Notes under the pieces: generated by a model
Seen by the model: only the letters and a program-made list of their open reading frames with translations
What the model was told of the DNA's origin: nothing
Database searches by the model: none
DNA from: Minisyncoccota bacterium
GTDB lineage: Bacteria > Patescibacteriota > Minisyncoccia > Phycocordibacterales > UBA9973
Direction: 5' to 3'
Length of the DNA: 64,000 bases
Assembly (NCBI GenBank): GCA_041659205.1
Contig: JBAZYS010000003.1
Span: forward strand, 3,266 to 67,265
In this document: piece after piece, positions 1 through 64,000 of the stretch
Position numbering within the stretch: position 1 is the stretch's first letter
Layout of the letters: each line of letters opens with the position of its first letter
Made by a program: the position numbers and the translations under genes

Positions 1-1
1 A

Positions 2-868
2 ATACCTACAACGGATGCATTAGAATTCTTAGTAGCCTTCAACAACGAGGATAACTATACAGTCTGGGTTGAAATAGCTACAGGCCTTTCTAGACTAGGA
101 CAGCTTATAGCGAAAACTCCCACAAAAGAAAAATTAGATAAACTCGTGTTGGAATTATTCTCCCCTGTCGCTTTAAGACTTGGCTGGAATAAAAAACTTG
201 CCCACCATGGCGGGGATGACGAACTTCATGCAGACACACTTCTCCGATCTCTTGCAATTTCTCGTGCTGGTGTCTCTGGAGACAAGAAAATAATTTCTGA
301 AGCTAGAAAGAAATTTTCACAAATACAAAAAGGCCACCAAGTATCACCAGATATCCGTGGTGCTGTATATTCGATAGTAGCCACCCATGGTGGAATAAAA
401 GAATACAATATATTAATAAAACAATATAAGAACGAAACACTTCATGAAGAGAAAAATCGTATCGGTAATGCTTTAGGAGATTTTTCTAATTCAAAGATTC
501 TAAAAATGGCTTGTGAGTTTGCATTGTCTAAAAATGTACGCATTCAAGACACTGTGGGCATTCTTTCAGGTGTCGGAGCTAACCCACATGGCCGCGATAT
601 ATGGTGGAATTTTATTCAAAAGAATTGGAAGACTCTTGTATCACGATATGGTGAAGGAGGGCTCACATTGGGCAGAGCCGTAAAAGCAATTTCTGGCAGT
701 AGTGAGGAAAAACATTTAAAAAATTTCAAGAAATTCTTCGCCAACCATGAAGCTCCAGGTGCCAAGCGCGCAATTGAACAAATTATAGAACGCCTAGAGA
801 GTAATGTTGCATGGTTAAAAAGAGATAAGAAGATTATTGAGAAATTTCTAAAAAATAAATCTTTTTAA
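2..868 (+). CDS. M1-family aminopeptidase (aminopeptidase N-like), C-terminal ERAP1-like domain; 5' end lies outside the window
   Basis: Frame 2 is open from position 2 with no stop before 868; the translated C-terminal helical domain resembles aminopeptidase N C-termini; the M at 146 is internal. Confidence 0.55.
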   Translation: MPTTDALEFLVAFNNEDNYTVWVEIATGLSRLGQLIAKTPTKEKLDKLVLELFSPVALRLGWNKKLAHHGGDDELHADTLLRSLAISRAGVSGDKKIISEARKKFSQIQKGHQVSPDIRGAVYSIVATHGGIKEYNILIKQYKNETLHEEKNRIGNALGDFSNSKILKMACEFALSKNVRIQDTVGILSGVGANPHGRDIWWNFIQKNWKTLVSRYGEGGLTLGRAVKAISGSSEEKHLKNFKKFFANHEAPGAKRAIEQIIERLESNVAWLKRDKKIIEKFLKNKSF

Positions 869-1770
869 TTCATGTTCTCTCGTAACTGTGCAATTTTATA
901 AATACTAAATACGAGAACTAAAGCAGCTATCCATTGAGAAAATGATAACACTGTATGATTTACAACGAAATCCAATAAAATTGCTACAAAAGGAAATGTG
1001 AGCTCTAAGATAGTAGAAATATGCACAGGTGTTTTCGCAAGACCTTTGTAATAAATAAGAAGTGCAACCATTCCAGTAGAGATAGCAATAAGTAAAAGCA
1101 AACTAAATTGAGACGAAGTAGGGATAGCTAAAGAGCTACCATTTTTCCCAAAAAATAACATAAAAGGTAGAGCCATAATTATCGTAAATAGAAATCTGTA
1201 AAATGTACTAACTTTAAAATCAATATTCCCTAAAAGCATTTTCGAAAATGTAGTAGAAGATCCCCAAGCAAAAGCAGCGCCGAGAGCATAAAGAGCAGCT
1301 ATTACTGTCCCCTCTCCAGTTTGTAAATTAACAATACCATTTGGGAAAGTAACAAAATATGCTGAAATAAGTGCAAATAGTGCCCACTTAATGTACCTTT
1401 TATCTAATTTTTCTTTAAGAAAAATTCTAGCAGTTCCAATGGCAAATATTGGCTGAAGTTTCTGTAGAAGAAATACTACCGAAATAGAAATAAAATGAAC
1501 TTTGCCGAGAGCTGTCGTAAACCACAATGTCCCCAGAAGTCCGCTCAAGCCAGCAATCAATATAGCAAGCCACCATTCCCTTTTTGTAAGTTTTGTTTTC
1601 AAAATATATTGAAAAACAAAAGGAGACAAAATTATCAAACCAATCAAATGCTCAAAGAAAATTATGGTAATTGGTGGGAGTATATATAAACGTTGACGAA
1701 TAAGTCCGTCAAAAGCCCAAAGCAATGCCGCGATGATTATAAACATTGGACCAGTATAATTTTTTAGCAT
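865..1770 (-). CDS. EamA/DMT-family membrane transporter (about 10 TM)
   Basis: 301 aa, highly hydrophobic with two repeated 5-TM halves typical of the drug/metabolite transporter fold. Confidence 0.5.
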   Translation of the reverse strand: MLKNYTGPMFIIIAALLWAFDGLIRQRLYILPPITIIFFEHLIGLIILSPFVFQYILKTKLTKREWWLAILIAGLSGLLGTLWFTTALGKVHFISISVVFLLQKLQPIFAIGTARIFLKEKLDKRYIKWALFALISAYFVTFPNGIVNLQTGEGTVIAALYALGAAFAWGSSTTFSKMLLGNIDFKVSTFYRFLFTIIMALPFMLFFGKNGSSLAIPTSSQFSLLLLIAISTGMVALLIYYKGLAKTPVHISTILELTFPFVAILLDFVVNHTVLSFSQWIAALVLVFSIYKIAQLRENMN

Positions 1771-2093
1771 AAATCAATATCTTTTTTAATTTGTAAAATT
1801 AACTCTTCTTCTGTTTCAAAATTTTGATATTCTCTAATAAATTTATTAATTTCTAGAGTTACTATTTTTCCATACGCATCTCCACTACACCCTATCAAAT
1901 GCGCTTCGACTTTATCTCCTGGCCCGATTACAATCCCAGCTCGATATTTTTTTTCTTCTAAGATTGCAAGACCAGCATATACTCCATTCTTAGGAACTAC
2001 TTGATTTTTAACTTCTAAATTCGTCGTTGGAAAGCCAAGCTTTTTTCCATATCCATCCCCATGTACAACGATACCTTTAATTATATAATTCAT
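1764..2093 (-). CDS. Riboflavin kinase (stand-alone RibF C-terminal-type domain)
   Basis: 109 aa; motifs GYGKKLGFPTTNL...GIVIGPG...AHLIGCSGD typical of the riboflavin kinase domain. Confidence 0.6.
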   Translation of the reverse strand: MNYIIKGIVVHGDGYGKKLGFPTTNLEVKNQVVPKNGVYAGLAILEEKKYRAGIVIGPGDKVEAHLIGCSGDAYGKIVTLEINKFIREYQNFETEEELILQIKKDIDLC

Positions 2094-3434
2094 TTAGATA
2101 GAAAATCTTTCGTCAATTCTCTCCATGTCTCTTGGGAACATCGAGGCTTCACGAACGTTTTTAAGTCCTAAAAGCTGCATAGTAATACGCTCAGATCCAA
2201 AAGCAAAACCACCTTCAGGTGGAACACCGTATTTGAATGCTTCCAAAAACATTTTAATTTTATTTGGATCCATCTTCCACAATTTCACATGTTCCATCAG
2301 CTGATCGTATTTATTTATTCTGCGTCCACCAGAGAGCCATTCAAGTCCGCGACAGAGCAAGTCCACTCCTTCGTTGAATTCCGGATTTTCTGGGTTTGGA
2401 TAAACATAAAAAGGTTTTTTTAACGTAGGATAACCATAGACGAAAACAAAGTCAGAACCTGTTTCTTTTTTTATAATTTCACAGATTTCTCTTTCATCTT
2501 GTGCATTTAAGTCTTTTTCTCCCCTTACGTCACGATTAAAGTTCTCGAATATTTTCTGCTGTGCCTCAACTAATGAAAGCGTCGGTGTCTTTTCTATCAT
2601 CACTGGAAGCTCTGCTTTTAAGAGTTTTAAATGGTCAGCATTTTTCTCTTTTACTTTTTCTAAAATAAACCTCACAGTTCCTTCTGCCATATCTCGAACA
2701 TCTTCCCATCCATCGATAAATGCCATTTCAGCATCGAGAGATACAACTTCTGTCAGATGTCTCGTGGTGGCACTTGGTTCAGCGCGGAAAATTTTATTTA
2801 CAGAAAAAACTCTCTCGAATGCCGTCATCACGATTTGTTTATAAAGCTGAGGAGATTGAGTAAGATACGCTTTTTTATCAAAATAATCAATTTGGAAAAC
2901 TTCACTTCCACCTTCTGCTACTGCGGGTGTGATGGAGGGAGCTTGAAATTCAAAAAACAAATTTTGTTTCATAAACTCTCTAAAAGAATCTATAATCGTT
3001 TCTTGCACCTTGAAGACTGCCTGAACCTTTGGGTGACGTAAAACGAGCGCGCGATTATCTAGCTCTGTGACTAAATCTAGATTATATCCGTCCAGAGACA
3101 TATCGAAAGGAAGTGATGCAGCTTCTCCTAGAATTTCTATATTTAAAACTTCGAGTTCAATGTCGCCATTTAATACGCCTTGTTTAATATTTTTCTCTGG
3201 ACGTTTATTTACTATTCCTGTCATTTTAAGAACCCATTCGAGCCTTACTTCTTTTGCTTTTTCAATAGCTTCTGCATGACTAGGTAATACTACACATTGA
3301 ACCTTACCCGTCATGTCGCGCATATCAAAAAATACCATTTTACCTTGATCACGCCTGACGTCCACCCATCCAGCGATGATGATCTCCTTGCCAACATTGT
3401 CCTTTAAATCCTTAATATAAATACGATTCTTCAT
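2094..3434 (-). CDS. aspS: Aspartyl-tRNA synthetase, archaeal/eukaryal type (class II), probably non-discriminating
   Basis: 446 aa; N-terminal OB fold, class II motifs FRAEPS, QSPQLYKQ, C-terminal GFAFGSERITM; the SPQLYKQ signature fits AspRS rather than AsnRS (SGQLY). Confidence 0.75.
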   Translation of the reverse strand: MKNRIYIKDLKDNVGKEIIIAGWVDVRRDQGKMVFFDMRDMTGKVQCVVLPSHAEAIEKAKEVRLEWVLKMTGIVNKRPEKNIKQGVLNGDIELEVLNIEILGEAASLPFDMSLDGYNLDLVTELDNRALVLRHPKVQAVFKVQETIIDSFREFMKQNLFFEFQAPSITPAVAEGGSEVFQIDYFDKKAYLTQSPQLYKQIVMTAFERVFSVNKIFRAEPSATTRHLTEVVSLDAEMAFIDGWEDVRDMAEGTVRFILEKVKEKNADHLKLLKAELPVMIEKTPTLSLVEAQQKIFENFNRDVRGEKDLNAQDEREICEIIKKETGSDFVFVYGYPTLKKPFYVYPNPENPEFNEGVDLLCRGLEWLSGGRRINKYDQLMEHVKLWKMDPNKIKMFLEAFKYGVPPEGGFAFGSERITMQLLGLKNVREASMFPRDMERIDERFSI

Positions 3435-3551
3435 CCTATTAGAAAATTAAAATAATAAACTCATTTTTTTCATACACGTCCGGTGATTTTCTAACAGGAC
3501 AGGTATAAAAGAATATTAACACGAAATTAATTATAAAAAAAGACAAAAAAA

Positions 3552-3574
3552 AGCGGGCACCCAAGGTGCCCGCT
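3552..3574 (-). terminator. GC hairpin (agcgggcacc-caag-ggtgcccgct) flanked by A/T runs on both sides; terminator for the 3595-3789 gene
   Basis: Perfect 10 bp stem directly downstream of the minus-strand stop at 3595, with a T-run on the minus strand. Confidence 0.6.
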
Positions 3575-3594
3575 AACTTGATATTTCACACTCA

Positions 3595-3789
3595 CTACTT
3601 GACCAAGCGAACTGATTTCCTGCCCCTTGGAGGATTTAAGGGACACCTAATACGGGAAAGCTTGTTTGCCTCTTTTATGGCAAACATCCCGCACTTTGTA
3701 CACTCGAAGTGTATGTGGCCTTTTTCATCCTTAACACGGAGTACTTTTTCGTGTGACCCACACCTGAATACTCTCTTCCCCATACCCAT
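3595..3789 (-). CDS. Small zinc-ribbon protein, hypothetical
   Basis: 64 aa with CxxxH...HFEC..C pattern; GGGAG RBS 8 nt upstream of ATG; terminator immediately downstream. Confidence 0.45.
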   Translation of the reverse strand: MGMGKRVFRCGSHEKVLRVKDEKGHIHFECTKCGMFAIKEANKLSRIRCPLNPPRGRKSVRLVK

Positions 3790-3829
3790 GGTAAAACTCC
3801 CAAAAAAAATTAAAGAGAAGTTTTGAAGT

Positions 3830-4400
3830 AGGTTCTAACCTATGTTAATGCTCAGGTTTTTGCTCAGGAATCGCTGAGCGCGGAAATGGTCTTACCGCAA
3901 TTGTGGCAAGTTGCCCTTCTTCCGATGCGGTTTACCCATATTGAACAGCAATATGTTTTTGACACGGGAATTTTGTACCAGTGAGGATCACTCCTAACTG
4001 CCTCTAAATCTTCGTTGTTAAGAACTACCGTTCCTTGACTCATTCTTTAATCCTTATGTGTTTTTCCGGTGGCTGCCGGATCAGCTTTTATTAAATGGAA
4101 TTATTTGGCGGACAGTAGTGCCACAATCCGTCACAACTTCTTTTAATAAAGATAGGAGGGCCTTTGTCATAGAGTTCTTCATGACCAAAAGGTTCAATGA
4201 TCCACAAAGGAAGATCGAACATAGCCACTCCAGATGGTACTATCAGAACCTTACAAGTTTGCCAAGGCTGTAGACTCATCACCATTCTCCATTTTTTATT
4301 CCGGGGTCTGCCGGATCAGCTTTTCTTCATTTTTCAAGTTACTGATCAATCCATTAAGAATGTAGTATTATGTCATATATTCAAGAAAAAACAAGCCTTT
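3830..4400. other. Non-coding, GC-elevated region with imperfect ~30 bp direct repeats (4063-4092 and 4298-4327: ttccggKKSctgccggatcagctttt); candidate structured RNA or decayed gene
   Basis: No ORF longer than 71 aa on any frame, only mutually overlapping short ORFs; GC visibly higher than neighbouring genes; repeats about 237 bp apart. Confidence 0.3.
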
Positions 4401-4436
4401 AAAAAATAAAAAGTGGACGCTTTATAGGGCGTCCAC
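4401..4436 (-). terminator. Rho-independent terminator after the 4449-4895 gene
   Basis: Hairpin gtggacgc-tttataggg-cgtccac followed on the minus strand by a T-run (A-run 4401-4412 on plus). Confidence 0.65.
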
Positions 4437-4448
4437 CAAGATATTGCA

Positions 4449-4895
4449 TTACTTTTTATTAGTGGAAATTTCATTTCCACATAAAAGACATTTGAAAGTG
4501 TCACGATGTAAAGCACTTTGTTTCAAATAGAATTCCTGTGTGACAGGCCAAAGCCCCGCTGAACTGAAATATTTATCTTTAATGTAAGTTCTACTACAAC
4601 CACACGGTAAATCAAGAAAATGATGAGGAACAGTTACTGTCTTACCATTCCGGCCCACGGTTACCATACCACTAAGCCAGTCTCGAAACCGAGCAAACGG
4701 TATATTATCTTTCACTTTCTCTAAAAAATGCCAGTGAGAAGGATTGCCATGCAGATTCCCAAAACCAGTCCCTACATAAGTAGGCCATGATTTTTCTATC
4801 TCCGACTTAGCTTTTTTATATTGCGGACACCGATCTCTCAGGCAGGATCCTTGTCCATCGTCCTTTCCCTCACAACATTTCACGATGAATTCCAT
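4449..4895 (-). CDS. Cysteine-rich hypothetical protein
   Basis: 148 aa, about 11 Cys (CC, CxxxxC, CGC, CxxC motifs); own terminator; no family recognised. Confidence 0.45.
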   Translation of the reverse strand: MEFIVKCCEGKDDGQGSCLRDRCPQYKKAKSEIEKSWPTYVGTGFGNLHGNPSHWHFLEKVKDNIPFARFRDWLSGMVTVGRNGKTVTVPHHFLDLPCGCSRTYIKDKYFSSAGLWPVTQEFYLKQSALHRDTFKCLLCGNEISTNKK

Positions 4896-4963
4896 TTCTT
4901 CTCCCTAAAAAAGTATTGCAAAGAGCCACTTGTGTAGGCAGGCTCGTTCTCCTTTTCAATTGT

Positions 4964-4995
4964 CAAAAAACAAAAACCAGTCCCTAGAGGGCTGG
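4964..4995 (-). terminator. Rho-independent terminator of trpS
   Basis: Hairpin ccagtccctagagggctgg with a T-run on the minus strand, about 140 bp downstream of the trpS stop. Confidence 0.6.
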
Positions 4996-5136
4996 TTTTT
5001 GAGTTGTAGTTTTTTTAAGAGTTTTTACAGCGCAAATATCAGCCTTCTAATTTGAGGGCTGAAGAAATAACTATTTGACTGTATGGTATTTTTGTTCACA
5101 GATGCATTATATCATATGCTTTTAATGGTGCAAATT

Positions 5137-6087
5137 TTAGTAAATACTTACTCCAATCTTTACTCGGACTTCTTCCATTTTTGCAGAAGCAACTTTTTTT
5201 GCTTTTTCACCACCAGCTTTTAGGATTGCGAGTGCTTTTGGAATATCTTTTTCAAATTCTTTTCTTTTTTCGCGAAGTGGTGCAATAAATTTTTCTAAAT
5301 CTTCTATTAAAATTTCTTTTAGCTCTTTATACTTTCCTGCTTTCTCTTCATAAATTTTCTTTAATTCATTTTCAGGACGAACAAGTTTATGAATCGCATA
5401 TACATTTACTGGAAGCTCTCCACTTGAATCCGTCACTATGCTCATCACACATTTTTTAATTTCTTCATATTCTGCAAAGAGTGAGATAGTGTTACCATAA
5501 CTTTTAGACATCTTACGTCCGTCAAGTCCTGGAATATTTTCCATATCTTTCATGATAACTTCTTTTGGTAATTTGAAAGTTTCTCCAAATATTCTATTAA
5601 ACTTCTGTGCTGTATCTCTGGCGTATTCAACGTGCTGTTTTTGATCTTGACCAACTGGAATAATGTCTGGACCATAGAGTAAAATATCTGCTGCCATTAA
5701 CATAGGATAGTTAAAGGTTCCCACATTTACTTCTTTACCTTTTGCAATAGCATCTTTGTAGGCATGAGCACGTTCCAAATATGGCACAGTGGTGATAGTG
5801 TCAAAAATCCAAGCAAGTTCTGTGTGCTCCTGAACGTCAGACTGTTTAAATAATGTAACCTTTTCTGGGTCGAGGCCAATGGCCAAATAATCTAACAAAA
5901 TATCCGTTATATTTTGTTGCATTTCTTTTTTGTTTTGGATGAAATTTAAAGCATGATAATCAGCTATAAAAATGTAGCTTTCATACTCATTGGCCAAATC
6001 TACGAACTGTTTCATGGCGCCAAAATAATTGGCAATACTTACCTTGCCGGTTGGTTTTACGCCTGATAATAATATCTTTTTTGACAT
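5137..6087 (-). CDS. trpS: Tryptophanyl-tRNA synthetase
   Basis: 316 aa class I aaRS; HIGH-like region near the N-terminus and a KMSKS motif (RKMSKSYGN). Confidence 0.85.
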   Translation of the reverse strand: MSKKILLSGVKPTGKVSIANYFGAMKQFVDLANEYESYIFIADYHALNFIQNKKEMQQNITDILLDYLAIGLDPEKVTLFKQSDVQEHTELAWIFDTITTVPYLERAHAYKDAIAKGKEVNVGTFNYPMLMAADILLYGPDIIPVGQDQKQHVEYARDTAQKFNRIFGETFKLPKEVIMKDMENIPGLDGRKMSKSYGNTISLFAEYEEIKKCVMSIVTDSSGELPVNVYAIHKLVRPENELKKIYEEKAGKYKELKEILIEDLEKFIAPLREKRKEFEKDIPKALAILKAGGEKAKKVASAKMEEVRVKIGVSIY

Positions 6088-6168
6088 ATTTATATATTAT
6101 CATACTTCAATAAATTCAGCATAAATAATTGTCCACATTTTAGTAACATCTTTGCCCACTTTTCGACT

Positions 6169-6195
6169 TTGACAATTATTCTACTGTGCTAGAAT
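6169..6195 (+). promoter_or_regulatory. Sigma70-like promoter upstream of dnaB (TTGACA, 15 bp spacer, extended -10 TGcTAGAAT)
   Basis: TTGACA at 6169-6174; TGcTAGAAT at 6187-6195; 7 bp before the dnaB start codon region. Confidence 0.5.
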
Positions 6196-6201
6196 GGCTT
6201 C

Positions 6202-7608
6202 ATGGTAAAAGTAATAAATAGCATTAAGAAAAATAGTAACCTTCGCATTCCACCTCAAAGCATCCCTTCTGAGCAGGCAGTCTTGGGTTCAATCATGCTC
6301 CGTAAAGATGCAATTCACGAAGTTGAAGATATGATAAATTCAGACTCTTTTTATGTCGAAAAACATAAAAAGATTTTTCAAGCGATGCTTGACCTATCAT
6401 TGAAAAATGAACCAATAGACATGCTCTCACTCTCTACAAAACTTGGAGAAAAAAAACTCCTTGAAGTTGTCGGTGGCAATCAATATTTAGCAGAAATAGT
6501 AAACGTTGTTCCCTCTTCTACAAATATAAAACACTATGCGGACATAGTTCAGAAAAAATATGTCTTAAGGAGTTTGATTGATGCTGCAGACTACGTCTCT
6601 GAGCTCGCTTTCGAAGAAGGTGATGACCACATGGATGATATTTTAGACATGGCAGAAAAGAAAATTTTCAGTGTAGTATCTAGTCCCAAAAATCAAAAAT
6701 ACGTAAACTTAAAAGATGCCCTACCTGAAGCTTATGAACGTTTAGAAAAATTACATGAAACGAAAGGTATGCTTCGTGGACTTGCTACTGGATTTAAAGA
6801 ATTAGATACCATGCTCTCTGGTCTCCAGAAGTCGGACTTGATTATTTTGGCTGCTCGGCCAAGCATGGGTAAAACTACCCTTGCATTAGACATCGCCCGC
6901 ATGTCAGGAGTCCTACATGAAAAATCTATTCTAATATTTTCGCTAGAAATGTCATCTCAACAGCTTGTCGACAGAATGCTTTCTGCTGAATCCCGTGTGA
7001 ACGCTTGGAATCTACGTACTGGGCGCCTATCTTCTGATCATGAATTTTCACAAATACGAGATTCACTAGACAAGCTCGCAAAAGCTCAAATTTACATCGA
7101 TGATCAGCCTGGAAATTCAATTGTTAAAATGAAAGCTCTTTCCCGCAGACTTAAGGCTGAAAAAGGTCTCGATCTTATCGTCGTCGACTACTTGCAACTG
7201 ATGACTACTTCGAAAAATTATGATTCGATGGTAAACCAAGTTACAGAAATTTCTAGGTCTCTAAAATCACTTGCAAAAGAATTAGATGTTCCCGTATTGG
7301 CCTTATCTCAGCTTTCCCGTGCAGTGGAGTCTCGTGGTGGCAAGCCTCGCCTCTCAGACCTTCGAGACTCAGGCTCTATCGAACAAGATGCTGACGTTGT
7401 TATGTTTATTCACCGAGAAGACAGAGGTAAGGATGAATCTGAGAAAACAAACATTGCAGAAATCTTGATTGAAAAACACAGAAATGGACCAACTGGGAAA
7501 GTGGACCTATACTTCGATGAAAAAACTACAACATTCTTAAACCTTGAAAAAAGTAACCTAAGCGAATTTGCTCCGTCGAAAATAGGTGGAGAACTAGATG
7601 AATTCTAA
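6202..7608 (+). CDS. dnaB: Replicative DNA helicase DnaB
   Basis: 468 aa; N-terminal DnaB domain, Walker A GKT (ARPSMGKTTLALD), RecA-like C-terminal domain. Confidence 0.9.
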   Translation: MVKVINSIKKNSNLRIPPQSIPSEQAVLGSIMLRKDAIHEVEDMINSDSFYVEKHKKIFQAMLDLSLKNEPIDMLSLSTKLGEKKLLEVVGGNQYLAEIVNVVPSSTNIKHYADIVQKKYVLRSLIDAADYVSELAFEEGDDHMDDILDMAEKKIFSVVSSPKNQKYVNLKDALPEAYERLEKLHETKGMLRGLATGFKELDTMLSGLQKSDLIILAARPSMGKTTLALDIARMSGVLHEKSILIFSLEMSSQQLVDRMLSAESRVNAWNLRTGRLSSDHEFSQIRDSLDKLAKAQIYIDDQPGNSIVKMKALSRRLKAEKGLDLIVVDYLQLMTTSKNYDSMVNQVTEISRSLKSLAKELDVPVLALSQLSRAVESRGGKPRLSDLRDSGSIEQDADVVMFIHREDRGKDESEKTNIAEILIEKHRNGPTGKVDLYFDEKTTTFLNLEKSNLSEFAPSKIGGELDEF

Positions 7609-7613
7609 AAAAT

Positions 7614-8222
7614 ATGGACATCATAGAAAAATTAACTGAAGTTTTTAAAGAATTCCCCGGCATAGGTGAACGCCAAGCCAGACGTTTTGTTTATTTCTTG
7701 ATGTCTCGGAATCCTGCTTATAGTGAAAATTTATCTAAATTTATTTTAGAATTAAAAAAAGAAATAACTCAATGCAAAGAATGCTTTAGATTTTTTATTT
7801 TAAAAAAAGATGAAAAAATCTGTGACATTTGTTCTGGTGTAAACACAGATTCATCAACTCTCATGATTGTAGAAAAAGATTCTGATTTCGAAAGTATCAG
7901 AAAAAGTGGTATTTATCATGGAAAATATTTTATTTTGGGTGGACTTGTACCTATCGTCGAGAAGACTACCAAAAGTAGAGTTAGGATTGAAGAATTAAAA
8001 AAGAAAATTTCATCCAGTAACGACCTTAAAGAAATAATTTTAGCATTTTCTATAAGCCCCCAAGGTGACCATACGGACCAATACGTTCGAGAACAATTAA
8101 AAGATATTACAGAAAAAAATAACGTTAAAATTTCTTCTCTCGGTAAAGGTCTATCCACAGGAACCGAGCTAGAATACTCCGACAACGACACGCTTAAAAA
8201 CGCTCTAAAAAATAGACAATAA
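7614..8222 (+). CDS. recR: Recombination protein RecR
   Basis: 202 aa; helix-hairpin-helix N-terminus (FPGIGERQARRF), C4 zinc finger CxxC...CxxC, Toprim domain. Confidence 0.85.
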   Translation: MDIIEKLTEVFKEFPGIGERQARRFVYFLMSRNPAYSENLSKFILELKKEITQCKECFRFFILKKDEKICDICSGVNTDSSTLMIVEKDSDFESIRKSGIYHGKYFILGGLVPIVEKTTKSRVRIEELKKKISSSNDLKEIILAFSISPQGDHTDQYVREQLKDITEKNNVKISSLGKGLSTGTELEYSDNDTLKNALKNRQ

Positions 8223-8227
8223 AAAAA

Positions 8228-8247
8228 GGTTCGGACGAATCCGAACC
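8228..8247. terminator. Hairpin ggttcggacgaatccgaacc between recR and the minus-strand genes; the T-run is on the minus strand
   Basis: Perfect 8 bp stem; A-run 8221-8227 upstream gives a U-run for minus-strand transcripts. Confidence 0.5.
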
Positions 8248-8283
8248 TTAATAGATAGACAACATTTGGTGAACGAAAAGTGT

Positions 8284-8388
8284 TTAGCTTTTTTTATTTC
8301 TCCATTTTCGGACAAGATATACTAGCAATAGAAAACCCGTTCCTCCGAAAATGACAATCATGCCAGCAATGAGTATATTTCTCTCCAT
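8284..8388 (-). CDS. Possible 34 aa single-TM peptide (MERNILIAGMIVIFGGTGFLLLVYLVRKWRNKKS), not in the ORF track
   Basis: ATG preceded by GGAGGTAAATC (a strong RBS); hydrophobic core plus basic C-terminus; immediately downstream of the 8410-8847 gene on the same strand. Confidence 0.3.
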   Translation of the reverse strand: MERNILIAGMIVIFGGTGFLLLVYLVRKWRNKKS

Positions 8389-8409
8389 GATTTACCTCCT
8401 TGCAAAATC

Positions 8410-8847
8410 TTACTGAAGACCCTTTTCGATTGGTGTTCCATTTTGTGATGGATTGCGTCCTGTCATGAGGACGAAGGCCGCATGATTCCAGACAACATTA
8501 GTCGGGTAGTACTTGATGACTTCTTTCGCTTGAGCAGCAGCAGTCTTGATATCCATTTGCACAGGTCCAATACTGCGCCCAGGTATCACAAAATGGATTA
8601 AACCGTTGCCACAACAATGCTCCACCATCATGAAGTTCCCGTCCTGGAAACGGACGATGTCGCCTTGTTCGACGCTCTGGAGGGCACGCGTGATTTCTTT
8701 ATTTCCAACATCTTTTTGCGGTGGTACCATGTAGATCAAAAGCACCACAAGTAAAAGAGCAAATCCCAATACGATAGTAAGGAATGTCTTAGGATACTTA
8801 ACGACGCGTCCAGCAATATAATCCGAGTACATGTTGTTTCCTTTCAT
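8410..8847 (-). CDS. Hypothetical membrane-anchored protein
   Basis: 145 aa; one N-terminal TM (FLTIVLGFALLLVVLLIYMV) followed by a soluble domain with HCCGNG. Confidence 0.4.
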   Translation of the reverse strand: MKGNNMYSDYIAGRVVKYPKTFLTIVLGFALLLVVLLIYMVPPQKDVGNKEITRALQSVEQGDIVRFQDGNFMMVEHCCGNGLIHFVIPGRSIGPVQMDIKTAAAQAKEVIKYYPTNVVWNHAAFVLMTGRNPSQNGTPIEKGLQ

Positions 8848-8946
8848 TTAAGTTGTCGAGTAACGACCCCATATTACCCGATGGCAATACAAGCGTTCAG
8901 CCCATACAATACAAAGAAAATTTACTTCTGTCAAGAGTAAATATTA

Positions 8947-8974
8947 ATAAAAAAATCACCATTTACGTGGTGAT
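8947..8974 (-). terminator. Rho-independent terminator of rplU (works in both directions)
   Basis: Hairpin atcaccatttacgtggtgat with a T-run on plus and an A-run on plus (T-run on minus). Confidence 0.6.
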
Positions 8975-8978
8975 TTTT

Positions 8979-9305
8979 TTATTTTATAGAAGTAATTTTT
9001 ACCTTAAAGAATGGCTGACGATGACCGTTTCTCTTTAAATAACGAGACTTTTGTTTATATTTTATAACCATAACCTTTCGAGAACGGCCAATTTCCACGA
9101 TTTCAGCATCAACTTTTGCAGCTTTGATATAGGGTGTTCCGATAGTGGTATCTTTACCGTCATCTACAAGAAGAACCTTATCGAAGACAAGCTTGTCCCC
9201 TTTTTTGTATTCAACTCCGGTAGTCTTGATTTTCTCAATAGAAACAAGGCTCCCTTCAGAGACTTTGTATTGCTTACCGCCTGTTGTAATGACTGCGAAT
9301 TCCAT
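8979..9305 (-). CDS. rplU: 50S ribosomal protein L21
   Basis: MEFAVITTGGKQYKVSEG... is the canonical L21 N-terminus; the track ORF starts 12 codons earlier, and the start is placed at the M before EFAV. Confidence 0.85.
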   Translation of the reverse strand: MEFAVITTGGKQYKVSEGSLVSIEKIKTTGVEYKKGDKLVFDKVLLVDDGKDTTIGTPYIKAAKVDAEIVEIGRSRKVMVIKYKQKSRYLKRNGHRQPFFKVKITSIK

Positions 9306-9406
9306 AAGTTCCATAATATACGATATTTCACAAAAACGCAAGCCCCGTCACTTATAAACATAAGCTATTTTGAGACGGGACAAGCATCTGCTACAATATT
9401 AGGTAT

Positions 9407-10414
9407 ATGCAACCAAAAATTATAGAGAAATATTTTTTCTTTGGGCTCTTAGCTGCTACTTTTATCTTTACTTTTCTAATTTTTCAGCCTTTTTGGATTG
9501 TGCTTGTTTTGGGTGTTTCATTCTCAATAATGCTTTATCCTGTCTATCAGTGGTTAAGTAGGAAGCATTTACCAAGCTGGCTAGCTGCTCTTATAACCTT
9601 AACTCTATTCATCTTAGTACTTTGTCTTCCACTTTTTGGAGTTATAACCATTGTCTTTAATCAATCTCAAGATCTTTATTATTCTATCGCAAACAATGGC
9701 AACACTTTCCCCTTAATAAGCTCAATTGGAAATAAAATAAATCATTTTTTGCCAAATGGAATATATTTTGACATAAATGAAAAAGTTTCTGGCTTTATTT
9801 CCTTCTTAACAAATAATTTGGCGAATATATTTAGTGCCACACTTTCTGTTTTGTTCTCTTTTGTTTTAATGCTCTTAACTATTTTCTATTTTTTGAAAGA
9901 TGGAGAAATGTGGAGAAAAGCATTATTAAAATTTAGTCCACTCTCCGACTCTGATGATGAAAAAATAATTGGCAGACTTTCACAGACAATTAATGAAGTG
10001 ATGAAAGGAACTCTTTTTATTGCTATCATTCAAGGCATATTGATGAGCATTGGCCTCACAATCTTCGGTGTCCAAAATGCAGCTATCTGGGGTGTAGTCG
10101 CAGCAATCACTTCCCTCATACCATCCGTAGGGACAGCGATGGTCTCTGTCCCGGCAATTATTTTCCTTTTCATGACTGGGCACATCGTCCCAGCCTTTGG
10201 TCTTACTATCTGGTCCACAATAGTGGTGGGCACAATAGACAATTTCCTAACTCCATATATCATTGGAAATAAAATTAAAATTCCTCCATTCTTGATTCTT
10301 TTTTCAGTTCTAGGTGGTATCGCCCTTCTTGGACCCGTTGGTATTTTAATTGGTCCCCTTGCAGTTAGTTTGCTATATACTCTAACTGAAATATACCAGA
10401 GCGAATTTAAATAA
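9407..10414 (+). CDS. AI-2E family transporter (PerM/YdiK-like permease)
   Basis: 335 aa, about 8 TM; conserved C-terminal region with TPYIIGNK...G...G.hGhhhGP pattern. Confidence 0.7.
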   Translation: MQPKIIEKYFFFGLLAATFIFTFLIFQPFWIVLVLGVSFSIMLYPVYQWLSRKHLPSWLAALITLTLFILVLCLPLFGVITIVFNQSQDLYYSIANNGNTFPLISSIGNKINHFLPNGIYFDINEKVSGFISFLTNNLANIFSATLSVLFSFVLMLLTIFYFLKDGEMWRKALLKFSPLSDSDDEKIIGRLSQTINEVMKGTLFIAIIQGILMSIGLTIFGVQNAAIWGVVAAITSLIPSVGTAMVSVPAIIFLFMTGHIVPAFGLTIWSTIVVGTIDNFLTPYIIGNKIKIPPFLILFSVLGGIALLGPVGILIGPLAVSLLYTLTEIYQSEFK

Positions 10415-10415
10415 A

Positions 10416-11813
10416 ATGGCTTTAAAATTCTACAATACTTTAACTAAAGAAAAGGATATCTTCTCCCCAATCGACCCAAAAGAAGTTCGAGTGTATACCT
10501 GCGGCCCAACGGTTTATAACTATACCCATATAGGTAATTTGCGTTCTTTCTTTTTTGCAGACTTGGTACGTCGCACTCTCCAATATAGTGGATTTAAAGT
10601 AAAGCAAGTAATGAATATTACTGACATAGGACACCTTTCTAGTGATGCTGATTCTGGTGAAGATAAAATGACAAAAGGACTTTTGAGAGAAGGAAAAGAA
10701 TTAACACTAAAAAATATGCGCGAGCTTGCAGAATTTTACACAGCAAGTTTTAAAAAAGATTTACAAGCCCTTAATATTGAAATGCCTTCAGGTTTATATT
10801 TTGCAAGTGACTATGTTAAAGAAGATATTGAATTAATCCATAAACTAACAGAAAAAGGATACACATATAAAACAAATGATGGGATATATTTCAATGTTTC
10901 TAAAATGCCTGACTATGGAGCACTTTGGGCTGGGAAAAGAGATTGGAATAAAGAAGGAGCAAGAGTAATAGAAAATTCTGAAAAAATAAATCCTGAAGAT
11001 TTCGCATTGTGGAAGACTGATAATAAAATCGGTTTCGAATCCCCTTTCGGAATTGGTTTTCCTGGTTGGCACATAGAATGCTCTGCGATGGGATTAAAAT
11101 TTCTTGGTGAACAATTCGATATTCACACAGGAGGCATTGATCTTATACCTACACATCATACAAATGAAATAGCTCAATCAGAATGCGCCACTGGTAAAAA
11201 GCCTTTTGTTAAATTCTGGATGCACAGTGAATTTGTTGATACGGGTAATGAGAAAATGTCTAAATCTACAAATAATTTTTTAAGATTGGATAGTTTAATT
11301 GAAAAAAATATAAATCCTATAACCTATCGTTTTTGGCTTTTAATGGCCAGCTATCGTACTAAAGTCAACTTTGTATGGGAAGCACTCGAGGGCGCAGAAA
11401 CAGCCTTAAAACGCCTTTATGCCCTTTATTTAGGCCTCGGAAATGAAGTTGGCCAGCCTGCGCAGTCAGGGCATGTCCACATGGAATACCAGAATAAGTT
11501 TAAAGAATACATGGAAGATGACCTAGATACCCCACGGGCGTTAGCATTATTGTGGGATGTTTTTAAAGATGGAAATATGTCTGATGCTGACAAGAAAGCT
11601 ACAATTTTAGACTTCGATAAAGTGTTAGGGTTAGGCTTCGAACACTTAAAGGAAGACGTAATTCCTGAAGAAGTAAATAAACTAGCCGAGGAACGCGAAC
11701 AAGCTCGCAAGGATAAAGATTTTAAAAAGTCCGATGAGCTTCGAGAAAAAATAAATTCTCTTGGCTATGAAGTTAAGGATACAAACATGGGGCAAAAGAT
11801 TTCTAAAATTTAA
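10416..11813 (+). CDS. cysS: Cysteinyl-tRNA synthetase
   Basis: 465 aa; CGPTVYNYTHIGNLR (HIGH region), zinc-binding Cys and KMSKS (EKMSKS). Confidence 0.9.
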   Translation: MALKFYNTLTKEKDIFSPIDPKEVRVYTCGPTVYNYTHIGNLRSFFFADLVRRTLQYSGFKVKQVMNITDIGHLSSDADSGEDKMTKGLLREGKELTLKNMRELAEFYTASFKKDLQALNIEMPSGLYFASDYVKEDIELIHKLTEKGYTYKTNDGIYFNVSKMPDYGALWAGKRDWNKEGARVIENSEKINPEDFALWKTDNKIGFESPFGIGFPGWHIECSAMGLKFLGEQFDIHTGGIDLIPTHHTNEIAQSECATGKKPFVKFWMHSEFVDTGNEKMSKSTNNFLRLDSLIEKNINPITYRFWLLMASYRTKVNFVWEALEGAETALKRLYALYLGLGNEVGQPAQSGHVHMEYQNKFKEYMEDDLDTPRALALLWDVFKDGNMSDADKKATILDFDKVLGLGFEHLKEDVIPEEVNKLAEEREQARKDKDFKKSDELREKINSLGYEVKDTNMGQKISKI

Positions 11814-12835
11814 AAAGGTTGTTGTTGAGTAATACAGTGCAACGCTCCACCACCATAAATAATATCTCGACAATCTGTGCCAATAATTTTATGATCTGGG
11901 AAACAAGATTTGATAATCTCAAAAGCTCTTTTATCATTTGCATCATTAAAGGTTGGAACCAATACAACTTTATTACTAATATAAAAATTAGCATATGATA
12001 CAGGAGCCTTAGTTCCATCATCATAATTCATATGGGGCATAGGTAACTTAATAATTTCAAAAGAAAGCTTGCTTAAAATTTCATAATTCTCTTTTAGGAT
12101 TTCATAATTTTCATCTAGCGTATCGTCTTCGTAACAAGTTAAAATTTTACCAGGTGCAACAAAACGGGTAATATCATCCACGTGCCCATCAGTATGGTCG
12201 TTAGTTAATCCTCGCTTAAGCCAAATTATTTTTTTTACACCAAAATATTTCTTCAAATTTTTTTCAATTTGTTCTTTAGTTAAATTTGGATTACGGTTTG
12301 AATTAAGCAAACATTGTTCTGTGGTAATCAAATTTCCCTGTCCATCTACTTCAATTGATCCACCTTCCAAAACCATTTTTAAATTGAATTTTTCCCCAAT
12401 AGGTGTAATTGAATTAAATACATCATTATCTTTAAGCAAATCAGCATAAAAAGGATCTGTGGCTTTACCGTAAGCGTTATATTCGGCTTTTATCCAAGCT
12501 AAAGAATTATCTATACCGTATAGAAACACAGGTCCATAGTCACGAATCCAAACATCCGCATAATTTGAAACATGAAAATTTACTTGGCTTAAATCTATCC
12601 TTAGATTAGAAAAAATATCCTTAACACGATTTTTTGTCTTTTCATCCAATACCAACAATTCAATTTTTTCAGTTTCAGTAAGTACTTTTATGATTTCACA
12701 ATATTTTTCCTCTACAATAGCGACACGTTTAGGAAAAGTAGTCTCATCATAAGGCCAGGCAAGCCAAGTAGCAGAATGTTTTTCCCATTCTGCCGGCATT
12801 ATAAAATTATTTTCTACTTGTTTACTACTTGGCAT
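11810..12835 (-). CDS. aguA: Agmatine deiminase (peptidyl-arginine deiminase-like family)
   Basis: 341 aa; MPAEWEKHSATWLAWP N-terminal signature and the C-terminal catalytic Cys region GGGALHCITQQ. Confidence 0.8.
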   Translation of the reverse strand: MPSSKQVENNFIMPAEWEKHSATWLAWPYDETTFPKRVAIVEEKYCEIIKVLTETEKIELLVLDEKTKNRVKDIFSNLRIDLSQVNFHVSNYADVWIRDYGPVFLYGIDNSLAWIKAEYNAYGKATDPFYADLLKDNDVFNSITPIGEKFNLKMVLEGGSIEVDGQGNLITTEQCLLNSNRNPNLTKEQIEKNLKKYFGVKKIIWLKRGLTNDHTDGHVDDITRFVAPGKILTCYEDDTLDENYEILKENYEILSKLSFEIIKLPMPHMNYDDGTKAPVSYANFYISNKVVLVPTFNDANDKRAFEIIKSCFPDHKIIGTDCRDIIYGGGALHCITQQQPF

Positions 12836-12838
12836 TTT

Positions 12839-13702
12839 TTAAATAAGTGAATTGTAGGAATCTCTGCGACGATTTCTCATAAAACCCCACTCTTTTTCTA
12901 TAATTTTATTACTAGTTATATCAATTTTAGAAATTAAAACTTCATCTTTTGACATTCCTGCCCTTTTAATTATTTTGCCAAAAGCATCGGAAATAAAGGA
13001 CTGTCCCCAAAATTTTAATTTATCCTCCACTCCTGTCCTATTTACAGCGACGACATGTAAACTATTCGCTATCGCATGCCCACGCATTACTGTCTCCCAT
13101 GCATTATGCCAATCTCCTTCTTTTTGTTGTTCTCCTTTTATAATTCCAATTGCAGTAGGATAAAAAATAATATCAGCTCCGGCAAGCTTTACTGCACGTG
13201 CTGCTTCTGGAAACCATTGATCATAACAAATAAGAACTGCGAAAATGGCGTATTTAGTCTTATAAATTTTGTACCCGCCATCACTTTCTTTAAAATAATT
13301 TTTCTCATAAAAAAGAGGGTCTTGAGGTATGTGAATCTTTCTGTAAGTTGGCATTAATTTTCCATCAGTATTTATTACCACCGCTGAGTTATGAAAATGC
13401 CCTATTTTATCTTTCTCAAAGATTGGTACAATGATTACCACTTCATATTTCTTTGCAATTAAAGAAAACATTTTAGTTGATTCACCTGGAATTGTTTCCG
13501 AAAAATCATCTTTTTTTGCATTTTTATATTGAGGAAAATATATGGTTCTATAAAGCTCTTGCAGGCAAATAATCTGGGCACCTTTTTTCGCTGCCTGTTC
13601 TACTAGTTTTACAGTCTTTAGCAGATTAAAATTCATGTCTTTAGACACGGAAGTTTGAATCGCAGCAATTGTAACAAATTTATTTTTCATTTTGTTGGTC
13701 AT
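12839..13702 (-). CDS. aguB: N-carbamoylputrescine amidase (carbon-nitrogen hydrolase / nitrilase superfamily)
   Basis: 287 aa; the E-K-C catalytic triad context (ICLQELY ... LICYDQWFPE) is typical of CN hydrolases; directly downstream of aguA. Confidence 0.75.
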   Translation of the reverse strand: MTNKMKNKFVTIAAIQTSVSKDMNFNLLKTVKLVEQAAKKGAQIICLQELYRTIYFPQYKNAKKDDFSETIPGESTKMFSLIAKKYEVVIIVPIFEKDKIGHFHNSAVVINTDGKLMPTYRKIHIPQDPLFYEKNYFKESDGGYKIYKTKYAIFAVLICYDQWFPEAARAVKLAGADIIFYPTAIGIIKGEQQKEGDWHNAWETVMRGHAIANSLHVVAVNRTGVEDKLKFWGQSFISDAFGKIIKRAGMSKDEVLISKIDITSNKIIEKEWGFMRNRRRDSYNSLI

Positions 13703-14321
13703 TGTTGAAATATAACATATTTACAATTATTTTACGATATAAGATAAAAATTATAATTACATTTACTATAACCAAATATAGACTAAAACTATAAATAGTA
13801 AAACTCCAATCCTTAATTATGAACAAGGCTAAAACATTATTTATAACACCCGGTAAATAAACTGATACTGTTTCGGTCTCTGGAAATTTCCAGGATTTTA
13901 CAATTGTTGGCACTGAGGCTAAACCATCACTCAAAATTGCAAAAAGGATAGATATTCCTAAATTGTGAGTAAGTGTATAAAGTACTAAAGCTAACAATGC
14001 AAATATTCCGCAAAATATATCTAAATTAGTAATTTTGAAATAAGCATTTTTTTTCCAAAAGGAAACGATTATTACCACAAGAGGACCAAATCCTGCCATA
14101 AATATAGGTAACACCGAGAGTCCTGCTCCAGCTTTTAATTGAAAGAATGCTCCGATAAAAGGAGCCAGCATCCAAATAAACCAAGAGACTAGATTGGGTC
14201 TAGTCTGTCCAAAAAGCATATCCTTTAAATAAAAGAAATATCCGAGTAGGCTTATAAGAATCGTAATGTAAATTATATTTTCGGGAATCATATTATTTAA
14301 TAAACCTCTTGTTGGTAACAC
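13680..14321 (-). CDS. Hypothetical polytopic membrane protein
   Basis: 213 aa with about 6 predicted TM helices; overlaps the stop of the upstream Cys-rich gene by 25 bp (operonic). Confidence 0.45.
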   Translation of the reverse strand: MLPTRGLLNNMIPENIIYITILISLLGYFFYLKDMLFGQTRPNLVSWFIWMLAPFIGAFFQLKAGAGLSVLPIFMAGFGPLVVIIVSFWKKNAYFKITNLDIFCGIFALLALVLYTLTHNLGISILFAILSDGLASVPTIVKSWKFPETETVSVYLPGVINNVLALFIIKDWSFTIYSFSLYLVIVNVIIIFILYRKIIVNMLYFNNDQQNEK

Positions 14322-16000
14322 TTCTCACAATACACTACTTCTGGTCGATCAGGGGCATAGGAGGTTCTAATTGATTTACCGCATTTCATACATTCGCGGT
14401 CATATAATTTTGGCATTTGAAGTTTCTCAAAACGAGACTGTTCTCTACATTTCAAACACCTATCAGGAAGTGGTATGTTCATCTTACGAAGAAGATCGAA
14501 TTCTAAGCCAGAAATTTTATATCTTCTATCACAATTTAGACAAGAAATCACTTCCTTTAAAATAGAATCATTTACCTCCGTAATGGTTTCTGGCAAAGTA
14601 CTACCAGAAATTGTTGCCTCAACCTGCTGTTCTATTTCGTCATTCCAAGAATACCCGCATTTTAATGCTTCTTCCTTTGTCTTGGTGAAGAATTTATGAG
14701 CATTAGAATTATTATAGGCGAATTTACTAAATCCTGGTTGAAAAAATTCTCCATAAGGCCAAGACCTACCCAATTCATCTATATACGGATTATTTTTCAT
14801 ATCTTCAATAATTTGTTCCTTTAGTTTTAAATATACTTCTTTTGTATATTGTTTATTTAAAATACTATAGCCTTTTCTTTTTAAACTTGAACAACCAAAA
14901 TTATTTTTTGATTCTATGCACCATAAACAATACTCGGAGTTCACCACATCAGGGAAACAATAGGTAGAAAATTTGGAATTACTAACATTGTTACCAAGGG
15001 CTGTTGATTCATAAATAAGTTCTGCTACATGACCCCAGCCAGAATAATCCATACAATCGGCTATTGGTGACACTGTTATAAATTGACACCATTTACTGTT
15101 TTCTGCCTTACTTGCAATATAAATTTCTTTTGAATTCTTAGAATTAAATACATACTCTCCAGTAACATTTAAATTTAAGGAATGCCCAGTATAAAATCTA
15201 TAAGGATGTTCCAACCAAAATTTTTCAGCTTCTTTTCTAACTTTTTTAATACCCGAACGTGTATCTAGTTTTAGTTCTTTTAATTTTTTAAAATATTCCT
15301 CTTTAGAATATTGAGCATTGAATATCTTATAAGAAGACCCACTCAAGTTCACACACCCAACACAATTCATGCATCCGTAACAATTGCGAGAAAACCACAC
15401 TTCCGTACAGGCATCACATTCTTGGGAATAAAAAACACGATAACAATCATTTTGTCCAATACTCTCATAGCAAAGCTCTGATTTAAATATTCTAAGCGAA
15501 TCAGCTGTATCCTTTACTGTATTTAGAAAAGAAGAGTTACAAACATTTTCACAATAATCTGCCCAAATTGTCATAATACAATTTTTTGAAAAGGCGAGCG
15601 AGTTGCTGTAATCACAATTATTTAATGTAAGATATTCAGTTTCAAGGGCAGTTTGTGGAGTTTTTTCTGTAAGTTCTTTTAATTGAGCTAAAAATGGCCT
15701 ATTGGGATCATAATCCATAGCGTATTCTGTTCCGTCCCAACTATCTCCCCACCAACAAGGCTGACAATAAACGGTGATTTTTTGTGAAGGTGAATATATA
15801 GAAAGTGTTCTTTTTCCACACTTATCGCAATTTCTATAAAAAAGAGACCAAGCGTTCATACAGGCTAAACGCCTAATCATCCTACACTCTCCACACCAAG
15901 TTGGCGGTGGAACTTTTATCTTTTCATAAAAATTAAAATCTTCGACTTCTATCGTGAAGTCTTTTTTGCAATTCTGGCAACTTTTTATTTCTGCTTTCAT
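14297..16000 (-). CDS. Cysteine-rich multi-zinc-ribbon protein, paralog A (novel family)
   Basis: 567 aa, about 40 Cys, no signal peptide; N-terminal CQNCKKDF...FYEKIKVPPP.WCGECR and C-terminal CLNCDRRYKI...KMNIPLPDRCLKCR share the same motif; two internal repeats each end in NC..C..C.GC... + Y.I.N.QYSKEEY..LK; C-terminal YCEKCYQQEVY. Confidence 0.7.
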   Translation of the reverse strand: MKAEIKSCQNCKKDFTIEVEDFNFYEKIKVPPPTWCGECRMIRRLACMNAWSLFYRNCDKCGKRTLSIYSPSQKITVYCQPCWWGDSWDGTEYAMDYDPNRPFLAQLKELTEKTPQTALETEYLTLNNCDYSNSLAFSKNCIMTIWADYCENVCNSSFLNTVKDTADSLRIFKSELCYESIGQNDCYRVFYSQECDACTEVWFSRNCYGCMNCVGCVNLSGSSYKIFNAQYSKEEYFKKLKELKLDTRSGIKKVRKEAEKFWLEHPYRFYTGHSLNLNVTGEYVFNSKNSKEIYIASKAENSKWCQFITVSPIADCMDYSGWGHVAELIYESTALGNNVSNSKFSTYCFPDVVNSEYCLWCIESKNNFGCSSLKRKGYSILNKQYTKEVYLKLKEQIIEDMKNNPYIDELGRSWPYGEFFQPGFSKFAYNNSNAHKFFTKTKEEALKCGYSWNDEIEQQVEATISGSTLPETITEVNDSILKEVISCLNCDRRYKISGLEFDLLRKMNIPLPDRCLKCREQSRFEKLQMPKLYDRECMKCGKSIRTSYAPDRPEVVYCEKCYQQEVY

Positions 16001-16026
16001 GTTCCCGGAAGTGAGTTTTTAGATTG

Positions 16027-16293
16027 TTAAATTTTCGACTCGTTTTTTATATACTCTATAATTCTTCTTCTAAACATTCTTCTTCCTGTGCTTGTTTTTA
16101 AATACTTTTCGCGACGTTTAGCATCATTTTCGTTTAAACAAGCTTCGTAATATATCAATTTCCATGGTATATATCTTTTAGTCGAAAAATTTAACCCTTG
16201 ATTATGTTCTTTCAACCTACGCTTAAGATCTTTTGTATAACCAAAGTATAACTCATTATATGTTTTACTTTCTAAACAATAAATATAGAACAT
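16027..16293 (-). CDS. GIY-YIG nuclease-superfamily small protein (YhbQ/UPF0213-like)
   Basis: 88 aa; FYIYCLE...LYFGYTKDLKRRLKEHN is the classic GIY-YIG signature. Confidence 0.7.
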   Translation of the reverse strand: MFYIYCLESKTYNELYFGYTKDLKRRLKEHNQGLNFSTKRYIPWKLIYYEACLNENDAKRREKYLKTSTGRRMFRRRIIEYIKNESKI

Positions 16294-16320
16294 AATTTAT
16301 CTAAAAATCTACTTCCGGGT

Positions 16321-17193
16321 TCATATCCCTTCTTTTTTCAACTCTTCCAAGAGTTCACGGGCTTTTTTAGAAATCTTACTAGGTATTTTTACTCTTATTC
16401 TTATGAGGAGGTTTCCAGTAGTTCCTCTCGAGGCCGCTTCCCCATAGCCTGTCATCTGAACAGTTTCTCCGTCTCTTATCCCGGCAGGAATATTTATTGA
16501 GACTTCTTCTTCACGACGAAGTACTCCTTTGCCTTTACATGTTTCGCATTTTTCTTTTGGCACTTCTCCTGCACCAAAACAAACTTCACAAGCTCTTGTG
16601 CTTCCAATGTTTCCAAAGATTGTTCTCTTTTGTTCGTGAATTTTACCTTGACCATTGCAATGTTTACAGGTTTCCATTTTAGAACCAGCTTTTGCCCCAG
16701 AGCCCTTACAAGTTAGACAAGTCGAGAGTTTAGTAAGTAAAATCTTCTTATTTACACCCAAGATAGAATCAGTAAGTAAAATTTGTATTTCAGTAGATAT
16801 GTCTCTGCCTCTTTTTGGCTGTGGCCTACCCCCACCCATGCCTCCACCACCTCCAAAAAAATCACTGAATATGTCATTCAAATTTCCGAAATCAAAATCA
16901 GCACTCTGATAAGCCCCTCCACCATTAAAATCAAAACCTCCGAAGCCTTGCGCACCTCCTCCATATCCGCCCGCTCCTGCACTTTCAAAGCCTGAACCAT
17001 ATTGGTCGTATTTTGAACGCTTAGCATCATCAGAAAGGACTTGATAAGCTTCATTCACTTTCTTAAACTCAACCTCATTACCTCCCTTTTTATCAGGGTG
17101 ATGTTTGTGCGCCAACTTATAAAAGGCCTTTTTAATTTCGTCTTTTGACGCACCTTTATTAACGCCTAAAATTTCATAATAATCCTTGCTCAT
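16321..17193 (-). CDS. dnaJ: Chaperone DnaJ (short form with truncated C-terminal domain)
   Basis: J domain with HPD (KLAHKHHPDK), G/F-rich linker, four CxxCxGxG zinc-finger repeats; 290 aa. Confidence 0.85.
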   Translation of the reverse strand: MSKDYYEILGVNKGASKDEIKKAFYKLAHKHHPDKKGGNEVEFKKVNEAYQVLSDDAKRSKYDQYGSGFESAGAGGYGGGAQGFGGFDFNGGGAYQSADFDFGNLNDIFSDFFGGGGGMGGGRPQPKRGRDISTEIQILLTDSILGVNKKILLTKLSTCLTCKGSGAKAGSKMETCKHCNGQGKIHEQKRTIFGNIGSTRACEVCFGAGEVPKEKCETCKGKGVLRREEEVSINIPAGIRDGETVQMTGYGEAASRGTTGNLLIRIRVKIPSKISKKARELLEELKKEGI

Positions 17194-17202
17194 AAAGAAA
17201 AA

Positions 17203-18723
17203 CTATATCATGGGCTCCCCTTCTTGGGAAGCATTTATTTCATCATTTTCATTATCATTTTTTTCTTGTTCTTTTCTTTTATTTCTTCCTTCAATTATTG
17301 CTTTTTCTTCTACGCTTCGAATAATTGTGGCTTCTTCTTCGGCAATAAGCTTCGCTGCATCGTCCTTCGGTATTGAATATTTTCTGCGGGATGCGTCTAT
17401 AATCTCTTGCCTATACGAAGGATGGGTAGGTGCTAATACTCGAAGAGTCTCTGCAGAAAATGGGTCATAAGATTCCCCATCAATTGTCATTTTTATGTAA
17501 AATTCTGCAACTGCAAGATTTATCATATCTTTTACGTCGAAAACAGGCGCGAATTCCGGCTTTAATTTTACAGCATCCTCACCTCCAACACGGAAACAAA
17601 TCACACTTCCGACATTTCCAAGCACAGCCTGATAAACTTTGGGTATAATCTGTCCCACATATTGATGAGCAATTGTTAAATTCAATCCATACTTTCTAGC
17701 TTCAGATAAAATATTTTCAAAGGTTTGGGTAACGACATTTTGGAACTCATCCACATATAGATAAAAATCGGTGCGGTCTTTCTCCGGTATTGCTGCGCGC
17801 TCCATTCCGGCTTGTTTTATTTTCGTCAAAAATATAGAACCAAGGAAAGAAGAATTTTCTTCACCGAGCCTACCCTTAGAAAGATTAATAAAAATTATTT
17901 TTCCTTCATTCATTAATTTACTAATATCTATTTTATTTTGTTTCTGGCCGAAAATATTTCGAAGCAGTGGGTCAGAGAGGAATTGACCAAGCTTATTAAC
18001 GAGCGGAATAATGGCATCTGTGTCGAATTTCTCAGACCAGTCAGCGAATTCAATAGCGAAGAATCTCTTCACCATGTCATCTGTAATGTACTCCACTACT
18101 TTCTGTCTGTAATTTCTATCAGTTAACATTGAAATCATCCCACGCATTGTGGCATGAGGATAATCCAGGAGTGCTAGACAAGTAAAACGAAAAACGTGTT
18201 CGAGACGAGGTGTCCAGTTTGCTCCGAATTGTTTCTGGAAAACTTCGATGAGCCCTTGAGTAAGTTGAAACTTAAACATTGGGTCAACATTTGCAAGTGG
18301 ATTAAAGGATGCGGGAAAATCGATATCTGCAGGGTCGATAATGCAAACATCTTCAATGCGTTCCTTCGGAATATAGTCGAGCATTGCATCTATCACGTCA
18401 CCGTGGGGGTCAATCAAACACAAGCCATGACCATACGACACATCTTGGCGTATGAAAAGTTCAAGAAGTTTTGTTTTACCGACGCCCGACTTGCCTATTA
18501 TGTATAAATGCCTTCGGCGGTCTACTCGCTTAATACCGAAAACAAATTTCTTTTCTTCCAGAGAAGCTACGTAGTTCGTTCGTCCAATAAAAGACACGTC
18601 TTCTGGCTTTACCTTTCCGAAGACTGGCAATTCTGGTGGCGGCGGAGCATATTTTATTATTTGTACTCGATTAGGCTTTGCCATATATTCCTTTATTTTA
18701 CTACAATTTTCCCCTACTTTCAA
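17203..18723 (-). CDS. Soluble FtsK/HerA-superfamily P-loop ATPase (VirD4/VirB4/HerA-like), paralog 1
   Basis: 506 aa; Walker A YIIGKSGVGKT; DPHGD 25 aa downstream; Walker B YLYVDEFQN; SEARKYGLNLTIAHQYVGQ motif; no TM segments. Confidence 0.65.
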   Translation of the reverse strand: MKVGENCSKIKEYMAKPNRVQIIKYAPPPPELPVFGKVKPEDVSFIGRTNYVASLEEKKFVFGIKRVDRRRHLYIIGKSGVGKTKLLELFIRQDVSYGHGLCLIDPHGDVIDAMLDYIPKERIEDVCIIDPADIDFPASFNPLANVDPMFKFQLTQGLIEVFQKQFGANWTPRLEHVFRFTCLALLDYPHATMRGMISMLTDRNYRQKVVEYITDDMVKRFFAIEFADWSEKFDTDAIIPLVNKLGQFLSDPLLRNIFGQKQNKIDISKLMNEGKIIFINLSKGRLGEENSSFLGSIFLTKIKQAGMERAAIPEKDRTDFYLYVDEFQNVVTQTFENILSEARKYGLNLTIAHQYVGQIIPKVYQAVLGNVGSVICFRVGGEDAVKLKPEFAPVFDVKDMINLAVAEFYIKMTIDGESYDPFSAETLRVLAPTHPSYRQEIIDASRRKYSIPKDDAAKLIAEEEATIIRSVEEKAIIEGRNKRKEQEKNDNENDEINASQEGEPMI

Positions 18724-18747
18724 TTCGGACGCAGGGCGTCCAAAACG

Positions 18748-20418
18748 CTAGTAAACCTCTTTTTGATAGCATTCTGTACAATACATTATCGGAGCAACAT
18801 CCTCGGTCAAATTTGTGTGAGTTTCTTTCCCACAATTAGAGCATTTACGAACAAAAAACTTAAATGATCCCCGACGGCGAATACGGTCATGATGTCTGCA
18901 GTAAAAACATTGACGTGGAATTGGCAATACCATCTTTTTATAAAAAATATATTCTTGTTCGGTAATTTTATAATTTCTTTCGCAAGAAGTACATTTTAAT
19001 ATTTCATGTATGATTGAATCATCTATATCTTTAATATGATCTGGGATATTTTCAGATAATAGTGTTTCTTTGCCTTTAGTTGTTTGAATGTCATCTTCCC
19101 ATCGGAAACCTTGTATAAGTGCTTCATTTTTAGTTAAAGGCAAATTATCTTGAGCGATTGTTTCATTATAAGCAAAAGGTGCAATATTTGGTGGCATCAT
19201 TAAACCATGAATTCCAAGCATTATTAATTCATCTATTATGTGTTTTTTTAGCTCTTCGTATTCATCTTTTGAATATTCTTTATTAAAGATAGAATAACGT
19301 CCATTCCTTAAAGCATCGCATCCTATGCAATCGTGACAATTTCTTATTTCAAATGAATATAAAATATTACTACAATTTTCAGGCCAATAAGAACCTATCA
19401 CGTTGCTACAGTATCCAGTAGCAACCACTTCAAGCAATAATTCTGATTGAGTTCCATAGCCGATAGTTCCCAGAGAATCCTTTATGTTTTTAGAGGAAAA
19501 AAGATACCTTGAATTTTCCCCTTTTGAAACTTCGAATGAATTATAAACGTTCTTGCACTCCGTCAAATAGTCTCCTATCGAATTTACCGTCTTTAGATTA
19601 TTATTTTCTCTTCTTGGAAGAGTTTTAGAAAATTCAATAAACTTCTTTTTTGCTTCTTCAGTTTTTTTATAACTCCCTTTTATCTCCTGAATTCTTTTTT
19701 GATATTCATCAGCACTTAGTTGTTCATTAAAATAACAATTGCTTTTATTTCTTAAATTTACACAACCAAAACAGTTTGTAAGCCCACTACCATTCAAGAT
19801 AAAAGATGAGTCTACGCAACTCGTAACATTTTGACTCCATAATACGCTAGCAGATTCTTGAACATTTATGCATTCATAACAGCGTTCAAAATTAACTCCA
19901 AAATATATATCTGAGGAATCCAACCCTTTTTTAACACCCCTTGAATAGAGGAGGTCTTCTGATGGACTGGTATTAAAAACTAAGTAACAATTTCTACAAC
20001 CACCAGCCATATTAGTATATTCACTATTAATATTGGGTCCATCACCAGAAGAAATGCCTAAATTTATTTTAGGAACTTTAATTAAAAATTCCCCCATTTG
20101 GTCAAAAAAAGGGCGATTTTTATCATATTCCGTAGCATAATCTTTCGGGTCCCATTTTTCAGAGTAAAAACAGTCATAACAATATTTTTTGTATGATGAT
20201 TTTGGATTATACATTGTGATAATATGTTTCTGACATAAATCACATTTTTGCCCAGAATATAATGTGGTCTCGTTTCTCCACATTGCACGCATCTTAAAAC
20301 GACAATCAGGACAAACTTTCGGCACTGGTACTTTCATTCTTTCGTAAAATGAAAAATCATCCATTTCTAAGGTGAAATCCTGTTTGCAATTCTGACAATT
20401 TCTCGTTTCATTTCGCAT
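18748..20418 (-). CDS. Cysteine-rich multi-zinc-ribbon protein, paralog B
   Basis: 556 aa; same architecture as paralog A (CQNCKQDF...FYERMKVPVP..CPDCR; internal Y.IFNKEYSKDEY; C-terminal YCTECYQKEVY). Confidence 0.7.
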   Translation of the reverse strand: MRNETRNCQNCKQDFTLEMDDFSFYERMKVPVPKVCPDCRFKMRAMWRNETTLYSGQKCDLCQKHIITMYNPKSSYKKYCYDCFYSEKWDPKDYATEYDKNRPFFDQMGEFLIKVPKINLGISSGDGPNINSEYTNMAGGCRNCYLVFNTSPSEDLLYSRGVKKGLDSSDIYFGVNFERCYECINVQESASVLWSQNVTSCVDSSFILNGSGLTNCFGCVNLRNKSNCYFNEQLSADEYQKRIQEIKGSYKKTEEAKKKFIEFSKTLPRRENNNLKTVNSIGDYLTECKNVYNSFEVSKGENSRYLFSSKNIKDSLGTIGYGTQSELLLEVVATGYCSNVIGSYWPENCSNILYSFEIRNCHDCIGCDALRNGRYSIFNKEYSKDEYEELKKHIIDELIMLGIHGLMMPPNIAPFAYNETIAQDNLPLTKNEALIQGFRWEDDIQTTKGKETLLSENIPDHIKDIDDSIIHEILKCTSCERNYKITEQEYIFYKKMVLPIPRQCFYCRHHDRIRRRGSFKFFVRKCSNCGKETHTNLTEDVAPIMYCTECYQKEVY

Positions 20419-20419
20419 G

Positions 20420-22597
20420 TTATTCTAGAATTTTTCTTAATACATCTTCGGGCACCTCCTTTGTTGTTGGTTTTTGAGGTATTGGCATTGGAGTTGGTGT
20501 AGGAGTAGGAGTAGGTGTTGAAATTGGAGTTGAAATTGGGGCTGGAGTTGGAGTTTTTTGCGAAATCAAATCTTTTAATTTATTCATCTCGTCTACACCT
20601 GCAGAACGGTCATTACGAGGAATAAAACTCCCACCAGATGGACTGGCAAGTTTATTTTCTTCTTGCTTGATTTTATCTTTTAACGTATCGAGAGAAACGG
20701 GTTCAGGTGTAGGAATCTTAACTGGAATAGGAATTGGAGGTGAAATTACTGGACTTACCTCCTGATTTTGCAAAGTTTTATTCAAAACTTCTCTTAAGGC
20801 TGAATTATCCACTTTTTTAGGAATCTCAGCTTTAGTCTTAACAACTTTTACAGTAGGAACAAAAACTTTTTTAATCGTCCCAATTATTCCTGGTTTACCC
20901 GCCAAAAAGGAGGGCTTTGATACTGAAGAAACTTGCTTAAATGCTGGTATAGGAGGTTTCGGTACGAAAGCAGGTTTCGGTGTAGGTTTTTCTACTCTTT
21001 CTGGATATCTATTATTTTCTTCAACTTTTTTACCTTTTTGCTCAAATTCTATTCCTAAATCAGCTAATGGTTTAAAAAATTTAGATTCATCATAATTTAT
21101 TTGGTCTTGTCCTTTTTTTTCTACCTTTACCTCTCCAGATTTTATTTTTGCAATACATTCCTTACAATAGACTGCTCTACCTGGTTCTGGTTTAAACGGC
21201 ACAGTCTTCTCTAGTTTACAAAGTGAACAAATAACTGGAAATTTTTCCATACTTGAAGAAGAAGCGGATTCATTAAAACCTCCAAGTGACATTCCACTCC
21301 AATCATTAATTTCTCTCTCCACTACTCCTCTTGGCTTACAATAAAGAGCTCGAGAAGAGTTTATAACTGCATCTTCGATTTTCTTGTCACCAGACTTTAC
21401 CATTGGCGGAAGTGTCTTCGCAGAAAATGGTCTAGACGTCACACCATCAATCATTAATTTCAAATAAATTTTATAGTTCGGTAAATTTACAATATCTGAA
21501 GGAGTAAATTCTGGATCAAATTCTTTTTCCAAAAAGTCTGCATCGTCAGAACCGACACGAAAGACAATCATCGTACCCACGTTTCCGAAAACAGCATCTC
21601 GTACTGCAGAACTCTTGTCCACGACAAGCTGGGCTGTGTACTGGTGGGCCACAGTAAGGTTCAATCTGTATTTTCTAGCCTCAGACAAAATACCTGCAAA
21701 AGCATCCGTCACGAAATTTTGAAATTCGTCGACATATAGGTAAAAGTCCTTACGATGATCCTCAGGAATACGCACGCGCTCCATGGCGGCAAGCTGAATC
21801 TTGGTAATAATCATTCCACCCAAGAGGCCGGAATTGTCTTCACCAATGCGCCCCTTAGAAACGTTCACCAGAAAAATCTTCCCATCGTTCATAATGTCGA
21901 AAATATTGATAGTACTTAAAGATTGACCGACGACGTTGCGGATGATAGATGTAGAGAGAAATTGCCCAACTTTATTTTGAATCGGAGCAATTGCCTCATT
22001 TCTAAATTTATCTTGCCAAGCTTCGTATTCGTGAATCCAAAAAGCCTTGATAACTGGATCTTTTAAATTCGCAATTATTTTCTGACGATAATCTTTATCA
22101 ACTAGCATCCTAGGAATACCTAATAGTGTCGTTCCCGGAGTATCAAGCAAAGCTAGAATACAATTATTTAAAATATATTCCATTCGAGCACTCCAGGCAT
22201 TCGCCCAAATTTTAGTAAAAATTCCCATCAGTCCCGAAGCTACGAGATGCTTGTATTGAGGGTCAATAAGTTCAAGAACATTAAAACCTATATGATGTTC
22301 AGTGTCAGCTGGGTTGAAATAAACTACATCCTTAATGCGCTCTGGTGGAATAGAAGACAGAACTCCCTCAACGAGCTCTCCGTGCGGGTCAACTACGCAG
22401 ACCCCTTCGCCATTCTGGATGTTCTGAATAATCATGTTGAACATAAGCACAGATTTACCTGTACCTGACTTTCCGAGAATATAAACATGCTGGCGTCTAT
22501 CCTTGCGTTTTATGCCGAAGAGCTGATTTTTATCACGAAAAGTAGTAAGACCCAGATAGGTAACATCTTTATTTATAGGTATTTCTGGAAGTTCCAT
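20420..22597 (-). CDS. Soluble FtsK/HerA-superfamily ATPase, paralog 2, with C-terminal zinc ribbon and Pro/Thr-rich disordered tail
   Basis: 725 aa; Walker A YILGKSGTGKS, DPHGE, YLYVDEFQN, ARKYRLNLTVAHQYTAQL; then CSLCKLEK...P.P..AVYCKECIAK (a zinc ribbon resembling the Cys-rich proteins' C-terminus) and TPTPAPISTPISTPTPTPTP low-complexity. Confidence 0.65.
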   Translation of the reverse strand: MELPEIPINKDVTYLGLTTFRDKNQLFGIKRKDRRQHVYILGKSGTGKSVLMFNMIIQNIQNGEGVCVVDPHGELVEGVLSSIPPERIKDVVYFNPADTEHHIGFNVLELIDPQYKHLVASGLMGIFTKIWANAWSARMEYILNNCILALLDTPGTTLLGIPRMLVDKDYRQKIIANLKDPVIKAFWIHEYEAWQDKFRNEAIAPIQNKVGQFLSTSIIRNVVGQSLSTINIFDIMNDGKIFLVNVSKGRIGEDNSGLLGGMIITKIQLAAMERVRIPEDHRKDFYLYVDEFQNFVTDAFAGILSEARKYRLNLTVAHQYTAQLVVDKSSAVRDAVFGNVGTMIVFRVGSDDADFLEKEFDPEFTPSDIVNLPNYKIYLKLMIDGVTSRPFSAKTLPPMVKSGDKKIEDAVINSSRALYCKPRGVVEREINDWSGMSLGGFNESASSSSMEKFPVICSLCKLEKTVPFKPEPGRAVYCKECIAKIKSGEVKVEKKGQDQINYDESKFFKPLADLGIEFEQKGKKVEENNRYPERVEKPTPKPAFVPKPPIPAFKQVSSVSKPSFLAGKPGIIGTIKKVFVPTVKVVKTKAEIPKKVDNSALREVLNKTLQNQEVSPVISPPIPIPVKIPTPEPVSLDTLKDKIKQEENKLASPSGGSFIPRNDRSAGVDEMNKLKDLISQKTPTPAPISTPISTPTPTPTPTPMPIPQKPTTKEVPEDVLRKILE

Positions 22598-22636
22598 ACA
22601 TGTAAATTATACCTCGAAATCAGTTTTTTCCAAACC

Positions 22637-23599
22637 TTATTTGTCTTTGTAAATATCTCTTACTTGACCTGTATGTGGATCAAAAGCTCCCCTATTTTTA
22701 CTAAAAATATCAAATGCTGGATCCTTTTTCTTTACAAAAGAATCGACTAACTTAAAATCGTTCGGATGATCTTTCAAAAAACTTTCAGGATTTGTGAAAT
22801 ACTCTGCACAAATTTCAGCCCAGTATTCATGTGCTGCTCTTAATAATCCATCCCTTGTTCCGTTCAAATGTGGTAAATAATCAGAATTTATATCATCTTT
22901 ACCAAAAGCATCAGGAGCCATGAGCCTTTTATGAACTTCTAGCAATTGAGTTTGCCTTTCTAAAATATTTAAATTTATATCACTGTCCCAATCATTAGCA
23001 TGGGCAAATTCGTGCGCAATCGTAGTATTGTCTACTGGTATTGTGCCACCACTCAATTCTGGATTGGTGTATAAATAAACATTGCCTCCCTGAAAACCAC
23101 CAAGTTTACTATGCCCTCTTGAGGTTTCTTTAATAGAAGAAATAAATTTTATTTGTTTAATTTGTCCAGAAATCCATCCTTTAGGATAAGCTCCGTATTT
23201 TTCTGTGAATAAATACTTAGGTTCAACGGAAAAATTTTTTCCCTCAAACCCTTTTAGTTCAGGATCTTTTTTTTCTTCTTTGTTTTGAAAATATGCATTC
23301 TGGTCTCCTTCATTTATTTGACTCACAGCGCCATAACCAAAAATTTTTTTAATTTCTGTCTCGTTTGTTTCTTTTTGTTTCAATTGTTCTGGATTAAAAG
23401 AGGATGTGATATGTCTATTATATTCAATATCTTTATTTACAGATTTTACTGCTTCACCTGCAACAAAAAGAGCCCCGGCCGCAAGACCAACTTTACCAAT
23501 CTTCTTAAAACAAACCAAAGATTTACCGAATATATTTTCGGCCTGTTTTTGTGGATCTTCTTCTTTTTTATCAATAGATCTAGTTCCTTCAAGGTTCAT
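22637..23599 (-). CDS. Membrane-anchored putative zinc metallopeptidase (HExxH zincin)
   Basis: 320 aa; N-terminal TM (VGLAAGALFVAGEAV); HEFAH motif (TIAHEFAHANDWD) plus downstream AAHEYWAE; no closer family recognised. Confidence 0.45.
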   Translation of the reverse strand: MNLEGTRSIDKKEEDPQKQAENIFGKSLVCFKKIGKVGLAAGALFVAGEAVKSVNKDIEYNRHITSSFNPEQLKQKETNETEIKKIFGYGAVSQINEGDQNAYFQNKEEKKDPELKGFEGKNFSVEPKYLFTEKYGAYPKGWISGQIKQIKFISSIKETSRGHSKLGGFQGGNVYLYTNPELSGGTIPVDNTTIAHEFAHANDWDSDINLNILERQTQLLEVHKRLMAPDAFGKDDINSDYLPHLNGTRDGLLRAAHEYWAEICAEYFTNPESFLKDHPNDFKLVDSFVKKKDPAFDIFSKNRGAFDPHTGQVRDIYKDK

Positions 23600-23633
23600 A
23601 ACGTAATTGATTATAACCTAATATTTACTAACT

Positions 23634-23660
23634 AAAAAGCCCCATTGTAAACAATGGGGC
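23634..23660 (-). terminator. Rho-independent terminator 5 bp after the dnaK stop
   Basis: Hairpin gccccattg-taaa-caatggggc with a T-run on the minus strand. Confidence 0.7.
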
Positions 23661-23669
23661 TTTTTGTAA

Positions 23670-25568
23670 TTAAACTTTTGGAGCTTCTTCTTCTCCTTCA
23701 GTTTTCTCTTTTACTTCCGCAGCTTGCTCTTCTGGAGCACTTGCTCCTGGAGCCTCTGCGCCGGCACCGGCCTTAGATACGGCTTCGCCAATCTTAGACA
23801 TCTCTGTTGAGAGTTCTTCGGTAGCTTTCTTTATCGCCTCACCGTCAGTACCATCTTTTACTCCACGGAGAGCAGTGATTTTTGCATTAACTTCATCTTT
23901 CAATTCTGCAGGAATTTTAGCTTCATTATCTTTCAATGTTTTCTCCGCAGTGTAGATAATCATTTCCGCTGTATTTTTTATATCAACAACTTCCTTTTTC
24001 TTTTTATCTTCTTCTGCATGAAGTTCAGCGTCAGCTTGCATTTTTTTAATTTCTTCGTCCTTAAGACCAGAACTTGCTTCAATCTTAATTGACTGACTTT
24101 TACCTGAAGCTTTATCCTTTGCAGTAACATTCAAGATCCCGTTCGCATCGACGTCGAAAGCGACTTCAATCTGTGGCATACCACGAGGTGCTGGTGGAAC
24201 TCCATCCAAGATAAATCGTCCTAGGGATTTATTGTCGGAAGCCATTGGGCGTTCACCTTGAACTATATGAATTTCAACAGAAGTCTGATTGTCCGCAGCC
24301 GTAGAAAATACTTGCGATTTTGAAGACGGAATAGTGGTATTTCTTTCAATTAATTTTGTTGCTACTCCTCCTAATGTCTCAATACCTAATGATAGAGGTA
24401 TAACATCAAGAAGAAGAACATCACGCACATCACCAGCGAGCACTCCTGCCTGCACTGCAGCACCGAGAGCCACAACTTCATCAGGATTGATGGACATATT
24501 TGGAGCCTTGCCGAAAAGAGTCTGCACCGCAGAAACTATCGCTGGCATTCTCGTCTGACCACCTACCATAATGATTTCATTGATGTCATTCATTTTAAAT
24601 GGTGAGGCGGCGAGAGCTCTCTTTGTAATTTCAATTGAGCGATCAATGTATTCCTTTGCAAGAGATTCGAGCATCGCCCGAGTCATTTTCAAAAGTAAGT
24701 GCTTTGGCCCTGATGCATCAGAAGTTATAAATGGAATATTTATTTCAGTTTCCATGGTTGTAGAAAGTTCGTGTTTCGCTTTTTCTGCTGCTTCTTTTAG
24801 TCTCTGATGAGCTAGAGGATCCTTAATAACATCAATCCCTGACTCCTTTTTGTATTCATCCGCGATCCAAGAAATAATTTTTCTATCGATGTCTCCTCCG
24901 CCCATGTGACTGTCTCCATCTGTAGACTTTACTTCTATGACATCATCACCTATCTCTAGAACAGACACGTCAAAAGTACCTCCACCGAAATCGTAGACGA
25001 CAATCTTTTCATTTTTCTTTTTATCGAAACCATAAGCGAGCGCTGCTGCAGTTGGTTCATTGATAATACGCTTCACATCGAGGCCAGCAATAGCTCCTGC
25101 ATCCTTAGTAGCTTTTCTTTGAGCATCGTTGAAATATGCGGGAACGGTAATGACAGCTTCAGTAATCTTTTCACCAAGCTTTGCCTCCACATCTGTTTTA
25201 ATTTTTTGCAAAATCATCGCAGAAATTTCTTCTGGACGATAAAATTTATCTGTCATTTTCACCTTTACTCCACCCCCATCCCCAGCTTCAATTTTAAATG
25301 AGGCTGTTTGTCTATCCTTCTGTACTTCTGGATCATCAAAACGATGCCCCATGAAGCGCTTCATTTCCGCAATCGTATTTTCTGGATTTGTGACTGCTTG
25401 CCTCTTCGCAAGTAAACCGACGATACGGTCACCATTTTTTGCAGTCGCCACCACAGAAGGGGTCGTGCGATTACCTTCGACATTTTCAATAATCTTTGGT
25501 GCGCCTCCTTCAATGAAAGCGACAGCCGAATTTGTTGTACCTAAATCTATTCCTATTATTTTGCTCAT
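23670..25568 (-). CDS. dnaK: Chaperone DnaK (Hsp70)
   Basis: 632 aa; [18 protein letters not shown], and a full NBD plus SBD. Confidence 0.95.
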
Positions 25569-25655
25569 ATTTTATATGGTTATTTTATAATTTAACTTAT
25601 ATTTCGCGACCACTAATTATTTGTATAAAAGTAGTATATATGATAGTATGTAGTC

Positions 25656-26192
25656 ATGTCAAGAAAAGTAGACTATTCAAAGAAAATACTTAAGGTTTTA
25701 GGTGAAAAATCGGCTATTTCCCTACCTGAATTGATAGATAGAATAAGCCCCGAAGAGTGCTCCCAAAGCTCTAAATACGCCCTTACGCGCTCTTTAAAAG
25801 GTCTTCGAGATGCTGGCCTCATCGAACAAATACCATCCTCCCAGAACGAATATGCCAGGCTAACTAAAGAAGGTAGAAAAAAAATGAATAGCCTAAAACT
25901 AGATAATAACACCACTTTGGTAAATACTTCTTGGGATGGTTTTTGGAGGATAATTCTTCTCGACCTCCCAGAGAACAGAAAAGCAGAACGAGAGAGCTTA
26001 CGTTACCTTTTAAAAAAAGCGGGCTTCATATGTTTAAAAAATTCTGCCTGGATTTCCCCTTTCCCATACGAACACTTATTTACAAATATTAAAAAAGATC
26101 TAGGGCTAACTACAGAAATGATGATTATTGTCACTGAAAATATAGACGAGGAGAGCAAAAAAGTTTTATTTAAAACTTTCGGAACCCGGTAG
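25656..26192 (+). CDS. Winged-helix transcriptional regulator, PaaX-like family
   Basis: 178 aa; N-terminal wHTH resembling the PaaX N-terminus; divergently transcribed from dnaK. Confidence 0.5.
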   Translation: MSRKVDYSKKILKVLGEKSAISLPELIDRISPEECSQSSKYALTRSLKGLRDAGLIEQIPSSQNEYARLTKEGRKKMNSLKLDNNTTLVNTSWDGFWRIILLDLPENRKAERESLRYLLKKAGFICLKNSAWISPFPYEHLFTNIKKDLGLTTEMMIIVTENIDEESKKVLFKTFGTR

Positions 26193-26253
26193 TAGAGCTT
26201 TGCGATATGTGAAGCATGCATCTAAGGATGCCTCGCAAAGTCTCACTACCGGG
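26185..26253 (+). other. Long imperfect stem-loop (about 21 bp stem) overlapping the regulator stop codon
   Basis: cccggtagtagagctttgcga ... tcgcaaagtctcactaccggg with about 2 mismatches. Confidence 0.4.
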
Positions 26254-26272
26254 GAAAATAAAATTTACATAT

Positions 26273-26288
26273 TTACGCCATGGCGTAA
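26273..26288. promoter_or_regulatory. 16 bp perfect palindrome TTACGCCATGGCGTAA (operator-like), copy 1
   Basis: Perfect dyad; part of a ~38 bp direct repeat whose second copy is at 26696-26733. Confidence 0.5.
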
Positions 26289-26296
26289 ATATGTAT

Positions 26297-26602
26297 TTAG
26301 GTAATATTTTTCGTCATCCATTCTTTATAGGCGCGATTAATTCTTCGCACATCAACTCCAGCGATAAGTGGCGTGGAATAACTATGATGTTTAGAAACTA
26401 AATCATTCACTTCTTCGAGCTTGGATTCAAGAGTGGTCACCATGAGCATCGTCTGGGATACTTCTTTTAATCCCCCTTCCCAGTTATACATAGAATCGAT
26501 AGCCCAATAATCTACACAGACACCGAGCTTTTTGTCTATGATTAGTTTCCCTAAAAGTTGTGCTTCGATAGAATTCGCGCAAGTTGTATATATAAATACC
26601 AT
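26297..26602 (-). CDS. cutA: Divalent-cation tolerance protein CutA
   Basis: 101 aa; CutA1 fold signature (VFIYTTC...AQLL, SMYNWEG). Confidence 0.7.
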   Translation of the reverse strand: MVFIYTTCANSIEAQLLGKLIIDKKLGVCVDYWAIDSMYNWEGGLKEVSQTMLMVTTLESKLEEVNDLVSKHHSYSTPLIAGVDVRRINRAYKEWMTKNIT

Positions 26603-26696
26603 AAAATTAGAGTACGATATTTGATAAACAGAATAGCCCGACCTTTATAGTATTATACTCCTTTTATAATAAACTAGGATATTCTTATATTCCAAT

Positions 26697-26712
26697 ATAC
26701 GCCATGGCGTAT
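26697..26712. promoter_or_regulatory. 16 bp perfect palindrome ATACGCCATGGCGTAT, copy 2, about 90 bp upstream of the cutA start
   Basis: Perfect dyad sharing its 14 bp core TACGCCATGGCGTA with copy 1. Confidence 0.5.
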
Positions 26713-26719
26713 ATGTGTA

Positions 26720-28390
26720 TTAAGCCATATTTTGTTTATAACATTCTTCGCAAGCAATTTTTTGGTATTCCCATTCCGGTAAATAATATGCCTCAATGTC
26801 CTTTTTACAATAAAAACAAGAGTATGGATACGCCTGAAGAGCCGTCAAATACTTTAATTGATTTCTTGTTCGTACGTCAAAATGATATCGTGGAAGTGGG
26901 ATACTATTTTCTTTATAGAATATCAATTCATTTTGTGCAATATTAAAACGCCAATTAGATTTTGGGCAGATAAGTGCTTGATTAATAATAGAATCTGAAA
27001 CATCTTTTATATCGTCAGGTAATTCATTTGTTTGCATTCCTTCAATATTACTTTCATCAACATCTTCCCAATAACCACCCAGCCTTAAAATATCTTCTTT
27101 TTTTGTATCTCCAAAATACAAATAACTAGTAGAAAAATTAAATGATCCAGCGCTCATTGAATATGGCAAAAACTTTCCATATTCCCCATTTTTTTTCATA
27201 TTTGAAATAATTTTATTTTTCAAAATTTCATATTCCTCTTTACTATATTGCTTATTTAAAATACAATATTTCTTTTTCTTTATACCAACACAACCAAAAC
27301 AATATTCACATTCAGTACAAATGTCTAAATATTCGGAATATCTTGAAGAAGACCAAACACTGTATTTTTCTGCATAACCATACAGGCAACAACTACAATT
27401 TCCAGATAATTCAGTAAACCAGCAACCATCAGCGTCGATATTAGACTTTTCGTTAATGCCCCTAATGCAGTTATGACAATCTTCAGAATTGCTGATGGTG
27501 TTGCAATTGTGGCAATTTTTACAATCTAATAAATAATCTCCATCAGAACTATATATTTTAAAATTAAAATTTTCCCTATGAACAACTTCATTTTTTATTA
27601 TTTCATCAAAACGTTCTTTAAAAGATTGTATAGATTCATAAGATCCAAGATTAAATGATTTTAATTTTTCTTCATATTCTTCCTTGGTGTATTGCTTATT
27701 TTCTATGCAATATTGTTTATTACGTAGATTCCAACTCATGAAACAATTCTGGCAATTTCTACAATCATATAAAAAGCTTGATTCTATACAATCACGAGAA
27801 TGCTTTGAATAAAAAAGTTTATAAGAATGATGACAATCTGAGCAGTCAAAACTTTTTTCACAACTAAAACATATTGTCATATCTATAGAATTTTTTACAT
27901 AAAAACCTCTATATGAATAAAACAAATCTTCACATTGTTCCAACGAACGTGATAAATAACAATTTTTAGAATTCCAGACATCATCACACCAATCACATTT
28001 TATGTTTTTAGTACCATTCTGATGTGGATGAGGAACACGCTCTTGAAGATCTTGCAATTGTTTAAAAAATAGTTGATTCTCATTATATTCTACTCCATAA
28101 TCCATAGCGTCCCATTTATCGCTGTACCATTCCTTAGAAGTATAAATAGGATATCTATTTTTCTCTGGTAAAACTGTAATTAAGCCTTCTCCTGATAAAT
28201 CTGATTTCCCTTTACGAAATTTTCCAAACATCCAGAATGATAAATGTAATTTAACACGGCAAAAAAAACACAAAATGGGTAATTCAATATCAACTTTTTG
28301 ATATAAAGAAAATTCCTCTTCTGTAATTATGAAGTCTTTTTTACAATGTTCACAAATTCTATTCTCCTTTTTCTTTGAATTCATACACAT
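26720..28390 (-). CDS. Cysteine-rich multi-zinc-ribbon protein, paralog C
   Basis: 556 aa; CEHCKKDF...; internal duplicated module with YCIENKQYTKEEYEEKLK and YCILNKQYSKEEYEILKNK; overlaps the grpE stop by about 30 bp. Confidence 0.7.
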   Translation of the reverse strand: MCMNSKKKENRICEHCKKDFIITEEEFSLYQKVDIELPILCFFCRVKLHLSFWMFGKFRKGKSDLSGEGLITVLPEKNRYPIYTSKEWYSDKWDAMDYGVEYNENQLFFKQLQDLQERVPHPHQNGTKNIKCDWCDDVWNSKNCYLSRSLEQCEDLFYSYRGFYVKNSIDMTICFSCEKSFDCSDCHHSYKLFYSKHSRDCIESSFLYDCRNCQNCFMSWNLRNKQYCIENKQYTKEEYEEKLKSFNLGSYESIQSFKERFDEIIKNEVVHRENFNFKIYSSDGDYLLDCKNCHNCNTISNSEDCHNCIRGINEKSNIDADGCWFTELSGNCSCCLYGYAEKYSVWSSSRYSEYLDICTECEYCFGCVGIKKKKYCILNKQYSKEEYEILKNKIISNMKKNGEYGKFLPYSMSAGSFNFSTSYLYFGDTKKEDILRLGGYWEDVDESNIEGMQTNELPDDIKDVSDSIINQALICPKSNWRFNIAQNELIFYKENSIPLPRYHFDVRTRNQLKYLTALQAYPYSCFYCKKDIEAYYLPEWEYQKIACEECYKQNMA

Positions 28391-28955
28391 TCACCCGGGC
28401 TGGGCGCATGACGCGTTCGCCTAGCTTATAACCCTTCTGAGTTACAGTGGCTACCTTATGTTCTAATTCTTTTCTGTCTGTTTCTACAACATCTATAGAC
28501 TGATGAATACTAGGATCAAAACTCTCCCCCACTTCTCCGACGGGCTTTACTCCATATTCCTCGAATATTCCGTTCATCTGTGCATAAATATATTCCACAC
28601 CTTTGCGCCAATTATCTTCTACTTTTTCCCAAGCATCTTTGTTTGCAAAAGCCATATTAAAACTATCAATCACAGAAAGAAAACGAGTAAGAATTCTCTC
28701 ACGCATCGCTTCTGAAAAAATAGCTTTTCTCTCATCTTCTTGTTTTCTATAGTTAGCAAATTCTGCTCGCTCCTTCTGCCAGCCAGTCAAATACTCTTCC
28801 TTTTCTTTCTTGAGCTCTTTTATATCCGCTCTAAATTTCTTTAAAGTTTTCTTCAAATCCTCTTCCCCGTCTTCATTGAATTCAAATTCAAGAACCTCGG
28901 AATCATCCTTTTTTTCCTCAAGATTATCTTCTTTTTTAATTTCTTCATCTGCCAT
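28359..28955 (-). CDS. grpE: Nucleotide exchange factor GrpE
   Basis: 198 aa; coiled-coil N-terminus and GrpE C-terminal beta domain. Confidence 0.85.
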   Translation of the reverse strand: MADEEIKKEDNLEEKKDDSEVLEFEFNEDGEEDLKKTLKKFRADIKELKKEKEEYLTGWQKERAEFANYRKQEDERKAIFSEAMRERILTRFLSVIDSFNMAFANKDAWEKVEDNWRKGVEYIYAQMNGIFEEYGVKPVGEVGESFDPSIHQSIDVVETDRKELEHKVATVTQKGYKLGERVMRPARVNVYEFKEKGE

Positions 28956-28972
28956 ATTTACTCATCTTAGCA

Positions 28973-29000
28973 TAAAAATCCCCTCTTTTCTAGAGGGGAT
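28973..29000 (-). terminator. Rho-independent terminator of rpsI
   Basis: Hairpin atcccctcttttctagaggggat flanked by A/T runs. Confidence 0.65.
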
Positions 29001-29016
29001 TTTTTGTAAAATATAA

Positions 29017-29457
29017 TTAACGTTTTGACCACTGAGGAGCCTTGCGGGCTTTCTTGAGACCGAATTTTCTGCGCTCTTTTGCTCTAGGATCACGCTTAAG
29101 GAAGCCTAATGTCTTCAAACCTCCACGTAAAGTAATATCTGATTCAATGAGAGCTCTTGAGAGTCCATGACGAATAGCTTCTGATTGAGAATGAATTCCG
29201 CCACCTGATACGTGTACTTCTACAACCCATTTAACATCTGACTTAGCACCACCTGTTGGTATGCCTTTAATTATCGGATCTAATATTAAACGTCGTTGAT
29301 CTTCTGTTTTAAAATATTCCTTTGCATCAATACCATTTACAGTAAAATGAGCTTTGGCACCTTCATTAATGCGTACTCTTGCAGTAGAAGTCTTTCTTCT
29401 TCCTATCGCCTCAATGTATTTTCCTTTTGCTTTTACTTCTTTTATATCTTTATCCAT
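29017..29457 (-). CDS. rpsI: 30S ribosomal protein S9
   Basis: 146 aa; C-terminal ...KKARKAPQWSKR typical of S9. Confidence 0.9.
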   Translation of the reverse strand: MDKDIKEVKAKGKYIEAIGRRKTSTARVRINEGAKAHFTVNGIDAKEYFKTEDQRRLILDPIIKGIPTGGAKSDVKWVVEVHVSGGGIHSQSEAIRHGLSRALIESDITLRGGLKTLGFLKRDPRAKERRKFGLKKARKAPQWSKR

Positions 29458-29461
29458 ATTA

Positions 29462-29842
29462 TTAATCTACGATTGTTAAATGTTTCATCATAATTCGGCG
29501 TAATTTATTTCCTGGAAGCATTTGAAATGTAGCAAGCTTGATTAATTCCTTCAATCCTTTTTTCTCAGCAGTTTCTGTACCTTTTAAAATACGTAGTCCA
29601 CCTGGAATACCTGAATATCTAGTATGATAAATCTCATCCAATTTCTTTGGTGTAATACGAAGTTTGTTTGCATTAATAACTTTTACAGGGAAACCAGAGT
29701 AAACATTGCGTTCAAAAGTCGCTTTCGTTTTACCCATCAATGACATCGCTACTTCACTAGCAACTCTGCCGAGGGTTCTGCCTGAAGCATCTATTGTCTT
29801 CATTTCTGTATCCTTATTTACTTTTGTTTCTGTTTTTTTCAT
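29462..29842 (-). CDS. rplM: 50S ribosomal protein L13
   Basis: 126 aa L13 fold; adjacent to rpsI as in the conserved rplM-rpsI operon. Confidence 0.85.
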   Translation of the reverse strand: MKKTETKVNKDTEMKTIDASGRTLGRVASEVAMSLMGKTKATFERNVYSGFPVKVINANKLRITPKKLDEIYHTRYSGIPGGLRILKGTETAEKKGLKELIKLATFQMLPGNKLRRIMMKHLTIVD

Positions 29843-29887
29843 TATATTTTTTATACTAAGTTATTTTCATCAATAACACAAGAAAAT

Positions 29888-30244
29888 CTATTTAACAAAT
29901 TCTATAACTGCCATTGGTGCACCATCTGACTTTCTAATTCCTAATTTCAAAACTCTGGTATAACCACCTTTCTTGTCTGCATATCTTGGGGCAATGACTT
30001 CAAAAAGCTTTTTAACTTCAGCGCTGCGGTTTGAAAGCTTCGCAATGATAAGTCTGCGAGTAGCAAGGCTACCGCCCTTGGCACGAGTCACAAGCTTTTC
30101 TATAAAAGGTCGCAATTCTTTTGCTTTAGGTTCGGTTGTTTTAATCTTCTCACGTACTATCAAATTGAGCGCTAAAGAATTTAAAAGCGCTTTCTTTTGT
30201 GTTTTATCTCTTCCGAATTTTCTTACATTATTTCCATGTCTCAT
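29888..30244 (-). CDS. rplQ: 50S ribosomal protein L17
   Basis: 118 aa; MRHGNNVRKFGR N-terminus; follows rpoA. Confidence 0.9.
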   Translation of the reverse strand: MRHGNNVRKFGRDKTQKKALLNSLALNLIVREKIKTTEPKAKELRPFIEKLVTRAKGGSLATRRLIIAKLSNRSAEVKKLFEVIAPRYADKKGGYTRVLKLGIRKSDGAPMAVIEFVK

Positions 30245-30269
30245 ATAATTAGTGGCGTTAAGCTCGTAG

Positions 30270-31247
30270 TTATTCTTTTAAATTAAGGCCAAACTTGTTT
30301 AAAACTTTTTTAATCTCGGTAATACCTTTTTCTCCAATGCCTTCGATTTCAAGCAAATCTTCTCTTTTCTTTCGAGCAAGACCTCCAAGAGTTCGAATAT
30401 TTGCAGAAGTAAGAGCATTTAATGTTCTAGTTGAAAGGTCGAGGCTGTCTGTACGAGTCTTAAGAACGTCAGCAAAATCGCCTCCTTTCTTATCTTCTCC
30501 TTCTTCTTCCTCTTCTTCTTTAGATGCTTTTTTACCGACTTTTACTTCTTCCTCTACATCCTTGAAATCAATAATCGCTTTTAATTGATTTATCATGATT
30601 TCTATAGAACGAGTCATCGCTTCACGGGCAGTAAGGGTTCCATCTGTCTCGATTGAGATTCTTAAGCGATTGTGGTTCGTCTTGTCGCCGACACGCATGT
30701 TTTCAACTTCATAGGCTACTCTACGAATAGGAGAAAAAATAGCATCTACGGCAATAGTCCCGACATCAACTTTTTCTTTCTGAAAAGCCTCTTTTGAAAT
30801 AAAGCCTAAGCCTTTTTCAATTTTCATTTCAATATTTAAATTTACCTTGCCTGTAACTTCTACAATGTGAAGTTCGGGATTCAAGATTTCTACTTGTCCA
30901 CCAGTTTTTATATCAGAAGCTAAAACTTCTTTCGGTCCTTTTATAGATAATGTTACTGTCTGAGGTTCATCAGAGAGCATTTTGAAACGAGTTTTCTTCA
31001 AGTTTAAAATCATCACGATAACGTCCTCTTTAATTCCGTCCATTGTCTGAAATTCATGACTAACACCGTCAATCTTGATAGACGTAATACTAGCGCCTGG
31101 AAGAGAAGAAAGAATTATCCTTCTTAAGCTATTACCTAAGGTATGTCCATACCCTGGGTACAAACCATCTATTTCAAATACTCCCTTATTACCTTCTTCT
31201 AAGACAACACGAGGCTTTGAAGGCATAATTATTTTATATTCAGGCAT
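30270..31247 (-). CDS. rpoA: DNA-directed RNA polymerase alpha subunit
   Basis: 325 aa; N-terminal dimerisation domain and C-terminal alpha-CTD with acidic linker. Confidence 0.9.
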   Translation of the reverse strand: MPEYKIIMPSKPRVVLEEGNKGVFEIDGLYPGYGHTLGNSLRRIILSSLPGASITSIKIDGVSHEFQTMDGIKEDVIVMILNLKKTRFKMLSDEPQTVTLSIKGPKEVLASDIKTGGQVEILNPELHIVEVTGKVNLNIEMKIEKGLGFISKEAFQKEKVDVGTIAVDAIFSPIRRVAYEVENMRVGDKTNHNRLRISIETDGTLTAREAMTRSIEIMINQLKAIIDFKDVEEEVKVGKKASKEEEEEEGEDKKGGDFADVLKTRTDSLDLSTRTLNALTSANIRTLGGLARKKREDLLEIEGIGEKGITEIKKVLNKFGLNLKE

Positions 31248-31311
31248 AATTTTTATATTTATCCGCCCCTGGCGGGAAAAGTTAATTAAACTCTAATAAT
31301 ATTTTTAAAAT

Positions 31312-31914
31312 TTAACGACTGTAAAATTCAAGAACGGCATTAATATCAAGAAAGGTTTCGATATTTTTTGGTTTAGCTAAAATGCGTCCTTCCATACTAC
31401 CTATATCAAAAGCAACCCAAGTAGGAGCAGTATAATCTTTCAGTCTGGCCTCCAAGTTTTCAAAAATTTTCTTTACTTTACTTCCCTCACGAACCTTTAT
31501 AACATCTCCAATCTTTACCTCATATGAAGGAACAGTGACCCGGTGATTGTTTATAACAAAGTGTCCATGAGATACCATCTGTCTAGTAGCACGACGGCTG
31601 GCTCCGAGACCCATTCTGTAGATTACGTTATCGAGACGAGATTCAAGTCCTTCGTAGAGTTTCTCTGCAGTACCAGCACCTTTTACTCCTGAAACTTTCT
31701 TCACATAGTTTGAAAGCTGTTTTTCAGAAATACCATATGAGAAACGAATCTTCTGCTTTTCAATTAATTGAACTCCGTATTCTGTTGGAGCCTTTGGACG
31801 CTTTCCTCCTGGCAAAGTTTTCGCAGTTGCGGCAGAAAATTTAGCAGTCTGACATTTGTCATAAACTCCAGGACCAAGTCTTCTACAAATTTTAAATTTT
31901 GGCTTTGATATCAT
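31312..31914 (-). CDS. rpsD: 30S ribosomal protein S4
   Basis: 200 aa; S4 RNA-binding domain (RLDNVIYRMGLG...SHGHF.IN). Confidence 0.9.
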   Translation of the reverse strand: MISKPKFKICRRLGPGVYDKCQTAKFSAATAKTLPGGKRPKAPTEYGVQLIEKQKIRFSYGISEKQLSNYVKKVSGVKGAGTAEKLYEGLESRLDNVIYRMGLGASRRATRQMVSHGHFVINNHRVTVPSYEVKIGDVIKVREGSKVKKIFENLEARLKDYTAPTWVAFDIGSMEGRILAKPKNIETFLDINAVLEFYSR

Positions 31915-31928
31915 AAATTTTTTTAATA

Positions 31929-32360
31929 TTAAACTCTTCTTGGCTTCTTAGCTTTTGGTCCATTGTGAGGCACTGGTGTCGCATCTAGAACAGAAGTGAT
32001 TTCAATCCCATGAGCCATAAAAGCTCTAACCGCTGGTTCACGTCCTGATCCAACTCCTAGGATAACTACATCGGCATCCTTTACTCCGAGGATTTCCGCT
32101 TTACCACCAATAATATCTCCTACCTTAGAAGCTGCAAAAGGAGTACCTTTTTTAGCACCTCTAAAGCCTAAACTTCCTGCACTTGACCAAAATAATGTAT
32201 TACCTCCCTTATCTGAAAAAAGAACTTTAGTATTATTGAAAGTAGCCTCAACATGTAAAATTCCAGAAGTAATTTTCTTCTTGGCAGTTTTTGACGGAGC
32301 TTTTTTTACTTCTTCTCCTTCAAGCTTTATTTCTTCTGTTGTTGTTTTTGTTTTTGGCAT
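31929..32360 (-). CDS. rpsK: 30S ribosomal protein S11
   Basis: 143 aa; conserved C-terminus ...DATPVPHNGPKAKKPRRV. Confidence 0.9.
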   Translation of the reverse strand: MPKTKTTTEEIKLEGEEVKKAPSKTAKKKITSGILHVEATFNNTKVLFSDKGGNTLFWSSAGSLGFRGAKKGTPFAASKVGDIIGGKAEILGVKDADVVILGVGSGREPAVRAFMAHGIEITSVLDATPVPHNGPKAKKPRRV

Positions 32361-32380
32361 TTAAAATTTTTGTTTATTGA

Positions 32381-32761
32381 TTATGTTTTACTCTCTTTTC
32401 TCTTACCAGAGGCCATCGTCTTTCTGACATTACCTCTAACTGTTCGGGAGTTTGTCTTTGTGCGCTGTCCACGAACTGGTAATCTCTTCATGTGGCGAAC
32501 CCCTCTGTAACTTTTGATATCTTTCAGTCTTTTTATATTTGCGGCAACTTCTCTTTTTAGATTTCCTTCGATTGAGATTTTCTCCACAATGGCACGAATA
32601 CTATTTTCTTCATCTAAAGTTAAATCTTTAGCTTTTTTACCAGCATCAATGTTAACTTGCTTTAAAATTTTACGAGCAGAAGAAATACCAATACCATATA
32701 GGCATGTTAGTCCAATCTCTAGTCTCTTTTCATTTGGTACGGTGATTCCTAAAATTCTCAT
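32381..32761 (-). CDS. rpsM: 30S ribosomal protein S13
   Basis: 126 aa; MRILGIT/VPNEKR N-terminus. Confidence 0.9.
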   Translation of the reverse strand: MRILGITVPNEKRLEIGLTCLYGIGISSARKILKQVNIDAGKKAKDLTLDEENSIRAIVEKISIEGNLKREVAANIKRLKDIKSYRGVRHMKRLPVRGQRTKTNSRTVRGNVRKTMASGKRKESKT

Positions 32762-32777
32762 AAATTATTATTTTTGT

Positions 32778-32888
32778 TTATTGCTTTTGTTTATGCTTGG
32801 GGTTAGTACAAATTATTCTTAAATGCCTGGCTCTTTTAACCATTTTACAATTATCACAAATTTTTTTTACTGCTGATTTTATTTTCAT
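32778..32888 (-). CDS. rpmJ: 50S ribosomal protein L36 (not in the ORF track)
   Basis: 36 aa [36 protein letters not shown] with the C..C...C.....H zinc ribbon; sits between infA and rpsM as in the conserved operon. Confidence 0.8.
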
Positions 32889-33004
32889 AAAAAATTTTAT
32901 TTAAACAATACAAAATAAGAGAAAAACAAGGAGAAAACCCTTATTTTTCAATGCTTTAACTTTTTAAAAACCGTAATTAGTATAATACACTATTATTAAA
33001 AAAA

Positions 33005-33238
33005 TTACAACCTTTTAACGATTCTTCCCTTTCCGCCATAAGGATCAAGTACTATCTCAACTGAATCCCCGATTAAAACTTTGATTCTGTGCATGCGCAT
33101 CTTCCCTCCCAAATATGCCAGAATTTCTTTTTCATCTTCTCCGGAACCTTCCATTTTGACCCTAAATAAAGTAGAAGGCAAAGCCTCTGTTACAACGCCT
33201 CTTGCCGTTACTATTTTCTCTTTTCTCTGGTCACTCAT
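33005..33238 (-). CDS. infA: Translation initiation factor IF-1
   Basis: 77 aa S1-like OB fold; VTEALPSTLFRVKMEG... typical of IF-1. Confidence 0.9.
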   Translation of the reverse strand: MSDQRKEKIVTARGVVTEALPSTLFRVKMEGSGEDEKEILAYLGGKMRMHRIKVLIGDSVEIVLDPYGGKGRIVKRL

Positions 33239-33300
33239 GAATATATGTATATTATAGTAAAATTAATAAATTAAGTCAAATAAATACTACGTAATATGGA

Positions 33301-34659
33301 TTACTTAAGAAAATCGACTGTCAATTTTATATCTTTTGTTTTACTTGGAATGGTTTGAATCCAAAGTGGGCTTAATTTTAAGGTAGCAGAATCAATGCCA
33401 GGATATTCTGCAAGGATTTGGGTAAAGTCCTTTTTTGATTTATTGAGTAAATTAGCTGTAAATTTATTTACGTCAAGCTTCCAAACAATCTTTGCGGGAC
33501 CTGTTAAACTAAAATTAATACTATTTACACTCTCAAACGAAATACTATCTTTGTTGAAAAGTGTAAAAGCTAAATCTTTAATATTTGGTATATAAACTTC
33601 ACTATTATCATATTTCTCAATATTGTTTTTAGCAATTTTTTGAGTAAGTTTTTGTTCATTGAAAATAATACCATAGAGAGTACCCTTCAAAGTTAGAACA
33701 GCTGAACCATCTGCTTTAGCTTCACCAGCAATAATGTCATCAACTTTTAATGCTGTAGCATCCTTATACAATAAAAATCCAGGAATCTGACTCGCAATTT
33801 TATTATAAAGTTTATCTCTCAGGGACGTCTCCAGCTCTTTCCCTATATCAGTTTTTTGAGTATCACTAAAAATGCGAGATTTCCCGACGATTCCTCCTGT
33901 GATACTTCCGACAGAGCGACCATCAAATTTGGCATATCTACTCGTGCCTTTAAAACCTGCAATTTTAAAATCAAGCGGGCCACTATTATACGCAGACCCC
34001 TGTTCGGCTGCATAAATATCTACTCCGACTTGCCCCGGTGTGCCATCCTTTGCCATACCAGGAACTACAACTTTCTTTTTTGTTTTGTAAATTTTATTAT
34101 TTGAACCTTCAAGTCGTGTATCAATGGCAAGTGTTTGGGGGCTGCCATTAAATTTGTTGTAAACAATTATTTTACCCTTTGCACTTTCTTTGTAGTCCTG
34201 CTCCTCTAAAATTATTGTTTTCGAATCTTCACCAGAGAAGTGCGCAAGCTCAAAAGGTAAAACATCAGCATTTGAATCAAGACTCGCAGACAAATTCTCG
34301 TTCAGTACTACATCCTTCATTTTGAGCTTTACTGTTACTTCCGCTCTAGAAAATAAAAATGAAATAGCAAAAAAACAAAATACAACAGAAATGAATGCAA
34401 TAAACCAAAGCATAAACCTTGACTTGCTTTGGTTTGAGTTTCTCTCTCCTAAGTTTATACTTGGATATTTTTCCTCTTCTTGAACTCTTTTAAATATTTC
34501 TCTTGGTTTTATTTTAGGCTCAATTTTAAACTCCATCTTTGGTTCTATTTTTGGTTCAATTTTGGGCTCTATTTTGCGTTCAATTTTCGACTCTATTTTC
34601 GGAGTAAATTTTTTTACATGCTTTATTCGCACCATGTCTTGTAGTAATTTTTTGGCCAT
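33301..34659 (-). CDS. Hypothetical single-pass membrane protein with N-terminal (K/E)IEPK tandem repeats
   Basis: 452 aa; 15-nt tandem repeats at about 34500-34630 encode KIEPKIEPKIEPKMEFKIEPKIKP; one TM, then a large extracytoplasmic domain; downstream of a PilM-like gene (PilN/O-like position). Confidence 0.4.
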   Translation of the reverse strand: MAKKLLQDMVRIKHVKKFTPKIESKIERKIEPKIEPKIEPKMEFKIEPKIKPREIFKRVQEEEKYPSINLGERNSNQSKSRFMLWFIAFISVVFCFFAISFLFSRAEVTVKLKMKDVVLNENLSASLDSNADVLPFELAHFSGEDSKTIILEEQDYKESAKGKIIVYNKFNGSPQTLAIDTRLEGSNNKIYKTKKKVVVPGMAKDGTPGQVGVDIYAAEQGSAYNSGPLDFKIAGFKGTSRYAKFDGRSVGSITGGIVGKSRIFSDTQKTDIGKELETSLRDKLYNKIASQIPGFLLYKDATALKVDDIIAGEAKADGSAVLTLKGTLYGIIFNEQKLTQKIAKNNIEKYDNSEVYIPNIKDLAFTLFNKDSISFESVNSINFSLTGPAKIVWKLDVNKFTANLLNKSKKDFTQILAEYPGIDSATLKLSPLWIQTIPSKTKDIKLTVDFLK

Positions 34660-34661
34660 AA

Positions 34662-35858
34662 TTATGCTTGTCCCGCTACTCCAGGATTAGTTAAAAAGCG
34701 ATTAATGTAAATAGAATCAATAATAAGAAAAGGTTCGCGAATTACATCCTCCTTGAATACAGCTGTTCCATGGAGTGCTTCAATACTCAAGAAAATAACC
34801 TCAAACTTTGATTCCGTTAAAGTGTACTGACTAAATTGCTCACTTTTAATTGTTTCTGTAAAAAAATCTACTAAATCTTTATCTATCGCAATATAAATTG
34901 TGGAAGGAATTGAGATATCTTTTGATAAATTCGCTAAAGAATCTTGAAATTTCTTTAACCACTCTGCTCTTAATTTATTTAAAATCAATCCGAGTTTTCT
35001 TGCCACTGCTATTTCTGCATGTCCATCTTCATAGAGCGAAATTAGGGAATATGCTTCATTTAAACTACAACCAAAATCCAAAGCTACTCCACGAATAAGA
35101 AAATTGCGTCCAAGTGGGAAAGACATTGAATCACGGAGGGTATTCTTTTTTATCATTGCAATATCTGTCACTTCCCCTCCGATATCTATCAAAAGAAAAT
35201 TTTCTTGCTTAACATACATATCACGCACGACAGTAAAGAATGATAGAACAAAAGAAGAAAATTTTATTAATTTAAAGTGAAAATATTTACCGATAGTGTC
35301 TTCAATTTTTCTTAAAACTTGTTCTCCACTAATTGAAATAAAAATCGTCATTTCCAACTCTTTAGTTTTTTTATTAAGTGGTTTAGATGTCTCATAACCA
35401 TTTAGCATCGTTTTAATATTTTTGAGTTCTATCGTCCGTACCATATTGTCAGGATTACTATATTTCAAGAGATGCTCTTCCTCAAAAAGTTTAATTTCTT
35501 TTTTAACCAATTCATCTGCTAATTTTTCAGTGAAAACAAAAGGAACATTCTTCTTGAAATTAATTATTCTAGTTTGAGAAGCACGCCAAGCTGAAGACAA
35601 AACACAGAACACTTGTTTAGGTGCACCGAGCCTAGCTTGATAAATTTTACTGGAAACAACATCTAATGATTTAATTGTCAGCAAAAGAAAACGGTCAATA
35701 TCTATCTTTTCTTCGAGCGCTATCGGTTCGCGCACAGAGAGAATTATTTTAGGAATACCACTATCCTGCGCTTCAAAAAGCGCTCCACCCACAGAAGAAG
35801 AACCAATATTAAAAACTAATATCAATTCATTCTTTTTATGTCCAGAAAAAATACCCAT
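34662..35858 (-). CDS. Actin-like ASKHA-fold ATPase, PilM-like (FtsA/PilM family)
   Basis: 398 aa; phosphate-1 LVFNIGSSSVGGALFE (DIGSSS-type PilM signature) and phosphate-2 LLIDIGGEVTDIAMI. Confidence 0.5.
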   Translation of the reverse strand: MGIFSGHKKNELILVFNIGSSSVGGALFEAQDSGIPKIILSVREPIALEEKIDIDRFLLLTIKSLDVVSSKIYQARLGAPKQVFCVLSSAWRASQTRIINFKKNVPFVFTEKLADELVKKEIKLFEEEHLLKYSNPDNMVRTIELKNIKTMLNGYETSKPLNKKTKELEMTIFISISGEQVLRKIEDTIGKYFHFKLIKFSSFVLSFFTVVRDMYVKQENFLLIDIGGEVTDIAMIKKNTLRDSMSFPLGRNFLIRGVALDFGCSLNEAYSLISLYEDGHAEIAVARKLGLILNKLRAEWLKKFQDSLANLSKDISIPSTIYIAIDKDLVDFFTETIKSEQFSQYTLTESKFEVIFLSIEALHGTAVFKEDVIREPFLIIDSIYINRFLTNPGVAGQA

Positions 35859-35880
35859 ACTTGATTATATCATAAATAGA

Positions 35881-37626
35881 TTAATCCAATATAGCTTTAA
35901 TGCGTCTGATGCCGGCAGCTACTGCCTCTTCTTTTTGAATTTTAAAATGACCTAGTTCTTTAGTATTATTTACATGAGGTCCACCACAAAATTCCTTAGA
36001 AATAGGGTTGCCATTTTTATCCTCAATAAAATACAATGATACGGTATCTGGATACTTAGCCCCGAATTCCATTTCCGCACCGAGTTTTTCTGCTTCAACT
36101 AAAGGCATCTCTTTGCGGACAACATTTAAACTTTCAGAAATTTTTTCATTGACCCAGTCTTCTGTTTTTTGTTTTTCTTCGTCGGTTAATTTATGGTCAC
36201 AAAGAAAATCCATGCGTAGACGCTCCTCAGTGATATTGCTCCCCCGCTGTTTTATATTTTTATCGACGACAACCTGTAGTCCTGCAAGAAGTAGATGATG
36301 TGCAGTATGAAGTCTAATGGTCTTCTCATTGTGATTTGCAAGTCCACCCTTAAACATACCAGCTGACGAAGTCTGAGATAGCTTCTGATGTTCTGCCATC
36401 TTTTTGTGAAATTCTTCTATGTCAACCGTCTGCCCTTTTTCCATAGCAAGCTCAAGAGTAAGCTCTATGGGGAAACCATAAGTAGTCGCTAAGATAAATG
36501 GGTCAATACCCTTTTCAAATTCTTTTAATCCGTGCTCGAGAGTTTGTGAAAATTTTCCTATTTCTTTTATTATTGGTTCAAATATATTTGTATTCAAACT
36601 AGGATACGCATAACTATAGGTGGCAACATATGCATTTAATATATTTACGACATCATCATTCTTTGCGTCTGGAAAAATATGTTTTAAATATCTCCAACCC
36701 CTACGAATCAAACGACGCATAACGTAGCCTGCGTCTTTGTTCCCTGGGAAAACACCATCTAAAGACATAAACAAGGCTGCCCGAAAATGGTCAGCAATAA
36801 TTCTAAATGCTTTCTCATCTTTTTGAATATTTGGTAATGAATGCAAAACATCCATTACTTTCACAAAGATATCTGTATCATAGGCTGTTTTTTTGCCTTG
36901 CATTACCGCTGTGATTCTCTCGAGCCCTGCACCAGTATCTACATTTTTTTGTTTTAATTTGCCTATTACTTTTCCACCTTCCTTTTCATACTCCATGAAA
37001 ACATCATTCCAGATTTCTATCACTTCCTCTTTTTTTATTGCTTCTAAAAATGCCTCCTTTGATAAATCTCCAACATTTCCTGATACATCGTAAAACATCT
37101 CACTACAAGGACCACAGGGGCCATTGTCTCCCGGGCTCCACCAATTATCATCTGCACCTAAAAAATAAATTCTATTTTCAGGTATTCCTAAACTTTTCCA
37201 AATTTCTGCTGAATCATTATCTTTTGGAGCATTTTCATCTCCTTCAAAAGCTGTCACATATAAGCGTGAAGCATCAAGCCCAAGACCTTCGGTTTTAGAA
37301 GTTAAAAATTCATAACTCCATTTTATAGTATCTTCTTTAAAATAATCTCCGAGAGACCAATTTCCCATCATTTCAAAAAATGAAAGATGCCTATTGTCTC
37401 CGATGTCGTCGAGGTCTCCTGTGCGAACACATTTCTGAATATCGACAATTCTTTTACCCATTGGGTGCTCTTGTCCAAGGAGATATGGCACCAAGGGTTG
37501 CATTCCAGCCGTGTTGAAAAGCACTGAAGGATCATTCTCAGGTACAAGAGAAGCAGAAGGGATTATTTTATGTCCTCTATTTTCAAAAAATTTTAGAAAT
37601 TTTAATCTAATTTCACTTGATTCCAT
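35881..37626 (-). CDS. alaS: Alanyl-tRNA synthetase (short form lacking the C-terminal C-Ala domain)
   Basis: 581 aa; N-terminal catalytic core (FENRGH..., GPCGPCSE) and editing-domain HxxxH (HTAHHLL). Confidence 0.85.
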   Translation of the reverse strand: MESSEIRLKFLKFFENRGHKIIPSASLVPENDPSVLFNTAGMQPLVPYLLGQEHPMGKRIVDIQKCVRTGDLDDIGDNRHLSFFEMMGNWSLGDYFKEDTIKWSYEFLTSKTEGLGLDASRLYVTAFEGDENAPKDNDSAEIWKSLGIPENRIYFLGADDNWWSPGDNGPCGPCSEMFYDVSGNVGDLSKEAFLEAIKKEEVIEIWNDVFMEYEKEGGKVIGKLKQKNVDTGAGLERITAVMQGKKTAYDTDIFVKVMDVLHSLPNIQKDEKAFRIIADHFRAALFMSLDGVFPGNKDAGYVMRRLIRRGWRYLKHIFPDAKNDDVVNILNAYVATYSYAYPSLNTNIFEPIIKEIGKFSQTLEHGLKEFEKGIDPFILATTYGFPIELTLELAMEKGQTVDIEEFHKKMAEHQKLSQTSSAGMFKGGLANHNEKTIRLHTAHHLLLAGLQVVVDKNIKQRGSNITEERLRMDFLCDHKLTDEEKQKTEDWVNEKISESLNVVRKEMPLVEAEKLGAEMEFGAKYPDTVSLYFIEDKNGNPISKEFCGGPHVNNTKELGHFKIQKEEAVAAGIRRIKAILD

Positions 37627-37640
37627 ACAGAATAACTATC

Positions 37641-38111
37641 TTAACTTTCTTTACTCATATTCCCATCGGCCATCCTCCTAATTGGTTTTTCAATTATATT
37701 CATCAAAATGAAAATGATAAGAATCAAAACTGTAGAAATGGTCGCTAAGCTATAAAGTCCAAAGCCTACTGCCACACCTACCCCAGCTGTGACCCAAAGA
37801 CCTCCAGCCGTTGTAAGGCCCATTAATTTTTCGCCTTGCATCATTATTAAACCAGCGCTTAAAAATCCAACACCCATTATGATGTTAGCAGCAATCATTC
37901 CAGGATTAAAACCACTGACTCCTGCATATTTTTGTGATAGAAATTCAGAAATTATTATGAAAAGAGTTGCTCCCATGGCCACCAATGAATGCGTTTTCAT
38001 CCCAGCTACTTTGTGAACAAAAAGACGTTCTGCTCCTATAAACATTCCCAGTGACAGAGATACAGTTAATTTTAAAATTATCTCACTATTTTGTGTAAAA
38101 AATTGTTGCAT
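37641..38111 (-). CDS. MgtC/SapB-family membrane protein
   Basis: 4-5 TM with the MgtC-like pattern; start placed at the internal M (MQQFF) to avoid overlapping mnmA. Confidence 0.5.
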   Translation of the reverse strand: MQQFFTQNSEIILKLTVSLSLGMFIGAERLFVHKVAGMKTHSLVAMGATLFIIISEFLSQKYAGVSGFNPGMIAANIIMGVGFLSAGLIMMQGEKLMGLTTAGGLWVTAGVGVAVGFGLYSLATISTVLILIIFILMNIIEKPIRRMADGNMSKES

Positions 38112-38118
38112 AGTCAAA

Positions 38119-39393
38119 TTATATAACAACTCCACCACCCAAGCAAATATCACCATCATAGACAACGATGGATTGGCCAGAGGCCACTAAGGTATTTTTT
38201 GCAAAAATTATCTCAGCTTTTCCTCCAGAAAGAACTTTAACCTTGCAAGGTAAAAATTCTCCATGATAACGAATCTGCGCAATGTAATTTTTGTTCGATT
38301 CAGGAATTCCTGAAATCCAATTTGTGTTATTAATTTCTACACAAAAACTATTTTCAGAAGAGGCTACGGAGCGCGACGGCGTGAGTCTTGAGGAATTTTT
38401 CAACAGAAAAATATCCGGACTCTTTTGAGAATAGTTTTTATTTTGCGATACTATCAAAATATTTTTCTTAATATCTTTTCCGATTACAAAATACGCACCA
38501 TCTGTGGACGTCTTTTGGGTAATTGTAAAACCATGTCGTTCCCCCAAAGTATGAAATACAACTCCATCATGATGGCCAATCGTTTCCCCAATTTCATTTA
38601 CCACTTTGCCTTTTTTAGACTTTATATAGTGTTTTAAAAAATCTTTCAAATCTACCGCTCCTAGAAAACAAATTCCTTGGCTATCTTTCTTCTCGGCAAC
38701 CGGAAGATTAAATTTCTTCGCAAGTTTTCTCACTTTCGTTTTCTTTAAATTACCAATTGGAAATAAAATTTTCTTTAATTGTTCTTGCTTTAGTGTCCAC
38801 AAAAAATAACTTTGATCCTTCGATGGATCTACACCTTTTTTAAGACAAAACAAATTATGTTTTTCGAATACCGACGTTGCTTTAGCAGGCAGGTTGAGAA
38901 AAGCATGATTTGTTTTGTCTTGCTGGCGATGTAAAAATTGTTTTTTTTCGGGAATATCCTGCTTCGCAACGTCACCACTCAAAAAATCAATTTTTACATC
39001 GCCATTCTCCGCATAATGTCCTGTCGCCACAAAATCAGCTCCCATCGCAAGAGCTTTTTTGAGAAATGCACCGAACTTCACTTCTTTATTGCACATCACA
39101 TCAGGATTCGGGGTTCGTCCCAGTTTATATTCACTTATCATATAGTCAGCCACTTCCTTTTTATAAACATCTGCAAGGTCAAAAGTAAGAAATGGAATAT
39201 CTAAAAAAGCAGCCACACGCATGGCGTCACGACGCTCGTCTTCTTCATTACATTCAAGGAAATCTGGATGCCAAGTTTTAATAAAAACTCCCACTACGTC
39301 AAAACCCTGCTTTTTTAACAAAGCAGCTGAGACGGCACTATCTACACCTCCTGATATTCCTACAAATACAGTTTTTTTCGTTAGGTTTTTCAT
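38119..39393 (-). CDS. mnmA: tRNA-specific 2-thiouridylase MnmA (with an insertion of about 50 aa)
   Basis: 424 aa; PP-loop VGISGGVDSAV N-terminus, catalytic Cys region, C-terminal beta-barrel. Confidence 0.8.
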   Translation of the reverse strand: MKNLTKKTVFVGISGGVDSAVSAALLKKQGFDVVGVFIKTWHPDFLECNEEDERRDAMRVAAFLDIPFLTFDLADVYKKEVADYMISEYKLGRTPNPDVMCNKEVKFGAFLKKALAMGADFVATGHYAENGDVKIDFLSGDVAKQDIPEKKQFLHRQQDKTNHAFLNLPAKATSVFEKHNLFCLKKGVDPSKDQSYFLWTLKQEQLKKILFPIGNLKKTKVRKLAKKFNLPVAEKKDSQGICFLGAVDLKDFLKHYIKSKKGKVVNEIGETIGHHDGVVFHTLGERHGFTITQKTSTDGAYFVIGKDIKKNILIVSQNKNYSQKSPDIFLLKNSSRLTPSRSVASSENSFCVEINNTNWISGIPESNKNYIAQIRYHGEFLPCKVKVLSGGKAEIIFAKNTLVASGQSIVVYDGDICLGGGVVI

Positions 39394-39521
39394 ACAATCA
39401 AAATATTAATAAAATAAACTTTTGAAGGGGTTTCGAGGCTGTCGAGCCGAGAATTTCAGGATTTTTTAAGCTTCAAAAAATCCGTACCGAAAAAAGTTTT
39501 ATTTTATTGAATATATTGATA

Positions 39522-40049
39522 CTATAGAGCCATCAGCTTTTTGTAAAGCTCGAAGGTTGCACGTGCATCTGGCAAGGCACTATGTGCCCGCTCGTTTTTT
39601 ATATCAAAATGAATACACAGTTCTCGAAGAGAAAGATGCTCGATGTTTGGATCGTTGTGAAATTTTGCCCAGGCTAATGAAATTGTATCTAATTTATGAT
39701 AATGCATTGTATTTTGTATTTGTATTTTATTGAAAGTATATTCTAGAAATCCCGCATCAAAAGCAACATTGTGCCCTACCATAATACAATCCTTTACTTT
39801 TAGGGACAGTATTTCCATTGCCTCTTTTAAGCCATAAGCAGATTCCCAGTTGTCAGGATTATAATGATTCACTTTTAAAGCAACAGGGTCAGCATCTTCT
39901 ATGTGTTCAGGTTTTATTTTTAGTTCAAACTCTTCTATTACTTCTAGCTCGGCAGTTGTAAGAACACAACCAATTTCAATAATCTCATGTTTGAGCAAAT
40001 TAAGGCCGGTCGTTTCTATGTCGATAAAAGCAAAATTGTGTTTTCTCAT
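39522..40049 (-). CDS. DEDDh 3'-5' exonuclease (DnaQ/epsilon-like)
   Basis: 175 aa; Exo I FIDIETTGL, Exo II, Exo III H....D. Confidence 0.75.
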   Translation of the reverse strand: MRKHNFAFIDIETTGLNLLKHEIIEIGCVLTTAELEVIEEFELKIKPEHIEDADPVALKVNHYNPDNWESAYGLKEAMEILSLKVKDCIMVGHNVAFDAGFLEYTFNKIQIQNTMHYHKLDTISLAWAKFHNDPNIEHLSLRELCIHFDIKNERAHSALPDARATFELYKKLMAL

Positions 40050-40095
40050 GGTTCTATTGTATCACCATAACCCTAAGTTCATCGAATGGGTCATT

Positions 40096-41055
40096 TTATT
40101 TTAAATATTTAAATTTATTCTGCACATGCTCTGCAAAAGTTTTTGCATAATGAATACCTCCATCTTTGTCATGGAGATAATAAAGATATGGAGAACTTTC
40201 TGGATAGATAGATGCCTTTATTGCTAGAATGCCAGGATTACTGATTGGGCTCTTCGGTAATCCTCTTGTCTGATAAGTCTCGGGTGCAGCGTCAACCTGA
40301 AGGGGCATACCAATCTTTATTCTTCTCCAGAGAATTCCAGAGATTACCCCCCGATCAATATCTCCTTTTGACTCTCTCTCGATGATTGAAGCCATGATTA
40401 TGATATCTTTCTCATTTTTATTTAAAGAAATAATTTCTTTACGAAGAGGATTAATTTTTTTCTCAAAATTTTCTGTCATTGATTTTAATACAACTTTTTC
40501 ATCAGCATCCGCTAGAAAAAAATATGTATCTGGGAAAAGATAACCTTCATATTTTTTTGCTTGTATCAAAAACTGAGCATTATTAAAATTTATTAACTTT
40601 AATGAAACCGTATCTCCTATTTGGCCTATATCATAACCCTCTGGAATTGTTATTGAAACAGGTGCCATTCTATGCTCACCACTTGCTATACGCCAGGCTA
40701 TTTCCCAAACTGGCAATTTTTTTTCAAATAAATAGTTAGCAGAAACTATGTGTAGCTCTGCCCCAAAAATTATCACAAAGGATTCAAATATCACCCTGGA
40801 ACGTATTAAATGTTCATTTTTAAGTTCAGCAGAAATATTCCGCAAGTTTGACCCTTTCTCTACTCTCAGGATAGCTCCAACTGGAAAATCTCTAGGTGTA
40901 CTTATAAATAAAAAATAAACAAAACCTAAAGATATAGCTGAGCCGACTAAATAATAAAAATATTTTTTATTATTCTTCCACGAAGGACAGTCTTTCGTAG
41001 AAACGAAGGATTGTCCTTCGTTAGGATTTTTAAATTCTTTAGGTAAATTTTCCAT
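40096..41055 (-). CDS. mltG: Endolytic murein transglycosylase MltG (YceG-like)
   Basis: N-terminal TM plus YceG domain; the track ORF 40096-41109 would overlap the upstream gene, so the internal M was chosen. Confidence 0.65.
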   Translation of the reverse strand: MENLPKEFKNPNEGQSFVSTKDCPSWKNNKKYFYYLVGSAISLGFVYFLFISTPRDFPVGAILRVEKGSNLRNISAELKNEHLIRSRVIFESFVIIFGAELHIVSANYLFEKKLPVWEIAWRIASGEHRMAPVSITIPEGYDIGQIGDTVSLKLINFNNAQFLIQAKKYEGYLFPDTYFFLADADEKVVLKSMTENFEKKINPLRKEIISLNKNEKDIIIMASIIERESKGDIDRGVISGILWRRIKIGMPLQVDAAPETYQTRGLPKSPISNPGILAIKASIYPESSPYLYYLHDKDGGIHYAKTFAEHVQNKFKYLK

Positions 41056-41056
41056 A

Positions 41057-42451
41057 CTAAATAGGTAAATTTGTAGGCGGAGCAGCTTCTTTAGACTCAA
41101 TACGTTCAAGAGTAGGAACTTTCAATATCTGACCTGGGAAATGCCAAAGCGTAGCAAGCTCTTCAACGTTCAAAACAAATGTTGGAGGGTGAAAATACGG
41201 AAGCCAAAATTGTTTAATAATTATAGAAACAAATCCTGTAATCGTATGGTTATTAAAAAGATTGTGCCTCATTGGTAAATGAAAAAAACCTCTTTCACGA
41301 AATTCATGAACCATTCTATCAGCTAATATCATCACTTTCTCAGAAGAAAGAGGGAAAAATGAAGTATTAAAAGCATCTGCCTGGGTTGAGTTCACGCGAG
41401 AAAGTTCATTGCAGTCGGGCCTAGCGTACTGACGAAAAATAAGACGAAGATTCCTTCTGTTGCTCATATCATATACTTCTTTTTTAGCTACATAACATAC
41501 TCTAATACCAGAATCAAAACCAATTTTTGAAATCTTTGAAACCATTCCCTCTACGGTTTTCTTATAAATATCAGGTACACGCATTTCTATGCGCTCCCCT
41601 TCATCCTTAACAGCCGTAAAAGCTTTTAAAAATTTAAACTGCTCTTTTTTTGCTTCCTCAACCCAGTCATGATGCCCAAAATATGTTCCGTGAGTATGGT
41701 AAGATTTCTTCGAAGGTCTAACAACAATCTGCATCCACATTTGTTCTCCTTTTTGCAGTGAACCAAAAAGCTCAATAACAGGAGAAATAGGGTCAACTTT
41801 ATATTCTTCTTTTGGATCTTTATCTAGACCGAAATCTACATACGTCTTAATCGGGTACGCTTCTGGTTTTACTAAATTAAATTCACAGCCCCACGCATTC
41901 CAATCACTCTCCGGAGAAATTTTATCAACTGCGAGAGTGTAATCTTCTACTGCTTTTACTTGTGCTTGTGGGTACTGTGCATATATCTGTGTTTCTATAA
42001 GACCCTTCACACGCGTCGGTGTTCGTATATAAAAATGAACTTGTCCATCTATAGATGCAATTTCTAAAGAAAACCAAAACCACACAGCACCCTGCCAGTA
42101 CTCTTCCCGGCCTCCTTTCTGACTCCAGTGATAAAGAGCATTTGTAAAGAAAAGTTCCATCGCTTTTGGGCTTCTTAAAACCTCACGTGGAGGAACTATT
42201 TCAAGTAAAACAAAATCTATACCGGAAATAAAATCTTGCTGTACATAATGAACCCACATCTTCCAAGCTATCCAACCTAAAAATATTGTTCCAGCCAAAG
42301 GAAGCAAACTTCTTATAAGTGTATACTGATACTCGAATTTAAAAATAAAGTAAACAATAATTACAATTAGTATCCAGTACCAATATTCCAACACCAACTC
42401 TTCAATACGATCAAGTAGCCCAGCCGGTTTTTCTTTTTTTCCCTCAGCCAT
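41057..42451 (-). CDS. Hypothetical membrane protein (2 N-terminal TM plus a large soluble domain)
   Basis: 464 aa; no recognised family. Confidence 0.4.
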   Translation of the reverse strand: MAEGKKEKPAGLLDRIEELVLEYWYWILIVIIVYFIFKFEYQYTLIRSLLPLAGTIFLGWIAWKMWVHYVQQDFISGIDFVLLEIVPPREVLRSPKAMELFFTNALYHWSQKGGREEYWQGAVWFWFSLEIASIDGQVHFYIRTPTRVKGLIETQIYAQYPQAQVKAVEDYTLAVDKISPESDWNAWGCEFNLVKPEAYPIKTYVDFGLDKDPKEEYKVDPISPVIELFGSLQKGEQMWMQIVVRPSKKSYHTHGTYFGHHDWVEEAKKEQFKFLKAFTAVKDEGERIEMRVPDIYKKTVEGMVSKISKIGFDSGIRVCYVAKKEVYDMSNRRNLRLIFRQYARPDCNELSRVNSTQADAFNTSFFPLSSEKVMILADRMVHEFRERGFFHLPMRHNLFNNHTITGFVSIIIKQFWLPYFHPPTFVLNVEELATLWHFPGQILKVPTLERIESKEAAPPTNLPI

Positions 42452-42513
42452 GCTCTTATTTTAATACAAAAGACAAAATAAACAAAGCTATATATGTAAA
42501 TAGGCAATAGAAA

Positions 42514-43578
42514 TTAGGCTAAGGTATAGAGACCTTTTGCGTTCTTTTTGAAATATTTTGGATTTGCAAGATTAACTAAAATAGTATTCTTTTTGAAATA
42601 TCTCTCCTTCATTACTCTAGCTACAACATCATCCTTTGAAAGTGGTGCTCCTTCTCTTTTTAAGATATCTTGGATTACCTCACGGGCAATACCAGTCTTA
42701 TAACCCCATTCTGCAAGAGCATACATTCCACGGCCCACTAAGACGAAACGAGAATCTTTAATAAGTTCATTGTGACAAGTCGCATAGTGTATTTTTTTGC
42801 CAAATGTTTTCGAAATAGAATCTGCTACTTCTTTAAAGTGCAAAGGTGTTCCATGGCGTCTCATCACCAGAAAAGCATAATCCTTAACACCGCGAGTACG
42901 AATATTTGGTGATGAAGCTTTACCCCATTCACCTAGTTCGTTTTTAGCAATTGTCTTCGACATAGAGAGCCATCTCTTTGCCATTTCTTCATCTCTATAT
43001 CCTTCAGCAACATCTTTCATTTGATCAAAAAACTTTTTAATCATTTCAGTTTCCGGAATAAGGTCTTCATCTTTTAAGCTAGAATAAAGCTTACGAAGAG
43101 TTTCATGAACCTTGGTAGACATTGTATCGTCCACACTGTAGCGCGTATGAAAATTTTCATCTTCCCGATGTTTCTTGAACACGTCAGCTAAAACTAAGAA
43201 AAAAGAAATATGATTCTGGGTATTTTTATCTTTAGAAATAAAAGGCAAAAATTCATGTTCGGCAACGATTGAGCCTAAATTGTGTACTATTTGCCTCAAC
43301 TCATCAAAAATAGCTTGCTCATTTTTATAGGCATCTGATTTTTTAACAAGATTAATAGCCGCCTCCTCAACCTGACGAACACGTTCACGGGTAATGTTAT
43401 ATTTTTTACCAATCTCCTCAAGAGTTTTCTTTTTTCCATCTGGTGTCAAGCCAAAACGATTCATGATCACATCGAGGGCGCGATCCTGAAGATGAGAAGT
43501 TATTTTTTTAGTAATTTTTTGTGGTTTAAAAGATATTGTTGCCATATTTTTTTTATCTCTTTGATTTAATTCTATCAA
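42514..43578 (-). CDS. Sigma-70 region-4 (HTH) domain protein with long uncharacterised C-terminal domain
   Basis: LEEIGKKYNITRERVRQVEEAA is a textbook sigma70 r4.2 HTH but sits near the N-terminus; no regions 2 or 3 recognised. Confidence 0.5.
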   Translation of the reverse strand: MIELNQRDKKNMATISFKPQKITKKITSHLQDRALDVIMNRFGLTPDGKKKTLEEIGKKYNITRERVRQVEEAAINLVKKSDAYKNEQAIFDELRQIVHNLGSIVAEHEFLPFISKDKNTQNHISFFLVLADVFKKHREDENFHTRYSVDDTMSTKVHETLRKLYSSLKDEDLIPETEMIKKFFDQMKDVAEGYRDEEMAKRWLSMSKTIAKNELGEWGKASSPNIRTRGVKDYAFLVMRRHGTPLHFKEVADSISKTFGKKIHYATCHNELIKDSRFVLVGRGMYALAEWGYKTGIAREVIQDILKREGAPLSKDDVVARVMKERYFKKNTILVNLANPKYFKKNAKGLYTLA

Positions 43579-45352
43579 TTTCTGTCAGATATTTTTTACG
43601 AAGTCGAACAGATTTTGGTGTGATTTCTAAGTACTCATCCCCATTCATAACCTCAAGACCTCGTTCAATACTCAAAGTAAAAACAGGATTAAGGGTTATC
43701 GCCTCATCAGTACCAGAAGCTCGCATGTTGGTAAGTTGTTTTCCTTTTGTTGGGTTGACTGACATGTCCTCACCTTTCAAAACATTACCAACAACCATTC
43801 CTTCATAAACTTCAGTTCCGTGATCTACATACAATATACCACGTTCTTGTAAATTTGCAAGGGAAAAAGCTACGGCCTTACCCGCCACCATAGAAGACAT
43901 GGAACCATACTCTCTTTTTTTGATTTCTCCAGCATACTCTCTGAAGCCTGTAACGCGAGAAGACATTATTCCTTCTCCTTTTGTGTCTATAATAAATTCA
44001 CTACGATAACCTAAAAGTCCGCGTGTCGGTATATCGAAGATGACTCTAGCGATTCCTTCTTTTTCAACCATATCCTTCATAATACCGCGTCTTTTACCGA
44101 TTTTTTCAATAACTGCTCCACTAGACTCCATCGGAACATCAATTACCAATTCTTCATAAGGTTCTGTTTTAACCCCGTTTTCTTCTTTAATGATAACTTC
44201 TGGTTGAGAAACCTGCATTTCAAAACCTTCTCGGCGCATATTTTCAAGCAAGATTGCAATATGGAGTTCCCCTCGTCCGTATACTTTAAAAAATGAAGGG
44301 CCCATTTTGTCGCCCTGGTCTGGAGAAAAATCAACTTTCAATCCGACGTTTATTTCTAATTCTTTTTCTAATCTTTCTTTGATTTGTCTAGAGGTAAGAA
44401 ATTTTCCTTCTTTTCCAGCAAATGGAGAATCATTCACTAAAAAGTTAAGAGAAAGTGTCGGCTCATCAATAGCGATATGAGGTAATGGTTCGATGCTCTC
44501 GTCTTCACACAAAGTCTCTCCAATATAAATATCAGGAATTCCTGCAAGTAAAACAATGTCACCTGAAGTAGCAGACTCAATTTCTTTTCTATTTATTCCT
44601 TCAAAAACAAAAAGTTTTGTGATCTTGCCCTTTCTTGTTCCGTTTTCTCCTTTAACAAAAAGCTGGCTTCCGGAGACAATTTTCCCAGAGTAAATACGTG
44701 CGACAGCCATTCTGCCTAGGAAATTATCGTAACCCAAATTAAAAACTTGGGCAGACATTTTCCCCTCTTCTTCAACAGAAGCTGGTGCAACTTTTTCTAA
44801 AATTAAATCAAGTAATGGAGAAAGGTCTTCTGACTTATCATCTAAATGTCTAAAGGCTTTTCCTTCGCGTCCGATAGCGTAAATTGTTTCAAAATTTGCT
44901 TGCTCTTCATTAGCCCCTAGTTCGAAAAATAAATCCAAAACTTCTTCGTGAACTCTATGCGCATCCGCTGCTGGTTTATCTATTTTATTTATAACTACTA
45001 TTGGCTTCAAACCTAATTCTAAAGATTTCTTAAGGACGAAACGGGTCTGAGGCATTGGGCCTTCGGCTGCATCTACGAGTAAAAGAACAGAATCAATTGC
45101 ACGTAAAACACGCTCAACCTCAGAGCCGAAGTCAGCGTGACCAGGAGTATCCACAATGTTTATCTTTGTATCTTTATAATTAATCGAAGTATTTTTCGAA
45201 TAAATAGTAATTCCACGCTCTTTTTCAAGATCGTTTGAATCCATTGATACTCCTTCATCTTGAAGCCCACCATTTTGCTTCATTAAAGCATCAGTCAAGG
45301 TCGTCTTGCCGTGGTCCACGTGAGCTATTATTGCTATATTTCTAATTTGCAT
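43553..45352 (-). CDS. typA: Translational GTPase TypA/BipA
   Basis: 599 aa; IRNIAIIAHVDHGKTTL, DTPGHADF, NKID; TypA-specific C-terminal domain. Confidence 0.9.
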   Translation of the reverse strand: MQIRNIAIIAHVDHGKTTLTDALMKQNGGLQDEGVSMDSNDLEKERGITIYSKNTSINYKDTKINIVDTPGHADFGSEVERVLRAIDSVLLLVDAAEGPMPQTRFVLKKSLELGLKPIVVINKIDKPAADAHRVHEEVLDLFFELGANEEQANFETIYAIGREGKAFRHLDDKSEDLSPLLDLILEKVAPASVEEEGKMSAQVFNLGYDNFLGRMAVARIYSGKIVSGSQLFVKGENGTRKGKITKLFVFEGINRKEIESATSGDIVLLAGIPDIYIGETLCEDESIEPLPHIAIDEPTLSLNFLVNDSPFAGKEGKFLTSRQIKERLEKELEINVGLKVDFSPDQGDKMGPSFFKVYGRGELHIAILLENMRREGFEMQVSQPEVIIKEENGVKTEPYEELVIDVPMESSGAVIEKIGKRRGIMKDMVEKEGIARVIFDIPTRGLLGYRSEFIIDTKGEGIMSSRVTGFREYAGEIKKREYGSMSSMVAGKAVAFSLANLQERGILYVDHGTEVYEGMVVGNVLKGEDMSVNPTKGKQLTNMRASGTDEAITLNPVFTLSIERGLEVMNGDEYLEITPKSVRLRKKYLTEIDRIKSKR

Positions 45353-45470
45353 ATTTTAAAATTTTATTTTTCCGTTAACGAAACAAAAAAGCCCTAAGGC
45401 CCTTTTAAATCTATTTTATAATAACATAGTTTTAAGGAAAACACAAATATCACTATAAATAAACAAAAAA

Positions 45471-45494
45471 AGGCAAGTTTATTGCCTTTTTTTG
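45471..45494. terminator. Terminator hairpin aggcaagtttattgcct plus T7, bidirectional
   Basis: Stem-loop flanked by an A-run upstream and a T-run downstream. Confidence 0.55.
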
Positions 45495-45519
45495 TAAAGA
45501 TTAAAGCTAAAAAATATGC

Positions 45520-45972
45520 TTAATTAGTCCCCTTTCTGTTTCTTTGCATAGCTACGGCCTTGGTAACTATTTTTACTGTTTTGGCAGTTAGAATATTTGT
45601 TGTTTTATCCAGTGTACCAACAACAATTACTTTTTGCCCCACAGCAAGATTTGATAACGTAGCGCTAATTCCATCCTTTTTATAGGTAGTTGATGCATCA
45701 GTTTTAACATCAACAGATGAAATCTGTTTAGTCTTTAAATTTTTTACATCAATTGTAAAACCAGTACTACTCAACACTCCGATGGTTCCAACAATATTTG
45801 CTTTTCCTGTCCTTCTAATTCTTAAACCTTTCTCACCCTTGCCTTCTTTTTGATGAATAGGCTGTACGTTTTTTATACCAAGGTCTTGTGGGCCTGCAGC
45901 AAAAACACTAGAACCTGAAACTAATAATGATATTGCGAGCGCACCTGTGGCAATTTGTTTTTTGTATTTCAT
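45520..45972 (-). CDS. Secreted hypothetical protein (signal peptide; DUF5666-like beta-rich)
   Basis: 150 aa; cleavable signal peptide then TV/VG-rich beta region; adjacent to the two-component system. Confidence 0.4.
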   Translation of the reverse strand: MKYKKQIATGALAISLLVSGSSVFAAGPQDLGIKNVQPIHQKEGKGEKGLRIRRTGKANIVGTIGVLSSTGFTIDVKNLKTKQISSVDVKTDASTTYKKDGISATLSNLAVGQKVIVVGTLDKTTNILTAKTVKIVTKAVAMQRNRKGTN

Positions 45973-46054
45973 AAATTCGAATTAAGTTATTTAATTAATA
46001 ATGAACCTACACTACGACTATAGTGTACATTTATTCTATATTTACTAAATGAAG

Positions 46055-47089
46055 TTATTGTGAAGAGATAGGTAAAGTAATTATCACATTTGTACCCTTA
46101 TTTACTCCACTTTTTATTGCAATTGTTCCTTTATGATTTTCAATTATTTTTTTTGACAAAGTAAGCCCAAGTCCTGCACCTTCAGTATTACGTGCCTCAT
46201 TTCCTCTAAAAAAAGGATCGAAAATTTTATTCAAAATATCTTCTCTTATCCCGACACCATTGTCACTTATTATAATTACATATTTACCTGAAACAATTTT
46301 ATCTGACACTAGAATACTTCCATTCTCTCTTGTATGCTTAATGGCATTATCAAAAATATTAAAAAATACTCGACTTAACTCAATTTCACTACCTTGTATA
46401 ATTACTGATGTTTCTATTTTTTCCCCGATATTTATATTTTTTATCTTGGCTAAATTTTTATTTTTTTCTACAATAGATTTTATTAGCTCATTTATATGCA
46501 CATCCTTATATTCTGTTTGTCTTGGTGTGTCATATTTTGATAAATCAAGTAAATTATTACTGAGTTTTGAAAATTCTCTCATCTCTTCTAGTGTATTTTC
46601 TAATGTTTTTTTAGCTCCAATAAAATCTAAATTCTTATTGTTAAGATTAACTTCAAGTCCCGAGATAACTACAGCGATAGGGGTACGTAGTTCGTGAGAA
46701 GCATCAGCAATAAATCTCTTCTGCTTTTGCATATTAAATTTAATTGGTTCCAATGTCTTATATGTAAGTAGAAATCCCAAAATAATAACAAAAAATATAA
46801 TAATCAAGTCTATTGTAATAAAACGATTTAATAATATATCTTGCGCTCTATCTATGATTAACTGAGCAGTTCTAGCGTCAAGAAAAATATTATCTAAAAT
46901 TGATTGAGCAAAATTAGAAAGAATCGTGTTGTAAAGGACAATACTAGAACCACCCAAAATTACTATTGCCGTAATTGAATAGTATAAAGTAAGTCTGAGT
47001 CGCGCGATAAAAAATTCATCGTTCTTACGATTAACCTTCCATTTTGTAACCAACTCCTCGAATTGTTTGTATAATTTTTCCATTATCAT
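46055..47089 (-). CDS. Sensor histidine kinase
   Basis: 2 TM; H-box ADASHELRTP; N, G1 and G2 boxes (DNGVGI, GLGLTL). Confidence 0.85.
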   Translation of the reverse strand: MIMEKLYKQFEELVTKWKVNRKNDEFFIARLRLTLYYSITAIVILGGSSIVLYNTILSNFAQSILDNIFLDARTAQLIIDRAQDILLNRFITIDLIIIFFVIILGFLLTYKTLEPIKFNMQKQKRFIADASHELRTPIAVVISGLEVNLNNKNLDFIGAKKTLENTLEEMREFSKLSNNLLDLSKYDTPRQTEYKDVHINELIKSIVEKNKNLAKIKNINIGEKIETSVIIQGSEIELSRVFFNIFDNAIKHTRENGSILVSDKIVSGKYVIIISDNGVGIREDILNKIFDPFFRGNEARNTEGAGLGLTLSKKIIENHKGTIAIKSGVNKGTNVIITLPISSQ

Positions 47090-47699
47090 GAATTTTTCTT
47101 CTTAGATTTTTTATATGCACGTCGACAGTATTACTAAATGATGAATCTGCAAAATCCCAAGCATGCGAATAAAGTTCGTCTCTGGTTATTACTTTATTTA
47201 AATTGCGAATCAGATATTCAAGTACCATGAATTCTTTCAGCGTTAAAGAAATGATTTTGTTTTTGTAAGTTACTGTCCTACTCGTTGTGTTCATATTAAT
47301 ATTACCAGAAGTAAGCACAATGGGCGAAGATTGCTTTGGACGTCGCAAAAGTGCATGAACGCGAGCAAGTAGTTCCTTGAAAGCAAATGGCTTTGCTAAA
47401 TAATCGTCTGCCCCAGCATCAAGACCAATAACCTTATCATCTGTGGTACTAAGCGCAGTAAGCATCAGTATTGGAACGATAACGCCATTTTCTCGCCAAC
47501 TATCACAAACTAAAATTCCATCTTTCCCAGGAAGCATTCTGTCGAGAATCACAAGGTCGTATTCGTCACGATTGAATAATATCCGACGTTCTGCCACAAG
47601 CCCATCTACTATAATATCAACAGCATAGCCTTCTTGCATAAGGCCTTGTTTCAAATTTTCCGCCAATTTTGTATTGTCTTCAACGACTAATATCTTCAT
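47031..47699 (-). CDS. OmpR-family response regulator
   Basis: Receiver domain (MKILVVEDN...D...K) plus winged-helix trans_reg_C. Confidence 0.85.
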   Translation of the reverse strand: MKILVVEDNTKLAENLKQGLMQEGYAVDIIVDGLVAERRILFNRDEYDLVILDRMLPGKDGILVCDSWRENGVIVPILMLTALSTTDDKVIGLDAGADDYLAKPFAFKELLARVHALLRRPKQSSPIVLTSGNINMNTTSRTVTYKNKIISLTLKEFMVLEYLIRNLNKVITRDELYSHAWDFADSSFSNTVDVHIKNLRRKIHDNGKIIQTIRGVGYKMEG

Positions 47700-47797
47700 A
47701 CATTTATGATACCACCATTAAGTGAAATCTTCATGAAGAGCACATTTTAAACAGCAGAGGATGCAAAAAATGTTATTTTATGTTATTTTGTAAATAC

Positions 47798-47942
47798 GCG
47801 TCGGTATAGGGTGTGCAGGAAAAACTATAGTATTGATATAAAGTTCTTATACGTTGAAAAGTAAACATATGCGTCGGTATAGGGTGGTAGGAAAAACTAG
47901 AGTATCGATGTAAAGTTCTAATACGTTGAAAAGTAAATACAT
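47798..47942 (+). repeat. Two tandem ~73 bp copies of the tRNA-Tyr leader plus first ~17 nt of tRNA-Tyr
   Basis: gcgtcggtatagggtgKKMagg aaaaactaKagtatYgatRtaaagttctWatacgttgaaaagtaaaYaYat repeated at 47798 and 47871, then the real tRNA at 47943. Confidence 0.7.
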
Positions 47943-48025
47943 GCGTCGGTGGTAGAGTGGTCAATTACAACAGACTGTAAATCTGTCGCCTTCGGGCTAC
48001 GAAGGTTCGAATCCTTCCCGACGCA
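47943..48025 (+). tRNA. tRNA-Tyr (GTA), long variable arm
   Basis: Acceptor GCGTCGG/CCGACGC, anticodon loop cuGUAaa, T-loop GGTTCGAATCC, discriminator A. Confidence 0.85.
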
Positions 48026-48057
48026 CAAAACAAATCCCGAAAGGGATTTTTGTTTTG
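48026..48057 (+). terminator. Terminator hairpin after tRNA-Tyr
   Basis: caaaacaaatccc-gaaa-gggatttttgttttg. Confidence 0.6.
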
Positions 48058-48224
48058 TTAATCGGAGAAAGCAAATTTATTTGCTTTCGTGAAGGATGAG
48101 AAAAGCTTTTACCTATATGCTGGAAGTATATGCAAAAGGTATACTGCCCTCGTAGAGGGAGAAATTCCTTCCATTAAAAATTTAAGCTTCTGCTTGGGTT
48201 TTTTAATTTATATCTCGTTACCCT

Positions 48225-48252
48225 TGACAAATTGATTAAAAGTTGTTACTCT
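48225..48252 (+). promoter_or_regulatory. Putative promoter (TTGACA, 16 bp spacer, TACTCT) for the GC-rich small gene
   Basis: Consensus -35 box; weak -10 box. Confidence 0.3.
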
Positions 48253-48330
48253 CAAAAATGAAAACAAGCACATTGAACAAACAAACGGCACCCGAAAAAA
48301 CATCGGGAAATTCTAAAAGGAGGAAAAGCC

Positions 48331-48564
48331 GTGTCGACTGAACAGAAAGCTCCCAAGGACAAGACCCGGGTGATCGGGGTCGATCTTTTCGACCACGAGG
48401 ATTACCACGTCGGTGACTACGATACGCCCGAAGAGGCGTTCGAGATCGCCGACGATCACAACAAAGCACGCACTGGTCCGATGGACGATGTTTTCTACGT
48501 CTACAACGACCAGGGTGCCTACATCCGAGGAAACGAAGCTGTCGGACAAGAAGTGAGTCCGTAG
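48331..48564 (+). CDS. GC-rich small acidic hypothetical protein (GTG start), likely horizontally acquired
   Basis: 77 aa; AAAGGAGG RBS 7 nt upstream of GTG; own terminator; GC far above the genome background. Confidence 0.55.
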   Translation: MSTEQKAPKDKTRVIGVDLFDHEDYHVGDYDTPEEAFEIADDHNKARTGPMDDVFYVYNDQGAYIRGNEAVGQEVSP

Positions 48565-48584
48565 TTTCCATCTTCACCACCAAT

Positions 48585-48616
48585 GGGCGGTCAGCAATGA
48601 CCGCCTTTTATTTTTT
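48585..48616 (+). terminator. Rho-independent terminator of the GC-rich gene
   Basis: gggcggtca-gcaa-tgaccgcc followed by ttttatttttt. Confidence 0.7.
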
Positions 48617-48655
48617 AAAAAATATTTAATTAAATAATATAGATACAAAATAAAA

Positions 48656-51358
48656 CTAAACAGTAGAACGAGACTTTACTCGAATTGAGCTTTTTACTTT
48701 ACCTTTTTTGTTTTCAATTAGAAGTTCATTATTTTTTACAGAAACATAAATAGTATCCCCTTTTGAAACTTTATTTGAAATAATGAAAGTCGCCACCGTG
48801 TTTAATATTTTATTTTGAATTAAACGATTAAGTGGTCTCGCCCCAAAATGTGGGTCATAGCCTTCCTTGGCTAGATAAGAAAGGGCCTCATCTGAAATCT
48901 CAAATTTTATCCCCTTACTAACTAAACGAGTAGCGACTACCTTAATTCGCAAATTGACTATTTCTTTAAGAGCCTCTTGCGACAAAACATCAAAGACAAT
49001 AATTTCATCCAAGCGATTTAAAAATTCGGGACGAAAATTGTCCTTTAACGTTTCCATAACTTTTTCTTTCATATTTCCATAATCTTGTTTTTGAGAATTA
49101 TTAGAAAAACCAATTGACTCCATTTTTTCCACAAACTGTGAACCAATGTTCGAAGTCAAAATAATAACGGTATTTTTAAAATTAACTACTCTTCCTTTTC
49201 CATCAGTCAGTCTTCCTTCATCGATAACTTGCAGAAGCATATTAAAAACTTCAGGATGAGCTTTCTCTATTTCATCAAAAAGAATCACCGAGTATGGGCG
49301 ATGACGCACGGCTTCAGTCAGTTGACCTGCTTCATCATAGCCAACATAACCTGGAGGAGAGCCAATAAGCTTAGACATTGAATGTCTTTCTGTGTACTCA
49401 GACATATCTACTCGAATAATGGCACTATCATCATTGAACATAAATTGCCCCAAGGCCTTCGTAAGCTCTGTCTTCCCGACACCCGTGGGACCCAGGAAAA
49501 TAAACGAACCAATGGGCCTATTGGGGTCACCAATGCCTGCACGAGAACGACGAACGACATCTGCCACTCTTTTTATCGCAGCATCTTGACCAACAACTCT
49601 CTTCTCCAATTCATCTTCCATTTTTTCTAATTTTTCTCTTTCTTCTTCAAGCATTTTGTTTAATGGAATACCTGTCCAGCGAGCAACCACTTCTGCGATA
49701 TCTTCAGCAGTTATTTCTTCTTTTAAAATTCTTCGTGATTTTTGTAATTTCTTTAATCGGGCAAGTTTTATTTCAAGCTCTTTTTTTAATGCTGGTAATT
49801 TCCCATAACGTATCTCCGCCGCCAGAGAAAGATCCGCTTTCATTTCAGCCTCTTCTGCCTCTAGCCTTATGCTCTCTATTTCTTTTTTAATGCTCCTAAT
49901 TTCAAGTACAATTGTTTTTTCGTTTTGCCACTTTAATTCAAGCTCTTTTGTTTTCTCAGACAAATTTCCAATTTCTTTATCAATCTCTTTTATCCTGTTT
50001 TTATTTTCTTGAATTTTTTGTTTATCTTGATGTTTATCTCCACTCGAAAAATTTATTTCTTTTTTGAGAGCTTCTTTTTCAATTTCAAAACGCATTATTT
50101 TTCTATGAGCATCTTCTAAAACAGGTGGCTTATTTTCTAGCATTATCTTCAATGACGAAGAAGCCTCATCTATTAAGTCCACTGCTTTATCTGGTAAAAA
50201 TCTATTCGTAATATAACGAGAAGAAAGATTCACTGCTGCAACTATCGCGTCATCTGTAATCCGAACTCCATGGAAAAGTTCATATCTTTCTTTGAGCCCA
50301 CGCAAAATAGCAAAAGCATCTTCGATACTAGGTTCATCAATATAAACTGGCTGAAAACGACGAGCGAGTGCAGGATCCTTTTCAATGTGTTTTTGATATT
50401 CTCGCAAAGTTGTCGCCCCTATTGCCCGCAATTCTCCACGAGAAAGCGCTGGCTTTAACATATTGGAAGCATCCATCGTGCCTTCTGCCCCACCCGCACC
50501 AACGATAGTGTGAATCTCATCTATAAAAAGAATTATCTTACCGTCTGACCGTTCAATTTCCTTCATTATACCTTTTAACCTTTCCTCAAATTCTCCACGA
50601 TATTTTGTTCCCGCCACAAGCATTCCTAAATCAAGAGAAACAAGGTCCTTATCTTTTAAAGATTCTGGAACACTGTTTTTTGCAATCATTTGAGCAAGGC
50701 CCTCCACGACAGCAGTTTTACCTGTACCGGCCTCCCCTATTAATATAGGATTATTCTTGGTCCTTCTAGAGAGTATTTGCATAATGCGTGTTATTTCATT
50801 GTCACGCCCGATGACCGGATCTAATTTATCTTCTTTCGCTAACTTAGTTAGATTGCGAGTGTATTTTATAAGTAATTTAAATTGTTTTGGGGGAGTCGCC
50901 TCAGTAATATTTTGACTGCGAAGTTCTTCTAAAACTTTCACTACTTGGTCTTTATGAATTTTAAATTTGGAAAGCGTCTCTCGTGCCTCACTCGTAACAT
51001 CAAGCACAGCAATAAAAAGATGTTCCGTAGAAACAAAATCATCTTTCATATATTCTGCTAATTTTACTGATTGCTCAATTACCTGAGCTAAATCTGGATT
51101 AAGATAAATCTGATAAGAAGGAGAAATAGTACTGTGATTTTCTGGTAACTCAATTAATTCTAAAACAGAATCAGTCAGAAGCATCGTATCAATTTCCAAT
51201 TTATCTAAAATAGAATTTACCATTGACTCTTCCTGAAGTAGAAGCGCTGCAAGTAAATGAAGTGCTGAGACATGATTTACTCCACGCTCAATAGCGAGCT
51301 CATGAGCCTTCTTGATTGCATCTTTTGCTTTAGTTGTAAATTTATTTAATGGTGGCAT
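48656..51358 (-). CDS. clpB: Chaperone ClpB (Hsp104-type disaggregase)
   Basis: 900 aa; two AAA+ modules ([18 protein letters not shown]) and a long coiled-coil middle domain. Confidence 0.9.
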
Positions 51359-51402
51359 ATATATAAGTTAAAAAGTTGTAAAATTAATGAGAAACAAAAA
51401 AA

Positions 51403-52185
51403 TTAGAAAGCTTTAGGAGCTGGTGCATCAGAACCCTTTAGGGCACTCGTAATGCTTTCAATTGAAGAAAAAGAGGAAGTATCAGGAGAAAGTGCTATAC
51501 CTAACACTTCGCCATCTAAATTAAGAACTAGAGAACCTATGTTTGATTTTGAAACAGTTATATCAATATTCTTATTTGAATTCAAGCCTTCAAACATAAA
51601 AGAAGTTGTAGTATTTCCTATTACTAGAACCTTCTGTCCGATTTTCATTTTACTTAAGTCTCCAAATGTTGGAACAGTATAACTAAGTTTGTCAGTTCCA
51701 TTAACAGCAGCTCCTACTTTAATAAAAGAAAACCCTTCCTTATTCGTCGAAACAAAATCAGCTTTAAATTTTCCACTATCATTTTTAACATAATAAACTC
51801 CCTTGTCCGGCACGAGTGAAGCATCAACGACGACAGTATCATCAGTGGAAACTACAAACCCTCTCCCAGCAGAGACTTCAACAGTTTTCAGATCTATGTC
51901 TTGTGTTTCTTTTGTAATAGAAAATACTGAAGATTTATTTTTAGCAATTGCATCCACTACCAAATCTTCTTCCTTAACGACGACAGTCTGCACTGTAGTC
52001 TTGCCTTCCACTTGCTGAATTTTCTCAATTGTTTGTTGGACGACACGATTTATCGGCGCAGTAAAAGACACGGGTGCTTGTTGCATCAAGGTCACAGTCG
52101 TAATGCCCGTCGCAATAGAAGTAATGAAAGAAAGCAATACTGCGAGCAATATAAGTTGTGATTTATTTAAATCTTTAATATCCAT
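51403..52185 (-). CDS. Membrane-anchored trypsin-like (S1/HtrA-like) domain protein, apparently catalytically inactive
   Basis: 260 aa; N-terminal TM; GRGFVVS ... SNIGSLVLNLDGEVLGIA aligns to the HtrA GNSGGPL.N..GE.IGI block with the catalytic Ser replaced. Confidence 0.4.
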   Translation of the reverse strand: MDIKDLNKSQLILLAVLLSFITSIATGITTVTLMQQAPVSFTAPINRVVQQTIEKIQQVEGKTTVQTVVVKEEDLVVDAIAKNKSSVFSITKETQDIDLKTVEVSAGRGFVVSTDDTVVVDASLVPDKGVYYVKNDSGKFKADFVSTNKEGFSFIKVGAAVNGTDKLSYTVPTFGDLSKMKIGQKVLVIGNTTTSFMFEGLNSNKNIDITVSKSNIGSLVLNLDGEVLGIALSPDTSSFSSIESITSALKGSDAPAPKAF

Positions 52186-52188
52186 TTC

Positions 52189-53523
52189 TCAATTATACCA
52201 TTTTTTTAGCTTTGTCAAAACTTGAGATAAAACTTTAATTGTGTAGTCAATATCTTTCTTTGTAGTCTGCCTGCCCATTGAAAAACGAAGTCCGCCTATC
52301 TCTCTATCTATCTCTGGATGTATTGCTTTTATAACGTATGAGCCTTCTACGTTGGAACTTTTACAAGCACTCTTTGAAGAAGCCATAACACCCTTCGCAG
52401 AAAGTTCTATAACTAAAAGGTCACTTTGAATTTTAGGAAATGTTACGTTCACATTGTTCGGTAATCTATTTTTTAGATCGCCGTTAAATATATGCGGAGC
52501 AAAAGAATGATTTTTGAATGGTCTGGGGATTTTTTCCGAGGACCTGAAAAAATTATTCTTTTGCGAAGCTAATAACTTTTTAAAAAAATAATCACGAAGT
52601 TTTGTTAAGCGTTTGCTTTCTTTTTCTTTAATATCTTGTGCTAATTTTAATGCATTAGAAAATTTCAAAATTTCTGCTAAATTTTCTGTCCCTGGACGTA
52701 ATCCCATTTCTTGGTCTCCCCCACCATATACATTTGCAAGTTTAACCATTTTTCTTTTATAAAGAACTCCGACTTTCCCCCCACCTTCAATCTTCGAACC
52801 AGATAATGAAAGTAAATCCACGCCGAGTCTCTCTACATTAAGATCTAAATAATTAACAGCCTGCACTGCATCAGTATGAAATAAAGGTAAAGAAAATGAA
52901 GGAAATAATTTCTTTGAATGGTCTGGGGATTTTTTCCGAGGACCTGAAAAAAAATTGATTTCCTTCATTTTCTTAAAATGCCTAATCTCTTTTGCGATCT
53001 CACGAATCGTCTGTATTGTGCCTATTTCGTTATTCGCATACATTACCGAAACAAGTATTGTATTGGTCTTAATTTCTTTTTTTATTTTTTTGGGATCCAC
53101 TATTCCATTCTCCTCAACAGGGACAATTGAAATTTCCACAAGTTTTCTTTTTTCTAATAATTTAAAAGTTTCAAGCACTGAGGGATGTTCAATGTTTGTG
53201 GTTATAATGTGCGGAAGGAGTTGTTTGGTAGTTTTTGAAATGCCTTGCGCAGGCTGACGAGCCGAGCAGAGCAATTCGCCAACAGGCGAATATGTGTGCA
53301 TTTCAAAAATTGACCAAACAACTCCTTGTATCGCAAGATTGTTACTTTCTGTACCCCCACTCGTAAAAATTATTTCTTCAGGTCTAGATCCCAAAACACT
53401 CGCCACAGCTTTGCGCGCATTTTGAAGTTTATTTTTTGCATCTACCCCGAGAGAATGAATTGAGCTAGGATTTGCTTCTACGCTAGCAGCGTAATCTAGG
53501 TATATTTTGTTTGATTTAACCAT
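52189..53523 (-). CDS. Cysteine desulfurase (class V aminotransferase, IscS/NifS-like) carrying three in-frame insertions
   Basis: 444 aa; TSGGTESNN, HTDAVQA, SLSGSK(I) PLP-lysine region, C-terminal SACKSS active-site Cys loop; insertions relative to IscS coincide with repeat elements. Confidence 0.8.
   Translation of the reverse strand: MVKSNKIYLDYAASVEANPSSIHSLGVDAKNKLQNARKAVASVLGSRPEEIIFTSGGTESNNLAIQGVVWSIFEMHTYSPVGELLCSARQPAQGISKTTKQLLPHIITTNIEHPSVLETFKLLEKRKLVEISIVPVEENGIVDPKKIKKEIKTNTILVSVMYANNEIGTIQTIREIAKEIRHFKKMKEINFFSGPRKKSPDHSKKLFPSFSLPLFHTDAVQAVNYLDLNVERLGVDLLSLSGSKIEGGGKVGVLYKRKMVKLANVYGGGDQEMGLRPGTENLAEILKFSNALKLAQDIKEKESKRLTKLRDYFFKKLLASQKNNFFRSSEKIPRPFKNHSFAPHIFNGDLKNRLPNNVNVTFPKIQSDLLVIELSAKGVMASSKSACKSSNVEGSYVIKAIHPEIDREIGGLRFSMGRQTTKKDIDYTIKVLSQVLTKLKKWYN
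52499..52564. mobile_element. Palindromic insertion element family A, copy 1 (inside the cysteine desulfurase ORF, in frame)
   Basis: 38 bp core tgaatggtctggggattttttccgaggacctgaaaaaatt flanked by a copy-specific inverted repeat gcaaaagaat/attcttttgc. Confidence 0.6.
52892..52972. mobile_element. Palindromic insertion element family A, copy 2 (inside the cysteine desulfurase ORF, in frame, read in a different frame)
   Basis: Identical 38 bp core (+2 A) flanked by a different inverted repeat gaaaatgaaggaaat/atttccttcattttc. Confidence 0.6.
53215..53327. mobile_element. Palindromic insertion element family B, copy 1 (inside the cysteine desulfurase ORF, in frame)
   Basis: Outer inverted repeat aaggagttgtttggt/accaaacaactcctt; inner tttgaaatgc-cttgcgcaggctgacgagccgagcagagcaa-[hairpin attcgcc aacag ggcgaat]-atgtgtgcatttcaaa. 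Confidence 0.6.
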
Positions 53524-53547
53524 AAAAATAGTATATATTGAAATTGT

Positions 53548-54012
53548 ATGAATACAAAGCTCGAGATAACTTTTTTTGTTTTAAGCGGAATTGCCATTTT
53601 GGGTACTCTTTTCTGTACTATTTGGATTATTGTTACCGAAAAACGCCTTAAAAAGTTTTTTCTTGGTAAAAAAGCAAAAGATTTAGAAGATACAATTTCT
53701 ATTTTGGAAACTGAAATCAACAAATTAAATAAGGCAAAAGAAGAACTTGAAAAAAATATTGTTACAATAAACTCTAAACTTAAAAAAAGTATCAGAGGAC
53801 TTGAGACCATACGTTTCAATCCTTTCCCTGACCAAGGCAGTAACCAGAGCTTTGCTATTGGAATGCTCAATGAAGAAGGTAGCGGCCTAGTAATTTCAAG
53901 TTTATATTCTCGTGAGAGAATGAGTATCTTTGCTAAACCAATAAAAAATGGAAAATCAGAATACGAACTCACTAATGAGGAAAAAGAGGCTCTAGAAAAA
54001 GCAAAGGTATAA
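53548..54012 (+). CDS. DUF4446-like membrane/coiled-coil protein upstream of infB
   Basis: 154 aa; N-terminal TM then coiled coil; 6 bp before infB; preferred over the antisense hydrophobic ORF 53496-54044. Confidence 0.5.
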   Translation: MNTKLEITFFVLSGIAILGTLFCTIWIIVTEKRLKKFFLGKKAKDLEDTISILETEINKLNKAKEELEKNIVTINSKLKKSIRGLETIRFNPFPDQGSNQSFAIGMLNEEGSGLVISSLYSRERMSIFAKPIKNGKSEYELTNEEKEALEKAKV

Positions 54013-54018
54013 AAAATT

Positions 54019-55539
54019 ATGAAAACTGATGAAAAAGAAAACAAAATAATTGTACATCCACCTGTCGTGGCTGTAATGGGACATATTGACCATGGAAAAT
54101 CAACCTTACTTGATTACATCAGGAAAACAAATATTACTGAAACTGAAACTGGAGGAATAACTCAGAGAATTTCTGCTTATGAAGTCGTGCATAAAGATGA
54201 AAATGGGCAAAATAGAAAAATAACTTTTCTAGATACACCGGGCCATGAAGCTTTTTCTAAAATGAGGGAACGGGGTGCAGAGATAGCCGATATTGCAATC
54301 CTCGTCGTCTCCGCAGAAGATGGAGTAAAACCTCAAACGATTGAAGCCTGGAAAACTATAACTGAATCCAAAATTCCCTACATTGTTGCTATAAACAAAA
54401 TAGATAAGCCAGGGGCGAATGTTGAAAAAACAAAAATGGAGTTAGCAGAAAATGAAATCTATCTTGAAAATTATGGAGGGACAGTCCCCTTCACAGAAAT
54501 TTCTGCAAAAGATGGTACGGGTGTAGATGATTTGTTGACGCTCATCTTAGTCTTAGCTGATATGGAAAACCTGACTGGAAACAAAAATGAAGAAGCAGCG
54601 GGTTTTGTAATTGAAGTAAACCTAGACTCAAGACGCGGAATCATGGCGAGTTTGGTTATAAAAAACGGCACAATGAGAAAAGGAATGACCGTGGTTGTAG
54701 AAGACAGCATGTGTTCTACCCGTATCATTGAAAACTTTTTAGGTAAAAGTATAGATGAAGCTACGTTCTCTTCCCCTGTGCGTGTCGTAGGCTTCGACAA
54801 GATGCCTAGAGTGGGAGCACCGTTTAAAACTTTTCAAAAAAAATCAGATGCCATTAAATACACAGAAGATTGGAAAGAAGGAAAAATTGCTGAAAAAACA
54901 AAAAATAATAAAACAAGCAATGAAGAAAATACTAAAAAAATAATACCGATAATATTAAAAGCGGATGTTTCAGGTTCTATTGAGGCTATCGAAAAAGAAA
55001 TAGCTAAAATCAGAAATGATAATGCTGAATTTAAAATTGTTGTAAAAGGCATCGGACCAATCACTGAATCTGATATAAAAGGAGTGTCCCAAGGAGCGGA
55101 TGCAATAGTCATCGGTTTTAACGTTAAAACAGACAAAAGTGCACTCGAAGTCGCCGAAAAAAGAGGCATTACAATCTCCTTTTTTGAAATTATTTACAAA
55201 ATGACCGAATGGCTTGAAGAACAAATGGAAATACGAAGACCAAAGATTGAAACCATGGAAACAACTGGCCAAGCGAAAATTATTCGCGCTTTCAGCCGTA
55301 CTAAAGAACGTCAGATAGTCGGAGGCAAAGTAACTGTGGGTCAAATTAACTTAAATAGCACTGTCAGAATTATGCGCCGTGAATTTGAAATTGGTCGTGC
55401 AAAAATAATTAACTTAGAAAAAAGTAAAGTTAAAACAAGCACCGTCGAGGAGGGTGCTGAGTTCGGAATGATGATTGAATCAAAGATTGAAGTCGTCGCT
55501 GGAGATATATTGGAATCATTCTCCGTAATTCAAAAATAA
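54019..55539 (+). CDS. infB: Translation initiation factor IF-2 (short form starting at the G domain)
   Basis: 506 aa; [28 protein letters not shown]; C-terminal beta-barrel domains. Confidence 0.9.
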
Positions 55540-55540
55540 T

Positions 55541-55873
55541 ATGGGAGAAGAAAATAAAAGAACTGAAAAAGTGTCTAATGCCATCAAGGAGCTCGCTGCT
55601 CAGTTCCTAGGACGCGAGAACAATAGAACTTCTCTCATCACTGTAACTTCTGCCAATGTCTCCCCTGACCTGAAGCGCGCGACTATCTTCATCACAGTCC
55701 TACCTGATTCCAAAGAACATGATGCACTTGAATTCGCAAAAAGAAAAAGAGCAGAACTTCGAGATTTTTTGAAAAAGAATATGCCGATAAAAGTAATCCC
55801 TTTTGTTGACATAATGATTGATAAAGGAGAAAAAAATCGTCAGAAAATTGACGAACTGCTCCGAAATGGTTAA
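55541..55873 (+). CDS. rbfA: Ribosome-binding factor A
   Basis: 110 aa KH-like RbfA; follows infB as in the canonical order. Confidence 0.8.
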   Translation: MGEENKRTEKVSNAIKELAAQFLGRENNRTSLITVTSANVSPDLKRATIFITVLPDSKEHDALEFAKRKRAELRDFLKKNMPIKVIPFVDIMIDKGEKNRQKIDELLRNG

Positions 55874-55875
55874 AC

Positions 55876-55983
55876 TTCTTCAAATAGTCTTTGAAAAATG
55901 CCTTGCGCAGGCTGACGAGCCGAGCAGAGCAAATTTTCAGCAGAAAATTATGTGTGCATTTTGAGAAGAGCTATTTGAAGAAG
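55876..55983. mobile_element. Palindromic insertion element family B, copy 2 (intergenic, right after the rbfA stop)
   Basis: Outer inverted repeat cttcttcaaatag/ctatttgaagaag; same conserved inner cores; central hairpin replaced by the compensatory aattttc-agcag-gaaaatt. Confidence 0.6.
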
Positions 55984-55990
55984 TCTAAAT

Positions 55991-56062
55991 GGCCTGGTAG
56001 CCAAGTGGTAAGGCATTCCTCTGCAAAAGGAATATACGGCGGTTCGATTCCGCCCCAGGCCT
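55991..56062 (+). tRNA. tRNA-Cys (GCA)
   Basis: Acceptor GGCCTGG/CCAGGCC, anticodon loop cuGCAaa, T-loop GGTTCGATTCC, discriminator U. Confidence 0.85.
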
Positions 56063-56123
56063 CAAGAGATTAAGTTTTTAATTTCTTTTTGTTCTTTATA
56101 TGCTAGAATGTTTTAGTATAATT

Positions 56124-56205
56124 GCCCGGATGGCGGAATTGGTATACGCGCACGACTTAAAATCGTGTCTCGTAAGGGATGTGGGTTCGACTCCCACTCC
56201 GGGCA
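56124..56205 (+). tRNA. tRNA-Leu (TAA), long variable arm
   Basis: Acceptor GCCCGGA/TCCGGGC, anticodon loop cuUAAaa, variable arm, T-loop GGGTTCGACTCCC. Confidence 0.85.
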
Positions 56206-56414
56206 CCGCACGGAAATAAGCAAATTTATTTGCTTATGTGTGGGAGTCGAAAGGATTTTCGTTATTGAGCGGAGCGAAATCGAAAATCACCTGGCTATGT
56301 AATAGCCGACTCCTCCGGGCACACAACTTAATAATTAATTTTGCGCCCTTGGCTGTTTTGGTAGGTCGTTAGATTAGGTAATTAAGTTATGTCGAAGTAG
56401 AATAAAAAATAAAT

Positions 56415-56487
56415 GCGTCCATAGCTCAGCTGGTAGAGCAGATCCCTCTTAAGGATAAGGTCGGAGGTTCGATCCCTCCTGGACGCA
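56415..56487 (+). tRNA. tRNA-Lys (CTT)
   Basis: Acceptor GCGTCCA/TGGACGC, D-arm GCTCAGCTGGTAGAGC, anticodon loop cuCUUaa, T-loop GGTTCGATCC. Confidence 0.8.
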
Positions 56488-56512
56488 CAGCATTAAAATA
56501 TAATGCAAATTT

Positions 56513-56594
56513 GCTGGGATGGCGGAATTGGTATACGCGCTAGTCTTAGGAACTAGTGGGGCAACCCTTGGGAGTTCGAGTCTCCCTCCCAGCA
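56513..56594 (+). tRNA. tRNA-Leu (TAG), long variable arm
   Basis: Acceptor GCTGGGA/TCCCAGC, anticodon loop cuUAGga, variable arm, T-loop GGAGTTCGAGTCTCC. Confidence 0.85.
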
Positions 56595-56612
56595 CATAAT
56601 AGTTGAGTTAAA

Positions 56613-56640
56613 GCCCCCATAGCTTATAGGCTATGGGGGC
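56613..56640 (+). terminator. Hairpin after the tRNA cluster (gcccccatag ... ctatgggggc)
   Basis: 10 bp perfect stem; weak U-run. Confidence 0.4.
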
Positions 56641-56659
56641 TTGACATTTGTATGGATAA

Positions 56660-57439
56660 GTGCTATACTTCTCTTATATGAATACAACAAAAAACAATTC
56701 AATAGTTTTCGGCTTGAAAATGTTGTCTATTTTGGCATTTAGCCTATTAGTTATACCTGCGACAGCTTCAGCTACCCTGGCTTTTACCCCTACCCCAAGT
56801 GAAAATCCAGCACCAATGGTTAACTCAATAAGCCCAGATTCTAAAAACAGAAATGACAACGTTAATACGATAACAATTACAGGAAGTGGATTTATCTCAA
56901 ATTCTGTAGCTAGGGTAAATGGACAAGTACGTCCTACTGTCTTTATTGATGCTTCTCATCTCTCACTTCAGTTAATTGGGAATGATGCATATAATCCTGA
57001 CGGACTTTATATTAATGTCTTTAATGAATTGCCAGGAGGAGGGTACTCAAATGCTGCTTTCTTCAAAACAAATATGATTGTCCCTGCAACTACAAATACA
57101 GGAAATACAAATGGGAACACCAGCAACAATAACTATGGTAATGCAAACACAAACGGAAATACAAATAACACTAATTCTTCTGCATCAAAAAATACCAAAA
57201 ACAGTAACACGAGTACTTCTACAAACAACAACCAAACAAAAAGTTCGACTACTACTGATGCAAACTCAAACTATAGCAACCTAGCATCTAATGCAATATT
57301 TGGAACAAATGGTTTTATGCCAACTGGCCTAATACAATGGATATTGTTTGCGATAATCGTATTACTACTTATTATTTTAGTTAGAAAAATCTTTGGTGGT
57401 AAAAAGAATTACGACGAAGCACCTATGAAGCACGCGTAA
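56660..57439 (+). CDS. Cell-surface protein with IPT/TIG-like domain, Asn/Thr-rich linker and C-terminal TM anchor
   Basis: Signal peptide; ISPDS..ITITGSGF...VNG block; long N/T low-complexity stretch; C-terminal hydrophobic helix plus basic tail. Confidence 0.45.
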   Translation: MLYFSYMNTTKNNSIVFGLKMLSILAFSLLVIPATASATLAFTPTPSENPAPMVNSISPDSKNRNDNVNTITITGSGFISNSVARVNGQVRPTVFIDASHLSLQLIGNDAYNPDGLYINVFNELPGGGYSNAAFFKTNMIVPATTNTGNTNGNTSNNNYGNANTNGNTNNTNSSASKNTKNSNTSTSTNNNQTKSSTTTDANSNYSNLASNAIFGTNGFMPTGLIQWILFAIIVLLLIILVRKIFGGKKNYDEAPMKHA

Positions 57440-57472
57440 TAACTATTATAAAATAAAGACATTTTCAAGAAA

Positions 57473-57518
57473 GTCAGCCCCGCAAGGGGTTGACTTTTCT
57501 GTTATTGTATGATACAAT
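57473..57518 (+). promoter_or_regulatory. Terminator hairpin (gtcagcccc-gcaa-ggggttgac) overlapping a near-consensus promoter (TTGACT, 17 bp spacer, TACAAT) for the downstream GC-rich genes
   Basis: TTGACT at 57490-57495; TACAAT at 57513-57518. Confidence 0.5.
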
Positions 57519-57615
57519 ATATACGACTAGGCTCTCTGACAAAAGAATAGAAACCAAACAACTCGCACCCACAATAGTGCCCAACGCGCCTTTGAGCGTA
57601 AAGAAAGGTAAGACA

Positions 57616-58503
57616 ATGTCTAACCAAAAAAGTTTAACAATGCCAAAGACACAAACTCCAAACGGAGTTATAATCAGCCTCTTAGGATTAGCAATCCTAG
57701 CATGGCTCGTTTTGTACTTGTTGATCTTTGGAGCATTCTTCAGCGCAATCATCGTGTTTTTCATCATGGGGATGACCACGAAAGTTTATACTGATACTGT
57801 CCAAGGATTCGAAGCCCACATCCTTCTCAACAACCTAACACAAGAACAACGTGCAGTGTTCCAGGGAATGAATTTTAAATTACCCTGGGAAACATTCCAA
57901 CAAAAAATCGATCTTCGGGTCGAGCTCAATGAAGTCCTCAAGGACGAAACCTACGCAGCCAAAGACACATTGATGGTAGTGAAGTATGTTTACACCATTC
58001 GGCCAGACGTGTCAGGAGATAACCCAGGGGAAAAAATAGTCCTTTTTGCGTCGTTCGAACCTGACGCAATCAAGATGGCTGGTAGAGCAATTTTCAGTAG
58101 TACCCTATCTGATCATTATGCTACTAAAAACGGTACCCAGCTCCTTAATAAGGCTGAAATCACCAAAGAACTTTTTGGGCCTAATAGTAATAAGTTAGAA
58201 AAATTTGATAAGGAACACGGGTCAGTAGCAGAGGTTGTATTGGAAGACTCTGACTTCGACGAGGCTACACAGAAGTCAAGAGACATGTTGTCTCGAGCTA
58301 CTTCCTTTGACGCAACAGTTAAAAAACTGACGTCTAAAGGAAGAGTAAATCCAGCAGAGGCTGTACGCGTAGCAAAACTCATGGCCTTTGACGACGTTAA
58401 GGAGTTTAACCTTAACGTCACAGGGCTCGAAAATCTACAATCAGCGAACTTCGCTGGAGGGCTCTCAATTCCCTCCACTGATAAGAAAGGACCCAAGAAA
58501 TGA
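57616..58503 (+). CDS. Membrane protein with tentative SPFH/band-7-like domain (GC-rich, likely foreign)
   Basis: Start placed at MSNQKS (RBS-like aaagaaaggtaag upstream); 1-2 TM then a domain with VKYVYTIRPD-type SPFH-like strand; the track ORF starts at 57490 inside the promoter. Confidence 0.35.
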   Translation: MSNQKSLTMPKTQTPNGVIISLLGLAILAWLVLYLLIFGAFFSAIIVFFIMGMTTKVYTDTVQGFEAHILLNNLTQEQRAVFQGMNFKLPWETFQQKIDLRVELNEVLKDETYAAKDTLMVVKYVYTIRPDVSGDNPGEKIVLFASFEPDAIKMAGRAIFSSTLSDHYATKNGTQLLNKAEITKELFGPNSNKLEKFDKEHGSVAEVVLEDSDFDEATQKSRDMLSRATSFDATVKKLTSKGRVNPAEAVRVAKLMAFDDVKEFNLNVTGLENLQSANFAGGLSIPSTDKKGPKK

Positions 58504-58970
58504 GCCACACACCCACGGGTACTACCACACCCCCAAAAAGCACGAACCTACTTAAATGGGTCTTCTTGACCATCGCACTAATTCTCTTCATTCTCTATGT
58601 GAAGAATGAATTCAGTGGAACAAAGAAAAAGGCAGAGGCAACCGCTGCTGAAGTGGCAAAAAATGCAGCACAAGCTGTATCCCAGGCATTGACAGCTACT
58701 CCTCCTCCCCAAGGGCCCAAAAAGAAATTAATCAGCTTCAACGATGGGCCAATCGTTTCATTCACCTACTACGGCGGACCACTCATCTGGAATGCCATAG
58801 GGGGGAAAGTCGACTTTGTCGACGAATATGGAGTGAAGTGGAGTCACACCCCTGGAAAGCTGGAAGTCGGAGTTATGAACCAACAGCTTCACAGAGGCGT
58901 GGTCTTCGCCAGCAAACAAGCTAACTCGAAAGCAACGGGTGTGGAAATCACCCAAGTCTGGAAGGACTAG
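58500..58970 (+). CDS. Hypothetical membrane-anchored protein (GC-rich)
   Basis: 156 aa; N-terminal TM; translationally coupled (ATGA overlap) to the upstream gene. Confidence 0.4.
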   Translation: MSHTPTGTTTPPKSTNLLKWVFLTIALILFILYVKNEFSGTKKKAEATAAEVAKNAAQAVSQALTATPPPQGPKKKLISFNDGPIVSFTYYGGPLIWNAIGGKVDFVDEYGVKWSHTPGKLEVGVMNQQLHRGVVFASKQANSKATGVEITQVWKD

Positions 58971-59000
58971 ACTATTCATCGCGCTAGTCACGCAAAGCAA

Positions 59001-59030
59001 AAGGCGCCCCACTCGTGGGACGCCTTTTTT
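59001..59030 (+). terminator. Rho-independent terminator after the GC-rich gene pair
   Basis: aggcgccccactcgtgggacgcct plus tttttt. Confidence 0.65.
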
Positions 59031-59063
59031 ATTTTCACTAATAAATTCCTACAAAATAAAATA

Positions 59064-59399
59064 CTAGGGTGGAGACAAATGAACAGAATTATCCCCTGTT
59101 GAATTTATTTGGACATCACTAATATTCAGAGTTTTTAAAATAATCCCAAGGATAGTCCAAACTCCCATCATAATAGTAATACCAACAATTCCCCAAATCA
59201 TATGCTGCTTACCTGTCGTCTTTTTCTCTTCATTTTCTTGATTTGAAAGAAATTCAAATATACCATAAAGAAAATAAACAACAGCTAGAGCAAATAGTAA
59301 TCCGATAAGTGGATTTATAATCATCGTATCAACATTCGCGATAAACCCATTTAAGGAAGTTGATGCAGCATAGGCTATCTTTGTAGAAAATAAATCCAT
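59064..59399 (-). CDS. VirB2/TrbC-like pilin family protein, paralog 1
   Basis: 111 aa; hydrophobic helix - charged loop (ENEEKKTTGKQ) - hydrophobic helix (MIWGIVGITIMMGVWTILGII). Confidence 0.5.
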   Translation of the reverse strand: MDLFSTKIAYAASTSLNGFIANVDTMIINPLIGLLFALAVVYFLYGIFEFLSNQENEEKKTTGKQHMIWGIVGITIMMGVWTILGIILKTLNISDVQINSTGDNSVHLSPP

Positions 59400-59409
59400 A
59401 CTAAAAATA

Positions 59410-59796
59410 TTAATTTATTGTCGGCAAAGTAATTGTACCAGAGTTACTGACATCAAAAGTCTTGGTCAAAATACCTACAAGACCCCACATAGCAATAATG
59501 ACAGCCAAACCAATGATACCGAAGATTATGCGGTCTCTTCCTGCTTTTTTAGCTTCCTCGTCACTTGAGATAACATAGGTAATAACTCCCCAAACGAAGT
59601 AAACTACGCCTAGAGCAATCAAAACTGGCACAACTGCATTAAGGATTTGACCAATTTTACATAGTACTGTAAACAATGTTCCTTGCCCTGCATTAGCCGC
59701 ACAATTACTTCCACCTGTTGTAGTGACCTGTGCCAAAGCAACAAGAGGAGAAAAACCTAAAACAGAACCAGACAACACAATTAATTTCTTTTTCAT
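59410..59796 (-). CDS. VirB2/TrbC-like pilin family protein, paralog 2
   Basis: 128 aa; signal peptide ...VALAQV; helix-EEAKKAGRDR-helix (IIFGIIGLAVIIAMWGLVGIL). Confidence 0.5.
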   Translation of the reverse strand: MKKKLIVLSGSVLGFSPLVALAQVTTTGGSNCAANAGQGTLFTVLCKIGQILNAVVPVLIALGVVYFVWGVITYVISSDEEAKKAGRDRIIFGIIGLAVIIAMWGLVGILTKTFDVSNSGTITLPTIN

Positions 59797-59873
59797 AATT
59801 ATTTCTTCCTAACTTCTAATAATAAACGCGACCTAATAATGCTAATAATATCCTTGTATTATACTCCTTGCTA

Positions 59874-60926
59874 TTATCCTGGGCAAGTTCCGTCTGCTCT
59901 CCTGATAAACATAGGATTAGGACAAGGGCCCGAAGAAACACAAGTTTGAGTATTAAAATTATATTGAGTGCCTGAAGGACAAGAACTAGGACCTCCACTT
60001 CCTCCAGAGGGACACATTAGAGGGTTTGATACATATGTTTTACCATCTGGACAAAGGGTTGGACCCCCACCTATTGGACACAAAAATTGATTCATAACAA
60101 CTGTTCCATCAGAACAAGTAAAAGAACCACCTCCGCTCGTACTATCTGGAACACAAGCAGTACCATCATTGTGCGTACCCGATGGACAAGGACCAACAAA
60201 GCCATCTCCAGTATTGCCTCCTCCATCTGTAGAAGAACTCGATCCAGGAGGGCGTACTTGTGGAAGGATATTTCCATTAATACCAAAGGTGCTGGTAAGT
60301 ATACCCACTAGACCCCAAACAGAAAGCATCACTGCAAGAGCAATAATACCCCAAACCATAAACTGTTTACCTTGGGCTCTCTTCGCTTCTTCGTCTGCAT
60401 TGATTATAAAAAAGTTAACTGCTCCCCAAACGAACATAACTGTCGCAAGAGCAAAAATAAGAGGAATTATTGAATTATTTATTATACAAGTCACATAACT
60501 GAGTACCCCTTGGAAATTGGTCCCCATCGTACAAGTAGAGCTTGCTCCAGTTAAAGGTGCAAGCGACGGAGCAGTAACTCCACTTAAACCAAAAGTATTA
60601 ACTATAATATTTACAAGCCCCCATAATCCTACGATAACTGCAAAACCGATAAGGCCATAAATCATTCTATCTTTACCTGTTTTCTTCGCTTCTTCCCCGT
60701 CTGCAATGACGTATTGAACGACACCCCAAACGAAATACACTACTCCAAGAGAAACAAGAACAGGAATTATTGAGTTAAGGATTTCTTTCATTTGACATAT
60801 TAATTTACCTATGCCAGTGAGAGAATCACACGTCGAAGCAGCAGCAAAAGAAATAATTGGAATTAGAGCTATAAAAGAAAAAATTGATATAAACTTATAA
60901 ACAGATTTTAATGATTTCTTATTCAT
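59874..60926 (-). CDS. Multi-module pilin-like protein (two tandem VirB2-like modules) with Cys/Gly/Ser-rich C-terminal domain
   Basis: 350 aa; two copies of ...VYFVWG..-[A]DGEEAKKTGKDR / ADEEAKRAQGKQ - .WG(L/I)I..AV...WGLV. modules, then 14 Cys in a G/S/P/T-rich tail. Confidence 0.5.
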   Translation of the reverse strand: MNKKSLKSVYKFISIFSFIALIPIISFAAASTCDSLTGIGKLICQMKEILNSIIPVLVSLGVVYFVWGVVQYVIADGEEAKKTGKDRMIYGLIGFAVIVGLWGLVNIIVNTFGLSGVTAPSLAPLTGASSTCTMGTNFQGVLSYVTCIINNSIIPLIFALATVMFVWGAVNFFIINADEEAKRAQGKQFMVWGIIALAVMLSVWGLVGILTSTFGINGNILPQVRPPGSSSSTDGGGNTGDGFVGPCPSGTHNDGTACVPDSTSGGGSFTCSDGTVVMNQFLCPIGGGPTLCPDGKTYVSNPLMCPSGGSGGPSSCPSGTQYNFNTQTCVSSGPCPNPMFIRRADGTCPG

Positions 60927-60935
60927 ATATTTTAT

Positions 60936-61307
60936 TTATAACGCTAGCACTGTAGCTGATATCATCTTTGCTATAGCCCATGAACCTAATAATATTGCTG
61001 CCCCTATCAATGTATACATAAGTGCTTCTTTTGCTTTGCTTAGCTTCTCAGAATTACCCCTTGCAAAAACAAAAAGAAAACCACAATAAATAATTGCGAG
61101 CGCCACTACTGGTATACCTATTTTCAACATGCCTTCAAGGATTTTCTGAATAAGCCCTGGGACCGAAGTTATACTTGGAATTGGATTTTCAATCTTACCA
61201 CCACGAGCCTCTGTTCCACTTCCTTGTGCATAAAGTGTAAAAATAGGAATAATAAATAAATAAACTGCTAAAGTAATTTTGCCCCAGTTTTTCTTAAAAA
61301 ATTTCAT
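60936..61307 (-). CDS. VirB2/TrbC-like pilin family protein, paralog 4
   Basis: 123 aa; signal peptide ...LYAQGSGT; helix-NSEKLSKAKE-helix. Confidence 0.5.
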   Translation of the reverse strand: MKFFKKNWGKITLAVYLFIIPIFTLYAQGSGTEARGGKIENPIPSITSVPGLIQKILEGMLKIGIPVVALAIIYCGFLFVFARGNSEKLSKAKEALMYTLIGAAILLGSWAIAKMISATVLAL

Positions 61308-61354
61308 GATTATATTATACTATAATGTTAATTATAAACTAATTTAATATCTAA

Positions 61355-61792
61355 TTAAGGTGAAAGTGGATTAAAACCAATCCAGCTACCCTGATAACCT
61401 AAAATTGATAATACTGTTCTAACAATAAGAAAAGCAGCTATCGCTATAATAAGGCCAATAACAACATCTGAAAAAATTGCTTTCGCTTTTGTCCTAGCAT
61501 GAGCTACTTCCCCTCCTGCTGAAACCATTAGAAAGCCAGCATAAGCAAACATTATGGCTGCGATAGGAATAACCATATCGAAAAGAATAAACTTAATAAC
61601 TTTATTTACTAGGGCCATAAGAGCGTTGAAGTCGCATGGTTGAGCAATTTTACCACTACTATCTGGTGTATTGTTGCAAGGAACCAAGCCTCCTCCTGTA
61701 GATGTACCTGAACCCTGTGCAAAAGACAAAGCTGGGATAATGAGTATTAAAAATACTAAAACGGAGATTAAGATTTTTTTTGTATTTTTCAT
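61355..61792 (-). CDS. VirB2/TrbC-like pilin family protein, paralog 5
   Basis: 145 aa; signal peptide ...LSFAQGSGT; helix-GEVAHARTKAKA-helix. Confidence 0.5.
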   Translation of the reverse strand: MKNTKKILISVLVFLILIIPALSFAQGSGTSTGGGLVPCNNTPDSSGKIAQPCDFNALMALVNKVIKFILFDMVIPIAAIMFAYAGFLMVSAGGEVAHARTKAKAIFSDVVIGLIIAIAAFLIVRTVLSILGYQGSWIGFNPLSP

Positions 61793-61796
61793 ATAA

Positions 61797-63086
61797 TTAC
61801 TTAAATAATAAAAGACTTATTTTTGAGTTCGCATCTTTAACGGCATCATTCACTGATAAATTACCAGACAATACTGAATCAATCATACCACTAAAAATGT
61901 TATTGGTATCTTTTGGCGATGGGTCAAGCCAGCTTCTGGCGTACAATGCGGAATTATAAAAAATAGGAGAATAAGCATCATCGGGCTTTATTGCAAGTAA
62001 ATCACGACGAGCTGGTGCTCCTCCTGTAGCTGTAGCAAATTTTGATGCAAAATCGCTCGTCGCGAGTAAACTCGCTGCCGTAAAAGCAGTAGTAAAATTC
62101 TTCGACGAAGCAGAAATAGCAATGCCGGTGACTCGAGCGCCTGTTACCTTAGAAGGAGAACTTCTAATCTGTGGAACACCTGAGATGAAAAAATTCTGAT
62201 TGGGGTTTCTATTTACCAAAGACTGAAGCTCAGAAGCATAACCAAAATAAAAAGCTAAATCTTCCCTAGAAAAAGCATCATTAGAATTTGGGAAAGATTT
62301 ATTCCACGAATATAAAGTATTATTGGGATCCGCAAAATCTGTATAAAACTTTAAAATTGAAGGAAGATTGTAATTTCCTATTGACGCGTCTAATGTTGAA
62401 TTTAGAATCCCATCTTTTTCTTTTGTAATAGGATTACCAGCCTGCATAAAAAGAGTCGCAAGAATATCTTTAGCATGAACTATATTAGAAGAGTGACCTA
62501 ATGCTACACCGCTTTTTATTATTTTATTTGTATTGTCTTTTTTAGTAAGTGTGGGAACCATTTTGGTCATCTCATCCCAATAGGCAGGTGGATAAACGAA
62601 TCCACTCGCATCAAGCATGCTTCTGTTGTAATACATCATAAGAGGATCAATAGAAACAGGAAAAGCGTAAACACCCTTCCCTGCTAAAAATACCTCCCCT
62701 GCTCCCGCAAAAACATTTTTGAACGTAGAGAGCGGATAGCTAGTATAGGGAATAGCAAAAATTTTATTAGAATAATGAAGAATCAAATTATCTGGTAGAA
62801 AAAATAAGTCTGGCCCTGCTCCCGCAGCCAATGCTTCAAGTAAATCTTGGTCAAAAGTATCAGGAGATTTTTGTACGTAAGAAACAACAAAAGTGGGATT
62901 CGCATCATTGAAACTCTTCATTGCTGTAGCTATCGTTGCACCCGGAACTGTACCCCACAAAACCACCGTACCTAAACTACCGGTACTATTTTTACCGAGA
63001 GGGATAGCGCCAGAAAAAACTAACATACCAAAAACAGCAGCAGCGATAAATACAATTAAAATGATTAGTTGAAAATTTCCTTTCAT
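61797..63086 (-). CDS. Extracellular solute-binding protein (ABC transporter SBP, family 1-like), membrane-anchored
   Basis: 429 aa; N-terminal anchor helix then an SBP_bac_1-like fold (VVLWGTVP..., AAGAGPDLF). Confidence 0.55.
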   Translation of the reverse strand: MKGNFQLIILIVFIAAAVFGMLVFSGAIPLGKNSTGSLGTVVLWGTVPGATIATAMKSFNDANPTFVVSYVQKSPDTFDQDLLEALAAGAGPDLFFLPDNLILHYSNKIFAIPYTSYPLSTFKNVFAGAGEVFLAGKGVYAFPVSIDPLMMYYNRSMLDASGFVYPPAYWDEMTKMVPTLTKKDNTNKIIKSGVALGHSSNIVHAKDILATLFMQAGNPITKEKDGILNSTLDASIGNYNLPSILKFYTDFADPNNTLYSWNKSFPNSNDAFSREDLAFYFGYASELQSLVNRNPNQNFFISGVPQIRSSPSKVTGARVTGIAISASSKNFTTAFTAASLLATSDFASKFATATGGAPARRDLLAIKPDDAYSPIFYNSALYARSWLDPSPKDTNNIFSGMIDSVLSGNLSVNDAVKDANSKISLLLFK

Positions 63087-63093
63087 GGATTAT

Positions 63094-63609
63094 TTATTCC
63101 TTAACTAATATCATACCATAATGATGACCTCCTGCATCAATATCTCTATCAAAAACAAAGCCATTTTTCTCGAACATTAAACGAGCTTCATCTTTCGGAA
63201 TTATATTCGTGCCCCCCATGACTGATGATTCAGACCAATCAATGAGAAGTACCCTTCCTTTTATTTTAAGTATTCTTTTTACCTCTTCGATAAATTTTCC
63301 CTTATCTTCTACCTGAAAAAGTATATTTGAAGCAATTACCGCATCAACTACGCCATCCCCTATTTTCGTTCCACCCAATTTCTCCACATCTCCTAGAATA
63401 ATTTCAACATTATTTAGCTTTAACTCAAGTACTCTACTTTTTATAGTATCTAGGAAATCCTTCTGAAGTTCTACTGCATAGACTTTCCCCCTTCCGACTA
63501 TCTGACCTGCTGCCAAAGTATAAAAACCAGTCCCCGCACCCAAATCTGCTACGATATTATCTTCCCTTAATCCAAAAGCTTTTAAATTTTTTAATGGGTC
63601 AGTGAACAT
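63094..63609 (-). CDS. Class I SAM-dependent methyltransferase
   Basis: 171 aa; motif I VADLGAGTG, motif II KVYAVEL, post-I acidic residue. Confidence 0.7.
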   Translation of the reverse strand: MFTDPLKNLKAFGLREDNIVADLGAGTGFYTLAAGQIVGRGKVYAVELQKDFLDTIKSRVLELKLNNVEIILGDVEKLGGTKIGDGVVDAVIASNILFQVEDKGKFIEEVKRILKIKGRVLLIDWSESSVMGGTNIIPKDEARLMFEKNGFVFDRDIDAGGHHYGMILVKE

Positions 63610-63646
63610 ATTTTTTTATTTTTTAGGTTTTTACTAACAAGCTTTT

Positions 63647-64000
63647 TTACAAACAAGCAAGAGAAGCAATACCATCACCTCCTCGGAGACGCATCACCGT
63701 CACTCCCTGAGTCTGGCGACCAAGAGATGAAATATCTGAAAGAGGGGTGCGAATTACTTGTCCTTTTTTAGACATCGCTATCAACTCTACCTCTTCCCCT
63801 GTCAAAACCTTCGCCACTATTAGTTTACCAGTTTTTGCGGTAACTTTCGCTGTTTTTATACCCGAGCCACCACGTTTCTGAACTTTATATTCTTTCAAAT
63901 CTGTCTTTTTGCCGAAACCATTTGCACTCATCGTCAAGAATGCACCTTTCCCTGCAGCCTTCTTCACCACATCCACACTTATGACTTCATCAGTTTTAGA
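63647..64000 (-). CDS. gyrA: DNA gyrase subunit A, C-terminal beta-pinwheel domain (3' end of the gene; continues beyond the window)
   Basis: Repeats of the GyrA CTD blade (QKRGGSGIK..., GQVIRTPLSDISSLGRQTQGVTVMRL); frame open to 64000. Confidence 0.7.
   Translation of the reverse strand, partial: SKTDEVISVDVVKKAAGKGAFLTMSANGFGKKTDLKEYKVQKRGGSGIKTAKVTAKTGKLIVAKVLTGEEVELIAMSKKGQVIRTPLSDISSLGRQTQGVTVMRLRGGDGIASLACL

Follow-up and report, generated by a model that had tools for sequence, protein, structure and literature searches.

A Cys-rich protein family and a T4CP-like ATPase pair in the Hsp70 neighbourhood of a Paceibacteria clade

Genes and signals around dnaK

The DNA analysed here (the window, 64,000 nucleotides from a Paceibacteria (CPR) genome) contains the Hsp70 neighbourhood of one Paceibacteria clade, in which the ATPase genes ATP2 and ATP1 have a fixed place between dnaK and dnaJ, and Cys-rich genes are found in variable slots, behind grpE, in between the two ATPase genes and behind dnaJ (Table 1). 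All 13 ORFs of a preliminary description were found at the coordinates it gave, and its gene inventory and spacing were confirmed. Calculated from these coordinates, grpE and CysC overlap by 32 nt and CysA and the membrane protein gene by 25 nt, while gaps of 1 nt and 9 nt separate ATP2 from CysB and ATP1 from dnaJ. The CysB-ATP1 gap is 24 nt with a TTG start and 63 nt with the ATG at Met14, which is suggested as the true start because all homologues reach 97% query coverage. The array is on the minus strand as described, however its co-directionality is nothing special here, as this strand carries every called gene from 11810 to 54044 except the PaaX-like gene and a tRNA-Tyr gene (47943-48026). 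Because the genomes are compact and co-directional, adjacency argues only weakly for a common function. A tblastn search found no further copies of the Cys-rich or ATPase families in the window.

Table 1 Features of the Hsp70 neighbourhood, in order of transcription of the minus strand.
Feature	Position	Strand	Evidence and remarks
grpE (198 aa)	28359..28955	-	NCBIfam GrpE models, E 2e-27; 3' of rplM-rpsI
Cys-rich paralog C, CysC (556 aa)	26720..28390	-	alignment and tblastn; overlaps grpE stop by 32 nt
cutA (CutA1 family, 101 aa)	26297..26602	-	PF03091, 78.6 bits, above cut-off
Terminator-like hairpin 3' of cutA	26266..26295	-	13-bp stem then T-rich tail
PaaX-like regulator, divergent from dnaK	25656..26192	+	PF20803 PaaX_M, 69.6 bits, above cut-off
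Promoter-like site 5' of dnaK, TTGACA-18-TATACT	25633..25662	-	11/12 matches, best in region
dnaK (632 aa)	23670..25568	-	TIGR02350, 908.5 bits vs cut-off 822.55
Intrinsic terminator 3' of dnaK	23634..23665	-	GCCCCATT-loop-AATGGGGC then TTTTT; read from sequence
320-aa protein, HEFAH motif	22637..23599	-	variable slot; Pfam, NCBIfam and PADLOC matches absent
Promoter-like site 5' of ATP2, TTGGAA-16-TATAAT	22606..22633	-	10/12; consensus match only
ATP2 (725 aa), soluble T4CP-like ATPase	20420..22597	-	TrwB_AAD_bind 41.5, DUF87 31.6, zf_Tbcl_2 40.7 bits
ATP2 zinc ribbon (aa 451-484)	21146..21247	-	PF23477, E 1.9e-10; TIGR04272, 41.3 bits vs cut-off 36
Cys-rich paralog B, CysB (556 aa)	18748..20418	-	alignment and tblastn; variable slot between ATP2 and ATP1
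ATP1 (506 aa, probably from Met14), soluble T4CP-like ATPase	17203..18723	-	acidic tail ending EEP[LM]I
dnaJ, short form (290 aa)	16321..17193	-	TIGR02349, 281 bits, profile positions 1-272 of 354
GIY-YIG domain protein (88 aa)	16027..16293	-	PF01541, 62.5 bits; variable slot
Cys-rich paralog A, CysA (567 aa)	14297..16000	-	alignment and tblastn; variable slot after dnaJ
Seven-TM membrane protein (213 aa)	13680..14321	-	seven hydrophobic segments; backbone part after dnaJ

The rplM-rpsI-grpE order is kept in three related loci (L041, L048 and L088) and the divergent PaaX/dnaK pair in six (L021, L041, L048, L084, L088 and L089). Aligned with orthologues of 363-368 aa, the short DnaJ shows an in-frame deletion of C-terminal domain II and retains the J domain, the G/F region and the zinc-finger domain. 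The gene layout had been taken to imply co-expression with the heat-shock chaperones. This reading is not supported: dnaK has a promoter-like site and a terminator of its own, the latter a hairpin and T-run where the preliminary description places a terminator, and a further terminator-like hairpin lies behind cutA. The window shares with the Bacillus-type hrcA-grpE-dnaK-dnaJ operon its three chaperone genes, their order and their strand, but it contains no hrcA gene and no CIRCE element, a divergent PaaX-like regulator precedes dnaK, dnaK itself lies between its own signals, and the two ATPase genes hold a constant position between dnaK and dnaJ. That the three genes are contiguous in essentially all bacteria was an overstatement; the grpE of E. 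coli, for one, is not linked to dnaKJ.

The 320-aa protein had been called an HExxH zincin; the HEFAH motif is indeed present, but it is the sole basis for that name, and in relatives the slot holds unrelated small ORFs. The GIY-YIG assignment is above the Pfam cut-off. No family match was found in Pfam or NCBIfam for the membrane protein, whose orthologues lie 3' of dnaJ or CysA in L021, L029, L084, L088 and L089 and whose distant homologues lie within arrays of L026, L039 and L067.

The Cys-rich family and the ATPases

Full-length identity among the three Cys-rich paralogs is 29-34% (tblastn, E 1e-62 to 1e-95), in line with an earlier estimate by eye of 30-35%. The paralogs are members of a family of candidate-phyla bacteria that is very large and undescribed, comprising at least 2,216 clusters (50% identity, E<=1e-30) of proteins about 560 aa long with a median of 35 Cys. 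That the family lies outside described domains was borne out by profile searches, in which the roughly 400-aa core had no match in Pfam, NCBIfam, PDB or PADLOC. The architecture consists of two beta-solenoids in tandem, preceded and followed by a pair of ribbons (zf_Tbcl and CxxC-x17-CxxC), and the internal duplication is detected by hhalign at E 2e-28 and 1e-36 (AF2 model of paralog B: pLDDT 80.5, pTM 0.84). The model PF23477 matches 40/55 family members, and a second model of the CxxC-x17-CxxC/zf_Tbcl finger type 32/55. Conservation extends to a CxxCxxCxxC cluster (78-98%), to Q107, D170, N231, D317, N379, Y382 and a YGEFFP motif, and to an invariant C-terminus, VYCExCYQQEV-x. Paralog C has lost ligands in zinc ribbons 2 and 3, and one homologue is a GNAT fusion with degenerate ribbons and an intact core. 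The proteins are cytoplasmic; no TM segment or signal sequence was found in them or in ATP1 or ATP2. Among the closest known proteins are beta-solenoids such as the spruce budworm antifreeze protein, curli CsgA and left-handed beta-helix acyltransferases, and the fingers of TIGR04272, PF23477 and PF13451, whose four-Cys spacing and motif are shared by the family and ATP2. [quoted passage not shown]

The assignment of both ATPases to the FtsK/HerA superfamily held, with each above the Pfam cut-off for TrwB_AAD_bind, T4SS-DNA_transf, DUF87 and TraG-D_C. They are soluble proteins of the T4CP/VirB4/HerA fold, 45% identical to each other. ATP1 is conserved to about the same degree as DnaK in the same loci (86-94% vs 80-90% identity). 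ATP2 has a CxxC-x17-CxxC zinc ribbon, above the cut-offs of both TIGR04272 and PF23477, a long tail rich in proline and, at its C-terminus, a conserved peptide. In domain type the ribbon matches the final ribbon of the Cys-rich proteins, and it is kept in 13/13 ATP2 orthologues (53-75% identity); the tail KEVPEDVLRKILE is present in 10/13 and missing in L049, L055 and L080. Conserved terminal peptides are a feature of ATP1, of most ATP2 orthologues and of the Cys-rich family. The closest known systems include the type IV coupling proteins (TrwB, VirD4, TraD, and DotL with its adaptor complex). In comparison with the HerA/VirB4/DndH(DptH) branch, the NurA, Sir2, DUF4297 and dnd partners are absent here, and we rejected a HerA/DndH-like defence role since these genes are far too conserved and universal in the clade. 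Type VII secretion, where EssC/EccC genes adjoin arrays of substrate paralogs, offers an analogy only: EssC/EccC are membrane proteins with several ATPase domains, a feature absent from the ATP1/ATP2 locus, and their small helical WXG or LXG substrates were not seen here.

The locus in relatives

The backbone grpE-[PaaX]-dnaK-ATP2-ATP1-dnaJ-membrane protein is kept in the window and nine relatives (the loci showing it include L021, L029, L048, L071, L084, L087, L088 and L089), and in several loci ATP1 and dnaJ are 5-9 nt apart. The Cys-rich genes are not fixed members of this cluster; each slot holds zero to three of them, and L088 has the complete backbone with both ATPases and no Cys-rich gene within 21 kb. 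The slot of paralog A is filled in L021 and L029 and empty in L084, L088 and L089, and paralog C orthologues overlap grpE in L084 (-32) and L041 (-29) and lie 3' of ATP1 in L050 and L067. What had been read as an ATPase plus Cys-rich module occurring twice is instead an ATPase pair flanking a variable slot.

On the ATP1 tree the Hsp70-linked loci are monophyletic, and in sister and outgroup lineages ATP1 adjoins CutA or Cys-rich genes at loci that have no Hsp70 gene. Other Paceibacteria have the order ATP1-CutA-(Cys-rich)n-ATP2 with Hsp70 genes absent within 10 kb. The fuller form, ATP1-(CysC)-CutA-nucleotidyltransferase-(Cys)n-ATP2, occurs in L001, L039, L049, L050 and L067, and partial arrays in L026, L040, L055, L063, L074, L076 and L080; cutA lies directly 3' of ATP1 in L001, L026, L039, L040 and L049. 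Arrays flanked by ATP1 and ATP2 are found in several deep-branching lineages. In L065 the array adjoins a more distant ATPase (42% identity) bearing the same ribbon, and overall three different ATPase paralogs have members of the family as repeated neighbours. Tandem runs reach eight Cys-rich genes, and ten in one locus, with recurrent overlaps of -4 and -25 nt.

To place a number on this association, 43/187 Cys-rich copies lie within three genes of an FtsK/HerA-superfamily ATPase in 80 loci collected with the Cys-rich family as seed, many of them sharing ancestry; the other 144 (77%) are not near an ATPase. The chance expectation is roughly 1.5%, given two ATPase genes in a genome assumed to have about 800 genes. 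Around the third ATPase paralog, ATP3, a Cys-rich neighbour was present in 11/80 loci, all in one subclade. Homologues of paralogs B (64-82% identity) and A (62-79%) are mostly elsewhere and only sporadically near dnaK, a situation that the preliminary description had itself named as speaking against its reading. Seven look-ups of the closest B homologues (66-82%) placed four between Mur ligase genes and one each 3' of rpoD, by ribonucleotide reductase genes and in a window-like locus, while A homologues usually lie between a pseudouridine synthase gene and rplS. Positions 3' of rpoB-rpoC-dnaG-rpoD and of secY-adk-map are recorded as well. Proteins 82% identical occur in different operons, and some paralogs keep their place across eight genomes or more.

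The family adjoins an orphan secretion-type ATPase pair more often than heat-shock chaperones, and we infer that this pair, with CutA, is its most recurrent genomic partner. The Hsp70 genes appear to be neighbours by descent in one clade and are not demonstrably parts of a machine. Of the earlier interpretation, the undescribed family and its ATPase association stand, but a chaperone-linked, co-expressed system is not supported.

Possible roles of the Cys-rich proteins

Judging from gene neighbourhood and shared domains, we tentatively favour a role for the Cys-rich proteins as zinc-carrying adaptors or clients of ATP1/ATP2, a reading we hold at somewhat below even chances. In such a scheme the ligand of the terminal treble-clef fingers would be a nucleic acid or a protein, the solenoid pair would form a rigid body, and the old, individually conserved paralogs would provide different specificities. 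The ring ATPases could contact these proteins by way of the homologous zinc ribbon in ATP2 and also by the conserved end peptides of the disordered ATPase tails, by analogy with adaptor recruitment by T4CP tails. The enrichment near ATPases relative to the rough expectation, and the presence of PF23477 in both ATP2 and the family, point to this reading. It is weakened by the 77% of copies away from ATPases, by L088, by the single ATP3 subclade with Cys-rich neighbours, and by the spread of T4CP-like ATPases in Patescibacteria, which is wider than that detected for the Cys-rich family. The association is facultative.

The homologues among Mur ligase, rpoD, ribonucleotide reductase, pseudouridine synthase-rplS and secY-adk-map genes, and the 144 copies not near an ATPase, could also be explained if the Cys-rich proteins bound metal in the cytoplasm on their own account, in a structural, redox or enzymatic capacity, with no functional tie to ATPases or chaperones. 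Copies would then persist where they are transcribed, within strongly expressed housekeeping operons, and the ATPase-flanked arrays would mark the site of the family's first expansion. The strongly conserved non-Cys residues could mark a catalytic or binding site, and the conserved CxxCxxCxxC cluster and the intact core of the GNAT fusion fit as well. We consider this somewhat unlikely, given that ATP1 and ATP2 bracket arrays in several deep-branching lineages, that ATP2 carries the same ribbon and the family lies beside three ATPase paralogs, and that searches matched the proteins to no enzyme family or fold.

Secretion is suggested by the T4CP-like fold and Pfam assignments: ATP1 and ATP2 could be coupling proteins and the Cys-rich proteins T4SS cargo (effectors), kept export-competent in the window clade by DnaK, DnaJ and GrpE. 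The family is multi-copy, lineage-restricted and paralogous, it lacks a Sec signal and has an invariant C-terminal peptide, and one clade keeps the order dnaK-ATP2-ATP1-dnaJ. Patescibacteria carry 5,713 orphan T4CP homologues in 2,918 genomes, roughly two each, whose exaptation 'cannot be ruled out' according to the authors, and T4SS substrates and a role for these homologues remain without assignment (PMC12102498). However only 148 of these are near virB4 and the Southlakia T4CP is dispensable for epibiotic growth (PMC12102498). Both ATPases lack the canonical T4CP N-terminal membrane anchor, no virB4 or other T4SS gene was found in the 64-kb window or the examined loci, each paralog is strongly conserved compared with typical fast-evolving effectors, and folded multi-zinc proteins would be poor candidates for unfolded export. 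We therefore regard this explanation as improbable.

We judge a chaperone-linked system to be quite improbable as well; here the Cys-rich proteins and ATPases would be expressed together with DnaK/DnaJ/GrpE and would functionally depend on them. The order grpE-[PaaX]-dnaK-ATP2-ATP1-dnaJ in at least nine genomes, the short ATP1-dnaJ gaps, the grpE/CysC overlap kept in L084 and L041 and the DnaK-like rate of ATP1 evolution would fit it. Against this, the linkage is confined to a single clade of the ATP1 tree, dnaK has its own signals, the cluster varies in its Cys-rich genes, which L088 lacks, and B and A homologues are mostly elsewhere. The genome also encodes its own Hsp100 of the ClpB/ClpC type, which leaves no need for the ATPases to stand in as a disaggregase.

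Finally, insertion of the Cys-rich genes as selfish, mobile or defence-related elements would account for their shifting positions among close relatives, with 82%-identical proteins in different operons, for their copy number, their tandem overlaps and the GIY-YIG ORF adjoining CysA in the window and L007, but it is very improbable, as the family has no PADLOC match, no relatives on IMG/VR viral contigs and no nuclease or transposase domain, and its paralogs are well conserved across many genomes, some of them position-stable.

Gene order and transcription signals around dnaK

Every gene that the preliminary description had listed in the split Hsp70 locus was found in the order and with the spacing it gave, on the minus strand apart from the divergent PaaX-like gene. 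The three Cys-rich paralogs are called CysA, CysB and CysC here, and the two ATPases between dnaK and dnaJ are called ATP1 and ATP2. The start of CysC overlaps the grpE stop by 32 nt, ATP2 and CysB are 1 nt apart, ATP1 and dnaJ 9 nt, and the gene for the seven-TM membrane protein overlaps CysA by 25 nt. Profile searches gave solid family assignments for DnaK, DnaJ, GrpE, CutA1, PaaX_M and GIY-YIG. DnaK scored above its family cut-off, GrpE scored 96 bits on its best equivalog, whose cut-off is 137, a match that is below threshold but specific, and the GrpE orthologues carry PF01025; DnaJ reached 281 bits against 377 because its C-terminal domain II is deleted. The 320-aa protein described as a zincin does contain a HEFAH motif, but only the motif stands, with no match in Pfam, NCBIfam or PADLOC. 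The window comes from a Paceibacteria MAG; a 'Candidatus Paceibacterota' assembly encodes proteins with 100% identity to paralogs A and B (WC847_02015 and WC847_02035, respectively), and no further copy of the Cys-rich or ATPase family lies within the 64 kb. The array is indeed co-directional. However, this carries little information, because every gene called between 11810 and 54044 is on the minus strand, with tight spacing throughout, the exceptions being the PaaX-like gene and a single tRNA gene.

Features of the window and conserved cysteine sites of the Cys-rich family
Feature	Position	Strand	Remarks
Hsp70 locus, first half	13680-28955	(-)	grpE, CysC, cutA, PaaX-like (+), dnaK, 320-aa HEFAH protein, in transcription order
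Hsp70 locus, second half	13680-28955	(-)	ATP2, CysB, ATP1, dnaJ, GIY-YIG, CysA, seven-TM protein, in transcription order
CysC	26720-28390	(-)	lacks some Cys ligands in zinc ribbons 2 and 3
Terminator-like hairpin	26295-26266	(-)	3' of cutA
PaaX-like regulator (PaaX_M) and spacer to dnaK	25569-26192	(+)	divergent from dnaK, 87-nt spacer
Promoter-like site TTGACA-18-TATACT	25662-25633	(-)	upstream of dnaK; consensus match, best of region
Clear hairpin with T-run	~23634-23665	(-)	3' of dnaK
TTGGAA-16-TATAAT site		(-)	upstream of ATP2; consensus match
ATP2 C-terminal peptide	20423-20461		after low-complexity tail
ATP1 C-terminal peptide	17206-17223
dnaJ	16321-17193	(-)	290 aa; orthologues 363-368 aa
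Small GIY-YIG ORF	16027-16293	(-)	between shortened dnaJ and CysA
Seven-TM protein	13680-14321	(-)	no family match
464-aa protein	41057-42451	(-)
Sigma70_r4 + HARE-HTH protein	42514-43578	(-)
tRNA-Tyr	47943-48026	(+)	fifth tRNA gene
ClpB/ClpC-type Hsp100	48656-51358	(-)	900 aa; Clp_N, two AAA modules, ClpB_D2-small
Four tRNA genes	55991-56595	(+)	Cys, Leu-taa, Lys-ctt, Leu-tag; where gene orientation switches
Four-Cys site	C8/11/36/39 (paralog B numbering)		~100% conserved, 170 copies
Four-Cys site	C59/62/80/83 (paralog B numbering)		67-83% conserved, 170 copies
CxxCxxCxxC cluster	210-219 (paralog B numbering)		78-98% conserved, 170 copies
Four-Cys site	C476/479/504/507 (paralog B numbering)		90-99% conserved, 170 copies
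Four-Cys site	C526/529/547/550 (paralog B numbering)		99% conserved, 170 copies

The terminator reported after dnaK was found again, and with the promoter-like site on its other side dnaK is flanked by consensus matches of its own, which argues against the co-expression with the chaperones that had been proposed for the interleaved genes. On sequence grounds, the consensus matches predict at least three transcription units: rplM-rpsI-grpE-CysC-cutA, dnaK alone, and ATP2-CysB-ATP1-dnaJ onwards. A search for CIRCE (TTAGCACTC-N9-GAGTGCTAA, up to three mismatches) returned no match anywhere in the window, and HrcA/CIRCE control of the heat-shock operon was rejected on that result; the window also showed no hrcA gene. 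The PaaX-like protein is a candidate replacement heat-shock regulator, and its pairing with dnaK is kept in six related loci (L021, L041, L048, L084, L088 and L089).

The shortened DnaJ has lost ~76 aa (C-terminal domain II) in frame, between two similar GDL[YL]I[KR] motifs. In loci L021 and L071 the deletion is another one, more extensive, and takes the zinc-finger domain as well; thus DnaJ appears to be shrinking independently within the window's clade. ORFs similar to the small GIY-YIG ORF lie beside a CysA orthologue in L007 and beside a third ATPase paralog, ATP3, in L119.

Architecture and range of the Cys-rich family

We derived the anatomy of the family from 170 full-length copies in related loci, which have a median of 35 Cys per protein and in which several non-Cys positions are almost invariant. 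Profile-profile comparison revealed an internal duplication, in which the N-terminal ribbon pair matches the C-terminal pair (E 2e-28) and central segment 1 matches central segment 2 (E 1e-36). The architecture is new to annotation, a duplicated solenoid with two pairs of treble-clef zinc fingers as caps. Confidence of the AF2 models is no more than moderate for the solenoid core and for some parts of ATP1. Every copy ends with its last Cys and six further residues (...CYQQEV-x), and the Cys-rich proteins have neither a predicted TM segment nor a predicted signal sequence. The three paralogs share 29-34% identity pairwise over their full length, in agreement with the earlier estimate of about 30-35%.

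Pfam sees the terminal fingers only: of 55 members, 40 match zf_Tbcl_2 (PF23477) and 32 match zf_Tbcl; CysA falls just under the zf_Tbcl_2 cut-off (26.7 vs 27). The CxxC-x17-CxxC arrangement has the four Cys that the PF23477 and TIGR04272 profiles require, and a finger of this kind binds zinc in small proteins of Methanosarcina (PMC12704099). For the core (~residues 90-470) there was no significant sequence or fold match to a described family, and the weak Pfam matches were not consistent across the 55 members. Sequence searches of the PDB for solved homologues gave LIM-type zinc-finger noise only, and the PADLOC component models did not match the Cys-rich proteins, so that an anti-phage defence system was rejected. 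The earlier statement that the family could not be assigned to a described domain therefore holds: no description of it was found in Pfam, NCBIfam, PADLOC, the PDB or the searchable literature. The domains of these proteins are of known types, and their partner ATPases belong to a known superfamily.

A full HMMER search of 1.84 billion representatives recovered, at E<=1e-30, 2,216 clusters of 50% identity, whose lengths all fall within 545-600 aa. One cluster bears a Peregrinibacteria label; many MAG records have unreliable taxon labels, and NCBI titles such as 'Saccharibacteria', 'Burkholderiales' and 'Gammaproteobacteria', which look generic or mis-binned, were left out when range was inferred. 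IMG/VR viral contigs contain no relative of the family, and a phage origin was rejected for this reason. Zinc ribbon 2 seems dispensable, because it is intact in only about two thirds of the 170 members. In P0469, a 731-aa homologue, a GNAT acetyltransferase domain is fused before the Cys-rich core, the zinc-ribbon ligands are largely replaced and the composition is Arg/Gly/Pro-rich and not CPR-like; the core thus exists without the fingers, and possibly outside CPR.

Soluble T4CP-like ATPases

The placement of both ATPases in the FtsK/HerA superfamily was confirmed. They match TrwB_AAD_bind, T4SS-DNA_transf, DUF87 and TraG-D_C above cut-off, have an FtsK/HerA-type nucleotide-binding domain with Walker A and B motifs, and belong to the VirB4/T4CP/HerA branch; ATP1 and ATP2 are 45% identical. 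The Pfam alignment spans the AAD region, and the AF2 model has a helical insert (residues 148-258, pLDDT 80-93), a possible counterpart of the all-alpha domain of coupling proteins. Canonical coupling proteins are membrane-anchored, whereas no anchor is predicted in either ATPase (top 19-residue Kyte-Doolittle window 1.36 for ATP1 and 1.13 for ATP2, threshold 1.6), and there is no T4SS or relaxase gene in the scanned window ORFs, including 20 further ORFs, or in the annotated loci. ATP1 has no PDB match by sequence, and PADLOC gave generic P-loop-level matches only (mad8 E 2e-14, HerA, DndH).

ATP2 carries a CxxC-x17-CxxC finger (aa 451-484) of the same type as the Cys-rich proteins (PF23477 40.7 bits vs cut-off 27, TIGR04272 41.3 vs 36), and this finger is present in every orthologue examined. 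Its long proline-rich tail terminates in KEVPEDVLRKILE, a peptide found in 10 of 13 orthologues, and the acidic tail of ATP1 terminates in EEP[LM]I in every orthologue examined. These terminal peptides look like candidate docking peptides. The best 120 database matches to ATP1 are 83-94% identical, and the protein is as conserved as DnaK in shared loci (for example, 94% vs 90% in L084).

A recent survey counted 5,713 VirD4-like homologues in 2,918 Patescibacteria genomes, of which 148 are near virB4, and raised exaptation to another function as a possibility; each genome has about two such 'orphan' coupling-protein ATPases, whose role is not known (PMC12102498). Outside the window, the third paralog ATP3 (~910 aa; 10385-13117 in L052) has no zinc ribbon and is 42% identical to ATP2. 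It is conserved in 80 metagenome loci (L090-L169, 51-100% identity), downstream of a gene run that gene sizes suggest to be secY-adk-map. Paceibacteria may thus carry three T4CP-like ATPases.

Conservation of the loci and possible roles

The backbone rplM-rpsI-grpE-[PaaX]-dnaK-ATP2-ATP1-dnaJ-membrane protein-cysS, which marks what we call the window's clade, is found in nine other loci (L021, L029, L048, L071, L084, L087, L088, L089 and, partially, L041). The Cys-rich genes occupy three variable slots, of which one follows grpE, one separates the two ATPase genes and one follows dnaJ. Each has from 0 to at least three copies, and an ABC transporter or rsmE gene sometimes sits there as well. 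L088 has the full backbone and no Cys-rich gene; its spacings are 53 nt (our ORF calls) or 71 nt (database calls) for dnaK-ATP2, 6 nt for ATP2-ATP1 and 48 nt for ATP1-dnaJ. Because all dnaJ-linked loci form one clade in a neighbour-joining ATP1 tree, and the corresponding loci of the sister clade and outgroups have CutA or Cys-rich genes beside ATP1 but lack Hsp70 genes, the Hsp70 linkage is best explained by a presumed single rearrangement that was then inherited. The seven-TM protein comes after dnaJ or CysA throughout the window's clade, and its distant homologues (36-43% identity) lie on the opposite strand inside ATP1...ATP2 arrays in L026, L039 and L067.

Beyond this clade, a divergent NRAMP-type metal transporter gene (-) flanks ATP1 and is followed by the order ATP1-(CysC)-CutA-small nucleotidyltransferase-(Cys-rich)n-(membrane protein)-ATP2-lamin-tail-domain membrane protein-methyltransferase, the nucleotidyltransferase being a ~145-aa cytidylyltransferase-like protein. 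The full layout occurs in L001, L039, L050 and L067 and a partial one in L026, L040, L049, L055, L063, L074, L076 and L080; the NRAMP/CutA surroundings of ATP1 were seen in L001, L026, L039 and L067. The co-occurrence of NRAMP, CutA and Cys-rich proteins is suggestive of a possible metal theme. The longest uninterrupted Cys-rich run has eight genes (L055, with ten in the locus). Exact overlaps recur among 71 Cys-rich junctions, 10 of 4 nt and 10 of 25 nt (L040, L055, L081, L083, L086 and others), which suggests a conserved junction and probable translational coupling within arrays. In the deep-branching L040 and L063, homologues of the Sigma70_r4 + HARE-HTH protein and of the 464-aa protein, which has no family assignment, lie directly upstream of ATP1.

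The Cys-rich homologues are mostly found away from Hsp70 genes, contrary to the recurrent neighbourhood that a chaperone-linked system had led one to look for. The 80 loci that were seeded on the family contain 187 copies; 43 of these have an ATPase gene no more than three genes away, and 11 have dnaK, dnaJ or grpE at such a distance, the latter all in the window's clade or L027; these samples are of loci, not whole genomes, and are biased by seeding and shared ancestry. In an ATPase-centred control of 80 metagenome loci seeded on ATP3, the position directly 5' of ATP3 is taken by Cys-rich genes in 11 of 80, all in a subclade of at least 73% identity. The association of T4CP-like ATPases with Cys-rich genes thus recurs over three paralogs but is facultative, and this adjacency offers a testable candidate for what the orphan ATPases act on.

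We tentatively favor the reading, plausible though it may well be wrong, that the Cys-rich proteins are zinc-loaded adaptors or clients of soluble ring ATPases, on which ATP1 and ATP2 would act. It draws on three observations: ATP1 and ATP2 bracket the arrays in several deep lineages, ATP2 shares a finger with the family, and conserved terminal peptides occur in each of the three protein types. The main rival, which we judge somewhat unlikely, holds that these are independent metal-binding proteins kept wherever a housekeeping operon transcribes them. Of seven paralog B homologues (66-82% identity), four, the closest (82%) among them, lie between Mur ligase genes; one follows rpoB-rpoC-dnaG-rpoD, one neighbours ribonucleotide reductase genes and one belongs to a window-like locus. 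In at least eight genomes, paralog A homologues (54-72%) are flanked by a pseudouridine synthase gene and rplS. Patescibacteria genomes are tiny, yet in some Paceibacteria a single locus devotes as many as ten genes of 1.7 kb to this undescribed family.

The adaptor/client reading can be extended to a cytoplasmic motor-plus-adaptor/cargo system for which an orphan T4CP was exapted, integrated with DnaK/DnaJ in one clade and possibly handling or exporting metal-rich proteins; we regard this larger scheme as rather doubtful. That the Cys-rich proteins are T4SS effectors would fit the T4CP fold and the paralog arrays, but is improbable, since the ATPases lack the membrane anchor, T4SS genes are missing from the neighbourhood and every paralog is strongly conserved. 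The chaperone-linked system of the preliminary description is very improbable; the conserved dnaK-ATP2-ATP1-dnaJ order lends it some support, but concerns the ATPases and not the Cys-rich genes, which can be absent altogether from their variable slots, and reflects a single evolutionary event in one clade; in compact co-directional CPR genomes, operon-like spacing by dnaK is no sign of such a system.

Thiol-disulfide oxidoreductase neighbours (DsbA, DsbB, DsbD, VKOR, redoxin), which might have pointed to the export of disulfide-rich proteins, were only sporadic, in 1-5 of 89 loci each. The ClpB/ClpC-type Hsp100, encoded on the same strand as the Hsp70 genes and 20 kb away from them, rules out that the ATPases stand in for an absent ClpB disaggregase.

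Follow-up and report, generated by a model that had tools for sequence, protein, structure and literature searches.

The two ATPase genes described here, on the minus strand of a patescibacterial contig, raise the question of which machine such motors drive and on what they act. The original prediction, made from the 64,000-nucleotide stretch of DNA analysed as a whole (the window), described them as VirD4/VirB4/HerA-like ATPases without membrane anchors. It suggested that they may belong to a secretion apparatus of the type IV kind (T4SS) or else be HerA-like translocases acting on the adjacent Cys-rich proteins.

Two paralogous soluble ATPases

17203-18723, minus strand: ATPase-1 (A1 type), soluble ATPase resembling coupling proteins (T4CPs), 506 aa when read from TTG
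17206-17217, minus strand: EPMI, the short, tethered and conserved motif at the C-terminus of ATPase-1
20420-22597, minus strand: ATPase-2 (A2 type), 725 aa; residues 1-435 form a soluble T4CP-like ATPase, followed by a zinc ribbon and a disordered Pro-rich tail
21143-21247, minus strand: zinc ribbon of ATPase-2 (residues 451-485); the Cys-rich proteins carry terminal ribbons of this domain type as well
20423-21142, minus strand: Pro/Thr/Lys-rich low-complexity tail of ATPase-2 (residues 486-725, about 240 aa), C-terminal to the ribbon

Both open reading frames are present, and the FtsK-HerA motifs claimed for them were located in ATPase-1 (GKSGVGKT at residue 77, DPHGD at 105, FYLYVDE at 320, EARKYG at 341, AHQY at 352) as well as in ATPase-2 (GKSGTGKS at 42, DPHGE at 70, FYLYVDE at 285, EARKYR at 306, AHQY at 317). 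The two proteins are paralogues, with 45% identity over 429 aligned residues (E = 5e-132). ATPase-1 is made up of a nucleotide-binding domain with an inserted helical domain, a charged linker and the C-terminal EPMI. Translation of ATPase-1 probably begins at the ATG at 18684, which shortens the protein to 493 aa: this codon coincides with the start of homologues (97% query coverage) and is preceded by AAGGAA at a distance of 6 nt. In related loci, Walker A is intact in 66 of 67 A1-type and 56 of 60 A2-type ORFs, and Walker B in 65 and 58 of them, respectively.

The predicted Cys4 ribbon and low-complexity tail of ATPase-2 were both recovered. The four cysteines (C457, C460, C478 and C481) are spaced CxxC-x17-CxxC and match Pfam zf_Tbcl_2 (E = 1.9e-10) and the CxxC-x17-CxxC family TIGR04272 (E = 9e-11); among related loci, this ribbon occurs in 46 of 60 A2-type ORFs and in no A1-type ORF. 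The tail terminates in the peptide EVPEDVLRKILE (20423-20458), which is kept within the clade, while in other clades a PGETVKF-like or IFPW peptide closes the A2-type tail. Of 214 A1-type homologues, 212 terminate in proline followed by two hydrophobic residues, nearly all as EP[ML]I (EPMI in 131, EPLI in 76), and the same proline-hydrophobic-hydrophobic ending is found in 55 of the 66 A1-type ORFs of related loci. In TraD, the coupling ATPase of the F plasmid, a flexible acidic C-terminal extension docks through its last residues on TraM, a contact echoed in the Pfam name 'TraM recognition site of TraD and TraG'. The tails described here are likewise flexible extensions with an end peptide, and by analogy they may also dock on a partner, whereas the peptides themselves (EP[ML]I in A1; EVPEDVLRKILE, PGETVKF or IFPW in A2) are unrelated in sequence to that of TraD.

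Family and fold

Both ATPases score above the Pfam gathering thresholds of TrwB_AAD_bind, T4SS-DNA_transf, DUF87 and TraG-D_C. Their top NCBIfam matches are TraD and VirD4-like families, with scores far under the cutoffs of the T4CP equivalogs (54 vs 366). A profile search of the PDB returned TrwB (1e-6), DotL (3e-5) and HerA (2e-3). The AlphaFold2 monomer model of the ATPase (pLDDT 85.7, pTM 0.80) has an all-helical insertion at residues 113-223, and Foldseek ranked DotL, TrwB (TM about 0.6) and Cagbeta at the top, with HerA and VirB4 behind. Both ATPases belong to the FtsK-HerA superfamily, and their closest named relatives are T4CPs of the VirD4/TraD/TrwB/DotL type, as the predicted VirD4 affinity anticipated. 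With TrwB (of R388), VirD4, DotL and Cagbeta, their best fold matches, they share a RecA-like nucleotide-binding domain and the inserted all-helical domain. They differ from these proteins in their low identity (only 12-16%), in lacking a TM domain in the same polypeptide, in occurring as two paralogues per genome, and in their genes, which belong to the chromosomal core and have neither a relaxase nor a VirB4 gene close by.

The VirB4-like option of the prediction was rejected, AAA_10 reaching 16 bits against a cutoff of 27.5 and the VirB4 equivalogs scoring far under theirs. A HerA identity in the strict sense was set aside too, with neither NurA nor a defence partner adjoining and T4CPs ranking higher by profile and fold. 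An FtsK identity was likewise discarded, neither ATPase having an FtsK_SpoIIIE match in Pfam.

A membrane anchor encoded separately

The claim that the ATPases lack a membrane anchor holds in cis: neither full sequence contains a hydrophobic 19-mer above 1.4 on the Kyte-Doolittle scale, and hence neither has a TM helix. It does not extend to the rest of the window, where the homologous anchor domain is a gene of its own.

41057-42451, minus strand: membrane-anchored N-domain protein, 464 aa, with a hydrophobic N-terminus and the C-terminus ...KEAAPPTNLPI; DUF8128 in homologues
42514-43578, minus strand: Sigma70_r4 + HARE-HTH protein, conserved immediately upstream of DUF8128 across Patescibacteria

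A profile HMM built from the N-terminal extensions of 66 fused relatives matches the gene at 41057-42451 with E = 5e-52, and DUF8128 is the Pfam label carried by homologues of its product (homology E = 1.6e-44). In other Patescibacteria the DUF8128 gene lies directly upstream of an ATPase gene or forms one fused ORF with it, and in 39 of 84 loci the HMM picks out an ORF that either neighbours the ATPase gene or is fused with it. When the junctions are aligned, the C-terminus of DUF8128 and the N-termini of the ATPases meet at PPxxLP. The 41057-42451 protein is thus the split-off N-terminal half of an ancestral coupling protein. Here 18.5 kb separate it from the ATPases, so that a common function rests on comparative genomics.

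The unsplit ancestral form is illustrated by a fused protein of small Bacillus plasmids, such as the 886-aa 'DUF87 domain-containing protein' of NZ_CP032854.1, which has the same N-domain (HMM match, E = 3e-27) and an ATPase of the same family (26% identity, 88% of ATPase-1 covered). Unlike the proteins of the window, it is a single polypeptide, it adjoins a relaxase-like gene, TcpE and a gene for a VirB4-like ATPase, and it has no Cys-rich arrays beside it. A precedent for a T4CP without a TM domain but with a membrane partner is TraJ of pIP501, a soluble coupling ATPase in a monoderm-type system whose attachment to the membrane is attributed to the separately encoded TM protein TraI (PMC7431656; PMC12857230). 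Compared by description, TraI is small with two predicted TM domains (PMC12857230), whereas the partner here has 464 aa and a large cytoplasmic DUF8128 domain, and is ATPase-fused in relatives; the pIP501 system, moreover, is plasmid-borne and conjugative, unlike the ATPases of the window.

Cys-rich zinc-ribbon proteins

18748-20418, minus strand: Cys-rich protein 1, 556 aa with 30 Cys; zinc-ribbon pairs at both ends and a Cys-rich centre
14297-16000, minus strand: Cys-rich protein 2, 567 aa, 34% identical to protein 1; zf_Tbcl_2-like C-terminal ribbon
26720-28390, minus strand: Cys-rich protein 3, 556 aa, a paralogue with about 30% identity; between grpE and dnaK

Cys-rich protein 1 found no match in Pfam or in the fold search, and none of 104 Cys-rich family members contains a hydrophobic segment. 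The predicted tie between these proteins and the ATPases gained support from comparative genomics. Tandem arrays of Cys-rich proteins of about 560 aa, with a ribbon type common to A2, accompany the ATPase pair. At least one Cys-rich gene lies within 10 kb in 42 of 84 loci, one of which has ten, as counted at the ATPase loci themselves. In 11 loci, whose A1 identity ranges from 49% to 85%, A1 is followed on its own strand by a Cys-rich gene that starts within 400 nt. Some loci (e.g. L003, L005, L014, L056, L057 and L063) have the ATPases without a nearby Cys-rich gene, so the association is not an obligatory one. Tandem Cys-rich arrays, DUF8128 and the ATPase pair form a deeply linked set.

Diversified paralogue arrays are typical of conflict systems, and one may imagine the ATPases as HerA-like components of an anti-phage defence system in which the variable Cys-rich arrays act as effectors or sensors. 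The ATPases belong to the same superfamily as HerA of archaeal HerA-NurA and of defence systems, exceed the DUF87 cutoff, have HerA structures among their fold matches, and match PADLOC mad8 (2e-14 and 2e-13) and, weakly, HerA. We consider this role extremely improbable: the core-gene conservation and synteny are unlike those of a defence island, no NurA, Sir2, DUF4297 or methyltransferase partner is found nearby, T4CPs rank above HerA in the profile and fold searches, the window proteins match no HerA equivalog, and the Cys-rich proteins have no PADLOC match at all.

Conservation and gene neighbourhood

Identity of ATPase-1 across relatives is 86-89%, compared with 81-88% for DnaK, 89-90% for DnaB, 85% for RpoA and 35-79% for aaRS genes. 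The order SecDF, sigma70r4/HARE-HTH, DUF8128, ATPase, MnmA, AlaS recurs in loci labelled Doudnabacteria, Uhrbacteria and others, and T4CP homologues are present in 2,918 of 3,035 genomes, at about two each (PMC12102498). By these measures the ATPases are chromosomal core genes rather than mobile cargo. The one experimental result, reported for Ca. Southlakia epibionticum (Saccharimonadia), is that the t4cp homologue was dispensable for epibiotic growth (PMC12102498); for Saccharimonadia at any rate, this speaks against an essential role.

Such housekeeping-level conservation would suit DNA pumps serving chromosome or septal translocation, like FtsK/SpoIIIE, or DNA import, like archaeal CedD, with the sigma70_r4/HARE-HTH and zinc-ribbon proteins as DNA-binding accessories. 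DNA translocation is the ancestral T4CP function, zinc ribbons are often nucleic-acid binders, and a protein of DNA-binding type (sigma70_r4 + HARE-HTH) is the conserved neighbour upstream of DUF8128. We hold this to be quite unlikely: the NCBIfam matches to CedD (1.9e-5 and 2.5e-6) amount to 24-26 bits, far under the cutoff of 600, FtsK_SpoIIIE is not matched, and no DNA-processing enzyme is consistently close by. The Sigma70_r4/HARE-HTH protein may be a member of the module or merely syntenic with it.

In this genome the ATPases lie among chaperone genes.

16321-17193, minus strand: dnaJ, 9 nt downstream of ATPase-1
23670-25568, minus strand: dnaK, upstream of ATPase-2

The order is grpE, Cys-rich 3, (paaX-like), dnaK, a 320-aa ORF, A2, Cys-rich 1, A1, dnaJ, with gaps of 1 to 70 nt that hold no terminator-like site, and the strand's best promoter-like site is found just upstream of dnaK. 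Probable co-transcription of this kind could point to protein-remodelling or unfolding ATPases linked to Hsp70, and the order dnaK, A2, A1, dnaJ is repeated in relatives. That order is restricted, however, to loci with an A1 identity of 82% or more, and thus the dnaK-dnaJ position is confined to one clade; in loci with lower A1 identity no dnaK or dnaJ adjoins, and the ATPases follow DUF8128 instead. The window itself retains the ancestral frame of sigma70r4/HARE-HTH, DUF8128, MnmA and AlaS without the ATPases, so that the dnaK site looks like a relocation. A ClpB disaggregase is, moreover, already encoded at 48656-51358, and we judge a chaperone function very unlikely.

Relation to type IV secretion

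59410-61792, minus strand: four VirB2/TrbC-type T4SS pilin genes (T4SS_pilin/TrbC), 37 kb from the ATPases

The pilin-like cluster noted at 59-62 kb is real, and one may ask whether the ATPases are ordinary T4CPs dedicated to the patescibacterial T4SS, passing their substrates, whether DNA or effectors, to a channel of VirB4/VirB6 and a VirB2-type pilus whose genes lie in other parts of the genome. T4CPs are their closest family by profile and fold, and the fused Bacillus plasmid homologue belongs to a conjugation gene set. Patescibacterial T4SSs are of monoderm type and widespread, and their T4CP genes can be far from virB4 (PMC12102498). The link to a T4SS-like apparatus put forward in the prediction is weak, however. 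VirB4, VirB6, VirB3 and VirB8 give no signal within the window, nor do VirB4, VirB6 or a relaxase in the window or the neighbours checked; pilin homologues are absent from the 10 kb around the ATPases in all 88 related loci searched, and a Pfam scan of ten neighbouring genes in four related loci found housekeeping families only. Only 148 of 5,713 T4CP homologues lie near virB4, the homologues occur in 2,918 of 3,035 genomes against only 2,417 with VirB4, and in Ca. S. epibionticum the T4SS is essential for epibiotic growth while the t4cp homologue is not (PMC12102498). Patescibacteria are also nearly devoid of relaxases. A dedicated T4SS role is thus conceivable but rather unlikely.

A proposed split, chromosomally fixed coupling machine

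Orphan T4CP homologues in Patescibacteria were described in 2025; our literature search found no account of the split, of A1 and A2 as a pair, of their conserved C-terminal peptides or of the link with Cys-rich proteins. Drawing on the observed homology, fold class, split, pairing, conservation level and gene linkage, we lean modestly towards ATPase-1 and ATPase-2 being the two cytoplasmic motor or receptor subunits of a split machine of T4CP descent that is fixed in the chromosome. According to this model, the ancestor would have carried a membrane hairpin, the DUF8128 domain and a TrwB-like ATPase in one chain, a form that persists in some Patescibacteria and on the Bacillus plasmid. In the present lineage this chain has broken at the PPxxLP linker, leaving the anchor half as the gene at 41057-42451, and the ATPase half would have been duplicated to give A1 and A2.

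The two ATPases would most likely assemble into homomeric or mixed rings, which would bind to the membrane-anchored DUF8128 protein and drive translocation at the expense of ATP. The long flexible tails with their conserved end peptides, together with the A2 ribbon, may act as tethered docking sites for the recruitment of partners or clients. Zinc-stabilised proteins are awkward translocase substrates, which counts against a client reading of the Cys-rich family. As clients or adaptors, the top candidates would still be these cytoplasmic zinc-ribbon proteins, which are encoded beside the ATPases and carry the ribbon type of A2.

Genomic context of the two ATPases

Both ATPases are encoded on the minus strand between dnaK and dnaJ, in the company of genes for Cys-rich proteins. 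The genes considered here are the following:

14297-16000 (-): Cys-rich protein 2
16027-16293 (-): GIY-YIG gene
16321-17193 (-): dnaJ
17203-18723 (-): ATPase-1
18748-20418 (-): Cys-rich protein 1
20420-22597 (-): ATPase-2
22637-23599 (-): 320-aa ORF between dnaK and ATPase-2
23670-25568 (-): dnaK
25656-26192 (+): PaaX_M (Cas2-like) domain gene, divergent from dnaK
26720-28390 (-): Cys-rich protein 3
28359-28955 (-): grpE
35881-37626: AlaS gene
38119-39393: MnmA gene
41057-42451 (-): putative DUF8128 anchor gene
42514-43578 (-): sigma70_r4/HARE-HTH gene
59410-61792 (-): four VirB2/TrbC-type pilin genes of a type IV secretion system (T4SS), in tandem

The remainder of the window, which has a G+C content of about 36%, consists of housekeeping genes (aminoacyl-tRNA synthetases, DnaB, RecR, RpoA, IF-2, BipA, ClpB and tRNAs). 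Its nearest relatives are Candidatus Paceibacterota/Nomurabacteria metagenome-assembled genomes; genome contigs were scanned with an alignment of five sequences.

Family assignment of the ATPases

ATPase-1 and ATPase-2 are paralogues with 45% identity, the former most likely starting at the ATG at 18684 and not at the TTG at 18723. All the motifs listed in the original prediction are found in both proteins at the expected spacing, and each protein has a nucleotide-binding domain of the FtsK-HerA type that includes Walker A and Walker B. As predicted, neither contains a hydrophobic segment of transmembrane (TM) grade, and ATPase-2 carries a CxxC-x17-CxxC zinc ribbon at residues 451-485 (zf_Tbcl_2, TIGR04272), followed by a 240-aa Pro-rich tail.

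The proposed placement among VirD4/VirB4/HerA-like ATPases held for the outline of a type IV coupling protein (T4CP), and failed for VirB4 and HerA. Both ATPases pass the Pfam cutoffs of TrwB_AAD_bind (27.4 and 41.5 bits; cutoff 20.5), T4SS-DNA_transf (25.9 and 30 bits; cutoff 20.1), TraG-D_C and DUF87, and their top NCBIfam matches are to TraD and VirD4-like (CD1115) models. The best NCBIfam scores, 54 bits (cutoff 366) and 49.5 bits (cutoff 250), fall far short of T4CP equivalog orthology. A PDB profile search with 13 diverse homologues retrieved TrwB (1e-6), DotL (3e-5) and HerA (2e-3). The AlphaFold2 model of ATPase-2 residues 1-500 (pLDDT 85.7, pTM 0.80) superposes on TrwB, Cagbeta and DotL at TM 0.5-0.63 (about 0.6 for TrwB); DotL, TrwB and Cagbeta come first among its fold matches, followed by HerA, DndH-C and VirB4. 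The same model predicts an all-alpha insertion in the nucleotide-binding domain, a helical block at residues 113-223. On these profile and fold rankings the ATPases are therefore placed as divergent T4CP-like proteins.

Membership in the VirB4/TraC/TrbE family is contradicted by the scores for AAA_10 (16.3 bits against a cutoff of 27.5) and for VirB4-type NCBIfam models (14-23 bits against cutoffs of 325-1020), and also by size, about 800 aa being expected against 493 aa for ATPase-1 and 725 aa for ATPase-2. Neither protein matches FtsK_SpoIIIE at E <= 0.01, which speaks against FtsK/SpoIIIE. A strict HerA would be compatible with DUF87, the only HerA-related family to pass its cutoff; the NCBIfam HerA models are unmatched by the window ATPases, and no HerA-type partner (NurA, Sir2 or DUF4297) was found as their neighbour.

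Relatives were also seen outside the Patescibacteria. The ATPases strongly match the phage family phrog_5156 (E = 4e-53 and 6.5e-61; profile positions 386-818 of 824), the phage records matched being Bacillus phage G gp156, SPO1 gp27.4 and Microcystis phage Mwe-JY31, so that long-form relatives occur also in large Bacillus phages. Among sequences from outside the Patescibacteria the nearest relative, at 38% identity, is a soluble form of 395 aa encoded by the Sulfitobacter mediterraneus plasmid NZ_CP081110.1 (locus L085, 8989-10176); this plasmid is non-mobilizable, and the gene lies amid transposases and recombinases, with a second copy in the record.

A membrane anchor encoded by a separate gene

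Neither ATPase has the N-terminal TM domain of a T4CP in the same polypeptide; the anchor domain is separate here, and fused in relatives. An exhaustive search for ATPase homologues (E <= 1e-3) yielded 21,811 cluster representatives, many of them with an N-terminal extension of 250-400 aa that in some cases starts with a TM helix. An HMM of 66 such extensions matched one window ORF, 41057-42451 (E = 5e-52), whose 464-aa product has a strongly hydrophobic N-terminus and the C-terminal end ...KEAAPPTNLPI. Fused relatives read on as ...EPPSNLPLV...GKTNF...FGI..DRRRH.Y.IGKSG.GKS, and this junction matches the N-termini of ATPase-1 (IKYAPPPPELPVFG...) and ATPase-2 (MELPEIPI...). Together, the HMM match, the junction alignment and the existence of fused relatives therefore indicate that a coupling protein has been split and that the soluble ATPases correspond to its C-terminal half. 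Homologues of the 41057-42451 protein in two related loci (L087 and L088) carry the DUF8128 (PF26449) label, and from its homology to them (E = 1.6e-44) we infer that the window protein belongs to this family. Among 84 patescibacterial loci, the anchor gene lies directly upstream of, or is fused to, an ATPase of the ATPase-1 (A1) or ATPase-2 (A2) type in 39.

T4CPs devoid of a TM domain are a recognised subclass (PMC7431656), and the split arrangement described here is similar to that of TraJ and TraI of pIP501, which belong to this class (PMC7431656; PMC12857230). On a Bacillus subtilis plasmid, a fused form of 886 aa adjoins a relaxase-like gene, TcpE and a VirB4-like ATPase.

Two other genes were observed beside DUF8128. 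Immediately upstream of it, 28 related loci (within L030-L088), distant lineages included, encode a protein of some 350 aa that combines sigma-70 region 4 with a HARE-HTH domain; this protein might act in the module as a DNA-binding component or a regulator, or be simply syntenic. A small hydrophobic protein of 160-200 aa, which could be a fourth component, is encoded between DUF8128 and A1 in 17 loci (L026, L030, L033, L034, L036-L042, L046, L050, L061, L063, L067, L068; L087, 9385-9990), and neither tblastn nor an iterated HMM found a homologue of it in the window.

Conservation and gene order

The ATPase genes belong to the core genome and are not carried as mobile cargo. When the window is compared with three relatives, ATPase-1 shows 86-89% identity, similar to DnaK (81-88%), DnaB (89-90%) and RpoA (85%) and far higher than DnaJ (64-69%) and the tRNA synthetases (35-79%); ATPase-2 shows 65-70%. 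PADLOC matches to mad8 and HerA exist and might point to a defence system, yet the context and conservation of the ATPases fit core genes.

In distant lineages, a recurrent gene order was found: SecD/F, sigma70_r4/HARE-HTH, DUF8128, (small TM protein), ATPase(s), MnmA, AlaS. The window retains sigma70_r4/HARE-HTH, DUF8128, MnmA and AlaS in this order without the ATPases, which suggests that in this clade the ATPase block has been relocated to the position between dnaK and dnaJ. The position after DUF8128 is, judging from this synteny, apparently the ancestral one. At the present site, the gaps of the dnaK-to-dnaJ block measure 1-70 nt and contain no terminator-like sites, so that co-transcription with the chaperone genes is plausible here. 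While this position is suggestive of a functional link to DnaK and DnaJ, the order dnaK, A2, A1, dnaJ is confined to loci whose A1 identity reaches 82% or more and is missing from more distant lineages, and the ancestral site lies elsewhere. The dnaK-dnaJ linkage is a local feature rather than a deep association.

Relation to type IV secretion

A pilin-like cluster at 59-62 kb had been taken as a sign that the ATPases might serve a T4SS-like apparatus. The cluster is present, but the ATPases show no association with a T4SS or a relaxase: VirB4, VirB6, VirB3 and VirB8 gave no signal in the window, no relaxase or virB4 is associated with the ATPases there, and in related loci no pilin homologue lies within 10 kb of them. 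A Pfam scan of ten neighbouring genes in four distant loci returned housekeeping families only and no pilin. As for the cluster itself, one of its four genes encodes 350 aa with two pilin-domain stretches, and the pilin genes are followed by a gene for a solute-binding protein, with no further T4SS gene seen up to the window end.

Orphan T4CP homologues in Patescibacteria are already published. A 2025 survey recorded 5,713 VirD4-type homologues in 2,918 of 3,035 genomes, only 148 of them near virB4, together with VirB4 in 2,417 of the 3,035 genomes and very few relaxases (PMC12102498). In Ca. S. epibionticum the t4cp homologue is non-essential and the T4SS essential, and the authors raise a possible exaptation (PMC12102498). 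The patescibacterial T4SS is the only T4SS shown to be essential for the growth of a bacterium (PMC12857230).

Paired ATPases, terminal peptides and Cys-rich proteins

A1 and A2 are found a few kb apart in 46 of the 84 loci, and in nearly every lineage neither of them has lost Walker A or Walker B. A few cluster representatives hint that A1 could be a degenerate, non-catalytic partner; the two motifs are intact in nearly all A1- and A2-type ORFs. The paralogues differ in their C-termini. A1-type proteins end in a variable charged linker and then E-P-[M/L]-I, a P with two hydrophobic residues at the end being present in 212 of 214 homologues and in 55 of 66 proteins in the loci. In A2-type proteins, 46 of 60 have the zinc ribbon, and the long disordered tails end in conserved, clade-specific peptides (EVPEDVLRKILE here, PGETVKF-like or IFPW elsewhere). 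The terminal peptides and the ribbon give the impression of docking elements tethered to a system of paired ATPases.

The three Cys-rich paralogues of the window share 30-34% identity and have about 560 aa with 30-37 cysteines. At both ends of proteins 1 and 2, a CxxC-x24-CxxCR ribbon is followed by a CxxC-x17-CxxC ribbon; protein 3 has kept one ribbon at each end. A comparison of 104 full-length members, with a median identity of 38%, showed the four-Cys ribbons at the termini to be preserved in 80% or more of them and the central segments to be more variable; hydrophobic segments are absent from all 104. The family has no Pfam, NCBIfam or PADLOC match, its sole PHROGs match being a weak one of protein 3 (E = 3e-4); a structural model (pLDDT 81, pTM 0.82) has no global fold match in PDB or BFVD, and our literature search found no paper describing such a protein. 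At least one Cys-rich gene lies within 10 kb of the ATPases in 42 of 84 loci, with ten in one locus, and in 11 loci the start of such a gene lies on the strand of A1, no more than 400 nt downstream of it, at A1 identities from 85% down to 49%; these counts refer to the loci around the ATPases, not to whole genomes. Several loci have the ATPases and no Cys-rich genes. Because they share a ribbon type with A2 and recurrently adjoin the ATPases in an operon-like manner, the Cys-rich proteins are the best candidates for partners or clients.

With this in mind, the DUF8128 anchor and the two specialised ATPase paralogues would most likely form a membrane-docked, ATP-driven coupling or translocase complex, which may recruit its partners through the tethered peptides and the zinc ribbon. 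One may speculate further, with little probability in our view, that this is a vertically inherited, Patescibacteria-wide machine, made up of the DUF8128 anchor, the two coupling-type ATPases with their docking peptides and possibly the sigma70_r4/HARE-HTH protein, and that it arose by domestication of a conjugative coupling protein so as to deal with an expanded family of Cys-rich zinc-ribbon proteins in the cytoplasm. According to this speculation, it might even recruit Cys-rich proteins and export them into host cells as effectors of episymbiosis.

We found no published description of the gene fission, of the pairing of paralogues with distinct terminal peptides, of the housekeeping-level conservation and deep synteny, or of the link to Cys-rich arrays. 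The 2025 survey (PMC12102498) mentions neither DUF8128 nor the split, and DUF8128 appears in no paper of the literature searched. Much of bacterial diversity may belong to the Patescibacteria, most of which are thought to be host-attached; the cargo of their T4SS and the role of the near-universal orphan coupling-protein homologues are open questions in the field (PMC12102498). The locus makes these questions testable, as it offers a defined partner set (the DUF8128 anchor, A1 and A2), a zinc ribbon and specific docking peptides as targets for mutation, and a candidate client family in the Cys-rich arrays. If the ATPases turn out not to depend on the T4SS, they would clearly exemplify the domestication of a conjugation motor for a core function of the cell.

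Other features of the window

The PaaX_M gene at 25656-26192 (+) is divergent to dnaK also in relatives, and its product might be a regulator of the chaperone operon; the window ORFs that were scanned included no HrcA. The gene at 16027-16293 (-), between dnaJ and Cys-rich protein 2, encodes a stand-alone 88-aa GIY-YIG nuclease domain (E = 4.6e-17) and is possibly what is left of a mobile gene of the homing-endonuclease type. The 320-aa ORF at 22637-23599 has no family match; its N-terminus is mildly hydrophobic, and it contains an HExxH-like motif (HEFAH). A tblastn search of three relatives (L001-L003) gave no hit, and the ORF may therefore be a recent insertion. DnaJ (16321-17193) has 290 aa in the window against 363-368 aa in relatives, and the alignment reveals an in-frame loss of about 78 aa, such that the end of the first C-terminal domain (GDLYIKINV in L001) is followed directly by that of the second (GDLLIKLKIKLPSKISKK); one C-terminal substrate-binding domain therefore seems to be missing. 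Of two adjoining ORFs at 33301-35858 (-), the 452-aa one has no family match, and the 398-aa one weakly matches FtsA and Ppx-GppA (actin-like ATPases).

Follow-up and report, generated by a model that had tools for sequence, protein, structure and literature searches.

A PaaX-like regulator divergent from dnaK and a family of palindromes beside cutA in a Minisyncoccota chaperone locus

The closest described counterparts of the locus considered here are two pairs of heat-shock repressor and operator. HrcA acts with CIRCE (TTAGCACTC-N9-GAGTGCTAA, upstream of dnaK or groE) and HspR with HAIR (CTTGAGT-N7-ACTCAAG, upstream of dnaK), and the hrcA gene classically adjoins grpE. A third relevant system is PaaX of E. 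coli and Pseudomonas (8A39, 3L09), a protein of approximately 305-316 aa in which an N-terminal winged helix is followed by a Cas2-like dimerisation domain and a C-terminal ligand-binding domain, and which controls the paa (phenylacetate) genes with phenylacetyl-CoA as inducer. PaaX regulates its own gene, and at divergent promoters it recognises inverted repeats in competition with RNA polymerase; the published E. coli site is TGATTC-N27-GAATCA (review PMC9493321).

The present locus lies in a stretch of 64,000 nucleotides (the window) from a Minisyncoccota bacterium (GCA_041659205.1, JBAZYS010000003.1:3266-67265). Neither CIRCE nor HAIR had a match in the window at up to three mismatches, and B. 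subtilis HrcA gave no tblastn match in the window or in 200 fetched loci, in agreement with the initial annotation of this sequence, which had described the dnaK and grpE region as free of all three. No GroEL homologue was detected in the window by tblastn. The preferred reading, to which a probability of roughly 0.55 is attached, is that the region comprises two separate things, namely a candidate chaperone repressor with its own putative operator, and two copies of a lineage-wide palindrome family that would act as boundary elements (Table 1).

Table 1. Positions of the features discussed, counted from the first nucleotide of the window
Feature	Position	Strand	Description or evidence
dnaJ	16321-17193	-	tblastn; further downstream of dnaK, same strand
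dnaK	23670-25568	-	ORF list; tblastn across 80 loci; divergent from regulator
Candidate operator of regulator	25592-25627	unstranded	36-bp inverted repeat, core TTTCGCGACCACTAAT at 25602-25617
PaaX-like regulator, 178 aa	25656-26192	+	Pfam PaaX_M, AF2 topology, Foldseek
69-nt hairpin	26185-26253	unstranded	in last codons of regulator; candidate MITE-like insertion
Palindrome copy 1	26266-26295, core 26274-26287	unstranded	30 bp, perfect, TACATATTTACGCCATGGCGTAAATATGTA
cutA, CutA1 family, 101 aa	26297-26602	-	Pfam CutA1, E = 3.2e-22
Predicted cutA promoter and leader	26603-26657	-	-10 box TATAAT at 26657-26652
Palindrome copy 2	26695-26714, core 26698-26711	unstranded	20 bp, perfect, ATATACGCCATGGCGTATAT
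Cys-rich protein gene, 556 aa	26720-28390	-	start overlaps grpE end by 32 nt
grpE	28359-28955	-	Pfam GrpE, E = 4.4e-37

The dnaK-grpE locus and its PaaX-like regulator

At the place of the hrcA or hspR of other bacteria, the dnaK-grpE cluster of this Paceibacteria (CPR) bacterium has a gene for a two-domain PaaX-like protein, consisting of a winged helix and a Cas2-like dimerisation domain. Pfam PaaX_M (PF20803) matches residues 91-168 of the regulator (E = 2.4e-19), and the AF2 model contains a winged helix (H7-15, H23-30, H37-52, wing 56-69) followed by a ferredoxin-like domain. The best PDB match of this model in Foldseek was E. coli PaaX 8A39 (E = 2.6e-5), and MarR-type winged helices were also matched. 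The domain order is that of PaaX, but the protein ends at residue 178 without the ligand-binding domain, Pfam finding no PaaX_C match, and its score against the NCBIfam PaaX equivalog (TIGR02277) is 32.1 bits, against a cutoff of 264.55. In addition, no paa genes are present among its neighbours (dnaK, cutA, grpE). The regulator is highly conserved. Its homologues number 2107, and the best 120 of these 2107 share 75-100% identity with it.

The regulator gene is divergent from dnaK in all 72 related species with enough flanking sequence (tblastn across 80 loci), and grpE lies downstream of it in 52 of 63 loci. The winged-helix protein that the initial annotation had placed opposite dnaK is borne out by the PaaX_M match, the predicted fold and the orientation in every one of these species. 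Such constant divergence makes the regulator a good candidate for a new heat-shock repressor, and a strong one for exerting the non-canonical control of dnaK that had been suggested. The content between regulator and grpE is highly variable and may be nothing, cutA, a Cys-rich gene, both, or other genes; cutA, one of several variably present genes, occurs in 14 of 80 loci. Upstream of grpE are rpsI and rplM. The 556-aa Cys-rich protein had no match in Pfam or NCBIfam. The predicted -10 box of cutA is followed by a conserved AAAGGTCG (26646-26639) and a leader of approximately 45 nt, and in 14 loci, some with a palindrome and others lacking one, cutA is preceded by the conserved pattern (T)GGTATAAT-N6-AAAGGTCG.

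A hairpin, already recorded over the stop codon of the regulator, is real, with 21-nt arms that are 81% complementary and a predicted fold of -38.3 kcal/mol (z = -6.8). It is flanked by a GAA target duplication (26182-26184 and 26254-26256), and comparison of 3' ends identified an empty orthologous site, TTCGGAAAATAA (FGK*), in L006, L008, L035 and other loci. The junction in the window reads TTCG-GAA-element-GAA-AATAA, and the C-terminus of the regulator is changed to FGTR*. Terminal inverted repeats and a target-site duplication opposite an empty orthologous site are features of MITEs, and on these grounds the hairpin is classed as a MITE-like insertion that duplicated a GAA target. MITEs are also multi-copy, but no second copy of the hairpin was found in the window, the 200 fetched loci or viral contigs.

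A candidate operator in the dnaK promoter region

The 36-bp inverted repeat between dnaK and the regulator belongs to a family with the symmetrised consensus TttACAAGTATTTCGTGATCACGAAATACTTGTaaA, which is kept upstream of the regulator in approximately 79 of 80 species. The distance from its start to the regulator ATG is 54 nt in 51 of 81 loci, and is within 44-66 nt in 69 of the 81. Operator scans gave a single site in each locus, which was on the regulator/dnaK side throughout, and no copy upstream of grpE. A weight matrix built from the other species and then scored on the window gave 37.1 bits at this repeat, its only match there, with the next best site at -6.7 bits. In relatives, each of the divergent promoters has a -35-like hexamer that falls on an outer arm. 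Within the subgroup to which the window belongs, the right half is degenerate, with CACTAAT and not CGCGAAA. The E. coli PaaX site does not match this repeat. A dimer of the regulator may bind the repeat and, since the divergent promoters of dnaK and the regulator have this repeat at their core, binding would repress both genes. Titration by chaperone, or a thermolabile dimer, are possible means of heat sensing.

The initial annotation had looked elsewhere for the operators of the adjacent 178-aa regulator, and proposed that the two palindromes could serve as such within a heat-shock control. The proximity of copy 1, 80 nt from the regulator gene, would be in keeping with this, as would the presence of a TACGC-type palindrome directly after the regulator also in L002, L006, L032 and L068. 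Moreover, palindrome and candidate operator have in common a CGC-N4-GCG core with A+T-rich arms, and the home gene of the palindrome family is a paralogue of the regulator (see below). However, the operator matrix scored the palindromes at -38.8 and -44.9 bits, and no palindrome is located upstream of dnaK, grpE or dnaJ. When degenerate core and arm positions were allowed, palindromes were counted at the locus in 10 of 80 species, at varying junctions, and are missing in the other approximately 70, where the regulator is 53-92% identical. The family also occurs in at least 120 unrelated contexts. With negative scores for the palindromes and a different inverted repeat conserved in nearly all species, the proposal appears very improbable, and the comparison suggests that the regulator more likely binds the repeat at 25592-25627 than the palindromes.

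The palindromes around cutA

The 14-mer TACGCCATGGCGTA has exactly two exact matches in the 64-kb window, the cores of copies 1 and 2, and no further match was gained at up to two mismatches (0.06 expected by chance). Both perfect palindromes had been positioned correctly in the initial annotation, but at 30 and 20 bp they are longer than the 16 bp assigned to them, which is the length of the third-longest perfect palindrome in the 64 kb. The direct repeats described as bracketing cutA are likewise real, although they measure 30 nt at 87% identity (26271-26300 and 26695-26724, spaced by 424 bp) and not approximately 38 bp; beyond them, a weaker likeness continues for a few codons into the 3' ends of both genes. 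The distances given to neighbouring genes hold. The regulator and cutA converge on copy 1, which is 80 nt past the regulator stop and 2 nt downstream of the cutA stop codon. Copy 2 is 5 nt past the stop of the Cys-rich gene and approximately 92 nt upstream of the cutA ATG (about 90 in the earlier account), and the predicted start of cutA transcription is approximately 59 nt downstream of its centre. For either copy, a minus-strand gene has its stop codon no more than 5 nt away. Orthologues of copy 1 follow cutA in L006 and L068, and those of copy 2 follow the Cys-rich gene in L002, L010, L032, L050, L142, L169 and L178.

These positions bear on the earlier suggestion that a cassette with cutA was inserted between grpE and dnaK and has the repeats as its duplicated ends, which would make it comparable to an integron or site-specific recombination cassette. 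The variable gene content between regulator and grpE could be read in this way, and palindrome pairs do bracket a Cys-rich paralogue in L002 and L103 and a small gene in many loci. However, cutA is found at the same place without palindromes in nine species (L001, L004, L023, L035, L050, L051, L055, L056, L057), the situation that had been named in advance as speaking against a cassette. The order regulator, cutA, Cys-rich gene, grpE occurs with no palindrome in L001, one in L010 and two in the window, and the position of each copy follows the 3' end of its upstream gene and not cutA. Integron cassettes are associated with an integrase and an attC site comprising R''/L''/L'/R' boxes and a GTTRRRY core, an arrangement not found around cutA: neither copy contains an attC-type GTTRRRY core, and no recombinase or integrase was present among the genes examined flanking the locus. 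A repeat-bounded cutA cassette is therefore highly unlikely.

The palindromes could also be no more than Rho-independent (bidirectional) terminators, one for cutA and one for the Cys-rich gene, which resemble each other only through local duplication of a 3'-end segment. Copy 1 indeed has the appearance of an intrinsic terminator for both directions. Its minus-strand form is a 13-bp stem closed by a CAUG loop, with AAUUUUAUUU after it, and the flanking sequence is A-rich on the 5' side and T-rich on the 3' side of the cutA strand; RNA folding gives -15.9 kcal/mol (z = -4.9), and it is the top entry of a terminator scan of the window. The closeness of both copies to stop codons, the continuation of the 30-nt repeat into the stop-codon context, and the presence of other long hairpins at the same convergent junction in many relatives are also consistent with termination. 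The stable hairpin and U tract of an intrinsic terminator are, however, present in copy 1 and not in copy 2, which is without a T-rich tail (UGGAAUAU) and folds only weakly better than shuffled sequences (-9.9 kcal/mol, z = -1.8). The usual terminators of the window are built otherwise, from an A-tract, a G+C-rich stem and a T-tract, and in L001, with the same genes, the convergent stops are only 3 nt apart and a hairpin is absent. In the palindrome family the sequence is conserved as well as the structure, over the same 26 bp with the loop included, across many genera and contexts, and a T-rich tail is missing from both sides in 58% of 122 family members. Furthermore, the promoter of a small Cas2-like gene has a copy upstream of it at a constant spacing, where no terminator is needed. 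As an explanation of both copies, termination alone is considered unlikely. With the palindromes as boundary elements, copy 1 would probably also terminate cutA transcription and in this way protect the convergent regulator gene from antisense read-through.

The palindrome family and comparison with described systems

The palindrome family, with the consensus CACATNTACGCCATGGCGTANATGTG, is found in many Paceibacteria (CPR) genomes. Its exact pattern of 18 specified bases is present on at least 120 metagenomic contigs, mostly of 30-45% GC, in many contexts, and such scattering, here across metagenomes, is what the initial annotation had named as speaking against its own reading and for a generic repeat unrelated to regulation. 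Among 149 ORFs adjoining metagenomic palindromes, 37 encode small Cas2-like proteins, 14 belong to the Cys-rich family, the second recurrent neighbour, and 72 are singletons. About a quarter of the copies flank a solo Cas2-like gene of approximately 125 aa, a paralogue of the C-terminal domain of the regulator that is apparently conserved and single-copy in Paceibacteria, and most of the approximately 35 loci encoding it carry a copy on both flanks. The upstream palindrome lies over the -35 region and ends 27-31 nt before the ATG, with a (TG)nTATAAT box 6-9 nt before the ATG. The downstream palindrome abuts or overlaps the stop codon, or lies 2-30 nt after it. L201 and L203, which were chosen without reference to the pattern, contain both flanking copies and no other in 20 kb.

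Divergent relatives carry lineage-specific variants of the palindrome on both flanks of the gene, namely TCCACCATGGTGGA (L140, L205), CACCATGGTG (L206) and one with a GCGCA arm (L208). The TCCACC variant borders the small gene of L140, but TACGCC-type copies are present at other places on that contig, which weakens a simple one-protein, one-site model. In a quarter of the family the palindrome is extended to at least 16 bp per arm by non-conserved, co-varying arms, and this is more readily explained by a hairpin function than by a duplex operator of the classical kind. The small protein contains PaaX_M and Cas2 domains (Pfam, NCBIfam). Relative to a 161-aa full-length paralogue, it is missing approximately 30 residues corresponding to helix 3 and the wing, and its N-terminal 50 residues are modelled with low confidence. 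Because the canonical recognition helix is missing, binding of DNA or RNA by the small protein is conjecture.

From these data we infer that the TACGCCATGGCGTA palindromes are protein-recognised gene-boundary elements and not dnaK operators or cassette ends. They would be hairpin-capable sites, recognised in a sequence-specific manner, which may act in 3'-end formation, as a roadblock or as an insulator, and possibly as an operator at their home gene. The solo Cas2-like protein, or a partner of it, would be the most likely binder. Further copies are met with sporadically at other boundaries between genes, above all beside Cys-rich genes.

The family resembles REP/RAYT systems in several respects. 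A single conserved gene has a copy of a short palindrome on either side, additional copies are scattered and extragenic, often after genes or between convergent genes, and some form tandem clusters of 2-3 copies, 40-130 bp apart. The flanking variant changes with the lineage of the protein, presence or absence of the palindrome varies in otherwise syntenic loci, and the Cas2 fold is a nuclease fold. It is conceivable that the solo Cas2-like nuclease acts in trans to mobilise the palindromes, which would be a REP-like repeat of a mobile or parasitic kind, and that the window copies are sporadic insertions at gene ends. REP elements number tens to hundreds of copies per genome. In the sequences scanned the density of the palindromes is low, with two in 64 kb, only the pair belonging to the gene in two 20-kb loci, and usually one matching stretch per contig of 130-280 kb. 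The palindromes showed no target-site duplications. Unlike RAYT, an HUH/Y1 transposase, the small protein contains only PaaX_M and Cas2 domains among those found, and is neither of a known transposase type nor of known activity. Moreover, the promoter geometry of the upstream copy is tightly fixed and operator-like, a difference from REP/RAYT that suggests regulation rather than mobilisation. Mobilisation is accordingly rated as doubtful, even more so than termination, and boundary elements are preferred.

The small protein also resembles Cas2 of CRISPR-Cas systems. It passes the NCBIfam cas2 model (26-33 bits, cutoff 24.5) and Pfam CRISPR_Cas2, is annotated as Cas2 by NCBI and keeps the YDI...Q.SVW motif region, but differs in the extra N-terminal 50 residues, which are homologous to a truncated winged helix. 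No cas1 was present in the gene tables of L201-L208, and neither other cas genes nor a CRISPR array were found near the copies examined. A CRISPR array needs at least three regular repeats with spacers of 25-50 bp, whereas the palindromes form pairs 407-467 bp apart around the gene.

For the candidate repressor, the nearest comparison remains that with HrcA/CIRCE and HspR/HAIR. In both of these systems, as in the present locus, a (here putative) repressor gene is located within the grpE-dnaK-dnaJ cluster and a long inverted repeat occupies the dnaK promoter region, and autoregulation is likely. In some relatives, the outermost half-sites (TTAGCAAGT...ACTTGCTAA) even begin like the TTAGCA of CIRCE. 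In contrast, the regulator, a winged helix joined to a Cas2-like (PaaX_M) domain, is unrelated to HrcA or to the MerR-type HspR, and the candidate operator is a 36-bp site with the core TTTCGYG-N2-CRCGAAA, unlike CIRCE or HAIR. The regulator gene is also divergent from dnaK and not co-transcribed with it, with no operator at grpE. If the proposed binding is correct, the regulator and its inverted repeat would represent a functional analogue of HrcA/CIRCE or HspR/HAIR.

The PaaX-like regulator and its candidate operator

The 178-aa protein encoded divergently from dnaK has PaaX_M, a Cas2-like domain, as its Pfam assignment, and its AlphaFold model (mean pLDDT 71.5) consists of three helices and a beta wing, followed by a beta-alpha-beta-alpha-beta-alpha domain. 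A fold search of the PDB placed E. coli PaaX first (8A39, E = 2.6e-5), ahead of MarR-type winged helices and of 3KFW, which is PaaX-like; a search by sequence gave no match. Assignment as a true PaaX was rejected, as the C-terminal domain is missing and the protein scores 32 bits against an equivalog cutoff of 264.55 bits. Structurally, the regulator is a truncated PaaX-like protein outside the PaaX equivalogs. The positions of the genes and elements of the locus, which lies in A+T-rich DNA (36% G+C over the window), are collected in the table.

Features of the dnaK region, in window coordinates
Feature	Position	Strand	Remarks
dnaJ	16321-17193	- (dnaK strand)	beyond the ATPase and the second Cys-rich gene
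Second Cys-rich gene	18748-20418		adjoins the ATPase downstream
Coupling-protein ATPase	20420-22597		type IV, TrwB/VirD4-like, 725 aa, treble-clef zinc finger; between dnaK and dnaJ
dnaK	23670-25568	-	
Candidate operator	25592-25627		36-bp inverted repeat
Regulator	25656-26192	+	178 aa
Hairpin (69 nt)	26185-26253		21-nt arms
Palindrome copy 1	26266-26295		30 bp, perfect; 2 nt 3' of the cutA stop
cutA	26297-26602	-	
Block upstream of cutA	26603-26657	-	
Palindrome copy 2	26695-26714		20 bp; 5 nt 3' of the Cys-rich stop
Cys-rich protein gene	26720-28390	-	556 aa; overlaps the grpE end by 32 nt
grpE	28359-28955	-	
Terminator hairpin	28974-29004		classical; after rpsI, in spacer 28956-29016
rpsI, rplM, rplQ, rpoA			next past grpE

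Homologues of the regulator number 2107, of which the best 120 are 75-100% identical. Orthologous loci were fetched from 80 GTDB species, each represented once. dnaK lies divergently upstream in every one of the 72 loci with sufficient flank, and grpE lies downstream in 52 of 63. In most closer relatives the coupling-protein ATPase keeps its position between dnaK and dnaJ, and in more distant ones dnaJ comes straight after dnaK. The initial annotation had pointed to a chaperone locus without the usual heat-shock elements, and indeed neither CIRCE nor HAIR occurs in the window, where homologues of HrcA and GroEL were likewise not found.

The dnaK-regulator spacers have in common a block of approximately TTAGCAAGTATTTCGYGRYCRCGAAATACTTGTCAA, the 16-nt core of which occurs once per locus. 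Of 81 loci, 51 have the start of this core 54 nt ahead of the regulator ATG and 69 have it 44-66 nt ahead, and this spacing is kept even in a locus with about 1.8 kb between dnaK and the regulator (L019). A weight matrix derived from the remaining 79 species carries 40 bits of information and recognises a single site in the window, at 37.1 bits, the next best reaching -6.7. The outer arms in many relatives have the sequences TTGCTA (dnaK strand) and TTGTCA (regulator strand), with a TATAAT-like hexamer 15-17 nt away from each. The arms would thus be the -35-like hexamers of both promoters, for which transcription starts are predicted, so that a dimer on the repeat would cover both -35 regions. 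From this arrangement we infer an autoregulated repressor of dnaK(-dnaJ), which would work in the manner of HrcA at CIRCE or HspR at HAIR from unrelated parts. The conservation of the regulator among its best homologues, the invariable dnaK neighbour and the one clear operator candidate make this a directly testable model which would explain chaperone control in a lineage whose chaperone locus showed no HrcA or CIRCE.

Matrix and core scans found no such site at grpE. The terminator hairpin after rpsI ends about 18 nt ahead of the grpE ATG, leaving hardly any space for a promoter, and grpE may be expressed by read-through out of the ribosomal-protein operon. In relatives, G+C-rich hairpins recur in the stretch from the operator to the start of dnaK (L003, L011, L014, L021, L029, L039 and L052; also L028, L032, L044 and L045), for example AATCCCGATCCGATAATCGGGGTT and CCCGACGTTTCAGTCGGGACCCGAC...GTCGGG, a position that would place them in the 5' leader of dnaK. 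Insertions are one possibility, and leader structures, such as an RNA thermometer, another.

Palindromes and insertions between the regulator and grpE

The two palindromes reported around cutA are present and longer than the 16 bp first claimed for them; every other palindrome in the window is of 16 bp or less. Their shared 14-mer TACGCCATGGCGTA occurs exactly twice in the 64 kb, with no further site at up to two mismatches (0.06 expected), and the direct repeat extends over 30 nt at 87% identity. Both follow the stop codons of minus-strand genes. Two proposals made for them did not hold. As operators of the adjacent regulator they obtain -38.8 and -44.9 bits from the matrix described above, and they were found in only 10 of 80 species by a search that tolerated degenerate core and arm positions. 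As the ends of a cutA cassette they fail in nine orthologous loci, in which cutA occupies the same place with no adjoining palindrome (L001, L004, L023, L035, L050, L051, L055, L056 and L057).

Where present at the dnaK locus, the palindrome nearly always lies within the variable segment that separates the regulator from grpE. The gene it follows is cutA in L006, L068 and the window, and the Cys-rich gene in L002, L010, L032, L050 and the window; elsewhere it is a Cys-rich paralogue. The gene order regulator-cutA-Cys-rich-grpE is found with no palindrome (L001, where the convergent stop codons are just 3 nt apart), with one (L010) and with two (the window). The predicted cutA promoter and leader element (T)GGTATAAT-N6-AAAGGTCG is conserved with or without an upstream palindrome. 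In 14 species, including L001, L004, L010, L035 and L050, the region upstream of cutA consists of (T)GGTATAAT, 6 nt, AAAGGTCG, a variable hairpin and CTCTAnTTTT-ATG, which looks like a conserved promoter with a leader of about 45 nt and has no Rfam match. Rfam returned only five tRNAs for the whole window at gathering thresholds and, for region 25500-26800 at E <= 1, only one chance snoRNA match; neither the palindromes nor the 69-nt hairpin nor the cutA leader is accounted for by a known RNA family.

The hairpin overlapping the regulator stop codon was confirmed and, as RNA, folds at -38.3 kcal/mol (z = -6.8). Regulator orthologues end TTCGGAAAATAA (FGK*), and the window reads TTCG-GAA-[CCCGGTAG...CTACCGGG]-GAA-AATAA, which turns the C-terminus into FGTR*. 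To judge from this alignment, the hairpin is a MITE-like insertion with a target duplication of 3 bp (GAA) or 4 bp (GGAA). The window, 200 fetched loci and viral contigs yielded no second copy, and the viral contigs gave no match to the palindrome either. Relatives carry other G+C-rich hairpin insertions near the regulator end, and it thus seems that insertions of small palindromes are frequent in these genomes. Long palindromes of unrelated sequence, often perfect, lie in the first 100 nt or so past the regulator stop in L007, L011, L021, L028, L031, L037, L041, L048, L065 and L077. Their centres are self-complementary (CATATG, CGGCCG, CTATAG, CCATGG) more commonly than the 1/16 expected for 4-nt loops, for which palindrome-perfecting mutation and duplex recognition are both possibilities.

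A palindrome family and its Cas2-like neighbour

A search for further copies with the exact pattern ATNTACGCCATGGCGTANAT matched at least 120 metagenomic contigs, mainly of 30-45% G+C, in diverse gene contexts. The conspicuous pair beside the regulator has thus proved to be a generic, lineage-wide element and no local operator. The family consensus is the 26-bp CACATNTACGCCATGGCGTANATGTG. CATG is by far the commonest loop, followed by TATA and then by TATC, CATA and TATG, and in a quarter of the copies the arms reach at least 16 bp through non-conserved complementary sequence. The CATG-to-TATA change between self-complementary loops was considered as a sign of a dimer reading duplex DNA, and was set aside because TATC, CATA and TATG also occur.

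An asymmetric arm variant, GCTGA, is recurrent. As TCAGC-NNNN-GCGTA it has two mismatched stem pairs (L002, L032, L050, L051, L078, L098, L108, L127, L136, L159, L163, L179 and L190), and 17 of 18 examples are oriented with the transcription of the gene beside them; since many of the sites are likely to be orthologous, the count is no independent evidence for a strand-specific (RNA) role. Tandem clusters with copies 40-130 bp apart occur in L096, L099, L109, L133 and L137, often with a CATG-loop and a TATA-loop copy in one spacer.

Among the matches listed, 13 loci have two copies, and in 11 of these the copies lie 407-467 bp apart around a gene for a protein of about 120-135 aa. This small family accounts for 37 of 149 ORFs adjoining palindromes in the same matches, with 14 Cys-rich genes and 72 singletons, and tblastn placed the small gene beside the palindrome in about 30 of 120 loci. 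The Cys-rich family, the second commonest neighbour, comprises proteins of about 550-580 aa with repeated C..C..C...YC..N.QY.KEEY motifs, to which Pfam and NCBIfam give no assignment; there are several paralogues per genome, and members were seen twice in the window and in L103, L106, L112 and L183.

The palindrome upstream of the small gene ends 27-31 nt ahead of its ATG, and a (TG)nTATAAT box lies 6-9 nt ahead of the ATG, which implies a leaderless or near-leaderless mRNA with the palindrome centre near -34. The second palindrome lies 2-30 nt past the stop codon or overlaps it. Look-ups from two small proteins, independent of the pattern (P0233 to locus L201, P0137 to L203), gave the palindrome on both flanks and none else in 20 kb. 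Divergent relatives of the small gene carry lineage-specific variants on both flanks: TCCACCATGGTGGA in L140 and L205, CACCATGGTG in L206, TCAGCCATGGCTGA with TACGCC in L207, and a GCGCA arm on both sides in L208. Swapped arms in the flanking copies, as of terminal inverted repeats or an inversion, were sought by eye and proved inconsistent between loci.

The small protein contains PaaX_M and Cas2 domains. Its homologues, about 1900, are usually annotated as 'CRISPR-associated endonuclease Cas2' or 'PaaX'. The protein barely passes the NCBIfam cas2 cutoff and matches Cas2 structures only weakly by fold (E around 1e-2); a PDB sequence search gave chance matches only. An alignment with the regulator and with a full-length paralogue of 161 aa (L160) shows it as a winged-helix and PaaX_M protein from which about 30 residues have been lost, corresponding to the recognition helix together with some of the wing. 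The paralogue, encoded at L160 940-1560, has both domains intact, bridges the regulator and the small family, and has the YKGV.VN..G.P motif in common with the latter; upstream of its gene lies an element framed by TTGTCAA...TTGACAA with a GCGATAGCG core, and downstream a TACGCTATCGCG hairpin. Neither cas1 nor a CRISPR array was seen in the small-gene neighbourhoods examined, and the gene appears to be a conserved housekeeping-type gene without CRISPR context in these loci. This matters for annotation, since the gene is widely labelled as a Cas2 endonuclease gene. The link of a protein of Cas2 fold with one particular palindromic repeat away from CRISPR is also relevant to how the middle domain of PaaX, and Cas2 itself, arose.

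Possible roles and comparison with known systems

As a whole, the family does not fit plain intrinsic terminators. Copy 1 does qualify on the cutA strand, where it probably prevents antisense read-through from cutA into the regulator gene; however, the regular terminators of the window are hairpins of A-tract, G+C stem and T-tract, 58% of 122 family members are without a T-rich tail on either side, and copy 2 folds only weakly above shuffles. The sequence, loop included, is moreover conserved between genera, and the upstream copy of the small gene precedes the promoter. In favour of classical duplex operators are the constant -34 geometry, sequence conservation over 26 bp, a low density, flanks that co-vary with the protein lineage and a CGC-N4-GCG core with A+T-rich arms, as in the candidate operator of the regulator. 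Yet the arm extensions co-vary, some copies lie between convergent genes and the obvious candidate binder is without a recognition helix. A REP/RAYT-like repeat is suggested by a gene flanked by copies, sporadic extragenic copies, tandem clusters and a fold of nuclease type, but copies are few and no target duplications were seen. Weighing these mechanisms led to the choice, made with moderate confidence, of protein-recognised, hairpin-capable gene-boundary elements whose home would be the solo Cas2-like gene, and which would be recognised as duplex, cruciform or RNA.

Taken together, the data raise the tentative view, with a probability of roughly 0.3, that Paceibacteria use two related Cas2-like (PaaX_M) modules for nucleic-acid recognition. 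In the first, the winged-helix and Cas2-like regulator would stand in place of HrcA or HspR and repress dnaK through the 36-bp inverted repeat. In the second, a solo Cas2-like protein would have lost its recognition helix, its gene being bracketed by a dedicated 26-bp palindrome that would mark other gene boundaries too, including those of cutA and the Cys-rich genes in the window. The second module could be a global factor for gene boundaries or termination, formed by a Cas2-fold protein with specificity for one hairpin or duplex, or, alternatively, a domesticated REP/RAYT-like element using a Cas2-type nuclease; either, if true, bears on the relationship of Cas2 and PaaX. Both hypotheses, of regulator and of palindrome, can be tested with two small proteins and short oligonucleotides. 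To our knowledge, regulation in CPR/Patescibacteria is almost wholly unknown, since most have never been in pure culture. In the literature searched, neither module is described, and no paper joins PaaX-like proteins, Cas2-like domains or HrcA to CPR heat shock.

The pairing of palindrome and small gene lacks the defining features of CRISPR. Its layout recalls REP/RAYT and its geometry an autoregulated transcription factor, but the defining features of either are missing. The regulator would act like HrcA and HspR, but belongs to neither family. PaaX is autoregulated and competes with RNA polymerase at divergent promoters (PMC9493321), a layout with which the divergent arrangement of regulator and dnaK agrees.
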